A stretch of DNA of 64,000 bases from Heptranchias perlo (taxonomy: Eukaryota): the NCBI RefSeq assembly GCF_035084215.1, contig NW_027139666.1, positions 2,170,001 through 2,234,000 on the forward strand, given 5' to 3'. The translations under genes and the position numbers were made by a program. The notes under the pieces were generated by a model. The model was not told where the DNA came from. It saw nothing but the letters and a program-made list of their open reading frames with translations, and made no database searches. The number at the start of each line of letters is the position of its first letter. The stretch's first letter is position 1. Below, one piece after another: positions 1 through 64,000 of this stretch.

Positions 1-300
1 AGGGGCCATAAATATAAGATAGTCACTAATCAATCCAATAGGAAATTCAAGAAAAACTTCTTTACCCAGAGAGTGGTGAGAATGTGGAATTCACTACCCC
101 GAGGAGTAGTTGGGGCGAATAGCATAGATATATTTAAGGGGAAGTTAGATAAACACATGCAGGAGAATGGAATAGACCAATATTTTGATGGGGTTTGGTG
201 AAGTAGGGTGGGAGGGGTCTCGTGTGGGGTATAAATACCAGCATGGGCCAGTTCGACCGAATGGCCTGTTTCTGTGCTGCACAATCCAAATAATTCTATG
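1..300 (+). mobile_element. CR1 LINE 3' end fragment
   Basis: Reads RGHKYKI..KKNFFTQRVVRMWNSLP (CR1 ORF2 C-terminus), followed by a CR1-type 3' UTR ending attctatg. Confidence 0.85.
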
Positions 301-310
301 TAATACTCAC

Positions 311-339
311 GTTGTGGCCTGAGCGAGAAGCTACGGCAT
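311..339 (-). CDS. Putative first cytoplasmic exon of Ig-like receptor, (N)AVASRSGHN
   Basis: Strong acceptor ttcttttttccccttgtag and donor gtgagt; starts in phase 1, compatible with the TM exon. Confidence 0.5.
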
Positions 340-727
340 CTACAAGGGGAAAAAAGAATCGTGTTTAGCTCCAGATGTCATTTAATTGTTGGTTGTTGTC
401 GGAGTTTTGTTTTCCTGTCTTCTGTGCAGTAAGGAAGAGCTGTGACGAGCGCCTGAATAAGATTAGGGGGGTAGAAATTTGTCTCAGGCTGAAGCGCAAA
501 TCAGGCGGTGTCACATTTGCTGCCTGTTATATGCTCCACCCGATATCAAGTTCCAATCAATGCCAGGTCAACAAGATCGGTATAATAAGTGTGGAATCCA
601 CCAAAACTGGGAAGTGTCACATGAGACATTAAAGTATCTTGGGGAGATCTCCCCCTTAATTATCTTTCAGGAAACGTTCAATTTTTGCATTATTTGATCA
701 TCAGGGGAAATCTAAGCCGTCACTTAC

Positions 728-835
728 TTTTCTTATGGAGGGAGAACCAGGCGAGTCCTAGGAGCAGGATGACTGTTATCACTGCGGCACATCCGGCCCC
801 TATCTTGACCCGCCAGCCTTGAGAGAGTCGGGATA
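728..835 (-). CDS. Transmembrane exon of Ig-like receptor, (V)SRLSQGWRVKIGAGCAAVITVILLLGLAWFSLHKK; acceptor mutated
   Basis: 108 bp, phase 1-1, 22-aa hydrophobic run then HKK stop-transfer; donor A|gtaagt; the polypyrimidine tract ends ttttttAA instead of AG. Confidence 0.75.
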
Positions 836-1249
836 TTAAAAAAGACAAAGAAATAATAATTTGCAAAACGGAGAAACTCTACACAACGGGGTAAAAAATT
901 GTTTTTAGGCATTGTCGCAAAACGGGTGGTGGTTTCACAGCCGCCACCCAGTTTACGACCGTCCAGATAGAATTGAATATCTGGTTAGGCCTGTAACAGA
1001 CGGCCGTTGCGTTAACGCCCGTTTTGCACCACTGCCCACAACGGAGTTCCACTCCAATCTTTGCTATTCCTACCCGGTCGAAATCCTGCAGTGCCATGAC
1101 ACAGCTGGCTGACAGTTCCAAACATTAATACTGACGCAGATGCAGACCCCCATCTGGAATATCTGTAGGTACCTGCATCTATATGTACCCCATTTGTAGT
1201 TTTCATTACCTACTACTTTGTACTGCAAACAGAATCTGACCCTATTTTA

Positions 1250-1652
1250 GGAACTAGAAACGAGGGACATAGAGACACTAAGAACTGTGGAGGAGCAGAG
1301 CAATTTGTGATCAGGCACAAATCACTAAAAGCAAGTGGACAGGTACAACATTAAACAAAAGGGCTAATGGAATATTGGTCTTTATCTCAAAAGGGCTGTT
1401 GCAGCTGTACAGAGGTCTAGTTGGACAACATCCGGAAAACTGTGTTCAGTCCTGGGCACTGCACCTCAGGATGCATACATTGGCCTTGGAGAGGGTGCAA
1501 CGCAGATTCGCCAGAATGATACCGGAGCTTAGAGGGTTAAATTATGAGGACGGGTTGAACAAACTTGGCTTTGAATCGCTTGGTTATAGAAGGTTGAGGC
1601 GTGATCTAATCGAAGTGTTTAAAATGATTAAAGGATTTAATAGGGTACATAC
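1250..1652 (+). mobile_element. CR1 LINE fragment (RT C-terminal part)
   Basis: ORF 1375-1656 LERVQRRFARMIPELRGLNYED..RLRRDLIEVFKMIKG. Confidence 0.85.
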
Positions 1653-3195
1653 TTGAAGAACAACAGAAAATGCTGGAGAAGATCAGCAAGTCAGGCAGCA
1701 TCTGTGGAGAACGAAACAGTTAACGTTTCAGGTCGGAGACCTTGCGGGAGAACAAAAGATGTTGAAAGAGTTAAAGTTTTTTTTAGCAAGTTCAGAGCCA
1801 GGGAAAGGGGGGAGGGAGGGAGGATAGAGGAGGGGAGGGCAGGAAAGAACAAAATGGAAGGTCTATGATCGAGTAGAGGGCACGAGTGATTAAATGTCAA
1901 AAGGGATGATGGTTCAAGGTAAGGAAGGTAGTAATGGGACAGGTTAAGAAAGAAAAGATTGATCAGGAGTAGATGTAAATGGCAGCAGAAGAATCATTAC
2001 CAACAATGGCTGACCGAAAAAATGGGAGCAGTGGTTATGATCTGAAGTTATTGAAATCAATGTTGAGTCCGGAAGGTTGTAAAGTGCCTAATCGAAAGAT
2101 GAGATGCTATTCCTTGAGCTTCCATTGAGCTTCATTGGAACAATGTAAGAGGCCGAGGACGGAGAGGAGAGGGAAGGGGAATTAAAAAACAAGCGACCGG
2201 CAGGTCAGGGTCATGCTTGCAGACAGAGCGGAGATGTTCAGCCAAGCGATCATCCAGTCTGCGTTTGGTCTCCCCAGTGTAGAGGAGACCGCACTGGGAG
2301 CCGCGGATACAGTATACTAAATCGAAAGAATTAAAAGTAAGCCACTTTTTCACCTGGAAGAAGTGTTTGGGGCCGCGGACAGTGGGAAGGAAGGAGGTGA
2401 AGGGGCGCGTGTTTCATCTCCTGTGCTCACACGTGAAGGTGCTGTGGGGAGGAGAGCGGGTGTTGGGAGTAATGGAAGAGTTGACCAGGGTGTCGCAGAG
2501 GGAGCGGCCCCTTCGGAATGCTGAAAAGGGAGGGGAGAGGAAGACGTGTTTGTCGTGGGATCGCGCTGGAGGTGACGGAAATGGCGGAGGATGATCCGTT
2601 GAATGTGAAGGCTGGTGGGGTGGAAGGTGAGGACAAGGGAGACCCTATCATGGTTCTGGGAGGGAAGAGAAGGAGTGAGCGCTGAACTGCGGGAAATAGG
2701 ACGGACATGGTCGAGGACCCTGCCAACTACAGTGGAGGGGAATCCTCGGTTGAGGAAAAAGGAAGACCTATCGGAAGCACTGTTGCGGGAGGTGGCATCA
2801 TCAGAACAGATGTGATGGAGGTGGAGAAACTGGGAAAAGGGAATAGAGTCCGTACAGGAAGAGGAGCGGGAGGAAGTGTAATCAAGGTAAGTTGTGGGAT
2901 TTAGTCGTCTTATAGTAGATATTGGTTGACAGCCAAACCCCCAGAAATGGAGGTAGAAAAGTCTAGGAAGGGAAGAGAAGGGTTTGAGATGGACCATGTG
3001 AAGGCGAAGGAAGGGTGGAAATTGGAAGCAAAGTTGGTGACATTTTCTAGTTAGGGGCGAGAGCAGGAAATGACAACGATACAGTCATCAATGTACCGGA
3101 AAAAGAGGTGAGGGGAGGGACTTGAGCAGGAATGGAACAAGGAATTTTACACGTATTCCACAAAAAGGCAGGCAGAGCTTGGACCCATACAGGTT
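1653..3195 (-). mobile_element. Penelope-like retroelement, degenerate (RT C-terminus + GIY-YIG endonuclease + terminal repeat)
   Basis: YLDYTSS..SIPFSQFL..ICSD (2350-2997) and VYCIR..CGLLYTGETKRRLDDRLAEHLRSV GIY-YIG (2132-2353); typical terminal motif near 1660-1745. Confidence 0.85.
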
Positions 3196-3650
3196 CTCAC
3201 AAATACCTGAAGGGAAAAAATTGCAAGGCTATGGGGTAAGAGCGGGGGAATGGGACTAACTCGATTGCTCTTACAAAGAGCTGGCAAGGGCTCGATGGGC
3301 TGAATGGCCTCCTTCGGTGCTGTAACCATTCTATGATGCAATACAGTTCCTCTGCTGGGGGAGTCCAGAACAAGGGGGCAACACCTTATAATTACATCTG
3401 GGCCGTTCAGCGGCAATATCAGTAAACGCGTCTTCACACAAATGGGAGTGGAAATCTGGCACTCTCCCCCAAAAGGCCGTAGAAGCTGGGGGTCAAATGG
3501 AGGTTCAAAACTGAGATTAATAGATTTTTATTGGATAAGGGTATCAAAGAATGTGGAGCAAAGGCGGGTAAATGGAGTTGAGGTGCATATCAGCCACGAT
3601 CTGAATGGCAGAGCAGACTCGAGGAGCTGACTGGCCTGGTCCTGTTCCTC
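3196..3650 (+). mobile_element. Two CR1 3' end fragments
   Basis: CR1 3' UTR with attctatgat tail near 3330; GESRTRG..FTQ..VEIW motif at 3355-3470. Confidence 0.75.
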
Positions 3651-4014
3651 TGTGGTTGTAACACTTGAATTACTGTGCGATTTCATACTGATTAGAAATT
3701 AACTTGTAACGGCTGGCTAGTAAGTTTTAACATGCTGGTTATATATGGAAATTTTACGTGCTGTGGTCTCTGATTTAGAACGTTGAGGGTTCCAGGCATC
3801 GCACCAGGGAGTTGAGCACTTGCTCTTTTAAATTTATGCGATAGTATAAAACGGGCAATGTTTAAATGGCTACTCGAAATAGCTCTAACTCAGAACATTT
3901 GCAAGAGATTCTTATGCCAGAGCTCGCCATCTTTCAGTAACAGACGCTGATCGAATTGTACACTGACCTCAGGACAATAAATGAATTACACTTCACCATT
4001 TCAAAATTTACTAT

Positions 4015-4545
4015 TCCATTGCTCTCCTGGCCGGACTCCCACCTTGCACCCACCATTAACTTGAGCTCATCCAAAACTCTGCTGCCCCGTATCACCCCCT
4101 GTGCTCGCTGACCTACGTTGGCCCCCGATCCGGCAATCCCTCGATTTTAAAATTCTTATTCTGGTTTTCAATTCCCTCCATGGCCTCACCCCATCCCTAT
4201 CTCTGTAACCTCCTCCAGCTCAATGACCTTCCATGATCTCTGCGCTCCTTCAATTCTGGCCTCTTGCACATCGCCGATTTCCTTCGCCCCACCATTGGCG
4301 GCCACGCCTTCCGCTGCCTAGGCCGTAAGCTCTGGAATTGCCAACCTAAACCTTTCTGTCTCTGTACCGCTCTCTCCTTCTTTGAGACGCTCTTAAAACC
4401 TACCCCTTTGACCCAGCTTTTGGTTACCCGTCCTAATATCTCCTTATGAGGTTCGGTGTCAAATGTTGCCTGAAAAGACACCTGTGAAGCGCTTCGGGAC
4501 GTTTTACTACGTTAAGGTGCTGCATAAATGCAGGTTGCTGTTGTT
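4015..4545 (+). mobile_element. L2-clade (HER1-like) LINE 3' end
   Basis: LELIQNSAA, TIGGHAF..LWN motifs; tail cctgtgaagcgc..ttttactacgtt..ataaatgcaggttgctgttg. Confidence 0.75.
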
Positions 4546-4652
4546 TAGATTCTCCATCAACTTCTCACCAGTGTCAACGAGCGCCGAAACCCCCGCATAC
4601 AGAATCGCGGTTGTTGCGTGAATACACACATGACCGTTGGTTATTTCTACTC

Positions 4653-4671
4653 TGACCACCAGAGGGCGGTG
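4653..4671 (+). promoter_or_regulatory. CTCF-like motif
   Basis: TGACCACCAGAGGGCGGT closely matches the CTCF core CCASYAGRKGGCR. Confidence 0.45.
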
Positions 4672-4780
4672 CAGGTCGCGTCAGGTTCGCAGCAATAATG
4701 CAAAACTCCCTCTCTCACAGATCCTCAGACTACCTCCCACCTTCAGAGAATGGGATTGTGGAGATGTGACATGGATGTAC

Positions 4781-4831
4781 CTTTTCTCCAGCTTTGATTC
4801 TTCGGTGTGGGCGGTTTCACAACAGGAATTT
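4781..4831 (-). CDS. Stalk exon of Ig-like receptor, (E)IPVVKPPTPKNQSWRK
   Basis: 51 bp, phase 1-1, acceptor ttttgccatttcag, donor AAG|gtacat; Pro/Thr-rich; lies between the last Ig exon and the TM exon. Confidence 0.65.
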
Positions 4832-4854
4832 CTGAAATGGCAAAACATAATAAC

Positions 4855-5240
4855 GTGAGGCCCTTCAAAATTTTATGCACTTCAATTATATCTCCCCTCA
4901 GCCTCCTCTATTCCAAAGAAAATGACCCCAACCGATCCAATCTTTCCTCACAGCTGAAATATTGTCCTTTAAAAGAGCTATCCAATTAGTCTCACTGCAC
5001 TGCTCTTTCCACACAGCCCTACAAATGTTGTCCTTTTCAAGTATTTATTCAATTTTCCCCTTTTGAAAGTTATTATTGAATCTGCTTCCACCACCCTTCC
5101 AGGCAGTGTATTCCAGATGATAACAACTGGCTGCATAAAAACAATTCTCCTCATCTCCTCCTCTGGCTCTTTTGCAAGTTATCGTAAATCTGTGTTCTCT
5201 GGCTACTGACCCTCCCACTGGTGGAAAGAGTTTCTCCCTG
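4855..5240 (-). mobile_element. CR1 fragment
   Basis: Reverse complement gives the CR1 ORF2 end (VVIIWNTLPGRVVEADS). Confidence 0.7.
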
Positions 5241-5336
5241 TTTATTCCATCAAAGTCCTTTGAGACGGCCCGAGGTCGTTGAAGATGTGATATAAAAGCA
5301 AGTGCTTTTTTTCAATGTGTTGTAAGTACCACTCAA

Positions 5337-5634
5337 CTTTCACAGTTACCTGCACCAGATCACTGCGCGGTGAGTGATACATTCCCTGCTTTACCCTTCT
5401 CTCATAGCCACAGGTGTAGTTCCTTGTCCCAGCTGTGTCCCTGCTGGTGAAAGTGGCTGACTGCTCAGAGCCGGACACATTCTGTGCCTCCACGTGGTTG
5501 CGCTCGCCATCTCTGTATAAGTGAAAGCTGCCCCCGGAGGAGTGAAGGACCCCTGTGCAGGGAAATCCAACGAACTCTCTTTACTGACCACACCGAAGCA
5601 GGATTGACAGAAATGTTCGATTTCGAGAGTGTAG
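5337..5634 (-). pseudogene. Degenerate Ig exon D3 of the receptor
   Basis: TLSKSNISVNPAS/GVVSK/REFVGFPCTGVLHSSGGSFHLYRDG..SATF..YTCGY..SPRSDLVQVTVK spread over three frames; 298 bp versus 300 for D2; donor is TTGAGT rather than GTGAGT. Confidence 0.8.
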
Positions 5635-6569
5635 CTGCAATTGACCAGATGCAGTGTACAGGAGTGGTTTACAAGAGACAGAAAATTCCTGGGCGCCAAA
5701 ACTTTGGACGGGGCATAGAACAGGCGGCTGATCTTGCGTTATCCCAAGACAAATTTCTACCCCTTTGCCCATTATTACCGCTGCAGTTGGTTAACAAAAA
5801 TCGATGGAGGGGGCAGAGCGGCTATTTTAACTTTCTGGGGATAGTGCAAAACGGGTGATATCGGATGGGCCGGCCATGGTACACAACTGTCTTGATTTCA
5901 ATTTCCATTGACATCATTTTATAATATCAGCGAAATACGCGATATTATTGGCGGATTATAAGAGAGATCAGAGCTCAGATATGGATCGGCAGTGGGCTGG
6001 TGTCGACACTTGCGAGGTTGTTTATGGTCTGTAGTTTCTGGGCGGGGGGGGGGGGGGTGGTTGTTGAGCTTAGAGATGGAAATTTGGCGGGTGAATTGCA
6101 CACTCTGGGCGGAAATTTCGATAGGTGCCGTTTTTGGGCGCAGGTAGCCTGATGTGCTTTTACCCCGCGCCCAATGGCCCCTGCGCAGGCGGAACACAAG
6201 TTTCGACCCACCTGAGGACTGACCTGCAATCAGAGTTCCTTTCCTGGCCTTGCACGTGGAATCAATGCAATTTGCACTTTCCACCACCAGAGGGAGCTCA
6301 ATCTCTTAAAGGGAGGACGTTTCTAATAAATCTCTTAAAGCTGGCTGGTACCTGTTATTTGCGGAAAATAACATTCTACTGTCTGTTCAGAGTAGGATGA
6401 GAGTTCAGACATCGCACAGGTAAAACACAGATGCAGGTCCCATCCCTATGTTTGCATACTGATGAGATATGTTAAAATGTTGAATAAAGGTTGCATGCCA
6501 CTAAATCCCACATCCTCCAATCTGCACGCCAGACCTCACCAACCTGCTGATCTGAGTTGTTACCAGGCC

Positions 6570-6810
6570 TGCGAGAGTGCATGCACCAAGGTTCTCAGCT
6601 GATGCACTAGAGGCCTTGGCTGCAAGAGGTGGACAGAAGGAGGGACATTCTATAACCTCAGTGTGGGGGGCAAGAGGCTCTCCAGACATATCCTTGAAAG
6701 ACAGGGTTAGCCAACGGGGTAAGAAATCAATGCCAGGCGCAAGAATCATGAACATTGACGCAGCGGAGGAAGAAGTTCAATGCTTTTACATGAGTGGGCA
6801 AGGTGAGTGA
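6570..6810 (+). mobile_element. PIF/Harbinger Myb/SANT-like ORF relic
   Basis: Frameshifted PRFSADALEAL..QEVDRRRDIL..TLTQRRKKFNAFT*VGK|gtgagt, resembling Harbinger Myb-like DNA-binding proteins. Confidence 0.55.
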
Positions 6811-7920
6811 GGTCAACTCTCAATGGCGTCTCCTACCAACTGCACCAGACACTGCACCACATCCCCCACATACCAACAAACTATTTCCATCAGGATACAA
6901 CTCTTCCAATCAGATGCTTCCTCTTACCCTTACACATTACCACTGTTTCAATCCGCCCACCCACAACACACAGGCCACACACACTGGCAGCTATTCAACC
7001 ATGACAGGCACATCATCCATACACACGTCTCGGTTTCTTGCAGGAGAAGGTGGCGCATGTCAAGAGACAGAAAGTGGCTGTGGCATATAGCCCCTCGAGC
7101 CTGTCCCACCATTCAATGAGATAATGGTGGGCATGTGACTTAACTCCATATACCCGGCTTAGCACCATATCCCTTAATACCCTTGGTTCACAGAAATCTA
7201 TCAATCTCAGATTTAACATTTACAAGTGACCGAGCATCAACTGCGTCTGCAGAAGAACGTTCGAAATGTCACTCACGCTTTTTCACATAGAAACATTTCC
7301 TAACTTCACTGCTGCACGTCCTGGCTCTAAATGTCATGCTATGTTCCTGCATCCTAGTATTCAAGTGTAACAGACATCTAAAAACAGTTACCAATGTCTC
7401 AGCAGCCTGAAGCAATAATCCAACCACTAACCTGTAAATTCTGCATGGTCCCTTTAAATGGCGCCGGTGGGCGGCCCTCCAGGTACCATCAGACATGTTC
7501 AGATGGTCGGAGTTGAGTCTTTACGTTGAGCTGAGCGATCAGTCCCAAAATGGTGTCTATCACTTTAAATCACCGTTGCACACTGATTCAAGCCATTTTA
7601 TTCCTACTTTACATGATTCCAGCGTTCGTTATCTGCGCCCGCGCTAACACATGCAACAAAATGGCATCAGGCGCACATCACGCCAGAAACGTGCATACGC
7701 ATCCAAGACGCCATCTTGGATGTCGAAGAGGCCGTGTCGCGCCAAACTACTTTGGAATTTCCTCTTTGCGCTCCATTTAAGGGATCTCACCGGCAGTAAG
7801 GACGAAAATCTACCACAGCGTGCGATTATAATTCACTTCCTCTCATCCTGCCACATTTCATAAGGCGATTTGATTTGCATTTACTCTAGTCCCGCCTCTT
7901 TTAGAATACTTGAAGAACAT

Positions 7921-8285
7921 CAGCCGTGACTCAGTGGGGAGCACTCTCACTTGTCTCTGAGTCAGAAGGTCATGGGTTCAAGTCCCCACTCCAGAGACTT
8001 GAGCCTAAAATCGAGGCTGATACTTGCAGTCCAGTAATGCGGGAGCGCTGCACTGCAGGAGGTGCTGTCTTTCGGATGAGAAGTTAAGCCTCCCAGGTGG
8101 ACATAAAAGATCCCATGGCACTAATAGAAGAAGAGCAGGGGAGATCTCTCCGGTGTCCTCGGTCAATATTTATCCCTCCACCAACATCACTAACAGCAGA
8201 TTATCTGGTGATGACCAAATTGCTGTTTGTGGGACCTTGCTGTGTGAAAATTGAGTGCAGCGTTTCTTACATTACATCAGTGACT
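7921..8285 (+). mobile_element. tRNA-derived Deu-domain SINE (SacSINE1/AmnSINE-like)
   Basis: tRNA-like head (gactcagtgg..gggttcaagtccc) plus Deu core gtctttcggatgag..aaaagatcccatggcact..gaagaagagcagggga. Confidence 0.75.
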
Positions 8286-8492
8286 CTATAAAGAAGAGGC
8301 GGGTTTGGGTCGGACACACGACTGATTTGATGCTCCAATGAAGTTCCCACCGATGGGGTTAGGTTAATATCTGGGCTTCTAAAATCTTTACTGACTGAAG
8401 AATGTCACACTGGGTAGAATATTCAGTTGCAAAGTTTACTTTGCTTGCAAGGCTCAGATATACATTTACATGATGTTGAACCTTTGACTTAC

Positions 8493-8792
8493 CTTTCACA
8501 ATTAAATGCACCGGGTCACTGCGGGGCGAGATATATTCTTTCTCCTTTACCGTTTTGACAAAGTCACAGGTGTAGTCCCCTCCGTCAGTTGGGTCGGGGT
8601 CTGTGATGTTGAAGATGATTGATCGTTCGGAGCCTGAGACTTCCCGTATATCAATGGGATTCTCGTTTCCTTGTCTGTAAAAGCGGGACCTGTCGGCGGA
8701 ATAGCTGGCAGTGCAGTTAATCCGAACCCTCTCTCCCACTGTCACGACACCAGCGGCCGGGTCCATAGAGACTGTGGGCTTTGGCAGTTTAT
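8493..8792 (-). CDS. Ig C2-type exon D2' of LRC-like receptor
   Basis: 300 bp, phase 1-1, AG/GT intact: DKLPKPTVSMDPAAGVVTVGERVRINC..FYRQG..DGGDYTC..SPRSDPVHLIVK. Confidence 0.88.
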
Positions 8793-8869
8793 CTGTAATT
8801 AGTAGAATACATTGAGCAAATAAGAATTGTTTTGAATGTATCAAATCGATCGAGTAAAAAACACATTAG

Positions 8870-9355
8870 CCTAAGAGAGGGTGCAGAGTAGATTTACCAG
8901 AATGATACCAGGGATGATGGACTTCAGTTACGCGGAAAGATTGGGGAAGCTGGGACTGTTCTCCTTAGAGCAGAGAAGGTTGAGGAGAGATTTAATTGAG
9001 TTGTTCAGAATGATGAAGGGTTTTGATAGAATAGATGGGGAGAAACTGTTTCCACGGGCAGGAGGGTCGGTAACCAGAGGGCACAGATTGAAGATAATTG
9101 ACAAAAGAACAAGAGGGCAGATGAGGAGACATTATCTTAGCAGCGAGTTGTTATCTTCTGGAATCCATTTCTAGAAAGGGCGGTGGAAGCAGATTCAATA
9201 ATAACTTTCAAAAGAATATTGATATATACTTGAAATGGTAAAAAAAATGCAGGTTTCCAGCAAAGAGCAGCCGATTGGCAATAATTGGATATCTCCTTCA
9301 AAGAGCTGGCACAGGCATGATGGCTCTAATGGCCTCCTTCTGTGCTGTATGATTC
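8870..9355 (+). mobile_element. CR1 3' fragment (duplicate at ~11995-12460)
   Basis: ORF 8881-9174 FTRMIPGM..LGLFSLEQRRLRRDLIE. Confidence 0.85.
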
Positions 9356-9750
9356 TGTGTAAGGCTCTGTGTTAAGGGAAACGTCTCTCAAATAAATAGT
9401 GATGCAGGCTCTGTGTGAAGAGACACCTCTCGCAGTGAGATACAATGATAAAATCTCTGTGTAAAGGGACATATCTCTCAATAAGATGCTATGATACACT
9501 CTCTGTGTCAAGCGACAACTCTCTCAAGAGGAAAAGCGATACAGGCTCTGTGTGAAGTGATACCTCTCTCAAAAAAGATACAATGATACACTATGTGCGT
9601 GAAGGGACACCTCTCTCAAAGAGGTAAAGCGATACAGGCAATGTGTGAAGAGACATCTCTCCCAGTGAGATACAATGATACACTCTGTGTGTGAAGGGGC
9701 ACCTCTCTCAGTTAGATACAGTGATCCAGACTCTCTCAATGAGATAGAGT
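9356..9750 (+). repeat. ~46-bp minisatellite (also 12460-12905 and 13678-13850)
   Basis: Unit approx. gatacagtgatacaggctctgtgtgaagagacacctctctcaaaga; period 46 measured at 13721/13767. Confidence 0.8.
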
Positions 9751-9921
9751 GATCGAGGATAAGATAAGATTCATTTTGTCAAACACATTTTACACATTCT
9801 CCTGTCAGCTGGAATTCCCCGTGTACAATTACACACATCAGTCGCTGTCGCTACACACTAACAACAGTATTTAGATAAAATTCTTAACTGGCCACAAAGC
9901 TTTTAGGCGAGCCTCCCTTAC

Positions 9922-10068
9922 CTGATAAATTTAACACACGTTGTCACTGGGTGGTGAATATGCCCAGCTGCTGATATTCTCGAAGTATTCTGAGTATTTA
10001 CACCTATAGCTGTTGCTGCCTTTCTGCGTTAACCCTCCAGCATCCTTAGTTATCGCGGTATATTTCAC
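9922..10068 (-). pseudogene. Truncated 3' half of a D1-type Ig exon
   Basis: VKYTAITKDAGGLTQKGSNSYRCKYSEYFENISSWAYSPPSDNV, 1-bp deletion at the Trp codon, donor intact, 5' half missing at the duplication junction. Confidence 0.85.
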
Positions 10069-11047
10069 ACTGGCAGGTTTTCAACCATGACAGTCACATC
10101 ATTCATACACACGTCCGGCTTTCTTGCAGGAGAAGGTGGTGCATATCAAGAGATATCAAGTGGCGGTGGCATTTAGCCCCTCGAGCCTGTTCCACCATTC
10201 AATGAGATCACGGTGGACCTGTGACTTAACTCCATATACCCGCCTTAGCCCCATATCCCTTAATACCCTTGATTCACGGAAATCTATCAATCTCAGATTT
10301 AACATTGACAAGTGAGCTAGCATCAACTGCGTCTGCAGAAGAACGTTCTAAATGTCACCCACCCTTCGCATATAGTAACAATCCCTAACTTCACTCCTCC
10401 ACGTCCTGGCTCTAAATGTTAGGCTATGTTCCTGCATCCTAGTATTCAAGTGTAACAGACATCGAAAACAGTTACCAACGTGTCGGCAGCCAGAAGCAAT
10501 AATCTAAACACTAACCTGTAAATTCTGCATGGTCCCTTTAAATGGCGCCGGTGTGTATGTGTGTGTGTGGGGGGGGGGGGGGGTGGGGGGGGAGCGTGGG
10601 TTCCTCCAGGTACTATTAGACACATTCAGATGATCGAAGTTGAGACTGTGCGTTGAGTTGAGCGATAAGTCCCAAAATGGTGTCTATCACTTGAAATCAC
10701 CGTTGCACACTGATTGAAGCCATTTTATTCCTACTTTACATGATTCCAGCGTTCGTTATCTGCGCCCGCGCTAACTCATGTACCAAAATGGCATCTGGCG
10801 CACGTCACGACGGAAACGTGCATGCGCATCCAAGACGCCATCTTGGATGTCGAAGAGGCCGCGTCGCGCCAAACAACTTTGGAATTTCCTCTTTGCGCTC
10901 CATTTAAGGGATTTCACCGGCAGTAAGGACGAAAATCTACCACAGCGTGCGTTTATAATTCAGTTCCTCTCATCCTGCCACATTTCATAAGGCGATTTAA
11001 TTTGCTTTTACTGTCGTCCCGCCTCTTTTAGAATACTTGAAGAACAT

Positions 11048-11410
11048 CAGCTGTGACTCAGTGGGGAGCACTCTCACTAGCCTCTGAGTCAGAAGGTCAT
11101 GGGTTCAAGTCCCAACTCCAGAGAATTGAGCCTATAATCTAGGCTGATACTTGCAGTCCAGTAATGCGGGAGCGCTGAACTGGAGGAGGTGCTGTCTTTC
11201 GGATGAGACGTTAAACCTCCCAGGTGGACATAAAAGATCCCATGGCACTAATAGAAGAAGAGCAGGGGAGATCTCTCCGGTGTCCTCGGTCAATATTTAT
11301 CCCTCCACCAACTTCACTAACAGCAGATTATCTGGTGATGACCAAATTGCTGCTTGTGGGACCTTGCTGTGTGCAAATTGGCTGCAGTGTTTCTTACATT
11401 ACGTTATTGA
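11048..11410 (+). mobile_element. Deu-domain SINE, duplicate copy
   Basis: Near-identical to 7921-8285. Confidence 0.75.
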
Positions 11411-11619
11411 CTATACACAGAAGAGGCGGGTTCGGGTCGGACACACGCCTCATTTGATGCTCCAATGAAGTTCCCACCGATGGAGTTAGGTTAAAATCTG
11501 GGCTTCTAAAATCTTTACTGACTGAAGAATGTCACACTGGGTAGAATATTCAGTTACAAAGTTTACTTTGCTTGCAAGGCTCACATATACATTTACATGA
11601 TGTTAAACCTATGACTCAC

Positions 11620-11919
11620 CTTTCACAGTTAAATGCACCGGGTCACTGCGGGGCGAGATATATTCTTTCTCCTTTACCGTTTTCACAAAGTCACAGATGT
11701 AGGCTCCTCCGTCAGTTGGGTCGGGGTCTGTGATGTTGAAGATGATTGATCGTTCAGAGCCTGAGACATCCCGTGTATCAATGGGATTCGTGTCACCTTG
11801 TCTGTACAAGCGGGACCTGTCGGCGGAATAGTTGGCAGTGCAGTTAATCCGAACCCTCTCCCCCACTGTCACGACACCAGCGGCCGGATCCATAGAGACT
11901 GTGGGCTTTGGCAGTTTAT
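11620..11919 (-). CDS. Ig C2-type exon D2 of LRC-like receptor
   Basis: 300 bp, phase 1-1, attacag acceptor and gtgagt donor; 9 aa differences from D2'. Confidence 0.88.
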
Positions 11920-13077
11920 CTGTAATTAATAGAATACATCGAGCAAATAAGAACTGTTTTGAATATGTCAAATCGATCGAGGAAAAACACATTAGCCTTA
12001 GAGAGTGTGCAGAGGAGATTGACCAGAATGACACCAGGGGTGAGGGACTTCAGATACGCGGAGTGATTGGAGAAGCTGGGACTGTTCTCCTTAGAGCAGG
12101 GAAGGTTGAGGAGAGATTTAATTGAGGTGTTCAAAATGATGAAGTGTTTTGATGGAATAGATGTGGAGAAACTGTTTCCACGGGCAGAAGGGTCGGTAAC
12201 CAAAGGGCACAGATTGAAGATAATTGACAAAAGAACAAGAGGGGAGATGAGGAGACATTATCTTAGGCAGCGAGTTGTTATCTTCTGGAATCCATTTCCT
12301 GAAAGGGCGGTGGAAGCAGATTCAATAATAACTTTCAAATTATATTGATTTATACTTGAAAAGGAAATATTTGCAGGATACCGGGCAAAGAGCAACAGAG
12401 TGGGAATAATTGGATAGCTCTTTCAAAGAGCTAGCACAGGCTTGATGGCCCGAATGCTGTATGTTTCTGTGTAAGGCTCTGTGATAAAGGACACGTATCT
12501 CAAATAAATAGTGATACAGGCTCTGTGTGAAGAGACACCTCTACCAGTGAGATACAACGATACAATCTCTATGTAAAGGGAAACCTCTCTCAAAGAGGAA
12601 ATGCGATGCAGGCTCTGTGTCAAGGGACACCTCTCTCAATATGATAAGATGATACACTATGTTTGAAGGGGCACCTCTCGCAAAGAGGTAAAGCGATACA
12701 GGCAATGTGTGAAGAGACATCTCTCCTAGTGAGATACAATGATACACTCTGTGTGTGAAGGGACATCTCTCTCAAAGAGGTAGAGCGATACAGGCTCTGT
12801 GGGAAGAGACATCTCTCCCAGTGAGATACAATGATACACTCTCTTTGTGAAGGGACACCTCTCTCAGTAACATACAATGTTCTAGACCCTCTCAATGAGA
12901 TGGAGTGATCGTGGATAAGATAACATTCGTTTTGTTAAACAAATTTTACACATCGTCCTGTCAGCTGGAATTCGCCGTTTACAATTACACACCGCAGTTG
13001 CTGTCGCTGCACACTAACAACAATATTTAGATAAAAGTCTTAACTGACCACAAAGATTTTTGGCGAGCCTCCCTTAC

Positions 13078-13389
13078 CTGTTAAATTTAACCACACGTTG
13101 TCACTGGGTGGTGAATATGCCCAGCTGCTGTTATTCTCGAAGTATTTTTTGTATTTACACCTGTAGCTGATGCTGCCTTTCACCTTTAACCCTCCATCAT
13201 ATTTTGTTTTAGCGGTATCGTTAACTTCATTGAAATATGCAAACATTTTGTTTTTTGTTTTTTCGTTATTTCTGTAGAAATCAACAATGCATTTGCTGTG
13301 AGCGAAGTGACAGGTGAGTGAAACTTCTTCTCCCAGTAGAATTACACTCCATGCTGGATCCATCGACAGGGTCGGTTTGACGAAGGAAA
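13078..13389 (-). CDS. Ig exon D1 (membrane-distal) of LRC-like receptor
   Basis: 312 bp, phase 1-1, ttcttcag acceptor and gtaagg donor: SFVKPTLSMDPAWSVILLGEEVSLTC..FYRNN..SYRCKY..YSPPSDNVWLNLT. Confidence 0.88.
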
Positions 13390-13499
13390 CTGAAGAATAA
13401 AAAGGATTTCATTCATGGGAAGTTTGGTGCAATCATTCTGATTCAGGCCTCATATTGTGTCGCCTCAGCTGCCTTTACATTCTTCTTCGCGTTTGTTTA

Positions 13500-13677
13500 A
13501 CTCTAATTTTAACCTAACCAACCAGGGCGTGTAATAGACGAGATCGGGTCGGACGCCCGTTTTACACCCTGCGCGATTTTTACTCTACATTGACTTCAAT
13601 AGAAGAGTAAAATCGGACAGTCCGTAAAATCGGAGTTGGACTCAATTCTCACCGGCCCGTTATGTTAAAATGACCCC
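13500..13677. mobile_element. MITE-like palindromic element (degenerate)
   Basis: aattttaac...gttaaaatgaccc ends and a central palindrome ttttactct..agagtaaaa. Confidence 0.5.
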
Positions 13678-13900
13678 TCTCTCAGTGAGATACAGTGTGT
13701 ACAGGCACCTCTCTCAAAGAGATACAGTGATACAGGCTCTGTATGAAGAGACTCTTCTCTCAAAGAGATACAGTGATGCAGGCTCTGTATGAAGAGCCAC
13801 CTCTCTCAAAGAGATACTGTGATACAGGCTCTGTGTGAAGGGACAATTCTCCCTGTATCAAATCAGTTGCACGGCGCTGCTGCCTGTTTGCCTCTCACAT

Positions 13901-14069
13901 GGGATTAATTTTAACCTAACCCGCCTGGCGGGAAAACCACAGGATCGGGTGGAACGCCAGTTTAACACCCTGCCCTTTATTATTTTCCATGACTCGAGCG
14001 GGGCGCACAACCAGCTTTGTGCCCGATCCAGTCAGTTTCTCGACAGGCGGATTAGGTTAAAATTAGCCC
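13901..14069. mobile_element. MITE with ~35-50 bp terminal inverted repeats
   Basis: ggattaattttaacctaacccgcctggcgggaaa ... tttctcgacaggcggattaggttaaaattagccc. Confidence 0.7.
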
Positions 14070-14879
14070 TTAAGATCCATCCGCCGCTGGGATAAGTTTC
14101 TGATTTCATTGTTTCTGAGACAGTAACAGTGCAGCCTGGACCCAGTACTGTACCCTACAGGCTTCCAGGAAATAGATTGAGGGGCTTAGATGGCAACATT
14201 ACAAGGCAGATCTCAGTCAAAACTAGTAGGTCAACACAATCCCACAATCATCCACACGGATGAGAAGGGCCTTGTTGGCGAGTGAACCGATATTCTGGAT
14301 GTAAATGAGAAGGAGTGGTGATCGATCCACTGAAGAGTCTAAGCGGGTAGTGGAGTCGGGGTGGGGGGGAGCGGTAAGTGAGACGGGAAGGACGTTTGTG
14401 AGGTTAACTCTCAGCGGGAGCGGTGGGTGGGAAGATCAGCAATAGAAGAGGACGGGGCGATGGTATTGGTGATGCTGTTCGTAAGTTACGATTGACAGAG
14501 CTCTCAACGGGACGTTTGGAGAATGCCAAGAGCGGCACAGAGGGCAGCTGTGGACTTACTCACGAGGAATTCAAGCCTGTGAGAGCAAAAGAGTAGGAAG
14601 GCCTAGGAGCAGTGATGTATTGAGTTACTGGCGTTGGGGAGGGGTGGAATACACAAGAGGGAAATAAAGACCACGGAGAAGCAGGAAAGGGATCTGGGGG
14701 AGATGAGAGATTTATCATTCAAATCATCCAGGCAATGCTTGGCTCTTGCCAAATGTGATTTGAATTGCTTACAATACGAAACACAGGTTAGATCAAAAGA
14801 AGTGATGTTGCCATTCAGTCGAGCATTTGTCCGCGAAAGTGCATGGAATTCGAGGCAAACTATTGAGATGGGTAGGGCA

Positions 14880-16470
14880 TTGGTTAAAAGGTAGGAGACA
14901 GAGAGGAGGGATAATGGCTAAATGCACCGATTGGTAGGACGTGACTAGTAGTGCCTTCCGGGGATCTGGACTGGTGCCTCAGCTTTTCACTATATTTACC
15001 AATGACTTTTATGAAGGAATTGGTAATTCGTATTAGAGTAGTATATCCAGGTTGGCTGACGAAATTAAGTTGTGTAGGAGGGAGCAGAAATTTGGAAAGG
15101 GAAATTGATAGATTCAGTGAGTGGGCAAATCTGTGGCAGATGGAGTTCAATATGGGGGAATGTGAAGCCATCCACTTTGACCGAAGACAGATAGATTAGT
15201 GTGTTTTCCAAATAGTGAGAAGCAAGGAACTGTGGAGGGCTGGAGAGATTTCGGAGTTCATAAGCGGAAATCACTAAAAACTAGAGGACAGGTACAAAAC
15301 ACAATTTAAAAGGTTAATTGAATGATAGCATTTATCTCAAGGGTGCAGGATTACAAAGGAGTGGAACTTATGCTATAGTTGTATAATGCTCTGGATAGAC
15401 CGCATCTGGAGTATTGCGTTAAATTCTGAAAACTCCGCCTCTGGGAGCATATATTCGCCTTGAAGGGGTTACAGTGTAAATTCACGAGAATGATACGTGG
15501 GATAAAAGGGTTCAATTATGAGGACAGGTTTTATGGACCAGGCTGAGTGTAAAAGATTAAGTGGTGATCAAATTGAGGTGTTTAAAACGATTAAAGTATT
15601 TGATTGGGTAGATCAGGAGTGTGATGGAATACACTCCACTTGCCTGGATGAGTGCAGCTATAACAACACTCAAGAAGCTCGACATCATTCAGGACAAAGC
15701 AACTCGCTTGATTGGCACCCCATCCACCACTCTAAACATTCATTCCCTTCACCATCAGCGCAACGTGATTGCAGTGTGTACCATCCACAGGATGCACTGC
15801 AGCAACTCGCCAAGGCTTCTTCGACAGCACCTCCCAAACCCGCGACCTCTACCACCAAGAATGACGAGGGCAGCAGGCACATGGGAACAACACCACCTGC
15901 ACTTTCCCCTCCAAGTCAAACGCCATCCCGACTTGGAAATATATCGCCGTTCCTTCATCGTCGCTGGGTCAAAATCCTGGAACTCCCTTCCTAACAGCAC
16001 TGTGGGAAAACCTTCACCACAAGGACTGCAGCAGTTCAAGAAGGCGGCTCACCACCACCTTCTCAAGGGCAATTAGGGATGGGCAATAAATGCCGGCCCC
16101 GCCAGTGACGCCCACATCCCATGAACGTATAAAAAAAATAGAGTGTGACGATTTACTCTGCTGGGGGGAGTCCAGAACAAGGGGGCATAACTTTAAAATT
16201 AGAGCTAGGCCGTTCAGGGGTGAAGTCAGGCAGCAATTCTTCACACAAAGGGGAGTGGAAATCTGGGACTCTCTCCCCCCAAAAATTGTTAAGGCTGGCT
16301 GTCAATTGAAATTTCAAAACCGAGAGTAATAGATTTTTGTTAAGCAAAGGTATTAAGGGATACGGAACCAAGGTGGGTAAATGGAGTTAAGATACAGTCA
16401 GCCATGATCTAATTGAATGGAGGAATAGGCCCGTGGGGCTGAATGATCTATTCCTGTTCCTGTGTTCTCA
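14880..16470 (+). mobile_element. Degenerate CR1 interrupted by a second LINE 3' end (15612-16139)
   Basis: RFSEWANLWQMEFN (CR1 RT); the insert encodes MEYTPLAWMSA..SWNSLPNS..FKKAAHHHLLKGN with an A-rich tail; CR1 resumes at GESRTRGHN. Confidence 0.8.
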
Positions 16471-16727
16471 TATTCCACCTGGAGTGCTTTGGTGTAGTTT
16501 TGAATCCCACGACAGAGAAAGAGTATGGATGCACTGTCAGAAAACCGGACATATCCCATAGTGCCTTCGCAATGAGAGCTGCTGAGATGCAGATCTGTAT
16601 TATTGCTACCAATGACACAACACAATTGGTTACAGCAACTAACTTAACATACATAAAAACAAAACTCAATGATTCAGCTGTATAGAACATTCAATTTCAT
16701 TACTTTAGAGAAAACGTCAACACTAAC

Positions 16728-16760
16728 CTTGAGAAACGCTCCGCCGAGCCCCAAAAATCA
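16728..16760 (-). CDS. Second leader mini-exon, (V)IFGARRSVSQ
   Basis: 33 bp, phase 1-1, acceptor ttttctcattttag, donor AAG|gttagt; completes a signal peptide with exon 1. Confidence 0.7.
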
Positions 16761-17439
16761 CTAAAATGAGAAAATATGAATTAGTTATACCTCAAACAGT
16801 ACCTTCAGAGGATCAATGTAAAGACTGATTTTTGTGCATTGTGTTATGGATATTTCTCAGTGTGATTGAATTGGTGGCATTCTGGCCCATTTTGATTCAA
16901 CTCCAACTTCAGAACTTGTGCAGTTAATCAGGCAGAAATGCAGAGTTTTGCAGATTTCCATTAACATTTGTGTGAAAAAGTACTTCCTGCTTTCACTCCA
17001 AATCGTCTAACTCTAATTTTTTGATTGAGCCCCCTTGTTCTACATTCCACCACAATAACTGAATAAATTCTATCGAGATGTCCATTTGTAAATAATTCCA
17101 ATAATCTATGGCCGGTATGAAAAGATGCCTGATGGTACAAAACAGCGTGAAAATTTATTCAAAATGCAAAAAGGTCAATTTTGTTACTGAGTGAAACCGT
17201 CACTGAAAGAAAAGGAATGCAGCTGGGTGGATTGTGTGGGTAAACACTGTGCATCTTTACAGATCGCATGGTATTACAGTCAACTCTAGCATGCTGAAGG
17301 AGGACGTGGAGTCCAAATAATGAGAAGTGAATGGTGTTAGAATCCACTGGAAACCGGTACTTTTACAGACACTTAACTCACTGTCACGAATATCACAATG
17401 TGAGTGTCATCGCTTTCGAAGGCAGACTAATTAAAAATA

Positions 17440-18222
17440 ATTTGAAAATATTGTGTGGTATATTTTGGTTGGTGGAATAAGAAGGTCACACATTCCTGAG
17501 AGTCTAAATGGGATAGAGGGACAAACGGATCTTGGGATCATATTAGCAAATTATTAAAAGTAACGCAGGTGAACAAAGCCATAAAATGAAAACACTGCAC
17601 TCGAGTTCATTTCAAGAGGAATGGAACTGAAAAGCAGACAAGTTGTGTTAAACTTATATAGAAACTTGGTTAGACCACACTTAGAATACTGTGAACAGTT
17701 CTTGTATCTATATTATAAAAAGGATGCAGAGGCACTGGAGAAGGTGCAAAAATTATCAACAAGAATAACAACAGAACTGAGTGGTTTTACGTATCAGGAA
17801 AGATTGAACAGGCTGGGGATCTTTTCTCTAAAAGAGAGAAGGCTGAGAGGTGACTTGAAAGAGGTCTTTAAAATTATGAAAGGGCTTGACAGGGTAGATA
17901 GAGAGAAGAACGTTTCCAGTTGTGAGAGAGTCCAAATCCAGGGGCCATAAATATAAATATTCACCAATAATTCCAATTGGGACTACGCAGAGAGTGGTTA
18001 GAATGTGGAATTCGCTACCACATGGAGTAGTTGAGACGAGTAGTATAGATGCCGTTAAGGGGAACCTCGATAGGTACATGAGAGATAAAGGTGGAGAAGG
18101 ATATGCTGATAGGGTTAGGTGATGTCGGATGGGGCGAGACTCGCGTGGAGCATGAATGCCGGCACAGACTAGTTACGACGAATGGCCTGTTTCCATACTG
18201 TAAATTCGATATAATCCGATGT
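17440..18222 (+). mobile_element. CR1 3' fragment
   Basis: LYRNLVRPHLEYC..QRVVRMWNSLP. Confidence 0.85.
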
Positions 18223-18819
18223 AACATCAGGTTGAAGTTAGCAGTGAGAGCAAATGCATAAAACGGAAAACTGAGGTTAAACATATTGAAAGTAAATTCA
18301 CTGTGTTAACCTTTCTGATATGCTTTCAACGGAAAGTTAATTTCAAATCATTATTTAATTCTTGGGCATTGATTTATTAATAAAATTCAATTCAAGTCAC
18401 ATAAAATACATAGAAATATATAATATTGCAACTAAAATCTCCCATGCCATAAATAAGGAGATGTATTTCGGCACAACGCTCAAACAGAATGGGAGAAAAC
18501 CGAGGAAACAAACAGTCTCACGGCAGTTTTGCAAGAGGAGCACAGTACCTAAGGAAACTGACCATTCACAATTTCAGCTGGATTGGGGCCCGGAATGGAA
18601 GTTGGGTAGTCAGCTGTTTATTCCGAATAAGGTCAAGGGAGCAGGAGATGAGTCTAATGGGCAAGCTCAGCTCGGAAAGTACATGTATGGAGATCGGAAG
18701 GAAACTAGAAAAAGGATCAGGATCAGGGCTGGGTGATGGGGGGTGGGGGCTTAGGAGAGGTTGGGCGTGGTGATATTGGGAATTTTGGGATTTAGCAGCG
18801 GCATCTGAATGGTAGGTCT

Positions 18820-19245
18820 TAATCTTAGTGACTTCAGTTACGTGGAGAGACTAGAGAAACTGGAATTGTTCTCCTTAGAGCAGAGAAGGTTACAGGGAGA
18901 TTCAGTTGGGGTGTTCAAAATTATGAGGGGTTTTGATCGAGTAGGGAGAAACTGTTTCCACTGGCAGGAGGGTCGGATACCAAAGGATACAGATTAAGTT
19001 AATTGGCAAAAGAACCAGAGGAGATGAGGATAAATTTTGTTATGCCACAAGTTGTTATGATCTGAAATGGTGGTGGAAGCAGATTCAATAGTAACTTTCA
19101 AAAGGGAATTGGATAGAAATTTGAAAAGTGAAAAAAATGTAGATGGTGAAAGAACAGGAGAATGGGGTTAATTTGATAGCTCATTTAAAAGCTGGCATAT
19201 GCATGAGGAGCCGAATGGCCTTCCTCTGTGCTGTAAGACTTCATG
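18820..19245 (+). mobile_element. CR1 3' fragment
   Basis: FSYVERLEKLELFSLEQRRL. Confidence 0.8.
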
Positions 19246-19744
19246 AAGTTCACGAGGTCCTCGTATTTGTTGTTGGAGGTGAATGTGGAGAGGGCTGGGC
19301 AAGAGATTTATGGAGATTGTTTGTAGTGGACAAAAGAAGCTGGAGCTTATCTTTGGTCCCCAGGGTAATCCTGGAGTAGCAGGCGGTTTTCAGAGAGGAC
19401 ATTGTGCTTGTTCTAGTTCTGGGTCAGCCATACCTGGTGATGGATGGCTAAACCAGTTGTGATCCAGATTTGCTGAAGGCTGCACTCCTTGGAATTAAAC
19501 CAGCAGGTGCGATCAGGATGGAAGAGAGTAAAGGTTTTACTAGGGGCAAGGGCATCAACAGTTGGGGAATGGGAGTGGTTGAGAAATTACGCAGCCGCAG
19601 AAGTATGATGACAAATGGCGGGTCAAAGTCTCGGCAAAAGTGAGTGTGGCAGTGTTTATTCCAAAGTTGGAACGCAGAAGTAATTTGATTTGAAGTAATT
19701 AAGGAGATTTGGGTTATGATGGTTGCAAGGAAGTGACCGAGGCA

Positions 19745-20295
19745 TTGGCCGTGTACAACTCTGGGCACCACAGTTTAGGAAGGATGTCAAGGTCTTGGAG
19801 ATTGTAAATAGGAGATTTACCCGGATGATACCAGGGATGAGCGACTTTAGTTATGTGGAGAGTTTGGAGAAGCTGGGGTTGTTCTCCTTAGAGCAGGTAA
19901 ATGTAAAGACAGATCTAATAGAGGTATTCAAAATAATGAAGGGCTTTGATAGAGCAAGTGGAGTGAAATTGTTTCCGCTGGCAAGTGGTCTGTAACCAGA
20001 GATCACAGATTTCAAATAATTGGCAAAAGAACTAGAGGGAAATGAGGAGAATATTTTACATAAAGAGGTTTGCGAAGATCTGGAACACACTACCTGAAAG
20101 GGTGATGGAAGCAGATTCCATCGGAACTTTCAAAGGGCAATTGGACATGTACTTGAAGGGGACTAATTTGCAGGGGTATGGAGAAAATAATTGGTGTGTG
20201 TTACTAATTTGGATAGCTTGTTCAAGGAGCCAGCATAGACTCGACGGGCCGAAAAGCCTCCTTCTACGTTGTAAGAATCTATGATTCTATGATTC
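19745..20295 (+). mobile_element. CR1 3' fragment
   Basis: VQLWAPQFRKDV..; (attctatg)n tail at ~20280. Confidence 0.85.
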
Positions 20296-23211
20296 TTGTC
20301 AACTTGAAATTTTAGTAAGCGGAGAGAAGGATATTGGCAGAGCTCAGGAGGACACATGGCAGATGACATTTAATGTAGAGAAGTGTGAAGTGATGTATTT
20401 TGGAAAGAAGAGTGCGAGGAGGCAATATAACCTAAATGATCAAATTGCATATTGGATGCAGGAACATAGAGACCTGGGATACAAATACACAAATCTTTGA
20501 AGGTGGTAGTTGGAGATTAAAAGGTAAATGCCGACCCTCCTGCCAGTGGAAACAGTCTCTCCCCCAACTACGCGATTAAAACCTTACATTATTTTTTTCT
20601 GAGCAACGGGCACCAGCAGCACTGTGTTTATTTCAGGACATTAGTCTCCACACACTGTGCAGATCCTTATCTGTGATATGGTGAACTCCAGCATACTTAA
20701 GGAGGAGGTGGCGTCTCAATAATTAGTACAGAATAGTGTTTGAACTGACTGGGAACCGATACTTATACAATAGCGGTGCAGTAGCACACTGATTATCAGG
20801 CATTTATTTCAGACTAAAATTGAATTGAATTCACTTGAAATAGATAGAGATGTTTAATATTACACCTAATATCACCTCATTGTTTCAAATGTTACAATTC
20901 GGGTGAACGGTGTGGAAGGAGGATGTAAATTGAACAAGAATAAGTAAAGAATCTGAAAATATTGAAGGCAGAATTTAACAGTGACATCAAATACTTAGAA
21001 CGGAAACCAATGGTTTCAGCTCAGAAGCGCTTCACCTCGGACAAAGAGGAAGTTTAACCGCTGACAGTAAGGACAGTCAGCAGAACAAAAATGTGCTTAA
21101 ACACACTGAATGAAAATTCATTGTGCCAATCTTTCTGATTTTCTTCCAACCGATGGTTATATTCATTAATTCTTTGAAAGCAACCAATATTAGAGGTGCA
21201 GTAAAATATATATTCACTGACATTCATTTATTAATAAAATACAATTCAAGACACCTAAAATAAATAAAAATATTTAATATTGCAACGAACATCTCCGAAG
21301 CTATAATTAAGGGGATCTATTTAGGGACAACACTCAAATAAAATGGGAACCCCTGACAGAAATAACAGTGTAGCAGACCAAGAATGTGTTGAAATATATT
21401 GAATGAAAATACATTGTGGCAATCTTTCTGATAGGCTTTTAACCGAATAATTAATTAATTCTTTGAAAACCACCTCTAATAGTGGTGCAGTAGCACACTG
21501 ATCATCAGGCATTCATTTATGAATAAAATTGAATTGAGTTCACTTGAAATAGATGGAGATGTTTAATGTTACACCTAATATCACCTAAGTTAGCAATAAG
21601 GGGACATATTAGATGGTACGCCATTGTTCTCCATTTCACCACCATAACTAAATAAGGTCTGTCGAGAGCTGTAAATTTGTAATTAATTCCAATAATCCAT
21701 GGTAATTATGAATAGGTGCCCTTGGGTCTAATTACACAATAGCGCATGAAAAGTTGGAGATAAGGGGTTAATGCTGAGCCCAACTTGCAGCTGCAGCACT
21801 CTGTTTATTGTGGAACATTAGTCTCCACCAACTGTGTAGATCTCTATCTTCGTGACATGGTTAATTCTAGCACACTGAAGGAGGAAGTGGAGTTAAAATA
21901 AATTCCCAGAGCTGAATGCGCCTGAATTGTTCACCAGAAACATTTAGTTGTACAGACAGTACACACACGCTCATAAATATCACACACCCACTAAAATCGA
22001 GATGCAAGACGGAATAGAGAATGAAAAATAAGCAAGCAAACTGAAAATGGCCAGTACTGAAGAGAACAGCAAGAGCAGTTGGCTTCATGGCGGAAGACAG
22101 CGGTTTCAACTCAGAGGAGGGTTAGTTCAAAGAAAGAGGAACTTAACCTCTGACAAAAGGAACAATGTCTCAGCACCAACGGAATAGCTAAAAATATATT
22201 TACTAAATTATCCACTGAATGTGTTAAAATGTTTCTTCTCCGCTTTTTCTCTCTATCTCCCCCAAAGAAGTGTATTCACGAAGGGAGTTGCTCAGGACCG
22301 CCCTCCAATACCCCACCGCATTATCTGCTCATGTCTGAGTGCAGGGGTTGATTGACCTGAGGTCAGCCGTGGTGACCCCTGAAGAAATTGCACCTTCCGA
22401 ACGCGCATGCTCACTTCCAAGCATGGAACATATAGTATCATAGAATCAGAGAATCAGAGAAGGTTACTGCACGGCAGGAGGTCATTCGGCCCATCGAGTC
22501 CGCGCCGCATCGATGCATGAGCAATCCAGCTAGTCCCACTGCCCCGCCAGAAATAGCAGGGCTCGTCCGAGATGCAATAAGATGCGAGAAGGCGACACTT
22601 GGCCGATATTTCATTCAATGGCTTTGGGGCACTGAGCCCAATGGTGTCGCCGCAACCACTCATCCCCCTCCCCCCGCCCCTTGATAGAGATCAGCAAACT
22701 CAGTGGATGTTGATCTTTGAATTTTCCTTTCATATCAATCTTACTCCTACACTGTAGACAGTAACTGGGCAATCGGCAGACCAATATCATCCCTTTTCAC
22801 CCCGTCTCAAGGCGCCTCACAGGAGCAATATCAAACAAAATGTGACACCGAGCCGCTAAATTAGATATTAGGTCCGATGACCAACAGTTGGTCAAAGCTG
22901 TAGGAGTTAACAGACAGATTCTCAGAGATTCAATTGTCAAAGACAAACTGGATGCGAGATACTTTAATACCGAAATTAAGAGAGATTGTCCCCTCAACGT
23001 TACACTCCCCTCACCGTTACCCGCAGAGAATTCAACACAAGCAAGCAATCGCTCTGAATGCTTTCCAATGTCGAAGGTTCCACACAAAATTATGAGTTGC
23101 ATTAATCCACTGAGATACCGGAGATCGGACACCGCCGGGTTCAGTCTCACTCTCCCGCTTACAGTTGCCCACTCAGACCGGGAATTGGTATAAAATTGTT
23201 TCACGACTCAC

Positions 23212-23242
23212 CAAAGAGCAGTAAAAAGACGGTTGTATCCAT
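23212..23242 (-). CDS. First coding exon (leader), MDTTVFLLLF
   Basis: aaaATGG Kozak context, hydrophobic core, 31 bp, phase-1 donor G|gtgagt. Confidence 0.78.
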
Positions 23243-23953
23243 TTTCGAAGAAGTGCTACTTTGAGACATGAGAGCTGTAAGGAACGGTGACTGAATCACT
23301 TGATCCACCTCACAGAAGGACAAACCCGGAAGGGTTGAGAGACTGAGAGCGGATACAGAGGCTGGGTGGAAATGAGTTGGTCCCCACAATTAAAGCTACA
23401 ACACCGAGTTTTGCACAACCTGAAATAAGATGTGGTTTGGAACATTGCAATGATCTAACATGGCAGCCTTTGACTATTAGACGGTGATCACAGGATGAAG
23501 GGGTTAGAATGGATCGTGTACCCAGAACAACACCGTAAATCATTTGTGTTCAGTTAGAACGTTTGCTCTCATCATGGTCAGGATCTCTATTACTGGGAAG
23601 GGACCGTGACCCACTTCAGGCACTCGGTGTCAGCATCAAGCACCCAAAATTCAGGCGAAGGACAGCAAAATGTAACAACAAAGTGCCTCAACCCAAACCT
23701 CAGAAGAGCTATTGCATCGATCAATGCTTTTCTATTTCCCAAAACAGCCCTCCCGTGGGCTCGTTTAGTGAGGTGTTGTCCGCATTGCATTACAGACGGT
23801 TAAAAATAAAACTGTAACATCCAAACCAGCGAGCAATTTAGTTCCACGGAAGTCTGGTATAATGAATGTAGATGGAAATGTTCAATGTGACTCTGATATT
23901 GAGTTGCTTTATTCTCTCATATCGCCCGAGTAACGACTGTGAGAAAGAAAATA

Positions 23954-25512
23954 CCACCTCCAGCTTTCTCCACCCGCCAAATTCAAACCGTTTATCGATA
24001 ATGGAACCGAAATACAGCGCTCCGCACAAACCCTTACAGACTCGGGCTTCATATTCAAGGATTCCCAGAATCCCGGAGCTTTTAAATAAACCCCGATACA
24101 ATTAACAATCAGTAATATTCCTGCATAAATACAATCCCTTCCATAACAAATTATCCCGCCTCCTTCCATTTCAGTCCCAGAACAGATTCTATCTCCCCAC
24201 ACATCCCCTCCCAGACCGGTTCAGCAGTTCACAAACACTTTATTCCAGCTGATTTGGAGAGTCTCATGTGTTGGAGTTTGAATTATGACGCGGATTTTCT
24301 TTGCCATTGTTACCGTCTCACAGGGACTCTCGCCCTGAATCTGTGAAAAGATTATGACCATGAACTGGGACGAGCCGAAAACATCCCGAGGTACAGTGAG
24401 GCCCTGAAATTCCATTCTCCCTGTTTTATATCGGAGAGTATCCCACCTTCATGTCCAGCAATAGAGAGCGAGAGAGAGACAAACACACTGTCAGTCTTAG
24501 ACTTTCTATCAGTGTGTTCCTATCAGGCTCAATTGCAGTATCCCACCTTGATACACAGCACCAGAGAGTGAGAGCGGGCGATCGACACGTTGAGAGGGAG
24601 ACCGTGGAGACCCAGTGACAGACAGACATACACAGTGTCAGTTTAAAACTGACTTGCAAAGTTCAGTTTCATCCAGAAGATCCCGTTGGAGAGACAGACG
24701 ATGCTATCTCATCTCTCACTGATATTGTACCAGAGGCAAACACACCATTAATCCCACACTCAGTGACAGTGTAGAGAGTGACAAAAACAATGGGCCACAT
24801 TTAACCCTCTCTTGCCTGTTGTACCATCTGCAGTTTTGCAGCTCAGGGCCGTTCGGTGTTCCTCTCAGTGACCGTGAGTTTCACTCCGATTAAATTAATC
24901 TGGGACTGTTGCTGTCGGATATTAATCCTACACGGTCCCAACAAACACACCGACTCACTCTTTCCTCCCATGCTTCTCCAGGATTGGTTTGAGAAATCCT
25001 CCCTCCAGTTTCTTCCTCTCCCGTCAGTTTTATCGGCAAGAGTCCAAGAATGAACAGAATCGATTGTCTAATTTCACAGCCGCCCACTTTAACTCTGAAA
25101 TACTCATTACCATCAAAAGATACCGAGAGAAACAACAGGGATGGAAACATCTCGTTTAATAGTTAGAGATTGTGAAGTCAGTCTGGATTCCAGCGTTAGG
25201 CACTGGTGGAATCCCATCTGTTTCCCATTCTGGTGCCTGTTCCTGCACTGCCTGTGGACCCCATTCCCTCTGACCTTTCCCCAAGACCCACTTCCTTTTC
25301 TCAGACTCTGAAAAATTCCAATTGGGGAAAGTTTCCATCGATTTTTGTTTTGGGGATTAAACCAGATATCTGCGCATGCGTGGCTCAGCCCCGCCCCCAG
25401 CCCGGATTGTTGGAGTGCAGAAGAGCGCATGCGCGCTCCCCTCCCCCAGCTCGGCCTGTGGGCGCCATTCGCTCAGTGAGCGGAAGAAGATGGTTGAAAA
25501 CAGCCGGGAATG
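23954..25512 (+). repeat. Direct duplicate of 38765-40300, ending in an NRF1-type promoter
   Basis: Colinear similarity (ORFs 25206 and 39995 are near-identical); both copies reach aacagccgggaatg. Confidence 0.9.
25371..25495 (+). promoter_or_regulatory. CpG promoter: two NRF1 palindromes, GC box
   Basis: tgcgcatgcg 25371, gccccgcccc, gcgcatgcgc 25425, aagatgg. Confidence 0.55.
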
Positions 25513-28500
25513 TTTATAAGTGTGGAATTAACTCTGCAACTGTCAGTCTCTGTTACTGCACATGAGTGTGGAATTTATTCTGTGTATGTCTGTGTGTGGA
25601 GCTGTGTGTGAGTGTGGGATTTATTCTGTATCTGTCAGTCTCTGGTACTGTTTTTGAGAGTACGGTTTATTCTGTGTCTGTCTATGGTACTGTATATGAG
25701 TGTGGATTTAATTCTGTATCTGACAGTACCTGATACTGTGTGTGAGTGTGAGGGTAATTCTGTATCTGTCAGTCTCTGATACTGGATATGAGAGTGGGGA
25801 TAATTCTGTATCTGTCAGTGTCTGATACTGTATATGAGACTGGGGTTTATTCTGTATCTGTCAGTCTCTTGTACTGTATATGAATGTGGTTTTTACTCTG
25901 TATCTGCCAGTCACTCGTACTGTTGATGAGTGTGGGGTTTATTCTGTATCTGTCAGTACCTGGTACTGTCTATGATGTGGGGTTGATTCCATATCTGTCT
26001 GTCTCTGGTACTGTATATGATTGTGGGTTGTTTCTGCATTTGTCAGTCTCTGGTACTGTGTGTGAGTGTGAGTTTCATTCTGTGCCTGTCAATCTCTGGT
26101 ACTCTACATGAGTGTGGGGTGTATTCTGTACCTGTCTGTTTATGGTGCTGCATGTGATTGTGGAGTTTATTCTGTATCGATCAGTCTCTGGTACTGTGTG
26201 TGAGTGTGGGGTTTATTCTGTATCTGTTAGTCTCTGGTACTGTAAATGAGTGTGGATTTTATTCTGCATCTGTCTGTCTCTGGTGCTATATGCGAGTTTG
26301 GGTTTTATTCTGTATCTGTCAGTCCCTGATACTGTATATGGGTTTGGAGTGTGCTCTGTATCTGTCAGTCTCTGGTACTGTATATCAGAGTGTGGGGTTT
26401 ATTCTGTATCTGTCAGTCTCTGGTACTGTACATGAATGTGGGATGTATTCTGCATTTGTCAGTCTTTGGTAATGTATATGAGTGTGGGGTTTATTCTGTA
26501 TTTGTCTGCCTCTGATACAGTATATGAGAGTGGGCTTTATTCTGTATTCGTCACTCTCTGATACTGTAAATGATTGTGCGGTTTACTCTGTAACTGTCTG
26601 TATCTGGTACTGTACATGAATGTGGGGTTTATTCTGTATTTGTCAGTCTCTGGTACTGTATATGAGATTGGGGTTTATTCTGTATTCGTCACTCTGATAC
26701 TGTATATGAGAGTGGGGTTTATTCTGTATTCGTCACTGCTACTGTATGATTGTGGGGTTTACTCTGTATCTGCCTGTCTCTGGTACTGTACATGAATGTG
26801 GGATTCATTCTGTTTTTGTCAGTCTCTGATACTGTATATGAGAATGGGGTTTATTCTATATTTTCAGTCTTCTGATACTGTATATGGATTGTGGGGTTTA
26901 TTCTGCATCTGTTGTCTCTGGTGCTATATGCGAGCTTCGATTTTATTCTGTATCTGTCAGTCTCAGATACTGCATATGAGTGTGGGCTTTATTCTGTACC
27001 TGTCAGTCTCTGGTACTGTGTGTGAGTCTGGGGTTTATTCGGTATCTGTCAGTCTCTGGTACTTTACCTCAGTGTGGGATTCATTCTGCAATTCAGTCTT
27101 TATTCCTTTTTCAGTTGACATTATTTTATTGAAAACTATATCTTTAATACTTTATGTCATATGCAGTTTTTCATCGAGTGTTTTATTTGTAAATATGGAT
27201 TCACTTTTCGATTTTCTCCAAAGAACTTATGTGAGTGTTGGCGTAGCGTTACATCTTAATCTCTGAACTCTATTGTTAATGATAATGTACCTTTCAATCT
27301 GTTCATGGTGGAATTATTGGACTGGAATGTAATGTGTAGCTCAGTCGAAAATAATGCGATTAATTCTGTATCTCAGTCTGACATTGTATGTGATTTTTGG
27401 ACTCCAATGTAATATGTAGTTCATCCTGCACTAATGGAATTTCGACTGTATCTATCAGTTTGATCCTGTATAAGATTTTTGGAGCGGAATGTGATGTGAT
27501 GTGTAGCTCAGTCTGCACTAGTGGAATTGATACTGTCTCTACCAGTCTGTTACTGTAGGAGAATTTTGGACAGGTGTGTAACATGTAGCTCAGTACGTGC
27601 TAATGGAATTGATATTGTATCTTTCAATCTGATGCTGTAAGATTTTTGGATTGTCAAGTTATGTGTAACTCAGTCTGAAGTAATGTGACTATGAGATTCA
27701 TTCTGTTCCTGTCAGTCTCTGGCACTGTGTGTGAATTTGGGATTCATTCCATATCTGTTAATCTCTGGTGATGTATGTGAGTGAGACATTAATTCCGTTT
27801 CCATCAATCTCTGATACTGTAATGAGTGATATAAATTATGTATCTATCAGTCACTGGTACATTGTGTGAGTGAGGCATTCATTCTCTCTGTCAGTCTCTG
27901 CCACTGGGTCTGAGTATGAGATTCATTCTTTATCTGTATCTAATTTGTATCTCAGTTCAGAGTATAGCATTCAAAACTGTATCTTTAATACCTAAATGAA
28001 TAATATTTTTCCCAGTATTTAAGTGGTAGATAATGATACTTTTTTAAATGTAATGCCGTAGGGTATAATTAGATAATGTGTGCACTTTTTAGACGACTAT
28101 TAATTCTGTATCTATGTGAAAACAATTGTGAATTAGTGTATCTTCCAAACTGATATGGTGACATTTTCGAACTTCTATATAATGTTTAGCTCAATCTGCA
28201 TGAATGGAGAATATATATTTCAGTCTGAATCTTTATCAGTTTTTTTATAGTTGTATATAATGCGTCCCTCAGTCTGCACTAATGGATTTAATGATGTACC
28301 TTACAATCTGACACCAAGAGATTTTTGGACCGGTACATAATGTGTAACTGAGTCTGCATTTGGTATCTCTCAGTCTGCACTACTGGAGGCAACTGTGAGA
28401 TTCATTTCGTATCTCTCAGTTGCTGGTACTGTGTGTGAGTGTGGGATTCATTCTGTATCTGTCAGTGGTGTGTGTGAGTTGTCAGTTCATTCGATACATG

Positions 28501-30540
28501 CAGTCTCTGATACTGTATGAGTGTGGGATTTATTCTGTGTCTGCCAGTCTCCAGTACTGTATGTGGGTGTTGAATTCACTTTATATATGCAGTTTCTCAT
28601 ATTCCGTGTTAGTGTGGGATTGATTCTGTAATCTGGTACAATATCTGATTGTGGGATTCATTCTGAATATACAATCTCTGGTACTGTGTGTGAGTGCAGG
28701 GTTCATTGTGTTTTTGTCAGTCTCTGGTATTGTGAGTTAGTGTGGGATTCATTCTGTATTTCTCAGTCTCCGGTACTGTGTGTGAGTGTGGGATTCATTC
28801 TGTTTTTGTCACTCCCTCGCACTCCATGTGCGTGTGGGATTCATTCTTAAAATACATTACCTAGTATTGTGTCTGGTTGTTGAATAATTATATAAATGCA
28901 GTTTCTTTTCCTCTATGTGTATGGGATTCATTCTTTATATACAGTCTCTGGTATTGAGTATGGGTGTTGAATTCTCTCTATATATATATGTAGTTTCTTA
29001 TACTCTATGTGAGTGTGGGATTCAGTCTGTATCTCTCAGCCTCTGGTACTGTGTGAGTGTAGGATTCATACTTTATCTGTCAGTCTCTGGTACATTATGA
29101 GAGTGAGGGATTCATTCTCTATCTGTCAACTGTGGTACCATACATGAGTGTGAGATTCAATCTGTATCCGTTTTTATTTATTCTCTCGGATTACATTATA
29201 GCTACTGTAGCTTTAATATCTCAATGTTTAATCAGTTTTTCTCATTATTTAATTGGTAAATATGGATAAACTTTAGGAGTTGGTGCTGGAGGTTTTTAAA
29301 TCAGATAATTGGTGTGCTCTTTGGACGACTATTAAATCAGGATCTCTGTGAGTACTATTGTGAATGATAACATATATTTCAAACTGATGGTGATTTTTGA
29401 ATTGGTATATAATGTGCAGCTCAGTCTGTACTAATGGATACGAAACTATAACTTTCAGTCTAATATTGTGAGATTTTTGGACTGGTATGTAATGTGTATC
29501 TCAATCTGCACTAATAGAATTGATACTGTATCTTTGCATCTCATACTATGAGTGTATTATAAACTGATATCTAATTTGTTTCTCAGGTTACACTGTCACA
29601 GCATTTCTCAATCTGATATTGTATGAGAGTTTTGGACTTGTCTGCAATTTGTCTCTCATGATACACTATTCGAATGGATACTGCGTGTATTAAACTTACA
29701 TGTGTGAGATTTGTAACTCAGTCTGCAGTAATGTGACTGTGAGATTAATTCTGTATCTTTCAGTCTGTGGTACTGTGTGTGAGTGTGGGATTTATTCTGT
29801 ATCTGCCAGTCTCTGGTACTGTATGTGAGTGTGGGATTCATTTTGTATCTGTCAGTCTCTGGTATTGCTTGTGAGTGTGGGATTCATTCTGTATCTGTCA
29901 GTCTCTGGTAATTTGTGTGAGTATGAAATTCATTCTGTATCTGTCACTCTCTGGTACTGTGTGTTCGTGTGAGATTCATTTTGCATCTGTCAGTCTGTGG
30001 TACTATATGTGAGTGAGGGATTTATTCTGTACCTGTCAGCCTCTGGTACTGTATGTGAGTTTGGGATTCATTCTGTTTCTGTCAGTCCCTGGTACTATAT
30101 GTGAGTTTGGGATTCATTCTATATCTGTATGTAATTTTTCTCTCAGATTACATTATGATGTTGAAAACTATAATTTAAATAATTTAATCCTGACATAGTT
30201 TTTCTCATGATTTAATTGGTAAATATGGATACACTTTAGGATATGATGTAGGTTTTAGTCAGATAATGTGTGCACTTTTTGGACTGCTCTTAAATCTGTG
30301 TCTCTGTGAGCACAATTTTGAGTGACAATATATATTTCTAACTGATATGGTGACATTTTTGAACTGGTATAGTATCTATAATGTGTACTTCAGTCTACAA
30401 TAATGGAATTGATACTATATCCCTCAATCTAATACTGTATGAGATGTTTGGACTGGTATGTAATGTGTATCTCAGTCTGTACTAATAGAATTGATACTGT
30501 ATCTTTACATCTCATAATATAAGTGTATTATAAACTGGTA
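25513..30540 (-). repeat. Composite satellite block: 46-bp and 82-bp units with AT-rich spacers
   Basis: 46-mer gagtgtgggattcattctgtatctgtcagtctctggtactgtgtgt; 82-mer tttttggactggtatgtaatgtgtagctcagtctgcactaatggaattgatactg... Confidence 0.92.
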
Positions 30541-31852
30541 TCTAATTTGTTTCTCAGGTTACACTCACACAGCATTTCTCAATCTGATACTGTGTGTGAG
30601 TTCTGGGCTAGTATTCAATTCGAATCTCAGGGTACATTATTGGGATTCGTTCTGTACCTCTTCAATCAGGTACCATGTGTGATTTCGATCTAGTATTTAA
30701 TGTTGTCCTATTGAGAGATTGACGCATGCTTTTCAATCGAAGAGTGTGATTTTGGACTGGGATTTTTGTATCTCCCTGTCAGTTTGGGGGAAATGGAACA
30801 GCATCTACTTCACCTGCTCTGTTTGACAGTTGGATTGAAAATGTATCTCTGGAACTTGGGAACAGTGTGGGACTGACTACTTCTGCTGTCTGAGACTGTG
30901 GAACTGATGACCTGTCTGTGACTCCATGCTCTCTGTGAGTGATAATGAATCTACTGTGTGTGAGAAGGAGCTGGCTGCACTGTTCCTTCTGCTTTGGCTG
31001 GAGGAAACATCACATTTATTCTGGGTCCTTCAAGGATTTGCCTGCAGAAATAAAATAATCTCTCAGTACTCAAGAACAGGTGAGGTAGAAAATACAGAAG
31101 TGATCAGTTTAATATCTCTGTTAATGATCATTTTGAATATCGACAAATGAAAACCAGCGATACAAACAATATCAGTGTCCGACTCCACTGCAGTACTGCA
31201 GCACTCAGCTTCTGCACACCAGGTGTGTTGGGCGATTTTTTAAACAATGACATCCAGACACAAACCAAACCCTCCACTGATCCAGAAATGGGACTACCCG
31301 AAGGGGCGGGGACTTTTGTACAGGCCTGGTTTCTAATCCCCTCTCCCATGGGACTAACCGTTTAACCGAAACCAAACAGCCGCTGTTTAAAATGTGTCCT
31401 TCACACTTCTCATCTGGTGCCTGCAATAGATGCTCTTTGGATAACTCCCCACATCCTTACTGTCCGGCGCTGTTTCCACTCTTCACTGTCCAATAACAAC
31501 AAACAGGGTGAGGCTGGAACTAAACCAGGAACATTCACTACTGGTTTGGGGAGAGAAAGCAGCAATGATTTTAAATAGCAGATTCTTCCCATTCTCTCTC
31601 CCTTACCCTGGACACACCCTGTACACACACAGCCCGAGAATGACCTCTCCCTTCCCCCGCTCAATCCATTTTCCGGGACCAGTTCCTGATCCACTCCGCC
31701 TCCTACAAACAGCCCCCGGACTCCCGCTGCCCTTCCCCCGGACTCAATGCCGATCTCTCAGCCCATCTGCGGACACGGTCCCAAAGAGATGATCTGCTTT
31801 ATGCGAGGCTGCTCTTTGCTCCCTTCCCCCGGGGGCCGTGATCACTCCATTC
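30540..31852 (-). repeat. Module copy A (inverted homolog of 40296-41720)
   Basis: ORFs 31410/31508 mirror 40453/40355 on opposite strands. Confidence 0.9.
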
Positions 31853-32179
31853 AGCTATTAATCTCCCGTCCCACACACTCTCCCTCCTTGACAGGTCCTC
31901 TCTATTTGAAATCCTTATTAATCGCAGCCTCTATTTTTTCTAGTTTTCTCTCCTGAAGGTGCTGAGTGATGGTGGGGTTCGGGCCCAGTCACTCTTTGCC
32001 CTCCAGTTCCCGGCCAAGTGGTAATTCTGCACTTGTGAGCCTTCACAGCGAGCAGTCGGCATTTCAACCATGGGGAGCAGCACAGCCGCAGAACCTGGCT
32101 GATTCTGTCCGGCAAAGCTGAGGGCAACGGGAACAGATCAACAACAACCTGCATTTACAATGAGCGGAGTCTCAGCACG

Positions 32180-32500
32180 ACTGAGTGCGGCTCAGGCCCG
32201 GAATCAGAGCCGGGGTGCCCGGCGGGCGGGCGGGCGGGCTCCCCGGGATCCATCAAACCCCTCATCCAACGCCTCCCCCGTACAACCCGCCGCTACCCTG
32301 TTTCTTCTCCCGTTTCGACCGAGTCCGACTCGCGACAAACGACAGGGCCGAGGCGATCTGGAATGCAAGTCAGCCTTAGGAGCATGCGCAGTCTGATCAG
32401 GAAGTGAGCGCCTTGTAGAGACAGAGGGGTTTCTGTAGCGCGGGGGATTGTGGGGCCTGCGGCCGCCATTACTCGCCGGGTGTTGGTCAGTGCCCGCGTC
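32180..32500 (-). promoter_or_regulatory. CpG-island-like promoter (NRF1, ETS and YY1 motifs)
   Basis: GC/CpG-rich; agcatgcgca 32381, caggaagtg 32398, ggccgccatt 32461. Confidence 0.5.
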
Positions 32501-32582
32501 CCCAACAGAACTGTGTCGTGAAATACAGACTGAGGAATCCAGAACGGGTTCACTGAACAGACACTGACCGTACAATGTAGAA

Positions 32583-33320
<738 letters not shown>

Positions 33321-34460
33321 TCCACCCCAGAGGGCTGTGGATGTTCAGTCGTTGAGTGTATTCAAGATTGAGTTTGATAGATTTTTGGACTTGGAAATCA
33401 AGGGATATGGGGATAGGGCGGTAAAGTGGAGTTGAGGTTCAAGATCAGCCATGATCTATTGATTGGTGGAGCAGGCTCGAGGCGCCGTATGACCTATTCC
33501 TGCTCATATTTCTTATGTTCTTATCCTGCCAGGGGTACGGTGCCCAGAACTGAACACAGTAATCTAAATAAGCTCTAACCAGAGCTCTGTATAACTGTGA
33601 CATAACTTCCATTTTTTTTATTCCAGATCTCTTGAGATAATGATCAAAATTCCATTACCATTTTAATTTTTTTGCACCTTTTCGTGAATTCTGTACTTGG
33701 TCCCATAAATTTCACTGCTCATCCGCAGTTCCTGGTTTCCTGCCATTTAGAAAATACTCTAATCTATATTTTTATGATCCAAAGTGGATGATCTCATACG
33801 TCCCCACGTTGAACTCCATCTGCCACAGTTTTGCCCACTCACTGAATCTATCAATGACCCTTTGCAGCTTTCTGCTCCCATCTACAATGTTAATTGTGCC
33901 ACCTAACTTAGTCTCATCAGCACACTTGGATATAAGGCTCTCTACATAAGAACGTAAGAAATAGGAGCAGGAGTAGGCCATACGGCCCCACGAGCCCTCT
34001 CTGCCATTCAATCAGATCAGGGCTGATCTTCGACCTCAACTTCACTTTCCCTCCTGATCCCCATATCCCTTGATTCCCCGAGTTTCCAATAATCTATCGA
34101 TCGCAGATTTGAATATAATCAAACACTGAGCATCCACATTCCTCTGGGGTAGAGAATTCCAAAGATTCACAATCCTTTGAATGAAGAAATTTTTCATCAT
34201 GTCGTTCCTAAATGGCCGACCACTTATCTTGTGACTACAAGCTTCAGTTCTTGACTCTCCAGCCAGGGGAATCAGCCTCTCAGCATCTACCCTGTCAAGA
34301 CGTCTAAGAATGTTATACATTTCAATGATATCAGCTCTCATTCTTCTATCTCCACAGAATATAGGCCAATTTTACACAATATTTCCTCATACGACAATTG
34401 CAGCAAGACCTCCTTACTCTTATATTCCAACACCCATACAATAAAGGCTACCATATCATT
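33321..34460. mobile_element. Cluster of CR1 fragments (one +, two -)
   Basis: ISKCADETKLGG..WAKLWQMEFN; FFIQRIVNLWNSLP. Confidence 0.85.
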
Positions 34461-34673
34461 TGCTTTCCTCACTCTCATTAGACCCTTTGTAGCTCACTAT
34501 TTCCAGCATGTTTTTCCTCTGTTCCTTTTATAGTGAAAAGAAAAGAAGGCTGAAATCATTTTACTATAATTACACCCGTTTATGTTTTGGAAACAATATC
34601 CAACTGAACTGTATCAAATTCGATTGCAAACTTAAGAGTTTATGAAGGAAATAAACTAATATGAACACTTAAT

Positions 34674-34745
34674 TAAGATGGCCGGGAATGGAACCCGAAT
34701 CAACTGCTTAGAATGCAGTTATGCTCACCACTATGCCACCATCGC
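34674..34745 (-). pseudogene. tRNA-Gly(TCC)-derived pseudogene, anticodon now TCT
   Basis: GCGATGGTGGCATAGTGGTGAGCATAACTGCATTCTAAGCAGTTGATTCGGGTTCCATTCCCGGCCATC aligns to vertebrate tRNA-Gly-TCC; B box and acceptor end are damaged. Confidence 0.8.
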
Positions 34746-35267
34746 TGACAATGCACGATATTAAAATAGTTGACAAACACCAGACCCTGAACAGACACTG
34801 CAGGCTGTTGGATTTTTTCTTCATTTAAACTGGTTTCTGACGGATCCTTGCTCGCTCTGTTGCAGTACCCGTATCCGCCCAGTAGATGTCGCCAACCCCC
34901 CAATCAATGGAAATTACACACCAGCCAGGAATCCTTCTCCTGATATCGGCAGCATCACCCATTTAGTGAGGTTAAATAATTACATTAAATTACGGAGACC
35001 TGACTACCAGCTGGGCACGACTGGCTGCTTAATATTCAACTCTATAAGATCTTTATAAAGGACAGAGAAGTAGGGAAAGGAGGGGGAGCAGAAATGTTGC
35101 TCAAGGACAGTTGAAAGATTGTATATCAATGAGGGTGAGCGGGCAGTGTAAACACTCTGAGAGAGACCCATCACAAATGCCCCCACTGTACTCCCCCAGA
35201 AGGTATAAAAAGGGCGAGTGCTGGAGATTTCTTTATTCTGCATGAAAGTATTTGTGAGATTGTGGAA

Positions 35268-35637
35268 ATGTCTGGAAGAGGAAAAACCGGCGGTAAAGCT
35301 CGGACCAAGGCCAAGCCTCGCTCATCCCGGGCCGGACGCTAATTCCCTGTGGGCCGTGTTCACAGGCTCCTGCGAAAGGGGAACTATGCTGAACGTATGG
35401 GTGCCGGAGCCCCGGTCTATCTGGCTGTTGTGCTCGAGTATCTGGCGGCTGGAATCCTCGAGCTGCCGGCAACGCGACCATCGATAACAAGAAGACCCGC
35501 ATCATCCCCAGACATCCGCAACAACGAGGAGCTCGACAAGGTGTTGGGAGGGGTGACCAACGCTCAGGGTGTTGCCAGATATCCAGGCCGTGCTGCTGCC
35601 GAAGAAAATCAGCATTGTCAGCTCCAAGAGCAAGTAA
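35268..35637 (+). pseudogene. H2A: Histone H2A pseudogene
   Basis: atgtctggaagaggaaaa..[16 protein letters not shown]..; several deletions and frameshifts; stem-loop displaced to ~38205. Confidence 0.92.
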
Positions 35638-35669
35638 AGCGGCCAAGAGTAAATCTGATAACCCGAAGG

Positions 35670-38201
35670 ACAGGACCAACCTTATTGAATTATTTGAAGA
35701 AGGAATAGAAAGTGTATACAAGTTTAATGCAGTCGATGCAATATATTTGGATTTTCCGAAGGCCTTCGATAAGTTACCGCATTGTAGACTCATGGGTAAG
35801 TTCAGAGCACGTGGAGTCAGGGGACAGGTGGCAGAATGGATAGCAAGTTCGCTACAAAACAGAAAACTAAAAATAGAGGTTAGGGGTCGCTACTCAGACT
35901 GGCAAAAGGTGGGAAGTGATGTTCCAGTTGCTGGGACCACTGTTCATCACAATTTACATTAACGATTTGGATTCGGGAATCGGAAGTACAATTCCAAAAT
36001 TTGTGGACGACACCAAATTGGGGGATATAGTTAATACAAAGGAAGAATGCATCAAAATGGAAGAGGACATTAATAAACTTGCAGATTGAAGAATAAGGTG
36101 ATCACACACTGCTTGGATAATAAGAGTCTAAACGGGATAGAGGAGCAAAGGGATCCAGTGGTTAGATATACAAATTACAAGAAGTAGCGACGCAGGTCAA
36201 TAAGGTCACAAAAAGAAAACTCAAACACGAGGATTCACTTCTTCTGAGATAGAATGGAAAAGCAAAGAAGTTATTTTAAACATGTATGGAAACTTGTTTA
36301 GACCAAACTTGAAGTATTGTGCACAATTCTGGTCTCCATGTGTAGTGGGTAAGTTGTTAGAGGGTATTCTGAGGGACAGGATTTACAGGCATTTGGAGAG
36401 GCAGGGACTAATTAGGAACAGTCAGCATGGTTTTGTGAGAGGAAAATCATGTCTCACGAATTTGATTGAGTTTTTTGAAGGGGTAACCAAGAAGATAGAT
36501 GAGGGCTGTGCAGGAGACGTGGTCTACATGGACTTCAGCAAAGCATTTGACAAGGTACCGCATGGTAGGTTGTTACATAAGGTTAAATCTCATGGGATCC
36601 AAGGTGAGGTAGCCAATTGGATACAAAATTGGCTTGACGACAGAAGGTTGTTTTTCAAACTGGATGCCTGTGTCCAGCGGTGTGCCTCAGGGATCGGTGC
36701 TGGGTCCGCTGTTATTTGTTATTTATATTAATGATTTGGATGAGAATTTAGGAGGCATGGTTAGTAAGTTTGCAGATGACACCAAGATTGGTGGCATTGT
36801 GGACAGTGAAGAAGGTTATCTGGGATTGCAACGGGATCTTGATCAATTGGGCCAGTGGGCCGATGAATGGCAGATGGAGTTTAATTTAGATAAATGTGAG
36901 GTGATGCATTTTGGTAGATCGAATCGGACCAGGACCTACTCCGTTAATGGTAGGGCGTTGGGGAGAGTTATAGAACAAAGAGATCTAGGAGTACAGATTC
37001 ATAGCTCCTTGAAAGTGGAGTCACAGGTGGATAGGGTGGTGAAGAAGGCATTCGGCATGCTAGGTTTCATTGGTCAGAACATTGAATGCAGGAGTTGGGA
37101 TGTCTTGTTGAAGTTGTACAGGGCATTGGTGAGGCCACACTTGGAGTACTGTGTACAGTTCTGGTCACCCTATTATAGAAAGGATATTATTAAACTAGAA
37201 AGAGTGCAGAAAAGATTTACTAGGATGCTACCGGGACTTGATGGTTTGACTTACAGGGAGAGGTTAGACAGACTGGGACTTTTTTCCCTGGAGAGCAGGA
37301 GGTTAAGGGGTGATCTCATAGAAGTCTATAAAATAATGAGGGGCATAGATAAGGTCGACAGTCAAAATCTTTTCCCAAAGGTAGGGGAGTCTATAACGAG
37401 GGGGCATAGATTTAAGGTGAGAGGGGAGAGATACAAAAGGGTCCAGAGGGGCAATTTTTTCACTCAAAGGGTGGTGAGTGTCTGGAACGAGCTGCCAGAG
37501 GCAGTAGTAGAGGCGGGTACAATTTTGTCTTTTAAAAAGCATTTGGACAGTTACATGGGTAAGATGGGTATAGAGGGATATGGGCCAAGTGCAGGCAATT
37601 GGGACTAGCTTAGTGGTATAAACTGGGCGACATGGACATGTTGGGCCGAAGGGCCTGTTTCCATGTTGTAACTTCTATGATTCTATGATTCTATATTATA
37701 GAAAGGACGGAGAGGGATTGGAGAAGGTGCAAAAACGATTCTCATAATACGAGAAATGAGAGAATATTCTTATCAGGAAATGCTGGGTGTGTTTTCTCTG
37801 GAAAAGTGAAGGCTGAGGGGTGACCTGATAGAGATCTTGCGATAGGGTTTCATGTGTTAGATATGGAGAACATGTTTCGACTTGTGGGAAGTCCAAAACT
37901 AAAGGTAATAAAAATAAAATAGTCGCTAATAAATCCACTAGGGAATTCAGGAGAAACTGATTTACCCAAAGAGTGGATGGAATGTGGAAAACGCGACCAC
38001 AAGCAGTAGTTGAGTTAAATAGCACTGATCCATTCAAGGGGAAGCTGGATTAACACATGAGGAAGGAAGGAGTCGAAGGTTATTCTGACAGAGTTAGATA
38101 AATTAGGGGGGGAGGAGGATCGAGTGGAGCATAAACGCCGGCACAGACCAGTCGGGCCCGATGGCCTGTTTCAGTGCCTTTGTTTCGATGTAACTCGATG
38201 T
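35670..38201 (+). mobile_element. Old CR1 inserted in the H2A 3' UTR
   Basis: NLIE..VDAIYLDFPKAFDKLPH; resumes after the inner insert at YRKD; tail tcgatgtaactcgatgt. Confidence 0.85.
36340..37694 (+). mobile_element. Young 5'-truncated CR1 nested in the older CR1
   Basis: Two long open frames (149 and 324 aa) with QHGF, YMDFSKAFDKV, GVPQGSVLGP, FADD; (ttctatga)n tail; splits the host at WSP|YYRK. Confidence 0.93.
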
Positions 38202-38204
38202 AAA

Positions 38205-38245
38205 GGCTCCTTTCAGAGCCATCCACTGTATCTGTGAAAGGGCTG
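38205..38245 (+). terminator. Orphaned histone stem-loop + HDE of the H2A pseudogene
   Basis: ggctcctttcagagcc atccac..gaaagggctg, homologous to the H2A 3' ends at 47955 and 54190. Confidence 0.85.
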
Positions 38246-40159
38246 GTTACTGACTGAAGGGAGACGCTGATATCATGACATCAGTGTTGCTTTGAGCTGC
38301 TTTTGTCTCGTTGCAGACGTGATGAGGTATTAATGGGACTGGAGTCGGGGCACCGACCACAGTCCGGTACTTTAAACGGTGACCGATAGACCCAAGTCCA
38401 CACATCACCAGATTTCTTGTATTTATTTAAACTACTTGCCATGCTGGGTTCGTAAAGCATCACCAGAACTGATCGACTAACCTTGCTGCATCTGTGGGAT
38501 TCAGCGCTTCGCTCCGTTTCTGTTCTATTTTGTTGGATTATTAACATAACGCATCGAACACACTGGGGAATCACTGAAATGTAACTATGTACATGTGCCC
38601 AGTAGATCAGAAACATTAATCGCCTTTCGTCCTGTTAACAAGTAAACCGTGTTTAGAGTCCACCTACCCGCTTTGGTTCCATCTGGGGGATTAAACTGAT
38701 AAAGCGGGAGGGGAGGAGTCAGAATGAGGGCCAGAGCGGAGAGCGGCCTCTGATCTTCCAGCTCCACCTCCAGCTTTCTCCATCCGCCAATTTCAAACCG
38801 TTTATCGATAATAGAACCGAAACACAGCGCTCCCCACAAAACCTTACAGACTCGGGCTTCATTTTCAAGGATTTCCAGATACCCGGAGCTTTTAAGTAAG
38901 CCCCGTTACAATTAACAGTCAGTAATATTCCTGCCGAAATAGAGTCCCTTCTATCACAAGTCAACCCGCCTCCTTCCATTTCAGTGGTAGACCCGATTCC
39001 ATCTCCGCACACATCCCTCCCAGACGGGTTCAGCAGTTTATAAACACTTTATTCCAGCTGATTTGGAGAATCTCATGTGTTGTGCTTTGAATTATGACGC
39101 GTAGTTTTACCCTCTCAAAGAGACTCTCTCCCTGAATCTGTGAAAAAATTATGACCATGAACTGGGACTGGAACCGAACAAATCCCCAGTTGCAGTGAGG
39201 CCCGGCCTGGACATCTCATTCTCTCTGCTTTATATCGGACAATATCGCACCTTCATGTCCAGCACTAGAGAGAGAGACACACGTACACACCGTCAGTCTT
39301 ACACTTCCCATCAGTGTGTTCATATCACGCTCAATAATACTACCCCACTTTCATATATAGCACCAGAGAGTGAGAGAGGGAGAGGGCGACAGATACGGTG
39401 AGAGAGAGCGGAGAGACAAAGTGCCACAGCATCAGTTGCAGACTGACCTGTAAAGTTTCGTTTTATCCAGAAAGATCCCATTGGAGTGACAAAAGATGCA
39501 ATCTCATCTCTCACTGATATTGTACCAGAGGCAGACACACAATTAATCCCACACTCAGTGCAGAGAGTGATAAAAACAATGGGCCACATTTAACCCTCTC
39601 TTGCCTGTTGTACTATTTTCTGTTTTGCAGCACAGGGACGTTTGGTATTACTCCCAGTAATCGAGAATTTCAATCTGATTAAATTAATCTGGGACCGGTG
39701 CTGTCAGATATTAATCCTACACGGTCCCGACAAACACACTGACTCAGTCTTTCCTATTTCTTTCTCCAGGATTGGTTTGAGAAATCGTCCCCCCAGTTCC
39801 TTCCTCACGCGTCAGTTTTATCAGCAAAGAGTCCAAGAATGAATCAAAGCCATAGGCCCATTTCACAGCCGCCCACTTTATCTCTGAAAGGCTCTTTACA
39901 ATCAAAAGATACCGAGAGAAACAGCAGGGATGGAAACATCTAGTTTCATAGTTAGAGATTGTAAAGTCAGTCACGATTCCAGCGTTCGGCACTGGTGGAA
40001 TCCCATCTGTTTCCCATTCTGGTGCCTGTTCCTGCACTGCCTGTGGACCCCATTCCCTCTGACCTTTCCCCCAGCCCCACTTCCTTTGCTCAGACTCTGA
40101 AAAATTCCAATTGGGGAAAGTTTCCATCGATTTTTGTATTGGGAATTAAACCAGATATC

Positions 40160-41345
40160 TGCGCATGCGCGACTCAGCTCCGCCCCCAGGTCTGCTTGTT
40201 GGTGAGCAGAAGAGCGCATGCGCGGTCCCTCCCCCAGTTCGGCCTGTGAGCGCCATTCCCTCAGTGAGCGGAATAAGATGGTTTAAAACAGCCGGGAATG
40301 GAGAGATCACGGCCCCCGGGGGAAGGGAGCAAAGAGCAGCCTCGTTACAGCAGCTCATCGCTTCGGGACCGTGTCCGCAGATGGGCTCAGAGATCGGCAT
40401 TGAGTCCGGGTGAAGGTCAGGGGGAGTCCGGGGGCTGTTTGTAAGAGGCGGAGTGGATCAGGATCTGGTCCCGGAACATGGAGTGAGAGTGGGAAGGGAG
40501 AGTCCATTCTTGGGCTCGAGGTGTGCAGGGTGTGTCCAGCGTAAGGGAGACAGAATGGGAAGAACCTGCTATTTAAAATCATTGCTGCTTTCTCTCCCCA
40601 AACCAGTAGTGAATGTTCCTGGTTTCGTTCCAGTCTCACCCTGTTTGTTGTTATTGGACAGTGACGGGTGGAAACAGAGCCGGACAGGAAGGATGTGGGG
40701 AGTTATACAAAGAGCATCTATTGAAGGCACCAGGTGAGAAGTGTGAAGGACACATTTTAAACAACGGCTGTTTGGTTTCATTTGAACGGTTAGTCCCATG
40801 GGAGAGGGGATTAGAGACCTGACCTGTACAAAGGTCCCTGCCCCATCGGGTAGTGCCACTCATGGATCAGTGCAGGGGTTGGGTTGTGTCTGGATGTCAC
40901 GAAATTGTTGTAAAACAGCCCAACACACGTGGTGTGCAGAAGCTGAGTGCTGCAGTACTGCAGTGGAGTCAGACACTGACACTGTTTGTATCGCTGATTT
41001 TCATTTGTGGATATTCAAAATAATCATTAACATAGAAATTAATTCGAACACTTTTGTATTTTCTGCCTCACTGGTTCTTGAGTTACAAGAGATAAATTTC
41101 TTCCTACAAGCAAATCGTTGAAGGACCCAGAATCAGTGTTATGTTTCCTCCACTCGAGGCACAAGGAACAGTGCAGCCCACTCCTTCTCCCACACAGTAA
41201 GTACATTATCACACACAGCGCACAGAGACACAGAATGGTCATCAGTTCCACAGTCTCAGACAGTAGAAGCACTCAGTCCCACACTGATCCCAAGTTCCAC
41301 AGACACATTTTCAATCCAACATTCAAACAGAGCAGGTGAGGCAGA
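40160..41345 (+). other. Module copy B: NRF1 promoter plus putative spliced non-coding exons
   Basis: NRF1 palindromes at 40160 and 40214; donors at 40410, 40734, 41198 (gtaagt) and 41336 (gtgagg); acceptor at 40661; no credible ORF. Confidence 0.4.
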
Positions 41346-41399
41346 CGCTGTTCCATTTGCTCCGAGCTGAGTCCCGCTGACAGGCAGATACAAAAATCC

Positions 41400-44300
41400 C
41401 AGTCCAAGATCACACTATCAGATTGAAAGGCACTGTGTCAATCTCACAATAGGGCAACATTAGGTACGAATTAAATAACAGATCGAAATCACACATGGCA
41501 CCCGATTGGAAGGGACAGAATGAAACCCAATAATGTACCCTGAGTTTCCAATTGAATACTTGCCCAGAACTCACACACACATGTTCGTTCACTGCACTAT
41601 TGGAATGGATATTGCATGTATCATGTGATACAAATTCCATATATGTCCAAAACTCATGTACAGTATCAGATTGAGAAATGCTGTGACAGTGTAACCTGAG
41701 AAACAAATTAGATATCAGTTTATAATACACTCATAGTATGAGATTTATAGATACAGTATCAATTCTATTCGTGCAGACTGAGATACACATTATATACCAT
41801 TTGAAAAGTGTCACCATATCAATTTGAAATGTACATTATCATTCACAATTGTACTTTCAGAGATACAGATTAAAAAGTAGTTCAAAAAGCACACAAATTA
41901 TCTGATTAAAACCTACAGCGTCAAATCCTAAAGTTTACCCATATTTACCAGTTAAATAATGAGAAATATGACCTAAACATGAAGATATTAAAGCTACAAT
42001 TTTGAACGCAATAAGGCAATCTGAGAGAATAATTACATGCAAATACAGAATGAATCTCACACTCAGATACAGTACCAGAGACTGACAGATGCAGAAGGAA
42101 TCCCAAACTCACATACAATACTAGAGACTGACAGACACGGAGCGAATCCTACACTCACATATGGTACCAGAGATGACAGATACAGATTGAATCCCACACT
42201 GGCATACAGTACCAAGGACTGCTAGATATCTGGTTAATTACTCACTCTCATAAAGTAATAGAGACTGACAGATAATTAATGACACCCACATTCACACAGT
42301 ACCAGAGTCTGACAGATAGAGAATGAATCACACACTCACACAAAGTACCAGAGACTGACAGATAGAGAATGCATCCCACACCAACATGCAGTCTGAGAGG
42401 CTGCATATATAGAATGAATTCAACACCCACATACAAGACTGGAGACTGAAAGACATAGAATAAATCCCACACTCACAGTATCAGAGACTGCATATATGGA
42501 ATAAATCACAAACTCACACACACTACTGACAAGATACAGAATGAATCTCACACTCACACACTGTTCCAGAGACTGGGAGATACAAAATGAATCACACATT
42601 AGTGCAGGCTGAGTAACACATTACTTACCAGTCCAAGAAGTATCAGATTGAAAGATACAGTATCAATTCCATTAGTGCAGACTGATCTACACATTATAAA
42701 CCACGACAAAAAACTGATGCAAATTCACTCTGAAATATACAGTTTTCCATTCATGCAGACTAAGCTACACGTCATATACAAGTTCAAAAATGTCACTTTA
42801 TCAGTTTGGAAGATAAACTAATGCACAATTGTGTTCACATCGATACAGATTTAATAGTATTCTCAAAAGTGCACACATTCTCTGACTATATTCTACAGAA
42901 TTTCATTATCAGCCAATTAAACACTGGGAAAAATATGCATACATTGAGGTATTAAAGATACAGATTTGAACACCATACTGTAAATGGAGATACAAATTAC
43001 ATAGAGATAAAGAATGAATCTCACACTCAGATAGTGGGCCAGAGACTGACAAACTGAAGGAAAGCAGCGCTCACACAATGTAACAGTGACTGACAGATAG
43101 AGAATGAATCCTATATTCACACACAGTACAAGGGATTGACAGATATAGAATGAATCACATACTTCCAAAGTACCAGAGCCTGACAGATACAGAATGAATC
43201 ACACATTCACAGACAGTACTTGGGACTGACAGATACAGAATGAATCTCACAGTCACACACATTAATGCAGTCTGAGTTACACAATACTTATCAGTCCAAA
43301 AATCTCACAGTGTCAGATTGAAAGATACATTATCAATTGCATTAGTGCAGACTGATCTACACATTATAAACCACTACAAAAAAACTGAAAACGATTCAGA
43401 CTGAAATACACTGTGTTCCATTCATGCAGACTGAGCTCCACATGATATAAAAGTTCAAAAATGTCACCATATCATTTTGGTAGATGAACTAATTCACAAT
43501 TGTTTTCCCATCGATACAGATTTAATTGAAGTCCAAAAAGTGCCCACATTCTCTGATTATAACCTACATTACATTTTAAAATGTATCATTATCTACCAAT
43601 TAAACACTGGGAAAAATATTGATACATTGAGGTATTAAAGATAGTTTTGACCACCATAGTGTAAACGGAGATGCAAATTACATACAGATAAAGAATGAAT
43701 CTCACACTCAGATAGAGGGCCAGATACTGAGATGCAGATTGAAACCAACACTCAAACAATGTAACATTGACTGACAGATACCGAATGAATCCGACACTCA
43801 CACACAGCACAAGGGACTGACAGACATGGAATGAATCACACACTCCCACAGTACCAGAGGCTGACAAATAGAATGAAACCCACACTCGCACAATATACCA
43901 GTGATTGACAGATACAGAATGAATCCTACACTCACACAACGTAACAGTGACTGACAGATACCGAATGAATCCGACACTCACACACAGTACAAGGGACTGA
44001 CAGACATAGAATGAATCACACACTTCCACAGTACCAGAGACTGAAAAACAGAATGAAACCCACACTCGCACACTGTAGCACGGACTGACGGAGACAACAT
44101 TCATATCACTCACAAACAGTACTAGAAATTGATAGATGCAGAATGAATGACTCCCTCACATATATCGCCTGACACTGAGGGGAACAGAATGAAACCCTCA
44201 TTCACACACAATACCAGGGTCTAACAGATATTGAATGAATCCCACACTCACATACTGTACCAGAGACTGACAGATACAGAATGAATCCCACACTCACACA

Positions 44301-45336
44301 CAGTACCAGGGACTGACAGATACAGAATGATTCCCACACTCACATTCAGTACCAGGGACTGACAGATACAGAATGAATCCCACACTCACATTCAGTACCA
44401 GGGACTGACATACACAGAATGAATCTCACACTCACATGCAATACCAGAGACTGATCGATACAGAATGAAACCCACACTCACACACAGCACCAGAGACTGA
44501 CAGATACAGAATGAATCCCACATTCACACACAGTACCAGAGACTGACAGATACAGAATGAATCCCACACCCACATACAGCACCAGAGACTGACAGATACA
44601 AAATTAAGCTCACTCACACACAGTACCAGAAACTGACAGGAACACAATGAATCCCACACTCACAGACAGTACTCACAGGCATTATTGCAGATCTGAGCTA
44701 CACATTACATACCAGTCCAATAATTTCACCATGAACAGATTGAAAGGTACATTATCATTCACATATGAGTTTAGAGATTAAGATGAAACACTACTCCAAA
44801 ACCCACACACTTTGTTTGATTAAAGAAAATCGAAAAATATATCCATATTTACAAATTAAATACTTGACGAAAAACTGCATATACTTTAAAGTATGAAAGA
44901 TACAGTTTCAAGTAAAATACTGGGAACTGAAATAAGAATACAGAGTGAATCCAGATTTGCACTTTGTCTCAGGGACTGAATTACAGAATGAATGCCACAC
45001 TGAGATAAAGTAGCTGAGAATGGCAGATGCAGAATGAATCGCACACTCACAGATAGCACAAGAGACTGACAGTAACAGAGTTAATTCCACACTTATGTAC
45101 AGTACCTGAGACTGGCAGATACAGAATTAATCCCTCTCTCATATACAGTGAAAGAGACTGGCAGATACAGAACGATCCTAAACTCATATGTAGTGCCAGA
45201 GACTGAGAGATACAGAATAAATACCATGCTCATACTCAGTACCAGAGAATGACAGATGCAGAATGAATCCCACACACACAGTATCAGAGATTGACAGATA
45301 CAGATGAAATCCCGCTCTCATGCACAGTACAAGAGA
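41400..45336 (+). repeat. Composite 82/46-bp satellite block (opposite orientation to 25.5-30.5 kb)
   Basis: acagtaccagagactgacagatacagaatgaatcccacactcacac arrays. Confidence 0.92.
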
Positions 45337-46034
45337 CTGACCTCTACTGGACGTAGGCGAGAACTGTGAAAGAGCGGAAAACAAATTCACATTATCTGTC
45401 GTGGTTGCAGAAACAGGACAATGTGCAATGTGAGGAAAGTTTCTGTCTGTCACTTCTACTCTCGTAATTTTGCACGTTTTGTGACTGCAAAATGAAGACA
45501 ATTGATTCAAAATAAAGTTTTTGTTTCACTCATTCGATAGTTGTGAATTTACCCCGTTATTTTTCACTTGCATTGCGCAGTATTTCTCTCTGATTTCTCA
45601 GGACACGATTTACATTGCTCCTCTACCCCTTTTAAACTCATATTTTCCAAGCAGTATGTGGCCTCCTTATTCCCCCTAACAAAATGCACCAGCTCACAAC
45701 TTTCTATATTGAAATTCAATGCGCATTTACACGGCCGTTCTGCAAGTATATTTTGTCGAAGTATTGGCTATAATCCCAAAATCAATTACAAGAATTTAAC
45801 ACAGCATTAAAACCAATGTTTGGTCTAACAAAATGTATTTGCATCTCGTCTCCATTCCCAGTTTTTCTAAATCACACTCGTGCAAGATATTGTGAAGAAT
45901 GAGTTTATCTTCTGTCCCTCTCTCATCTGCAAACTTCAATGACCCGGGGTTTGGGGACATCTACTGGCCGGAACCAGAACTGCAACAGTTCGGAACAAAT
46001 TGCTGAAACCGAACAATGTGCAGTGGGAGCGTGT

Positions 46035-46200
46035 TTGTGATTGGTGGCAGGTTCTAAATCTGATTGGTTTCTTCAGATATCCAATCAGAGAGTTACAGTG
46101 AATAATTATTGTTACATCACTATCAGTGGCCCAATCACAATCATTGCCTTCCCCCATCCCACATTAGCATAGGGCTGTGCGGCTTCCTATTTAATCCGAG
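46035..46200 (+). promoter_or_regulatory. H2B promoter (CCAAT boxes, octamer variant, TATA-like)
   Basis: gattgg x2, ccaatc x2, attagcat at ~46163, ctatttaa at ~46187. Confidence 0.65.
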
Positions 46201-46247
46201 CTCGGAGCGGATTTGGGTCATTTCTGAGTCTCAAATTGAGTTTGAAA

Positions 46248-46622
46248 ATGCCTGAGGACAAGAAAGCAGCTCCCAAGAAGGGCGCCAAGAAAACCTTGAG
46301 TAAAGCACCAGCCAAGGGCGGTAAGAAGCGGAGAAAGTCGAGGAAGGAGAGTTACTCCATCTACATCTACAAAGTGATGAAGCAGGTTCACCCCGACACC
46401 GGCATCTCCTCCAAGGCCATGGGCATCATGAACTCCTTTGTGAACGATATTTTCGAGCGCATCGCGGGTGAGGCTCCCCGCCTGGCCCATTACAACAAGC
46501 GGGCGACCATCAGCTCCCGGGAGATCCAGACCGCCGTGCGCCTGCTGCTGCCCGGGGAACTGGCCAAGCACGCTGTGTCGGAAGGGACAAAGGCGGTGAC
46601 CAAGTACACCAGCTCCAAGTGA
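46248..46622 (+). CDS. H2B: Histone H2B (124 aa) with an unusual Ser>Pro in helix alpha2
   Basis: Intronless [36 protein letters not shown]; stem-loop at 46655. Confidence 0.97.
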
Positions 46623-46654
46623 AACTCCACAATGTACTGAAAAAAAACCACAAC

Positions 46655-46697
46655 GGCTCTTTTAAGAGCCACCCACAACCTCTCTGAAAGAGCTGCA
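46655..46697 (+). terminator. Histone stem-loop + HDE
   Basis: ggctcttttaagagcc accca..gaaagagctg. Confidence 0.95.
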
Positions 46698-47477
46698 GTT
46701 CCTATATAATTGCTTAGTATCTTTTTAATACCGCGATATTATTCCAATCCAAAACTGATACTGTAACTGCACCGTTGAAATTTCTGACCCATAAACTGAA
46801 CGCGAGTTTCTGATCCGCTCCTTCCCATTCGTTTTGTTCTTAAAGCGTTACTATTCCAGCCACGAACACACCCTGAATGACCCCGGGAGCAATTCCATTA
46901 TCTCTATGAATTCAATCTCAGAAATGTTTAATGTCTGAGGTGAAAATCCCCATATTAAAAGCAAACGCACCTCTTGCAGAAACACAGCGGAATAGGGGCA
47001 GAATGAGAATTCCGTCCGGGTCCCTCGTTTCATAGAAGCACTCCCGGCTCTGTGAGAAAGGAACAAACTATAACGTGTGACTTTCATAAAGACTGAATTG
47101 AAACGTGTCCCTTCACGGAATGCTATGAATGGGGCTTTAGTCCCGTCCGGTACAGTTTGTAAGCGATAATAGAATGAGCCATAAATTAAAGCAGATTTTA
47201 AAACAGCGCCAGCGATTGGTGACGGGTAGCGCTGAATAAGACAAGATAAAATGAATGGGTTTAAAATCTTGTGCTCAGGGCGACATTGATCTAAATCCGG
47301 TCCTTTACGACACTGGCGGGTTTTTTGAAATTCATAAAATTCCTGATCTGTCCGTTGAGGCCGTTAAATCCCGCCCTCATCTAATTTCCAGCTATCTGAT
47401 TGGTTATTGAAATAGGCAAATGAGGTGTAATAATGCCCAACCAATCAGATGATCTTTCAGTCAATAAAAAGGGTTAA

Positions 47478-47924
<447 letters not shown>

Positions 47925-47954
47925 ACCGGTCAAGATTTAATCTGATAACCCAAA

Positions 47955-47996
47955 GGCTCTTTTCAGAGCCACCCACTGTATCTATGAAAGGGCTGA
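47955..47996 (+). terminator. Histone stem-loop + HDE
   Basis: ggctcttttcagagcc accca..gaaagggctg. Confidence 0.95.
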
Positions 47997-48869
47997 AGCG
48001 AGTCAGAGCTTAATTTAATAATAAATCGCTTAGTTAGAAACTAACGATATGTTGTTGAATACAAATAATCTGTTCAATACTCGCTTCTGGACAGTAGATG
48101 TCGCCAACCTCCAATAGGTTGAAATTTACAGATTGTATAGGAAATGAGGCACAAAATAATCAGTTCATTAAACTGGGAGGGTGGAATACATAAATAACAG
48201 GTGAGTTTGATCATCGGCAACAAGAGGCACTCTATTGTGTTGCGGCCATTATTGTAAGTGTTATTTACAGTCTCATCCTCCCAGAACACTTACTCGGTCT
48301 GACTTCCAATACCCAGATTTGTCCGCCAGAAGGTGACGGATGTGTTGATTATTGTGTCAGCGATTGCTGAATCAGTGAATGAAATTTGTCTGTTATTGGC
48401 TGAGTGAGGGATTTATTCTGTCCCTGTCAGTCTGTTCCTGTGTCAGTGACGAGTACCGCAGTGAATGTGACACTAAGTTTTACACTGCTTCTGATTCTAG
48501 CGCTGAGCGAAAACACTTAAGTTCTATTCGTGCGAGTTACAGTGAAACAGCCTCTGTCACAATAACTGGAGAGGGAAAATAGACAAACTTTATTTGATCC
48601 GAGTCTGGTTCATTAGAAATGAAAATATTTCCAACAGTGCCAAGCTGATACTATATCGGAAATGTAAACTTGCATCTCTTGTACTTTGCACGCGTGCCGG
48701 AGCCTCTCCCTGTATCGATGTCCGAGTTAGAGTGACACTGTGGGTGTAGATGCCTCACGTGAAAGTGTAGGACCGGAATCAGACCATTCTGTACCTGTTT
48801 GCCAGTAGTTTCCCTGTCCAAATGTGCCACTGGATGTGTTGATGGGTTAACAGTTATTAAACTGATCAC

Positions 48870-50860
48870 TTACGTATTTTCTACCTCACCTGTTCTTGAG
48901 TTACATGCGATACGTTTCTTTCTACAGGCAAACCCTTGAACAAGCCAGAGTGAATGTGACGTTTCCTCCACCCGAGGCAAAGGAACAGTGCAGCCAGCGC
49001 CTTCTCACACACAGTAGGTATATTATCACTCTGAGAGCACAGAGACACAGACAGGTCATCAGTTCCACAGTCTCAGACAGCAGAAGTAGTCAGTCCCACA
49101 CTGATCCCAAGTTCCAGAGACACATTTTCAATCCAACAGCCAAACAGAGGAGGTGAGGCAAACACTGTTCCATTTCTCCCGAACTCAGTCCCGCTGACAG
49201 GTGGATTCAAAAATTCCAGTCCAAAGTCTCGTTTTCAGATTGTCAATTTCACAAAATGGCAATGTTAGCCGTGAATTAAATACCAGGTACCCCGAGATTC
49301 AAATTGAATACGAGCCCAGAACTCTCACACACACGTGAGTTCAATACATGCCTTATTCATTCGAATAGTGCATCATTCGGATACAAATTGCAAGTCCAAA
49401 ACTCATGTACAATATCAGATTGAGAAATGCTGTGACAGTATAACCTGAGAAACACATTAGATACCAGTTTATAATATACTCATGTTAAGAGATTTAATGA
49501 CACAGTATCACAGACACACAAGTCCAAAAATCTTACAATCAAAAATTAAAGATGCAGCATCAATTCATTTCGTGCAGACTGATCTGCACATTATGTACCA
49601 ATTCAAAAATGTCAGTTTGAAAGATACATTATCATTCATAATATTACTCAGAGATACAGATTTAATAGTTGTCCAAAAAGCACACAAATTATCTGATTAA
49701 AACCTCCAGCATCAAATCCTAAAGTGTATCCATATTGATAAAAACTATTTAAACATTAAGATATTGAACACCATAATGTAATCTGAGAGAATAAATATAG
49801 ACACAGAATGAATCTCACACTCAGATACAGTACAGAGATTGACATGCAGAAGGAATCCCAAACTCACATACAGTACTAGAGACTGACAGATACAGAGTGA
49901 ATCCCACACTCACACACAGTACCAGAGACTAACAGATAAAGAATAAATCCCTTACTCACACACAGTACCAGAGACTGACAGATACAGAATGTATCCCACA
50001 TTCACACACAGTACCAGAGACTAACAAATACAGAATGCACCCCACACTCACACACAGGACAAGAGACTGACAGATTTAGATTGAATCCTACATTCAAATA
50101 CAGTACCAGAGACTGACAGATACAGAATGAATCCCACACTCACACACAGTACCAGAAACTGACAGATACAGAATGAATCCCACACTCACACACAGTACCA
50201 GAGACGGACAGATCCAGAATGAATCCAACATTCACACACAGGCCAAGAGACTGACAGATACAGAATAAATCCCTCTCTCACACACAGTACCAGAAACTGA
50301 CGAATACAGAATGTACCCCACACTCACACACAGGACAAGAGACAGAGAGATTTAGAATTAATCCCACATTCAAATACAGTACCAGAGACTGACAGATACA
50401 GAATGAATCCCACACTCACACATAGTACCAGAGACTGACAGATACAGGATGATTCCCACACTCACACACAGTACCAGAGAATGACAGATACAGAATGAAT
50501 CCCACACTCGCACACAGTACCAGAGACTGACAGATCTCGAAAGAATCCCACACTCACACACAGTACCCGAGACTGACAGATACAGAATGAATCCCACACT
50601 CACACACAGTACCAGAGACTGATAGATAGAGAATGAATCCCACACTCACACACAGTACCAGAGACTGATAGATACAGAATGAATCCCACAGCGCACACAG
50701 TACGAGAGACTGACAGATACAGAATGAATCCCACACTCACACACAGTACACGAGACTGATAGATACAGAATGAATCCCACACTCACACACATTACCAGAG
50801 ACTGACAGATTCAGAATGAATCCGACTCACATACGGGACCAGAGACTGACAGATACAGAG
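48870..50860 (+). repeat. Partial module copy C plus 82/46-bp satellite (most homogeneous 46-mer array at 49870-50860)
   Basis: 48870-49340 homologous to 41050-41580; about 20 tandem 46-mers. Confidence 0.9.
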
Positions 50861-51389
50861 TTGCTGCTTTACTCGGTCATCATCCTTTGAATCTGGTGGA
50901 TAAATGGAAAGAAATTAAGTGAAACTACTCCATTTTAATGTTTGCCTCTGTAGAATTTACTGCCCAATAAAGTGAACACGGGGCCGGGGTCCGTTCAATT
51001 CCCTTTTGCTTTGCTCTCGCTCTCATTCAGATTTACACCGCCCCCGGTTTTCCCGTGAACCACCAGTTTCAGGGCTATGAATCAGAATTCAGTTCCTTCC
51101 TCTTTCTCACTGTGGAGCCAATCTCTGAAATAATTAATTACTGATCTTAATATCCCGCATATTAGCAGCACGTTCCCCGCAGTGTAACAATCCAGAATGA
51201 ACGACTGGAGAAAAGAATTGGCTCATTTTCAGGCTTCGTCCATGATTCCGTTTTCAGGACACACGGTTCCTGTTCAGTCCCTGCAACGGAATCAATTGAT
51301 AACCTGGAGTTTGTTATTTTTACAGGTAGAAGTGAAATTTGTCCATATCAGCAATCTATGATTGGGGTTATATTCCGCACGTTATAGAC

Positions 51390-51660
51390 AATGTGTTTTT
51401 GAAACAGCGCTCGGAATTTGGGACGTGTAATACGGAATAACATTATTACAAAGAGATTTTAAGTCTTTGTGTAAAAACGACATGTCCGAGTAACTTCACT
51501 TATTTCATACACTGAAATTGGCGGCTTTTTTCAAATTTTAAAAAATCGGTCAATTGTGGCCAACAATTTGCTCCGTTTTCTTATTGTCGTCTCTCCGATT
51601 GGTTAAGGAAATTAGTTTTCAAGCAAAGCAACCAATGAGAAGTAGTCTCGGTTTTGAGCG
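51390..51660 (+). promoter_or_regulatory. Orphan histone (H2A-type) upstream region without a gene
   Basis: Homologous to 47195-47450 and to the reverse of 54720-54990: ttggcgg..ttcaaat, gattgg, ccaat. Confidence 0.55.
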
Positions 51661-52148
51661 GGGTTTGCCAGTTGGGCCTGTGGTAATTCCAGGTCCCCAA
51701 TGACTGAGCTCAAACGGTTCAATTTCACAAACCCTCTCAGTATCAGTGTCAGAAACAACCGTCAGAGGGAAAATCCATATCACAAGCTGGGCCCTTATCA
51801 CAGCGGCACAGCTCAACCTGTTCTCCCATGGAAACCCCCGGTCCCACATCACAACATCTGACTGATAAATGGAAACAAAACAGAGCGAATGGAGTGAAGG
51901 AACATTTCAGCGAGGTGGTGGGGGGGGGGGGAATTCAGCTCCGGGTAAACTCACTTATAACGTTTCCTGGACAATTCAGTGCATTCAATAAGGGAAAGTT
52001 CCCTCTCAGTAACCGGTACAGCTCGCCGCCGATCCCACCTCACCGTACTGTGTGTCACAGAAAACTCTTTAATTGTAAAACTATTCCCGAGCCCCATATA
52101 ACCCCGCACCAGTTCCCAGGTCAGTGCTCTCTCTGTGAGGCGGTGGGT

Positions 52149-52164
52149 GGCTCTTAGAAGAGCC
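52149..52164 (-). terminator. Histone stem-loop (H4)
   Basis: ggctcttctaagagcc accca on the minus strand. Confidence 0.95.
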
Positions 52165-52199
52165 TTTGGTTTGTGTCCGGTTAGAAAGGGTCGAGTTGT

Positions 52200-52520
<321 letters not shown>

Positions 52521-53039
52521 TCACTCAGATCGCTGCTGAATGAAAGACTCTCGCCTTTCTTCTGCATTTATAAAGCCCGCCCCGACCTGGTTGAGAAATG
52601 CACATTATCGGAGAGTCCGGGGAAGAGTGTTTGAATGACAGACAGAGCATGAAGTGCGGGAGAGGAGGAGACTGGCTCAGAATGACGGACAAGCGGACGT
52701 GCATATTAAAGCTCCGCCTCCAGGAATTAGTTACCGTCCTTTATAAAATTTTCACCAGCATCAAATAGGAAATACAAATTCAGAGACAATCCTTACAGAC
52801 TCCGGCTTGATATTCAAGGGTTTCCAGAAAAAAAGGCGGAATATACAATTTAAATTCAATAAATGAGGCACACTACAGTTCCAACACAATCACTTTCATA
52901 ATAAAATCAATCAATGCCGCTACGGAAACGTTGGAAGAGGGATAGTTTTAGTTTCAGATTTGTAGCTGACAGGAGGCGCCCAATAGTTTAATAAACATCA
53001 ATCGGTGTGGAAGGCAATCTGTACCTTTCCGTGCTTGGG

Positions 53040-53735
53040 TCAGTATGGGACTGGATAGAATCAGGCACTGGGATGAATGGAGAATGATCCTGTGTGGGGA
53101 CTGGGTAGATTCAGGTCCTGGGATGGACAGAGACAGTTAGTGTGTGGGTACAATGCGTTTATTGGAGCTGAAGTCATTGGGAACTGGACAGAATCAGGGA
53201 ACGGAATGGACAGACCCAGGTCCTGTATGGGGACTGCATGGATTCAGGGACCAGGATGGACAGACCCAGGTCTTGTGTGGGGACTGGATAGATTCAGATA
53301 TTGGATGGACAGACCCAGGTCCTGTGTGTGGACTGGATAGATTCAGGTATTGGATGGACAGACCCAGGTCCTGTGTGTGGACTGGATAGATTCAGGTATT
53401 GGATGGACAGACCCAGTTCCTGTGTGTGGACTGCATATATTCAGGGACCGGGATGGACAGAGACAGTTCCTGTGTGGGTAAAATGAGTTTAATTAGAGCT
53501 GAGGTCATTGGGGACTGGATAGATTCAGGGACCGGAATGGATGGAGATTGGTCATGTGTGGCTATTATGAATTGAATTAGAGCTGGAGTCAGTGTGAAAT
53601 TGGATAGATTCAGGGACCGGGATGGACATACCCAGGTCCTGTGTGGGGACTGGATGGATTCAGTGGTCGGGATGGACAGACCCAGGTCCTGTTTGGGGAC
53701 TGGATCGATTCCGGGACCGGGATGGACAGAGACTT
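53040..53735 (+). repeat. 49-50 bp minisatellite
   Basis: ggactggatagattcagg..ggatggacagacccaggtcctgtgtg; period 49 at 53281/53330/53379. Confidence 0.88.
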
Positions 53736-53744
53736 GACCCTGGC

Positions 53745-54090
53745 CACTGTGTGAGCCGGAATATGACCGTTCGCAACCTTTGTGTCCTATCTGACCCTGA
53801 GATGAGCATCCGACCACATATCCGCTCCATCACCAAGACCTAATTCCACCTTTGAAACATCGCGCGTCTCCGCCCCTGCCTCAGCTGATCTGGTGCTGAA
53901 ACACTCATCCATTCCCTTGTTACCTCCAGACTTTGCTATTCCAATGCTCTCCTGGTCAGCCTCCGATCTTCCACGCTCTGTAAACATGAACTCCTACAAA
54001 TCTCCGTTGCCCTATTCTAACTCCCTCCAACTCCCGTTCACCTGTCACCCTTGTGTTCGGTGACTTACATTGGCTCCCATTCCTTCAACC
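53745..54090 (+). mobile_element. L2-clade LINE fragment
   Basis: TVRNLCVLSDPEMSIRPHIRSITKT..AETLIHSLVTSRL. Confidence 0.75.
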
Positions 54091-54189
54091 GCTATAGTGA
54101 TGTAATATATCAACGTAGACCGGGGTCAACTGTGATCAATAGGTCAGTCTCTTCAGACAGTAACCAGCCCTTTCACAGATACAGTGGGT

Positions 54190-54205
54190 GGCTCTGAAAA
54201 GAGCC
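54190..54205 (-). terminator. Histone stem-loop (H2A)
   Basis: ggctcttttcagagcc on the minus strand. Confidence 0.95.
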
Positions 54206-54236
54206 TTTGGGTTGATCAGATTAAATCTTGGCCGAT

Positions 54237-54686
<450 letters not shown>

Positions 54687-55603
54687 TTATACCTTCTGGA
54701 GGTATAAAGTGGGGGCACTTGTAATTGGTCAATCTGTTTTCACTCTCATTGGTTTAGCGAACAGCCCAATCAGAGAGCTGTTTTATTCGCCAATCAATAG
54801 CCGGCAATGAGAAAAGGGCGGAAAATACCGAACTGAACCGTTTTTTTGAAATTTGAAAAGCCCGCCAAAATATTTGTAACACAAGAAGCGGATTTAGTAA
54901 ATAATGTCGCCTTAAGACAAAGTTTAAAAAATCTCTCTCCTTTTACTCTGTTATTGCACATTTCCCGTCACAACTTCCAGAATCTTTTACAATCCGTTTA
55001 AAATCCGGCTCCCTTCACCGTTCGCTTTCAATCTGGCGGGAGTAAAGTAACATTTTGTAACGGGACAGATTCCAGCTCAATCTTTGTAAAAGTAACAAAC
55101 CACAGATTGTGGATTGATCCCTGTTCACAGGAGCTGCAGCGCGATCGAAACCGGAGCCGAGACTCCTGGTGTAAGAAGTCGAACAGTGACAGAGCCTTTC
55201 GACTTTTCTGTACTCGGTGTGACGTCCCTTTCAGGGTTGCTGCATTTCAAAGGATTGCGGTTCTCAAAGTGATATTCCCGAATAACGAACAAACAAACGT
55301 GAAGAGGAGAAAGAAATGAAGTCTAATCCATCGCCTTAAGACGGCTATGAAGGGGCAGACGCGGGGGAAGGGGCGGAATATGAACGGGAATGAGAGGATC
55401 AGGGACACGTTTTTGGTTATTGGAACTAAACAGAAAGCGACACATAGATTATTATACCTGGCAGTGATTATGAGAATCTTCCAGATTTCAAGAGAAATTA
55501 GAAAAGCACAAGAGTTATAGAGAGACAGTTACTATCAAACTATCTACAGTAAAATTATTCCATACAGAGGGGTCGGCACAGCGTCTTCAGAGAGACTGTG
55601 GGT

Positions 55604-55619
55604 GGCTCTTAAAAGAGCC
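55604..55619 (-). terminator. Histone stem-loop (H2B)
   Basis: ggctcttttaagagcc on the minus strand. Confidence 0.95.
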
Positions 55620-55654
55620 TTTGTGTTTATTTTTTTTCAGTTGATTGTGGAGTT

Positions 55655-56029
55655 TTACTTGGAGCTGGTGTACTTGGTCACCGCCTTTGTCCCTTCCGAC
55701 ACGGCGTGTTTGGCCAGTTCTCCGGGCAGCAACAGGCGCACAGCGGTCTGGATCTCCCGGGAGCTGATGGTGTGGCGTTTATTATAATGGGCCAGGCGGG
55801 AAGCCTCACCCGCGATGCGCTCGAAAATATCGTTCACAAAGGAGTTCATGATGCTCATGGCCTTTGAGGAGATGCCGGTGTCGGGGTGAACCTGCTTCAT
55901 CACTTTGTAGACGTAGATGGAGTAACTCTCCTTCCTCGACTTTCTCCGCTTCTTGCCGCCCTTGGCTGGTGCTTTACTCAAGGTTTTCTTGGCGCCCTTC
56001 TTGGGAGCTGCTTTCTTGTCCTCAGGCAT
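55655..56029 (-). CDS. H2B: Histone H2B (124 aa)
   Basis: [28 protein letters not shown]. Confidence 0.98.
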
Positions 56030-56479
56030 CTCAAAACTCAATTTCAGACCCAGAAATGACACAAATCCACTCCGAGCTCGGATTAAATAGGCAGCCCCAC
56101 AACCCTATGCTAATAAGGGATGGTGGAAGGCAATGATTGTGATTGGGACATTGGGAGTGATAAACGTCACCTTTTCCTTTCACTCTCTGATAGGTTTCTT
56201 CAGATATCCAATCAGATTCAGTATCTGCCACCAATCACAAACACGCTCACACTGCACATTGTCCGGTTTCAGCAATTTGTTCCGAACTGTTGCAGTTCTG
56301 CTTCCGGCCAGTAGATGTCCCCAAACCCCTGACATTGAAGTTTGCAGATGAGAGAGGGACAGAAGATAAACTCATTCTTCACATTATATTGCACGAGTGG
56401 GATTCAGAGAAACTGGGAATGGAGAACATTTTGTTGGAGCAAACATTTGTTGTAATGTCGTGTGAAATGCTTGTAATTA

Positions 56480-57480
56480 TTTAGTGGGTATAGCCTATTC
56501 TGAGGAAGAATGTAACAAAATTCAAGAAGACTTTAATAAACTTGCTGAAAGGCGGTGTAAATGGCCATTGAATTTCCATATAGAAAGTTGTGACGTGGTG
56601 CATTTTGCTCGGGGGAATAAGGAGGCCACACACTGCTTGGAAAACAAGAGTCTAAATGGGGTCGAAGAGCAAAGGGATTTAGGGGTACAGATTGACAAAT
56701 CATTAAAGTAGCAACTCAGGTTGATAATGTCATAGAAAACAAACACAGAGGTTTATTTCTAAAGGAACAAAATTGAAAAGGAGATAAGTTCTGTTGAACT
56801 GTAATTTAAACTGTCAAACCTTCTGTCAAACTATTAAACCTTCCCTTTCTGAAATCCGTGCTGACTATTCCTTATTATATTTTCGGTTTCTAGATGTTTA
56901 TCTACTGCATCATTGAGTAAAGGATTCCATGATCATCCCCACCACCGACCTTTCGTTAACTGGTCTATAGTTCCCTGCACTTGTTCTATCTCCTGTTTTA
57001 AAATATAACAATCCCATTCGCTGTCATCCAATCCTTTGGCACTATTCCACTTTGTGATGATTTTGTCTATATATGTAACAGTGCCTCTGCTATCTCTTCC
57101 CTTGCTTCATTTAATATGCACGGATACAATCCATCAGGACCAGTTTAACCACCCTTTCTAACTTAAATGTCTTGATATCTTTATTGACCTCTTCCTTTAA
57201 TATCATGTTCACCCTGTTAATCTCCCGGGTAAATACTGAGCAAAGTAATAATTCAATATTTCTGCTATTTCGCTGAACTTACCTGTGAGTTTATCTTGTG
57301 CATCCCTCAGTGGCACTCAAACTATTCTGATTTTCATTTTGTTATTTTTGTATCTGTAGAATAATTTATTATTTCTTTTCATATACCTTGATAATTTGAT
57401 TTCGTGGTTCCTGTTTTCTTCTGTAATTGTTTTTGTGACTTCTTCCTAACCTCTTCCTATTTGCTTTTGTCATCCTCTTA
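56480..57480. mobile_element. CR1 fragments (+ then -)
   Basis: EECNKIQEDFNKLAE..EEQRDLGVQI, then an antisense CR1 ORF2 relic. Confidence 0.7.
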
Positions 57481-57649
57481 TTTAATATCTATGAATGAGA
57501 AATTCCACCAGCTTGTTGTGTCTGTTCAGGGGCTGATGTTTGGGAACTATTTATTGTCTGTGATTCAAGTACCAAAAACCCAAAGGGCGCAATTCAGTGT
57601 GAAACTCCATAGAAACACTCTACTTCTCTCTCCTCGTGAAATAAGGCGC

Positions 57650-57712
57650 TTTCATGGTGAGTATAGCTGCCTTCCAAACAGTTAATTCCAACAGGTTTGA
57701 ATCCCAGCACGC
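57650..57712 (+). pseudogene. tRNA-Gly(TCC) relic
   Basis: tggtgagtatagctgccttccaaacagtt; flanks are inverted homologs of 34565-34830. Confidence 0.6.
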
Positions 57713-58004
57713 TGAATTCAGAAACACCAAGACTGGAATCAAATTTGATGATGTTCAGAGGGATCGTGTTTCCAAAACACAAACGGGTCTAATTTATATT
57801 TAAAAAATATTTTAAATATTCATTTATTTCCCCCATAACGTTGAATTTAACTTTGTTCCTTTGTATTATTATTTCTCCTGATCTGTACAGTGGATACAGG
57901 ACACAATTGCCCGGATTCAGTGAAATTAATTGATTTCCTGAAGTTTTTCCCTCTGCAGATTCCAGTTCCTTATTTAAATTATGTCGGATTAACCTTTCTG
58001 ATCT

Positions 58005-58100
58005 ATAGAAGGGTCATTGACCTGAACCGTTAACCCGAGCTTCCCTGCTCCACAGATGCTGCCGGACCTGCTGAGTCTTTCCAGCATTTTCGGTTTTAAT
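58005..58100 (+). mobile_element. Penelope-type terminal fragment
   Basis: gacctgaaccgttaac..tccacagatgctgccggacctgctgagtctttccagcatttt, an inverted match to 1660-1745. Confidence 0.6.
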
Positions 58101-58467
58101 TTTTTCTATGTTTTATCCCTTTCACTTTTGACGGTCATTGGAACTTCCAGATTTGCGCTCAGTTTTTATTTGTGTTTCAGTTCGGTTTATTTGAATTAAT
58201 ATACATCGTGTCCTGAGAAATCAGACAAAAATATTGCGCAATGTAGAGTGAAATATAATGGGGCAACTTTCGAATGAGCAAAACAAGAACTTTATTATGA
58301 ATCAATTGTCTTCATTTTCACTGACAAAATATGAAAAAATACGAGAGCAGAAGTTACAGAGAGAAACTCTTTCCTCCCATTGCATTGTCCTGAATCTGTA
58401 TCAACGACAGATGATGTGAATTTGTTCCACTCTGTTACAGTTCTCCCTTACAGCCAGTAGATGTCAG

Positions 58468-61220
58468 ACTGTATGTGAGTGTGAGATTCATTCTGTGTCT
58501 GTCAGTCTCCGGTACTGTGTGTGTGTATGTGTGTTTGTGGGATTTATTCTTTATCTGTCAGTCTCTGGTGCTTTATGTGAATGTAGGATTCATTCTATTC
58601 TTGTCAGTCTCTGATACTGCGTGTGAGTGTGGGATTCATTGTGTAACTCCGTCTCTGGGACAAAGTGAAAGTCTGGATTCGTTCTGTATTCTTATTTCAT
58701 GTTACAGTATATTGCTTGAAACTGTATGTTTAATTCGTTAATGGATGCACAATCTTTTGTCCAGCATTAATTTATAATTATGGATACACTTTTGGATTTT
58801 GTTTTAATCAAACAATGTGTGTGAGTTTTGGTGTAGGATTACACTTTAATCTCTGAAGACTTTTGTAAATGATAATTTACATTTCATCTTTTACTGTGAA
58901 ATTATTGGACTGGTATTTCTTGTGCAGCTCAGTCTGCGCAAATGGAATTGATACTCTATCTTTCAGTCTGATTCTGTGTAATATATTTAGATTAGTCTGT
59001 AAGGTGTAGCTCAGTCAGCTATAATGGAATTGATACAGTAACAGACTTAAAGATGAAGTATGAGGTTTTTGAACTGGTATGGAATGTGTAGCTCAGTCTG
59101 TACAAATCAAATTGATACTGGGGCTCAATCAGCTATAATAAGAATGATACTGTATCTTTCAGTACGATACCGTGTGAGGTTTTTGGACCGGTATGTAATG
59201 TGTCGCTTAGTCTGCACTAATGGAATTGATGCTGTACCTTTTAGTCTGCTACTGTGTAATATATTTAGACTGGTGTGTAAGGTGTAGCTCAGTCTGCACA
59301 AATGGGATTGATACTGTATCTTTCAGCATGGCCAAGAATGTGATTTTTGGACTGGTAGGTAATGTGTAGCTCAGTCTGACACTGTATGAGATTTATGGGT
59401 TGTTTGTAATTTGTCGCTCATTCAGCATTGATGGAATTGATACGTTTTCTGTCAATCTGACACTGTGATTTTTTTTTGTTCTAGTATGCAATGTGTGGTT
59501 CAGTCAACACTAATGAAATTGATGCTGTACATTTCAGCATGAGCTTGAAGTGATTTTTGGACTGATATGTAATGTGTAGTTCAGTCTGTACGAATGGAAT
59601 TGACACTCTAGCTTTCAGTCAGACACTGAGAGAGATTTTTGGACTGGTTTGTAATGTGTGGCTTAGTCCACACTAATAGGATTCATACTGTATATTTCAG
59701 TACGACACTGCATGCGAATTTTGGACTGTATATAATGTGTAGCTCAGTCTGCAATAATGGAATTGATACTGTATCTTTCAGTCTGATGCTGCGGAATATA
59801 TTTAGACTGGTGTGTAATGTGTAACTCATTCTGCACTAATGGGATTGATACTGCATCATTCGGCATGACCCTGAATCTGTATTTTGAATTGGTATATAAT
59901 GTGTAGCTCAGTCTGCTGTAATGGAATTCATACTGTGCCTTTCAGTTTGACCCTGAATGTGATTTTTGGACGGGTATATAATGTGTAGCTCAATCTGCAC
60001 TAATGGGATGATGCTGCATCTTTCAGTCTCATACTGTGAGAGATTTTTGTACTGGTATGTAATGTGTACGTCAGTCTGTACTAATCAAATCAATACTATA
60101 TCTTTCAGTTTTATACTGTATGAGAATTTTGGACTGGTATCTAACGTGTACCTCAATCTGCAGTAAAGGAATTAAAACTGTACATTTCATTCTGACACCA
60201 TGAGGTTTTTGAACATATATGTGAGTCAAATATGGGTAACATCTGAATTGGTATCTAATTTATATCTCAGGGTGCACTATTGGCATGAATACTGCACCTT
60301 TAAACTCAAAATGTGTGTGAATTGAGGGCTGGTATTTAATTTTAATCTTGGAGTACACTATTGTTATTCACTCTGTATCTATCAATCAGTACCATGTGTC
60401 AGTTCTATCTGGTATTTAATTTGTAGCTAAGGCTGAAATAATGTGAGAATTGAAACAGTGCCTTTCAATCTGAAACTGGGTGTGATTTTGGACTGGGAAT
60501 TATTTATTTGCCAGTCAGCGGTACTGAGTCATTGTGAAATAGAAATTCCGTCTGTCTCTCCTGCTCTGTTTGACTGTTGGATTGGGATCAGTGTGGTATT
60601 GACCATTTCTGCTATCTGAGAATGTGGAACTGATGACCTGTCTGTGTCTCTATGCTCTGAGTGTTAATGTACATACTGTGTGTGAGAAGGAGCTGGCTGC
60701 ACTGACTGCTCCTTGTGCCTCGGGTGGAGTAAACATCACACTGATTCTGGGTCCTTCAACGAATTGACTGATGGAAAAAAAACTGTCTCTTGTAACTCAA
60801 GAACAGGTGAGGTAGAAAAAAGCAAAAGTGATCAATTGAATGTCTCTGTTAATAATCATTGTAATATCCACAAAGGAAAAACAGCGATACAAACAGTGTC
60901 AGTGTCTGATTCCACTGCAGTACTGCAGCACTCAGCTTCTGCACACCAGGTGTGTTGGGCAATTTTACAATTTAGTGACATCCAGACACAACCCAACCCC
61001 TGCACTGATCCATGAATGGGTCTACCCGATTGGGCAGGGACCTTTGTACATATCAGATTTCTACTCCCCTTTCTCATGGGACTAACCGTTGAACCGAAAC
61101 AAAACAGCCGCTGTTTAAAATGTGACCTTCACACTTCTCACCTGATGCCTGCAATAGATGCTCTTTGTATAACTCCCCATATCCTTACTGTCCGGCTCTG
61201 TTTACTGTTCAATAACAAAC
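58468..61220 (-). repeat. Satellite block dominated by the 82-mer, plus module copy D (60480-61220)
   Basis: Period 82 at 58927/59009/59091; 60480-61220 homologous to 30750-31505. Confidence 0.9.
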
Positions 61221-61244
61221 ACTAAAGGTTAATGGGCAGGTTTA

Positions 61245-61975
61245 AAAAATCAGATTTAGTACCTGCCACCAATCACAAACTCGCTCACACTGCACATTGT
61301 CCGGTTTCAGCAATTTGTTCCGAACTGTTGCAGTTCTGCTTTCGGCCAGTAGATGTCCCCAAACCCCGGGACATTGAAGTTTGCAGATGAGAGAGGGACA
61401 GAAGATAAACTCATTCTTCACATTATATTGCACGAGTGGGATTTAGAAAAAATGGAGACGAGCTGCAAGTACATTTTTTTTGGACCAAAAACTACTTGTA
61501 ATGCTGTGTTAAATTCTTGTAATCGATTTAGGGCGTATAGTCAATATTGAGGAAGACTGGGACAAAATAAACTTGCAGAACGGCCGCGCAAATGGCCATT
61601 GAATTTCAATATAGAAAAGTGTGAGGTGGTGCATTTCGCTGGGGGAATAAGGAGGCCACATACTGCATGGAAAATAAGAGTCTAAATGGGGTCGAGGTGC
61701 AATGTAAATCATCCTGAGAAATCAGCGAGAAATACTTCGCAATTTAAAGTGAAATACAATGGGGTAAATTCACAACTATCGAATGAGTGAAACAAAAACT
61801 TTATTATGAATTAATTGTCTTCATTTTTCACCGTCAAAAAGTGCAAAAATACGAGAGTAAAAGTTGCAGACCGAAACTTCCATCACACAGCACATTATCC
61901 TGTTTCTGTTCCCACGACAGATAATGTGAATTTGTTCCCTCATTACAGTTCTCGCTTACGGCCAGTAGATGTCAG
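61245..61975 (-). repeat. Copy of the H2B upstream flank lacking proximal promoter and gene
   Basis: Matches 56210-56690 and the reverse of 45337-46070; fused to module D at ~61225. Confidence 0.85.
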
Positions 61976-64000
61976 CCTCTAGCAATGTACATGAGAGTGG
62001 GGTTGATTCTGTCATTGTCAGGCTCTGGTCCTGTGCGTGAGTTTGGGATTCATTCAGTATCTGTCAATCTCTGGTACTGAGTGTGAGCATGGGGTATGTT
62101 CTGCATCTTTCAGTCTCAGGTACTATATATAAGTGATGGATTCATTCTGTATCTGTCAGTCTCTGGTACTTTATGTGAGTGTGGGATTAATTCTGTATCT
62201 GTCATTTTCTGGTGCTGTATGTGAGTGTTGGATTCATTCTGTATTTGCCTTTCTCATACTTTATCTCAGTGAGGGATTCATTCTGTCATTCAGTCTCTGA
62301 GACAATGTGCAAGTCTGGATTCATTCTGTATTCTTATTTCAGTTTACAGTATCGTATTTGAAACTGTATCTTTAATGCTTTAAATTATATATAGTTCTTC
62401 GTCGATTATTTACGTTGTTAATATGGATACATTTTTCGATTTTCTTTATTCAAACAATGTGTGAGAGTTTTGGAGTAGTATTATATCTTAATCTCTGAAC
62501 TGTATTGTGAATGATAATGTACCTTTCAATCTGTTCCCGGTGAAATTATTGGACTGGTATGTAATGAGTAGCTCAGTCTGCAATAATGGGATTAATTCTG
62601 TATCTGAGTCTAACACGACATGTGATTTTTGGACACGATATGTAATATGTAGCTCATCCTGCACTAAACGAATTGATACTGTTTCTATCAGTCTTATACT
62701 GTGTGAAGTTTTTGGACTGGTGAGTAACATGTAGTTCAGTCTGTGCTAATGGAATTGATATTGTATCTTTGAGTCTGATAAGGTATGAGATTCTTGGATT
62801 GCGATATGATGTGTGGCTCAGTCTGCACTAATGAAATCGATACTGTACCTTTCAGTCTAACATTGTATGAGATTGTTGGACTGTTATATAATGTTTAGTT
62901 CAGGCGGTGCTAAAAGAATTTAAACTATATCTTTCAGTCTGATCATTGATGTGATTTTTGGACTCGTATGTAATGTGTCGCTCAGTCTGCACCAATGGTA
63001 TTGATAATATTTATATCTGTATAATACTGAGTATTTACCAATATATCTAATATGTAGCTCAGTCTGCACTAATGGAATTTATACTCTATCTTTCAATCTG
63101 ATACTATGAGATCTTTGGACTGGTCAGTAAAGTGTAACTCAGTCAGCAGTAATGTGACTGTGACATTCATTCTGTATCCGTCAGTCTCTGGTACTTTTTG
63201 AGTGAGAGATTCATTCTGTATCTGTCAGTCCCTGGTACTGTGCGTGAGTGAGATTCATTCTGTTCCGGATACTGTATGTGATTGTCGGATTCATTCCAAA
63301 TCTGTCAGTCTCTGGTACTGAGTGTGAGCATGGGGTATATTCTGCAACTCTCAGTCTCAGGGGTATTATATATAAGTGATGGATTCATTCTGTATCTGTC
63401 AGTCTCTGGTGCTATCTGTGTGTGTGGGATTCATTCTGTATCTGCCATTCTCTGCTACTTTATCTCAGTGTGTGATTCATTCTGTAATTCAGTCTCTGAG
63501 ACAATGTGCATGTCTGGATTCATTCGGTGTTCTTATTTCAGTTTACAGTATCGTTTTTGAAACTGTAGATTTAATAGTTTAAATTATATACAGTTCTTCA
63601 TCGAGTATTTAATTTGTTAATATGGATACACTTTTCAATTTTCTTTAATCAAACAATGTGTGTGAGTTTTGGAGTAGTATTACATCTTAATCTATGAACT
63701 TTATTGTGAATGATAATGTACCTTTCTATCTGTTCCCGGTGAAATTATTGGACTGGTATGTAATGTTTAGTTTAGTCTGCAATAATGGGATTAATTCTGT
63801 ATCTCAGTCTAAACTGTATGAGATTTTTGGACTGGTGTGTAACATGTAGCTCAGTCTGAGCTAATAGAATTGATATTGTATCTTTGAGTCTGATAAGGTA
63901 TGAGATTCTTGGACTGCTATATAATATGTGGCTCAGTCTGCACTCATGAAATCGATACTACATCTTTTAGTCTAATATTTTATGGGATTTCCAGTCTGGT
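61976..64000 (-). repeat. Composite 46/82-bp satellite with ~1.2 kb higher-order repeat, running off the window end
   Basis: 62060-62890 is repeated at 63300-64000. Confidence 0.9.

Follow-up and report, generated by a model that had tools for sequence, protein, structure and literature searches.

Receptors of the leukocyte receptor complex (LRC) share a common build, with a signal peptide split over two exons, one exon for each Ig domain and separate exons for stalk, transmembrane (TM) segment and tail (PMC3601082). The NxxR-type TM pattern, which Xenopus FCRL and SLAM receptors likewise employ, has been described as the most conserved LRC element, and teleost LITR carry FcR-like D1-D2 domains followed by KIR-like ones (PMC6557307; PMC2413239). 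PMC4016189 (2014) reports sharks as having no homologues of LRC, FCRL or FcR-gamma and puts the origin at the root of the bony-fish lineage; PMC8562567 (2021) follows the LILR system no further back than ray-finned fish, and even the bony-fish link is treated as uncertain in PMC6557307 (2019). In the literature we found no description of the cartilaginous-fish receptor family reported here. We analysed a window of 64,000 nt from Heptranchias perlo (the whole stretch NW_027139666.1, positions 2,170,001-2,234,000; GCF_035084215.1), the minus strand of which carries a genuine, intact gene. With a probability of roughly 0.7, this gene encodes a type I inhibitory LRC-type leukocyte receptor belonging to a large cartilaginous-fish paired-receptor family.

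The corrected model has nine exons totalling 1329 bases and encoding 442 residues without an internal stop (Table 1). All nine are open with canonical splice sites, the first seven junctions are in phase 1 and the one leading into the last exon is in phase 0, and the predicted product runs from a leader through three Ig domains and a stalk to an uncharged TM segment and an ITIM tail. An earlier note on this DNA had listed nine exons, and seven of its intervals (both leader exons, D1, D2, D2', the stalk and the first cytoplasmic exon) were correctly drawn, with AG/GT ends. The other two were 728-835, where AA and not AG precedes base 835 and the acceptor that keeps the frame is 18 bases deeper into the interval, at 817, and 5337-5634, which is a dead D3. 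The TM exon starts at the equivalent of 817 in all seven subfamily copies compared, and the RefSeq models P0001 and P0004 use the same splice. The architecture proposed there (leader-D1-D2-D2'-D3-stalk-TM-cytoplasmic) thus stands in outline, without D3 and with the addition of the last exon, which had been overlooked; this encodes the tail with the tyrosine motifs, and exon 311-339 splices to it beyond the window edge.

Table 1. Features of the receptor gene (positions within the window unless given otherwise).
Feature	Position	Strand	Remarks
Leader exon 1, coding part	23212..23242	-	31 bp, phase 1; present in 3/3 copies fetched
Leader mini-exon	16728..16760	-	33 bp, phase 1-1; AG/GT
Ig domain D1	13078..13389	-	312 bp; divergent, family assignment ambiguous
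Ig domain D2	11620..11919	-	300 bp; LRC-type C2 domain
Ig domain D2'	8493..8792	-	300 bp; tandem copy of D2
Dead D3 exon	5337..5634	-	298 bp, frameshifted, TT donor
Stalk exon	4781..4831	-	51 bp, phase 1-1
Transmembrane exon	728..817	-	90 bp, corrected 5' end
First cytoplasmic exon	311..339	-	29 bp, phase 1 to 0
Last exon	G000:C1499:2167782-2167964	-	183 bp including the stop; some 2 kb left of the window
Tandem duplication	6980..12844		period about 3.1 kb; 6980-9736 vs 10066-12844, about 90% identical
Second-D1 remnant, 3' half of exon	9937..10068	-	carried along in the duplication that made D2'

Since the Ig, stalk, TM and tail exons recur in the same order at six paralogous loci and in the proteins of other sharks, this set is not the product of chance. 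The mini-exon keeps its AG/GT ends in five of five copies fetched, and RefSeq includes it in its models P0004 and P0005 but not in P0001; taken alone its support is weaker, a loose filter yielding 10 such candidates in the same intron. KIR genes have exon sizes of 36 bp and 51 bp. RefSeq model P0005 starts at an in-frame ATG 27 bases upstream of that of leader exon 1. D3 is not part of the product, because its exon is frameshifted, has a TT donor, introduces a stop at residue 381 if included and is broken in all seven copies compared; RefSeq proteins of other sharks keep this domain intact. D2 and D2' differ by nine nonsynonymous and six synonymous codon changes, and two of the seven gene copies have only a single tandem unit.

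One reading of the dead D3, of a D1 broken in two of seven copies and of further remnants is that the window copy is a silent or truncated duplicate, either a pseudogene or a secreted form that stops after D2', spread by segmental duplication of histone clusters. RefSeq protein XP_067837081.1 ('OSCAR'; P0005) fits this, as it comprises the leader, D1, D2 and D2' of the window copy (325 of 336 aligned residues identical) and ends there, without stalk, TM segment or tail, and one probable-RNA contig reads 31 bases beyond the D2' donor into the intron. The copies are 97-100% alike at most exons, so that selection is not demonstrable between them. We nevertheless regard a silent or truncated copy as very improbable, given the nine open exons with their canonical sites, a paralogue model (P0001) that includes stalk, TM segment and tail, tail motifs kept in other sharks, and a last exon of P0005 that falls in an intron stretch present twice (10768, 7641). 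Contigs from four runs of one sample, only guessed to be RNA, were also searched. Two of these contigs match 13078-13390 (D1) and then diverge from the introns at both D1 borders, in favour of the gene; they differ from D1 at three positions, as many as separate it from the paralogue g2, and so do not specifically indicate expression of the window copy itself. No splice joint of the window gene was among the matches listed.

The LRC-type reading of the earlier note was upheld by D2, which matches LRC structures before all other Ig families by sequence and by fold. Among the best 60 of 231 matches of D2 to PDB sequences, 58 were LRC proteins (PirB, LILRs, OSCAR, LAIR1, CHIR-AB1, GPVI, KIRs and NKp46 being listed) or antibodies with LILRB1/LAIR1 inserts and two were Robo1, at low per-domain scores of about 20 bits at best; FcR, FCRL, CD22, Siglec and CEACAM were all absent from these 60. 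An AlphaFold model of the paralogue P0001 (pLDDT 75.6, with a helix at 331-363 in the TM region) gave LRC proteins at Foldseek ranks 1-12, Fc-gamma-RI first appearing at rank 33, and all 50 rows listed in a VIA fold comparison were LRC (Z 13.3-15.3, rmsd 8-17 A); these fold searches are not independent, as they and the PDB search with D2 have the sequence signal in common. A profile built from 12 relatives matched PirB at 4e-38 and LILRB2 at 2e-25, with FCRL5 third at 2e-20 summed over nine domains. Among the best 150 of 1362 matches in a library search are proteins that bear the names IGSF1 (monkey), LILRB3 (elephant shrew), A1BG-like (tortoise) and IGSF1-like (opossum, lizards and alligator). 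Of the Ig motifs claimed earlier, D2 and D2' have LPKP, the SDP end and, where the Trp usually stands, L-Y-R or F-Y-R, D1 being a looser fit.

Another possibility is that the gene belongs to a different Ig family (CD22/Siglec, CEACAM, PECAM or HIDE1/C19orf38) and resembles the LRC by convergence. Pfam Ig_C19orf38 (HIDE1) does match several relatives, and CEA is second for B-type domains. This explanation is largely refuted: there is no N-terminal V domain, CD22, Siglec and CEACAM are as absent from the 50 VIA rows listed for P0001 as from the PDB matches above, and the best-matching domains of seven amniote proteins each give D2 a score of 33-52 bits, as compared with 22-26 bits for PECAM1 and an obscurin-like protein. 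PECAM1 domains reach 26-27 bits against D2 and D2', lower than every amniote LRC-type protein.

The distinction from FCRL is a finer one. D1 alone gives E values of 0.0027 to Fc-gamma-RIIA (over 30 residues only) and 0.005 to KIR3DL1 (over its length) and is thus ambiguous, and the internal domains of the sister B subfamily rank FCRL5, CEA and Fc-epsilon-RI ahead of LILRB2. Genes of that subfamily, located in the same clusters, combine such FCRL5-leaning internal domains with an LRC-leaning last domain, some with an NxxR TM segment. Perhaps, then, the family is an early branch predating the FCRL/LRC split, or a mosaic of both such as has been proposed for teleost LITRs, and the window gene an inhibitory paired receptor that is not a strict LRC member. 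The features called hallmarks of the LRC in the earlier note are not exclusive to it: FCRL genes have a two-exon leader as well, NxxR is used by Xenopus FCRLs, which share the split leader (PMC2413239), and our alignment shows FCRL5 domains to be without the C-strand Trp too. RefSeq names for the relatives alternate among FCRL5, IGSF1, KIR3DL1 and OSCAR, and both domain trees (a 194-domain FastTree and a 61-domain quick IQ-TREE, neither with FCRL, KIR3DX1, OSCAR or LILRA2 rows), in which the deep forks are poorly supported, place the shark domains apart from the amniote LRC group. However, every search puts LRC proteins first for two of the gene's three live domains, and FCRL5 matches to B domains end at profile position 74-78 of 97 whereas LILRB2 and CHIR-AB1 reach 93-94. 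The leader exons are of 31 and 33 bp here compared with 30 and 21 bp in FCRL1-6 and part of XFL (PMC2413239), and the closest labelled teleost relative, an SRCR-Ig protein, matches LILRs first in its Ig part, with no FCRL among the matches listed. We therefore consider an early branch or mosaic unlikely and descent within the LRC lineage, rather than from FCRL or a separate branch, probable. That the shark domain types form groups of their own, apart from the amniote rows included, speaks against one-to-one orthology with the mammalian genes KIR3DX1, OSCAR or LILRA2 from which RefSeq takes the names.

Further backing for the LRC-type reading comes from two ITIM-type motifs in the tail and from paralogues with the NxxR TM motif. 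The hydrophobic core of the TM segment has no charged residue; an Arg at its outer edge occurs in the window copy only (one of seven copies) and lacks the NxxR context. The last exon holds VVYASL and CVYAVM, with tyrosines 31 residues apart, of which the first matches the ITIM consensus and the second, deviating from the strict form given in PMC3601082, is ITIM-like only. A-type tails have V/L-x-Y-A-x-L plus CVYAx[M/I] with tyrosines 31-32 apart in five of five cases (two labelled Heterodontus and Carcharodon), while an LILRB3-like protein of elephant shrew has tail tyrosines 30 apart and a similar motif, CTYAAL, closes a lizard protein. All seven candidate paralogous TM exons bear Arg (three N-L-I-R, four P-I-R), with Glu at the inner end in all six read, and are followed by short tails. 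The Arg-TM genes read in the Heptranchias perlo genome have B-type and not A-type ectodomains, and the Cetorhinus protein P0003 joins an A-type ectodomain to an Arg TM segment. The genome contains a TM exon of a zeta-family adaptor; FcR-gamma itself was not identified in it.

The window gene is, we believe, very probably a genuine inhibitory receptor within a paired family. By analogy with LILRB, inhibitory KIR and CHIR-B, ligand binding would cluster the receptor, its tail tyrosines would be phosphorylated and recruit SHP-1/SHP-2-type phosphatases, and activation from Arg-TM paralogues via an ITAM adaptor of the FcR-gamma/CD3-zeta family would be damped. The ligand is guessed to be a self molecule. 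An other or pathogen-derived ligand is rated slightly ahead of MHC class I, each of the two being less likely than not; immunoglobulin Fc is unlikely and collagen or matrix more unlikely still.

At least 149 related domains were found in the Heptranchias perlo genome, and near-identical proteins labelled with this species bear out the earlier note's surmise of a shark-type genome; the labels of relatives cover sharks, rays and a chimaera. The receptor genes sit amid histone gene clusters and their copies show birth-and-death turnover. Linkage to the LRC markers TTYH1, LENG8/9, RPS9, CNOT3 and PRPF31 was looked for. None of the three marker families found (Tweety, Not3 and ribosomal S4) is on a receptor contig; the marker matches are on other contigs, four of these only 28-165 kb long, and the PRPF31 and LENG9 families were not found in the genome. 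The family probably descends from an ancestral cluster, common with the tetrapod LRC, that existed before the cartilaginous/bony split, with no one-to-one orthology to LILR, KIR or OSCAR. A bolder reading, somewhat less likely than not, is that cartilaginous fishes maintain in a histone megacluster a paired system near the LRC/FCRL ancestor, in which LRC-type and FCRL-leaning domains, together with SRCR domains on a different contig, are shuffled onto two fixed signalling modules, an NxxR activating TM segment and a two-ITIM tail, that would date from the first jawed vertebrates. The A-type members would then be candidates for a missing class of receptor, that with which sharks would read 'self' in MHC class I or antibody Fc.

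These data suggest that paired inhibitory and activating receptors are older than the bony fishes. A family with this architecture in sharks, rays and a chimaera would push the paired ITIM/NxxR system back to where jawed vertebrates begin, the point at which MHC, TCR and antibodies arise, and it offers concrete genes for asking in what way self is read by shark leukocytes and whether one root underlies both FCRL and LRC. As RefSeq already contains the proteins, with automatic names that mislead, including XP_067835190.1 ('KIR3DX1-like') and XP_067835110.1 ('LILRA2') of Heptranchias perlo, the gain is one of recognition and a corrected model rather than first sight of the sequence; automatic best-hit names are described as usually misleading in PMC6557307.

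Among known systems, FCRL (FCRL5, Xenopus XFL) and teleost LITR, the latter compared by description only, have, like the shark family, a split leader, large clusters and TM segments of paired types, NxxR among them in Xenopus (PMC2413239); FCRL5 comes first for B-subfamily internal domains and is missing from the best D2 matches. The group-B members IGSF1 and A1BG are represented by proteins so named in the library search. Activating LRC receptors (LILRA, FCAR, GPVI, NKp46 and OSCAR) resemble the paralogues in the outer N-L-I-R or P-I-R, the inner acidic residue and the short tail, although the paralogues do not have the upstream DYT consensus in that form and the window gene is not of the activating type. 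The inhibitory receptors LILRB/PirB, long-tailed KIR, chicken CHIR-B and turkey TILR-B differ from the shark gene in that identity is about 25-35% per domain with no single orthologue, and in its CVYAVM second motif, divergent D1 and histone-gene neighbourhood. Yet they too have a leader on two exons, a single exon for each C2 Ig domain, and stalk, TM and tail each on an exon of its own, as well as an uncharged TM segment and two tyrosine motifs about 30 residues apart, and they are its first matches by both sequence and fold.

The window contains a real and intact inhibitory receptor gene of the leukocyte receptor complex (LRC) type, which belongs to a large paired family of cartilaginous fish. 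Its nine live exons (31, 33, 312, 300, 300, 51, 90, 29 and 183 bp) join into an uninterrupted frame of 442 residues whose ectodomain carries ten N-glycosylation sequons, and the last exon lies 2.0-2.2 kb to the left of the window (G000:C1499:2170001-2234000, in a genome of 3.25 Gb). Seven of the nine exons proposed in the earlier note are bounded by AG and GT; however, the start of the transmembrane (TM) exon and the D3 domain had been misjudged. Base 835, where the TM exon was thought to begin, is preceded by AA rather than AG, which rules it out, and the in-frame AG places the start at 817. D3 carries a frameshift and a TT donor, is broken in all seven copies read and brings the frame to a stop if included, so it is ruled out as a coding exon; proteins labelled Heterodontus, Cetorhinus, Carcharodon and Stegostoma have an unbroken version of this domain. 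A stretch of about 3.1 kb was duplicated in tandem, which produced D2' and also half a D1 exon, at 9937-10068. The RefSeq model that matches the window copy is P0005 ('osteoclast-associated immunoglobulin-like receptor'); it stops short after D2' and has no stalk, TM segment or tail. As proteins labelled Heptranchias perlo match the exons at 97-100% identity, the description of the genome as shark-like was borne out.

The LRC-type reading of the Ig domains was upheld for D2 and for the fold, with D1 ambiguous. Of the best 60 matches of D2 to PDB sequences, two were Robo1 and the other 58 were LRC proteins or antibodies bearing LRC inserts, with PirB, LILRB2, LILRA6, LILRB3, LILRB1 and OSCAR at the head of the list. 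With an AlphaFold model of the paralogue P0001, LRC proteins filled Foldseek ranks 1-12 (Fc-gamma-RI came at rank 33) and all 50 rows listed by VIA (Z 13.3-15.3; the rmsd of 8-17 A reflects differing angles between domains), although these fold searches share sequence signal with the PDB search and are not independent of it. In a search with a profile of 12 relatives, PirB and LILRB2 took the top two places and FCRL5 came third, and D1 alone fell between KIR3DL1 and the Fc receptors. In a library of 1.84 billion proteins there were 1362 matches; the 20 looked up among the best 150 came from sharks, rays, a chimaera, grouper, turtles, lizards, an alligator cluster, opossum, elephant shrew (LILRB3) and monkey (IGSF1). 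ESM Atlas feature matches of 0.91-0.94 to KIR3DX1, IGSF1, A1BG and also FCRL2 serve as a lead only.

Domain trees were built with FastTree (194 domains) and IQ-TREE in quick mode (61 domains), with PECAM1 and an obscurin-like protein as outgroups and without FCRL rows, and both leave the deep forks open. Shark domains form one group for each of the types D1, D2 and D3 (FastTree SH 1.0, 0.96 and 0.96; IQ-TREE 100, 95 and 85), which places the origin of the architecture of the A-type subfamily, to which the window gene belongs, before the sampled shark lineages split. Amniote LRC domains group apart (FastTree 0.83; IQ-TREE 93, with one outgroup row inside). The window gene likely belongs to the LRC lineage; orthology to KIR3DX1, OSCAR or LILRA2 is unsupported.

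That the gene is part of a family, as the earlier note supposed, was confirmed by at least 149 domain matches to D2 (562 candidates, of which 150 were scored) on seven contigs, C1275, C1499, C1456, C1562, C511, C2 and C40, and a second query matched at least 150 of 150 scored (591 candidates) on the same seven. Among seven A-type copies compared, the Ig exons are open in five, one of them altered at conserved sites, and D1 is broken in two. Variant codons in paralogue D2 exons comprise 12 nonsynonymous and 6 synonymous changes, too few for inference of selection. The sister B-type subfamily has four to eight Ig domains, and its internal domains match FCRL5, CEA and Fc-epsilon-RI ahead of LILRB2, with FCRL5 spanning the first three quarters of the domain alone. 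Genes on C511 alternate LRC-type Ig with SRCR domains (L050-L055, at 38-48, 265-300 and 435-455 kb; P0024, RefSeq 'DMBT1-like'); the closest labelled teleost relative likewise combines the two, and P0011 and P0190 are similar teleost proteins. The RefSeq-type models P0167 (Carcharodon), P0069 and P0021 have a TM segment in mid-protein and look like fusions of neighbouring receptors.

Features of the window and of related loci (G000, genome; C, contig; L, locus; P, protein)
Feature	Location	Strand	Remarks
46-bp minisatellite	window 9362-9725, 12512-12879, 13676-13851		in three of the gene's introns; in register with the tandem duplication
tRNA-Arg(TCT)-like	window 34674-34745	-	modest score; may be a tRNA-derived repeat
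Histone cluster	window 35271-56104		four histone 3' stem-loops
Broken H2A	window about 35271-35708
H2B	window 46173-46622	+
H2A	window 47478-47924	+
H4	window 52200-52520	-
H2A	window 54237-54686	-
H2B	window 55655-56104	-
Three-domain gene	G000:C511:781499-789243 (L049)		TM with an Arg (A-L-I-R) and an acidic residue at its inner end; relative of Heterodontus P0090
Family members	G000:C2:1792474-1816360, C40:10031683-10038585		chromosome-scale contigs
CNOT3-like genes (two)	G000:C43:1670466-1685796 and C1364

Histone genes are interspersed among the receptor clusters: C1275, C1456 and C1499 account for 112 of the 150 H4 matches that were scored (hand count; 406 candidates), and C49 has 25 more, at 20-27 Mb. 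The histone cluster of the window showed no H3 or H1 motif. Because the histone clusters of humans are situated in the extended MHC and beside FCGR1A, the linkage may be old. Families of the LRC marker genes were located on C25, C26, C43 and four contigs of 28-165 kb, and none on the receptor contigs; PF09785 and PF04457 (PRPF31 and LENG9 families) had no match in the genome. In 190 kb flanking the CNOT3-like gene on C43, outside its own 20 kb, no Ig domain of the receptor kind was found. With a family-3 GPCR and a TRIM gene among its neighbours, this CNOT3-like gene may be a paralogue. An exon near it, without a Pfam match, is presumably WBP11-like. Around the lone C40 copy, none of 132 ORFs scanned (of 161 non-repeat ORFs in 90 kb) had a Pfam match.

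D2' words were present in four runs from one sample, which we guess to be RNA; none of the runs listed with these words is registered as RNA. Two contigs from these runs match 13078-13390 with three differences (32 of about 69,000 pieces tabulated), and carry 28-47 extra letters foreign to the introns, as expected of spliced D1; another reads past D2' into the next intron for 31 bases. The four contig sets were aligned to window 250-17000 at 85% likeness, where repeats swamped the result. No exon junction appeared among the 15 split joints listed over 250-17000, with 760 further joints outside the list. Three differences in D1 is likewise the distance to the paralogue g2. The A-type subfamily is thus probably transcribed and spliced, and the window copy may be too. 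Reverse-transcriptase-like fragments, which we take to be LINE-type, occur at window 36204-37608 (+) and in many introns, and these were the repeats that swamped the alignment.

The window gene is known in kind and is already in RefSeq under automatic names, yet it conflicts with the reported absence of LRC, FCRL and FcR-gamma homologues from sharks (part of PMC4016189). It offers a way to test how paired Ig receptors originated. The LILR system has been dated to ray-finned fish (passages of PMC8562567), the word 'shark' does not occur in PMC6557307, and the main text of the bamboo and whale shark genome papers, searched by term, contains no mention of LRC or Ig-like receptors, though the supplements may list them (PMC7677710; PMC8455134). 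A 30/21-bp leader rule for FCRL and a mixed-domain hypothesis for LITR are set out in sections of PMC2413239. No description of the shark family was found in the open-access literature, and a prior one is possible as subscription journals lay outside its scope; nor were KIR exon sizes found in print in that literature, PMC6182393 included.

The TM core of the window gene has no charged residue, and its tail carries the motifs VVYASL and CVYAVM, whose tyrosines are separated by 31 residues; both are kept in all five A-type tails examined. A genome search for the tail exon counted near-identical copies alone (7 of 8 rows) because the query was out of frame, and the '2 TGA' in tail copies was an artefact of the same query. 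All seven candidates for a second kind of TM exon were confirmed, three with N-L-I-R on C1275 and four with P-I-R on C1456 and C1562; Glu stands at the inner end of the six read, and in one a stop follows the TM directly. A TM segment with NxxR and an acidic residue at its C-terminal end is described as the most conserved LRC element, of FcR-gamma docking type, and is also used by Xenopus FCRL and SLAM receptors (parts of PMC6557307). An adaptor of the CD3-zeta/FcR-gamma family is represented by one strong TM-exon match, at G000:C11:52321824-52321910 (L097), and a weak second match at C1:111764533. The C11 exon seems closer to CD247 than to FcR-gamma. No ITIM exon was found behind B-type TM exons in the genome stretches fetched; B-type proteins of other sharks do carry them. 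There is a strong case that the window receptor works like LILRB and CHIR-B. By analogy with these (as described in parts of PMC12827074 and PMC3601082), the tail ITIM tyrosines would be phosphorylated and recruit SHP-1/2, and the receptor would oppose its adaptor-coupled paralogues. The tail tyrosines of an elephant-shrew LILRB3-like protein are spaced 30 apart, compared with 31-32 in the shark A-type tails.
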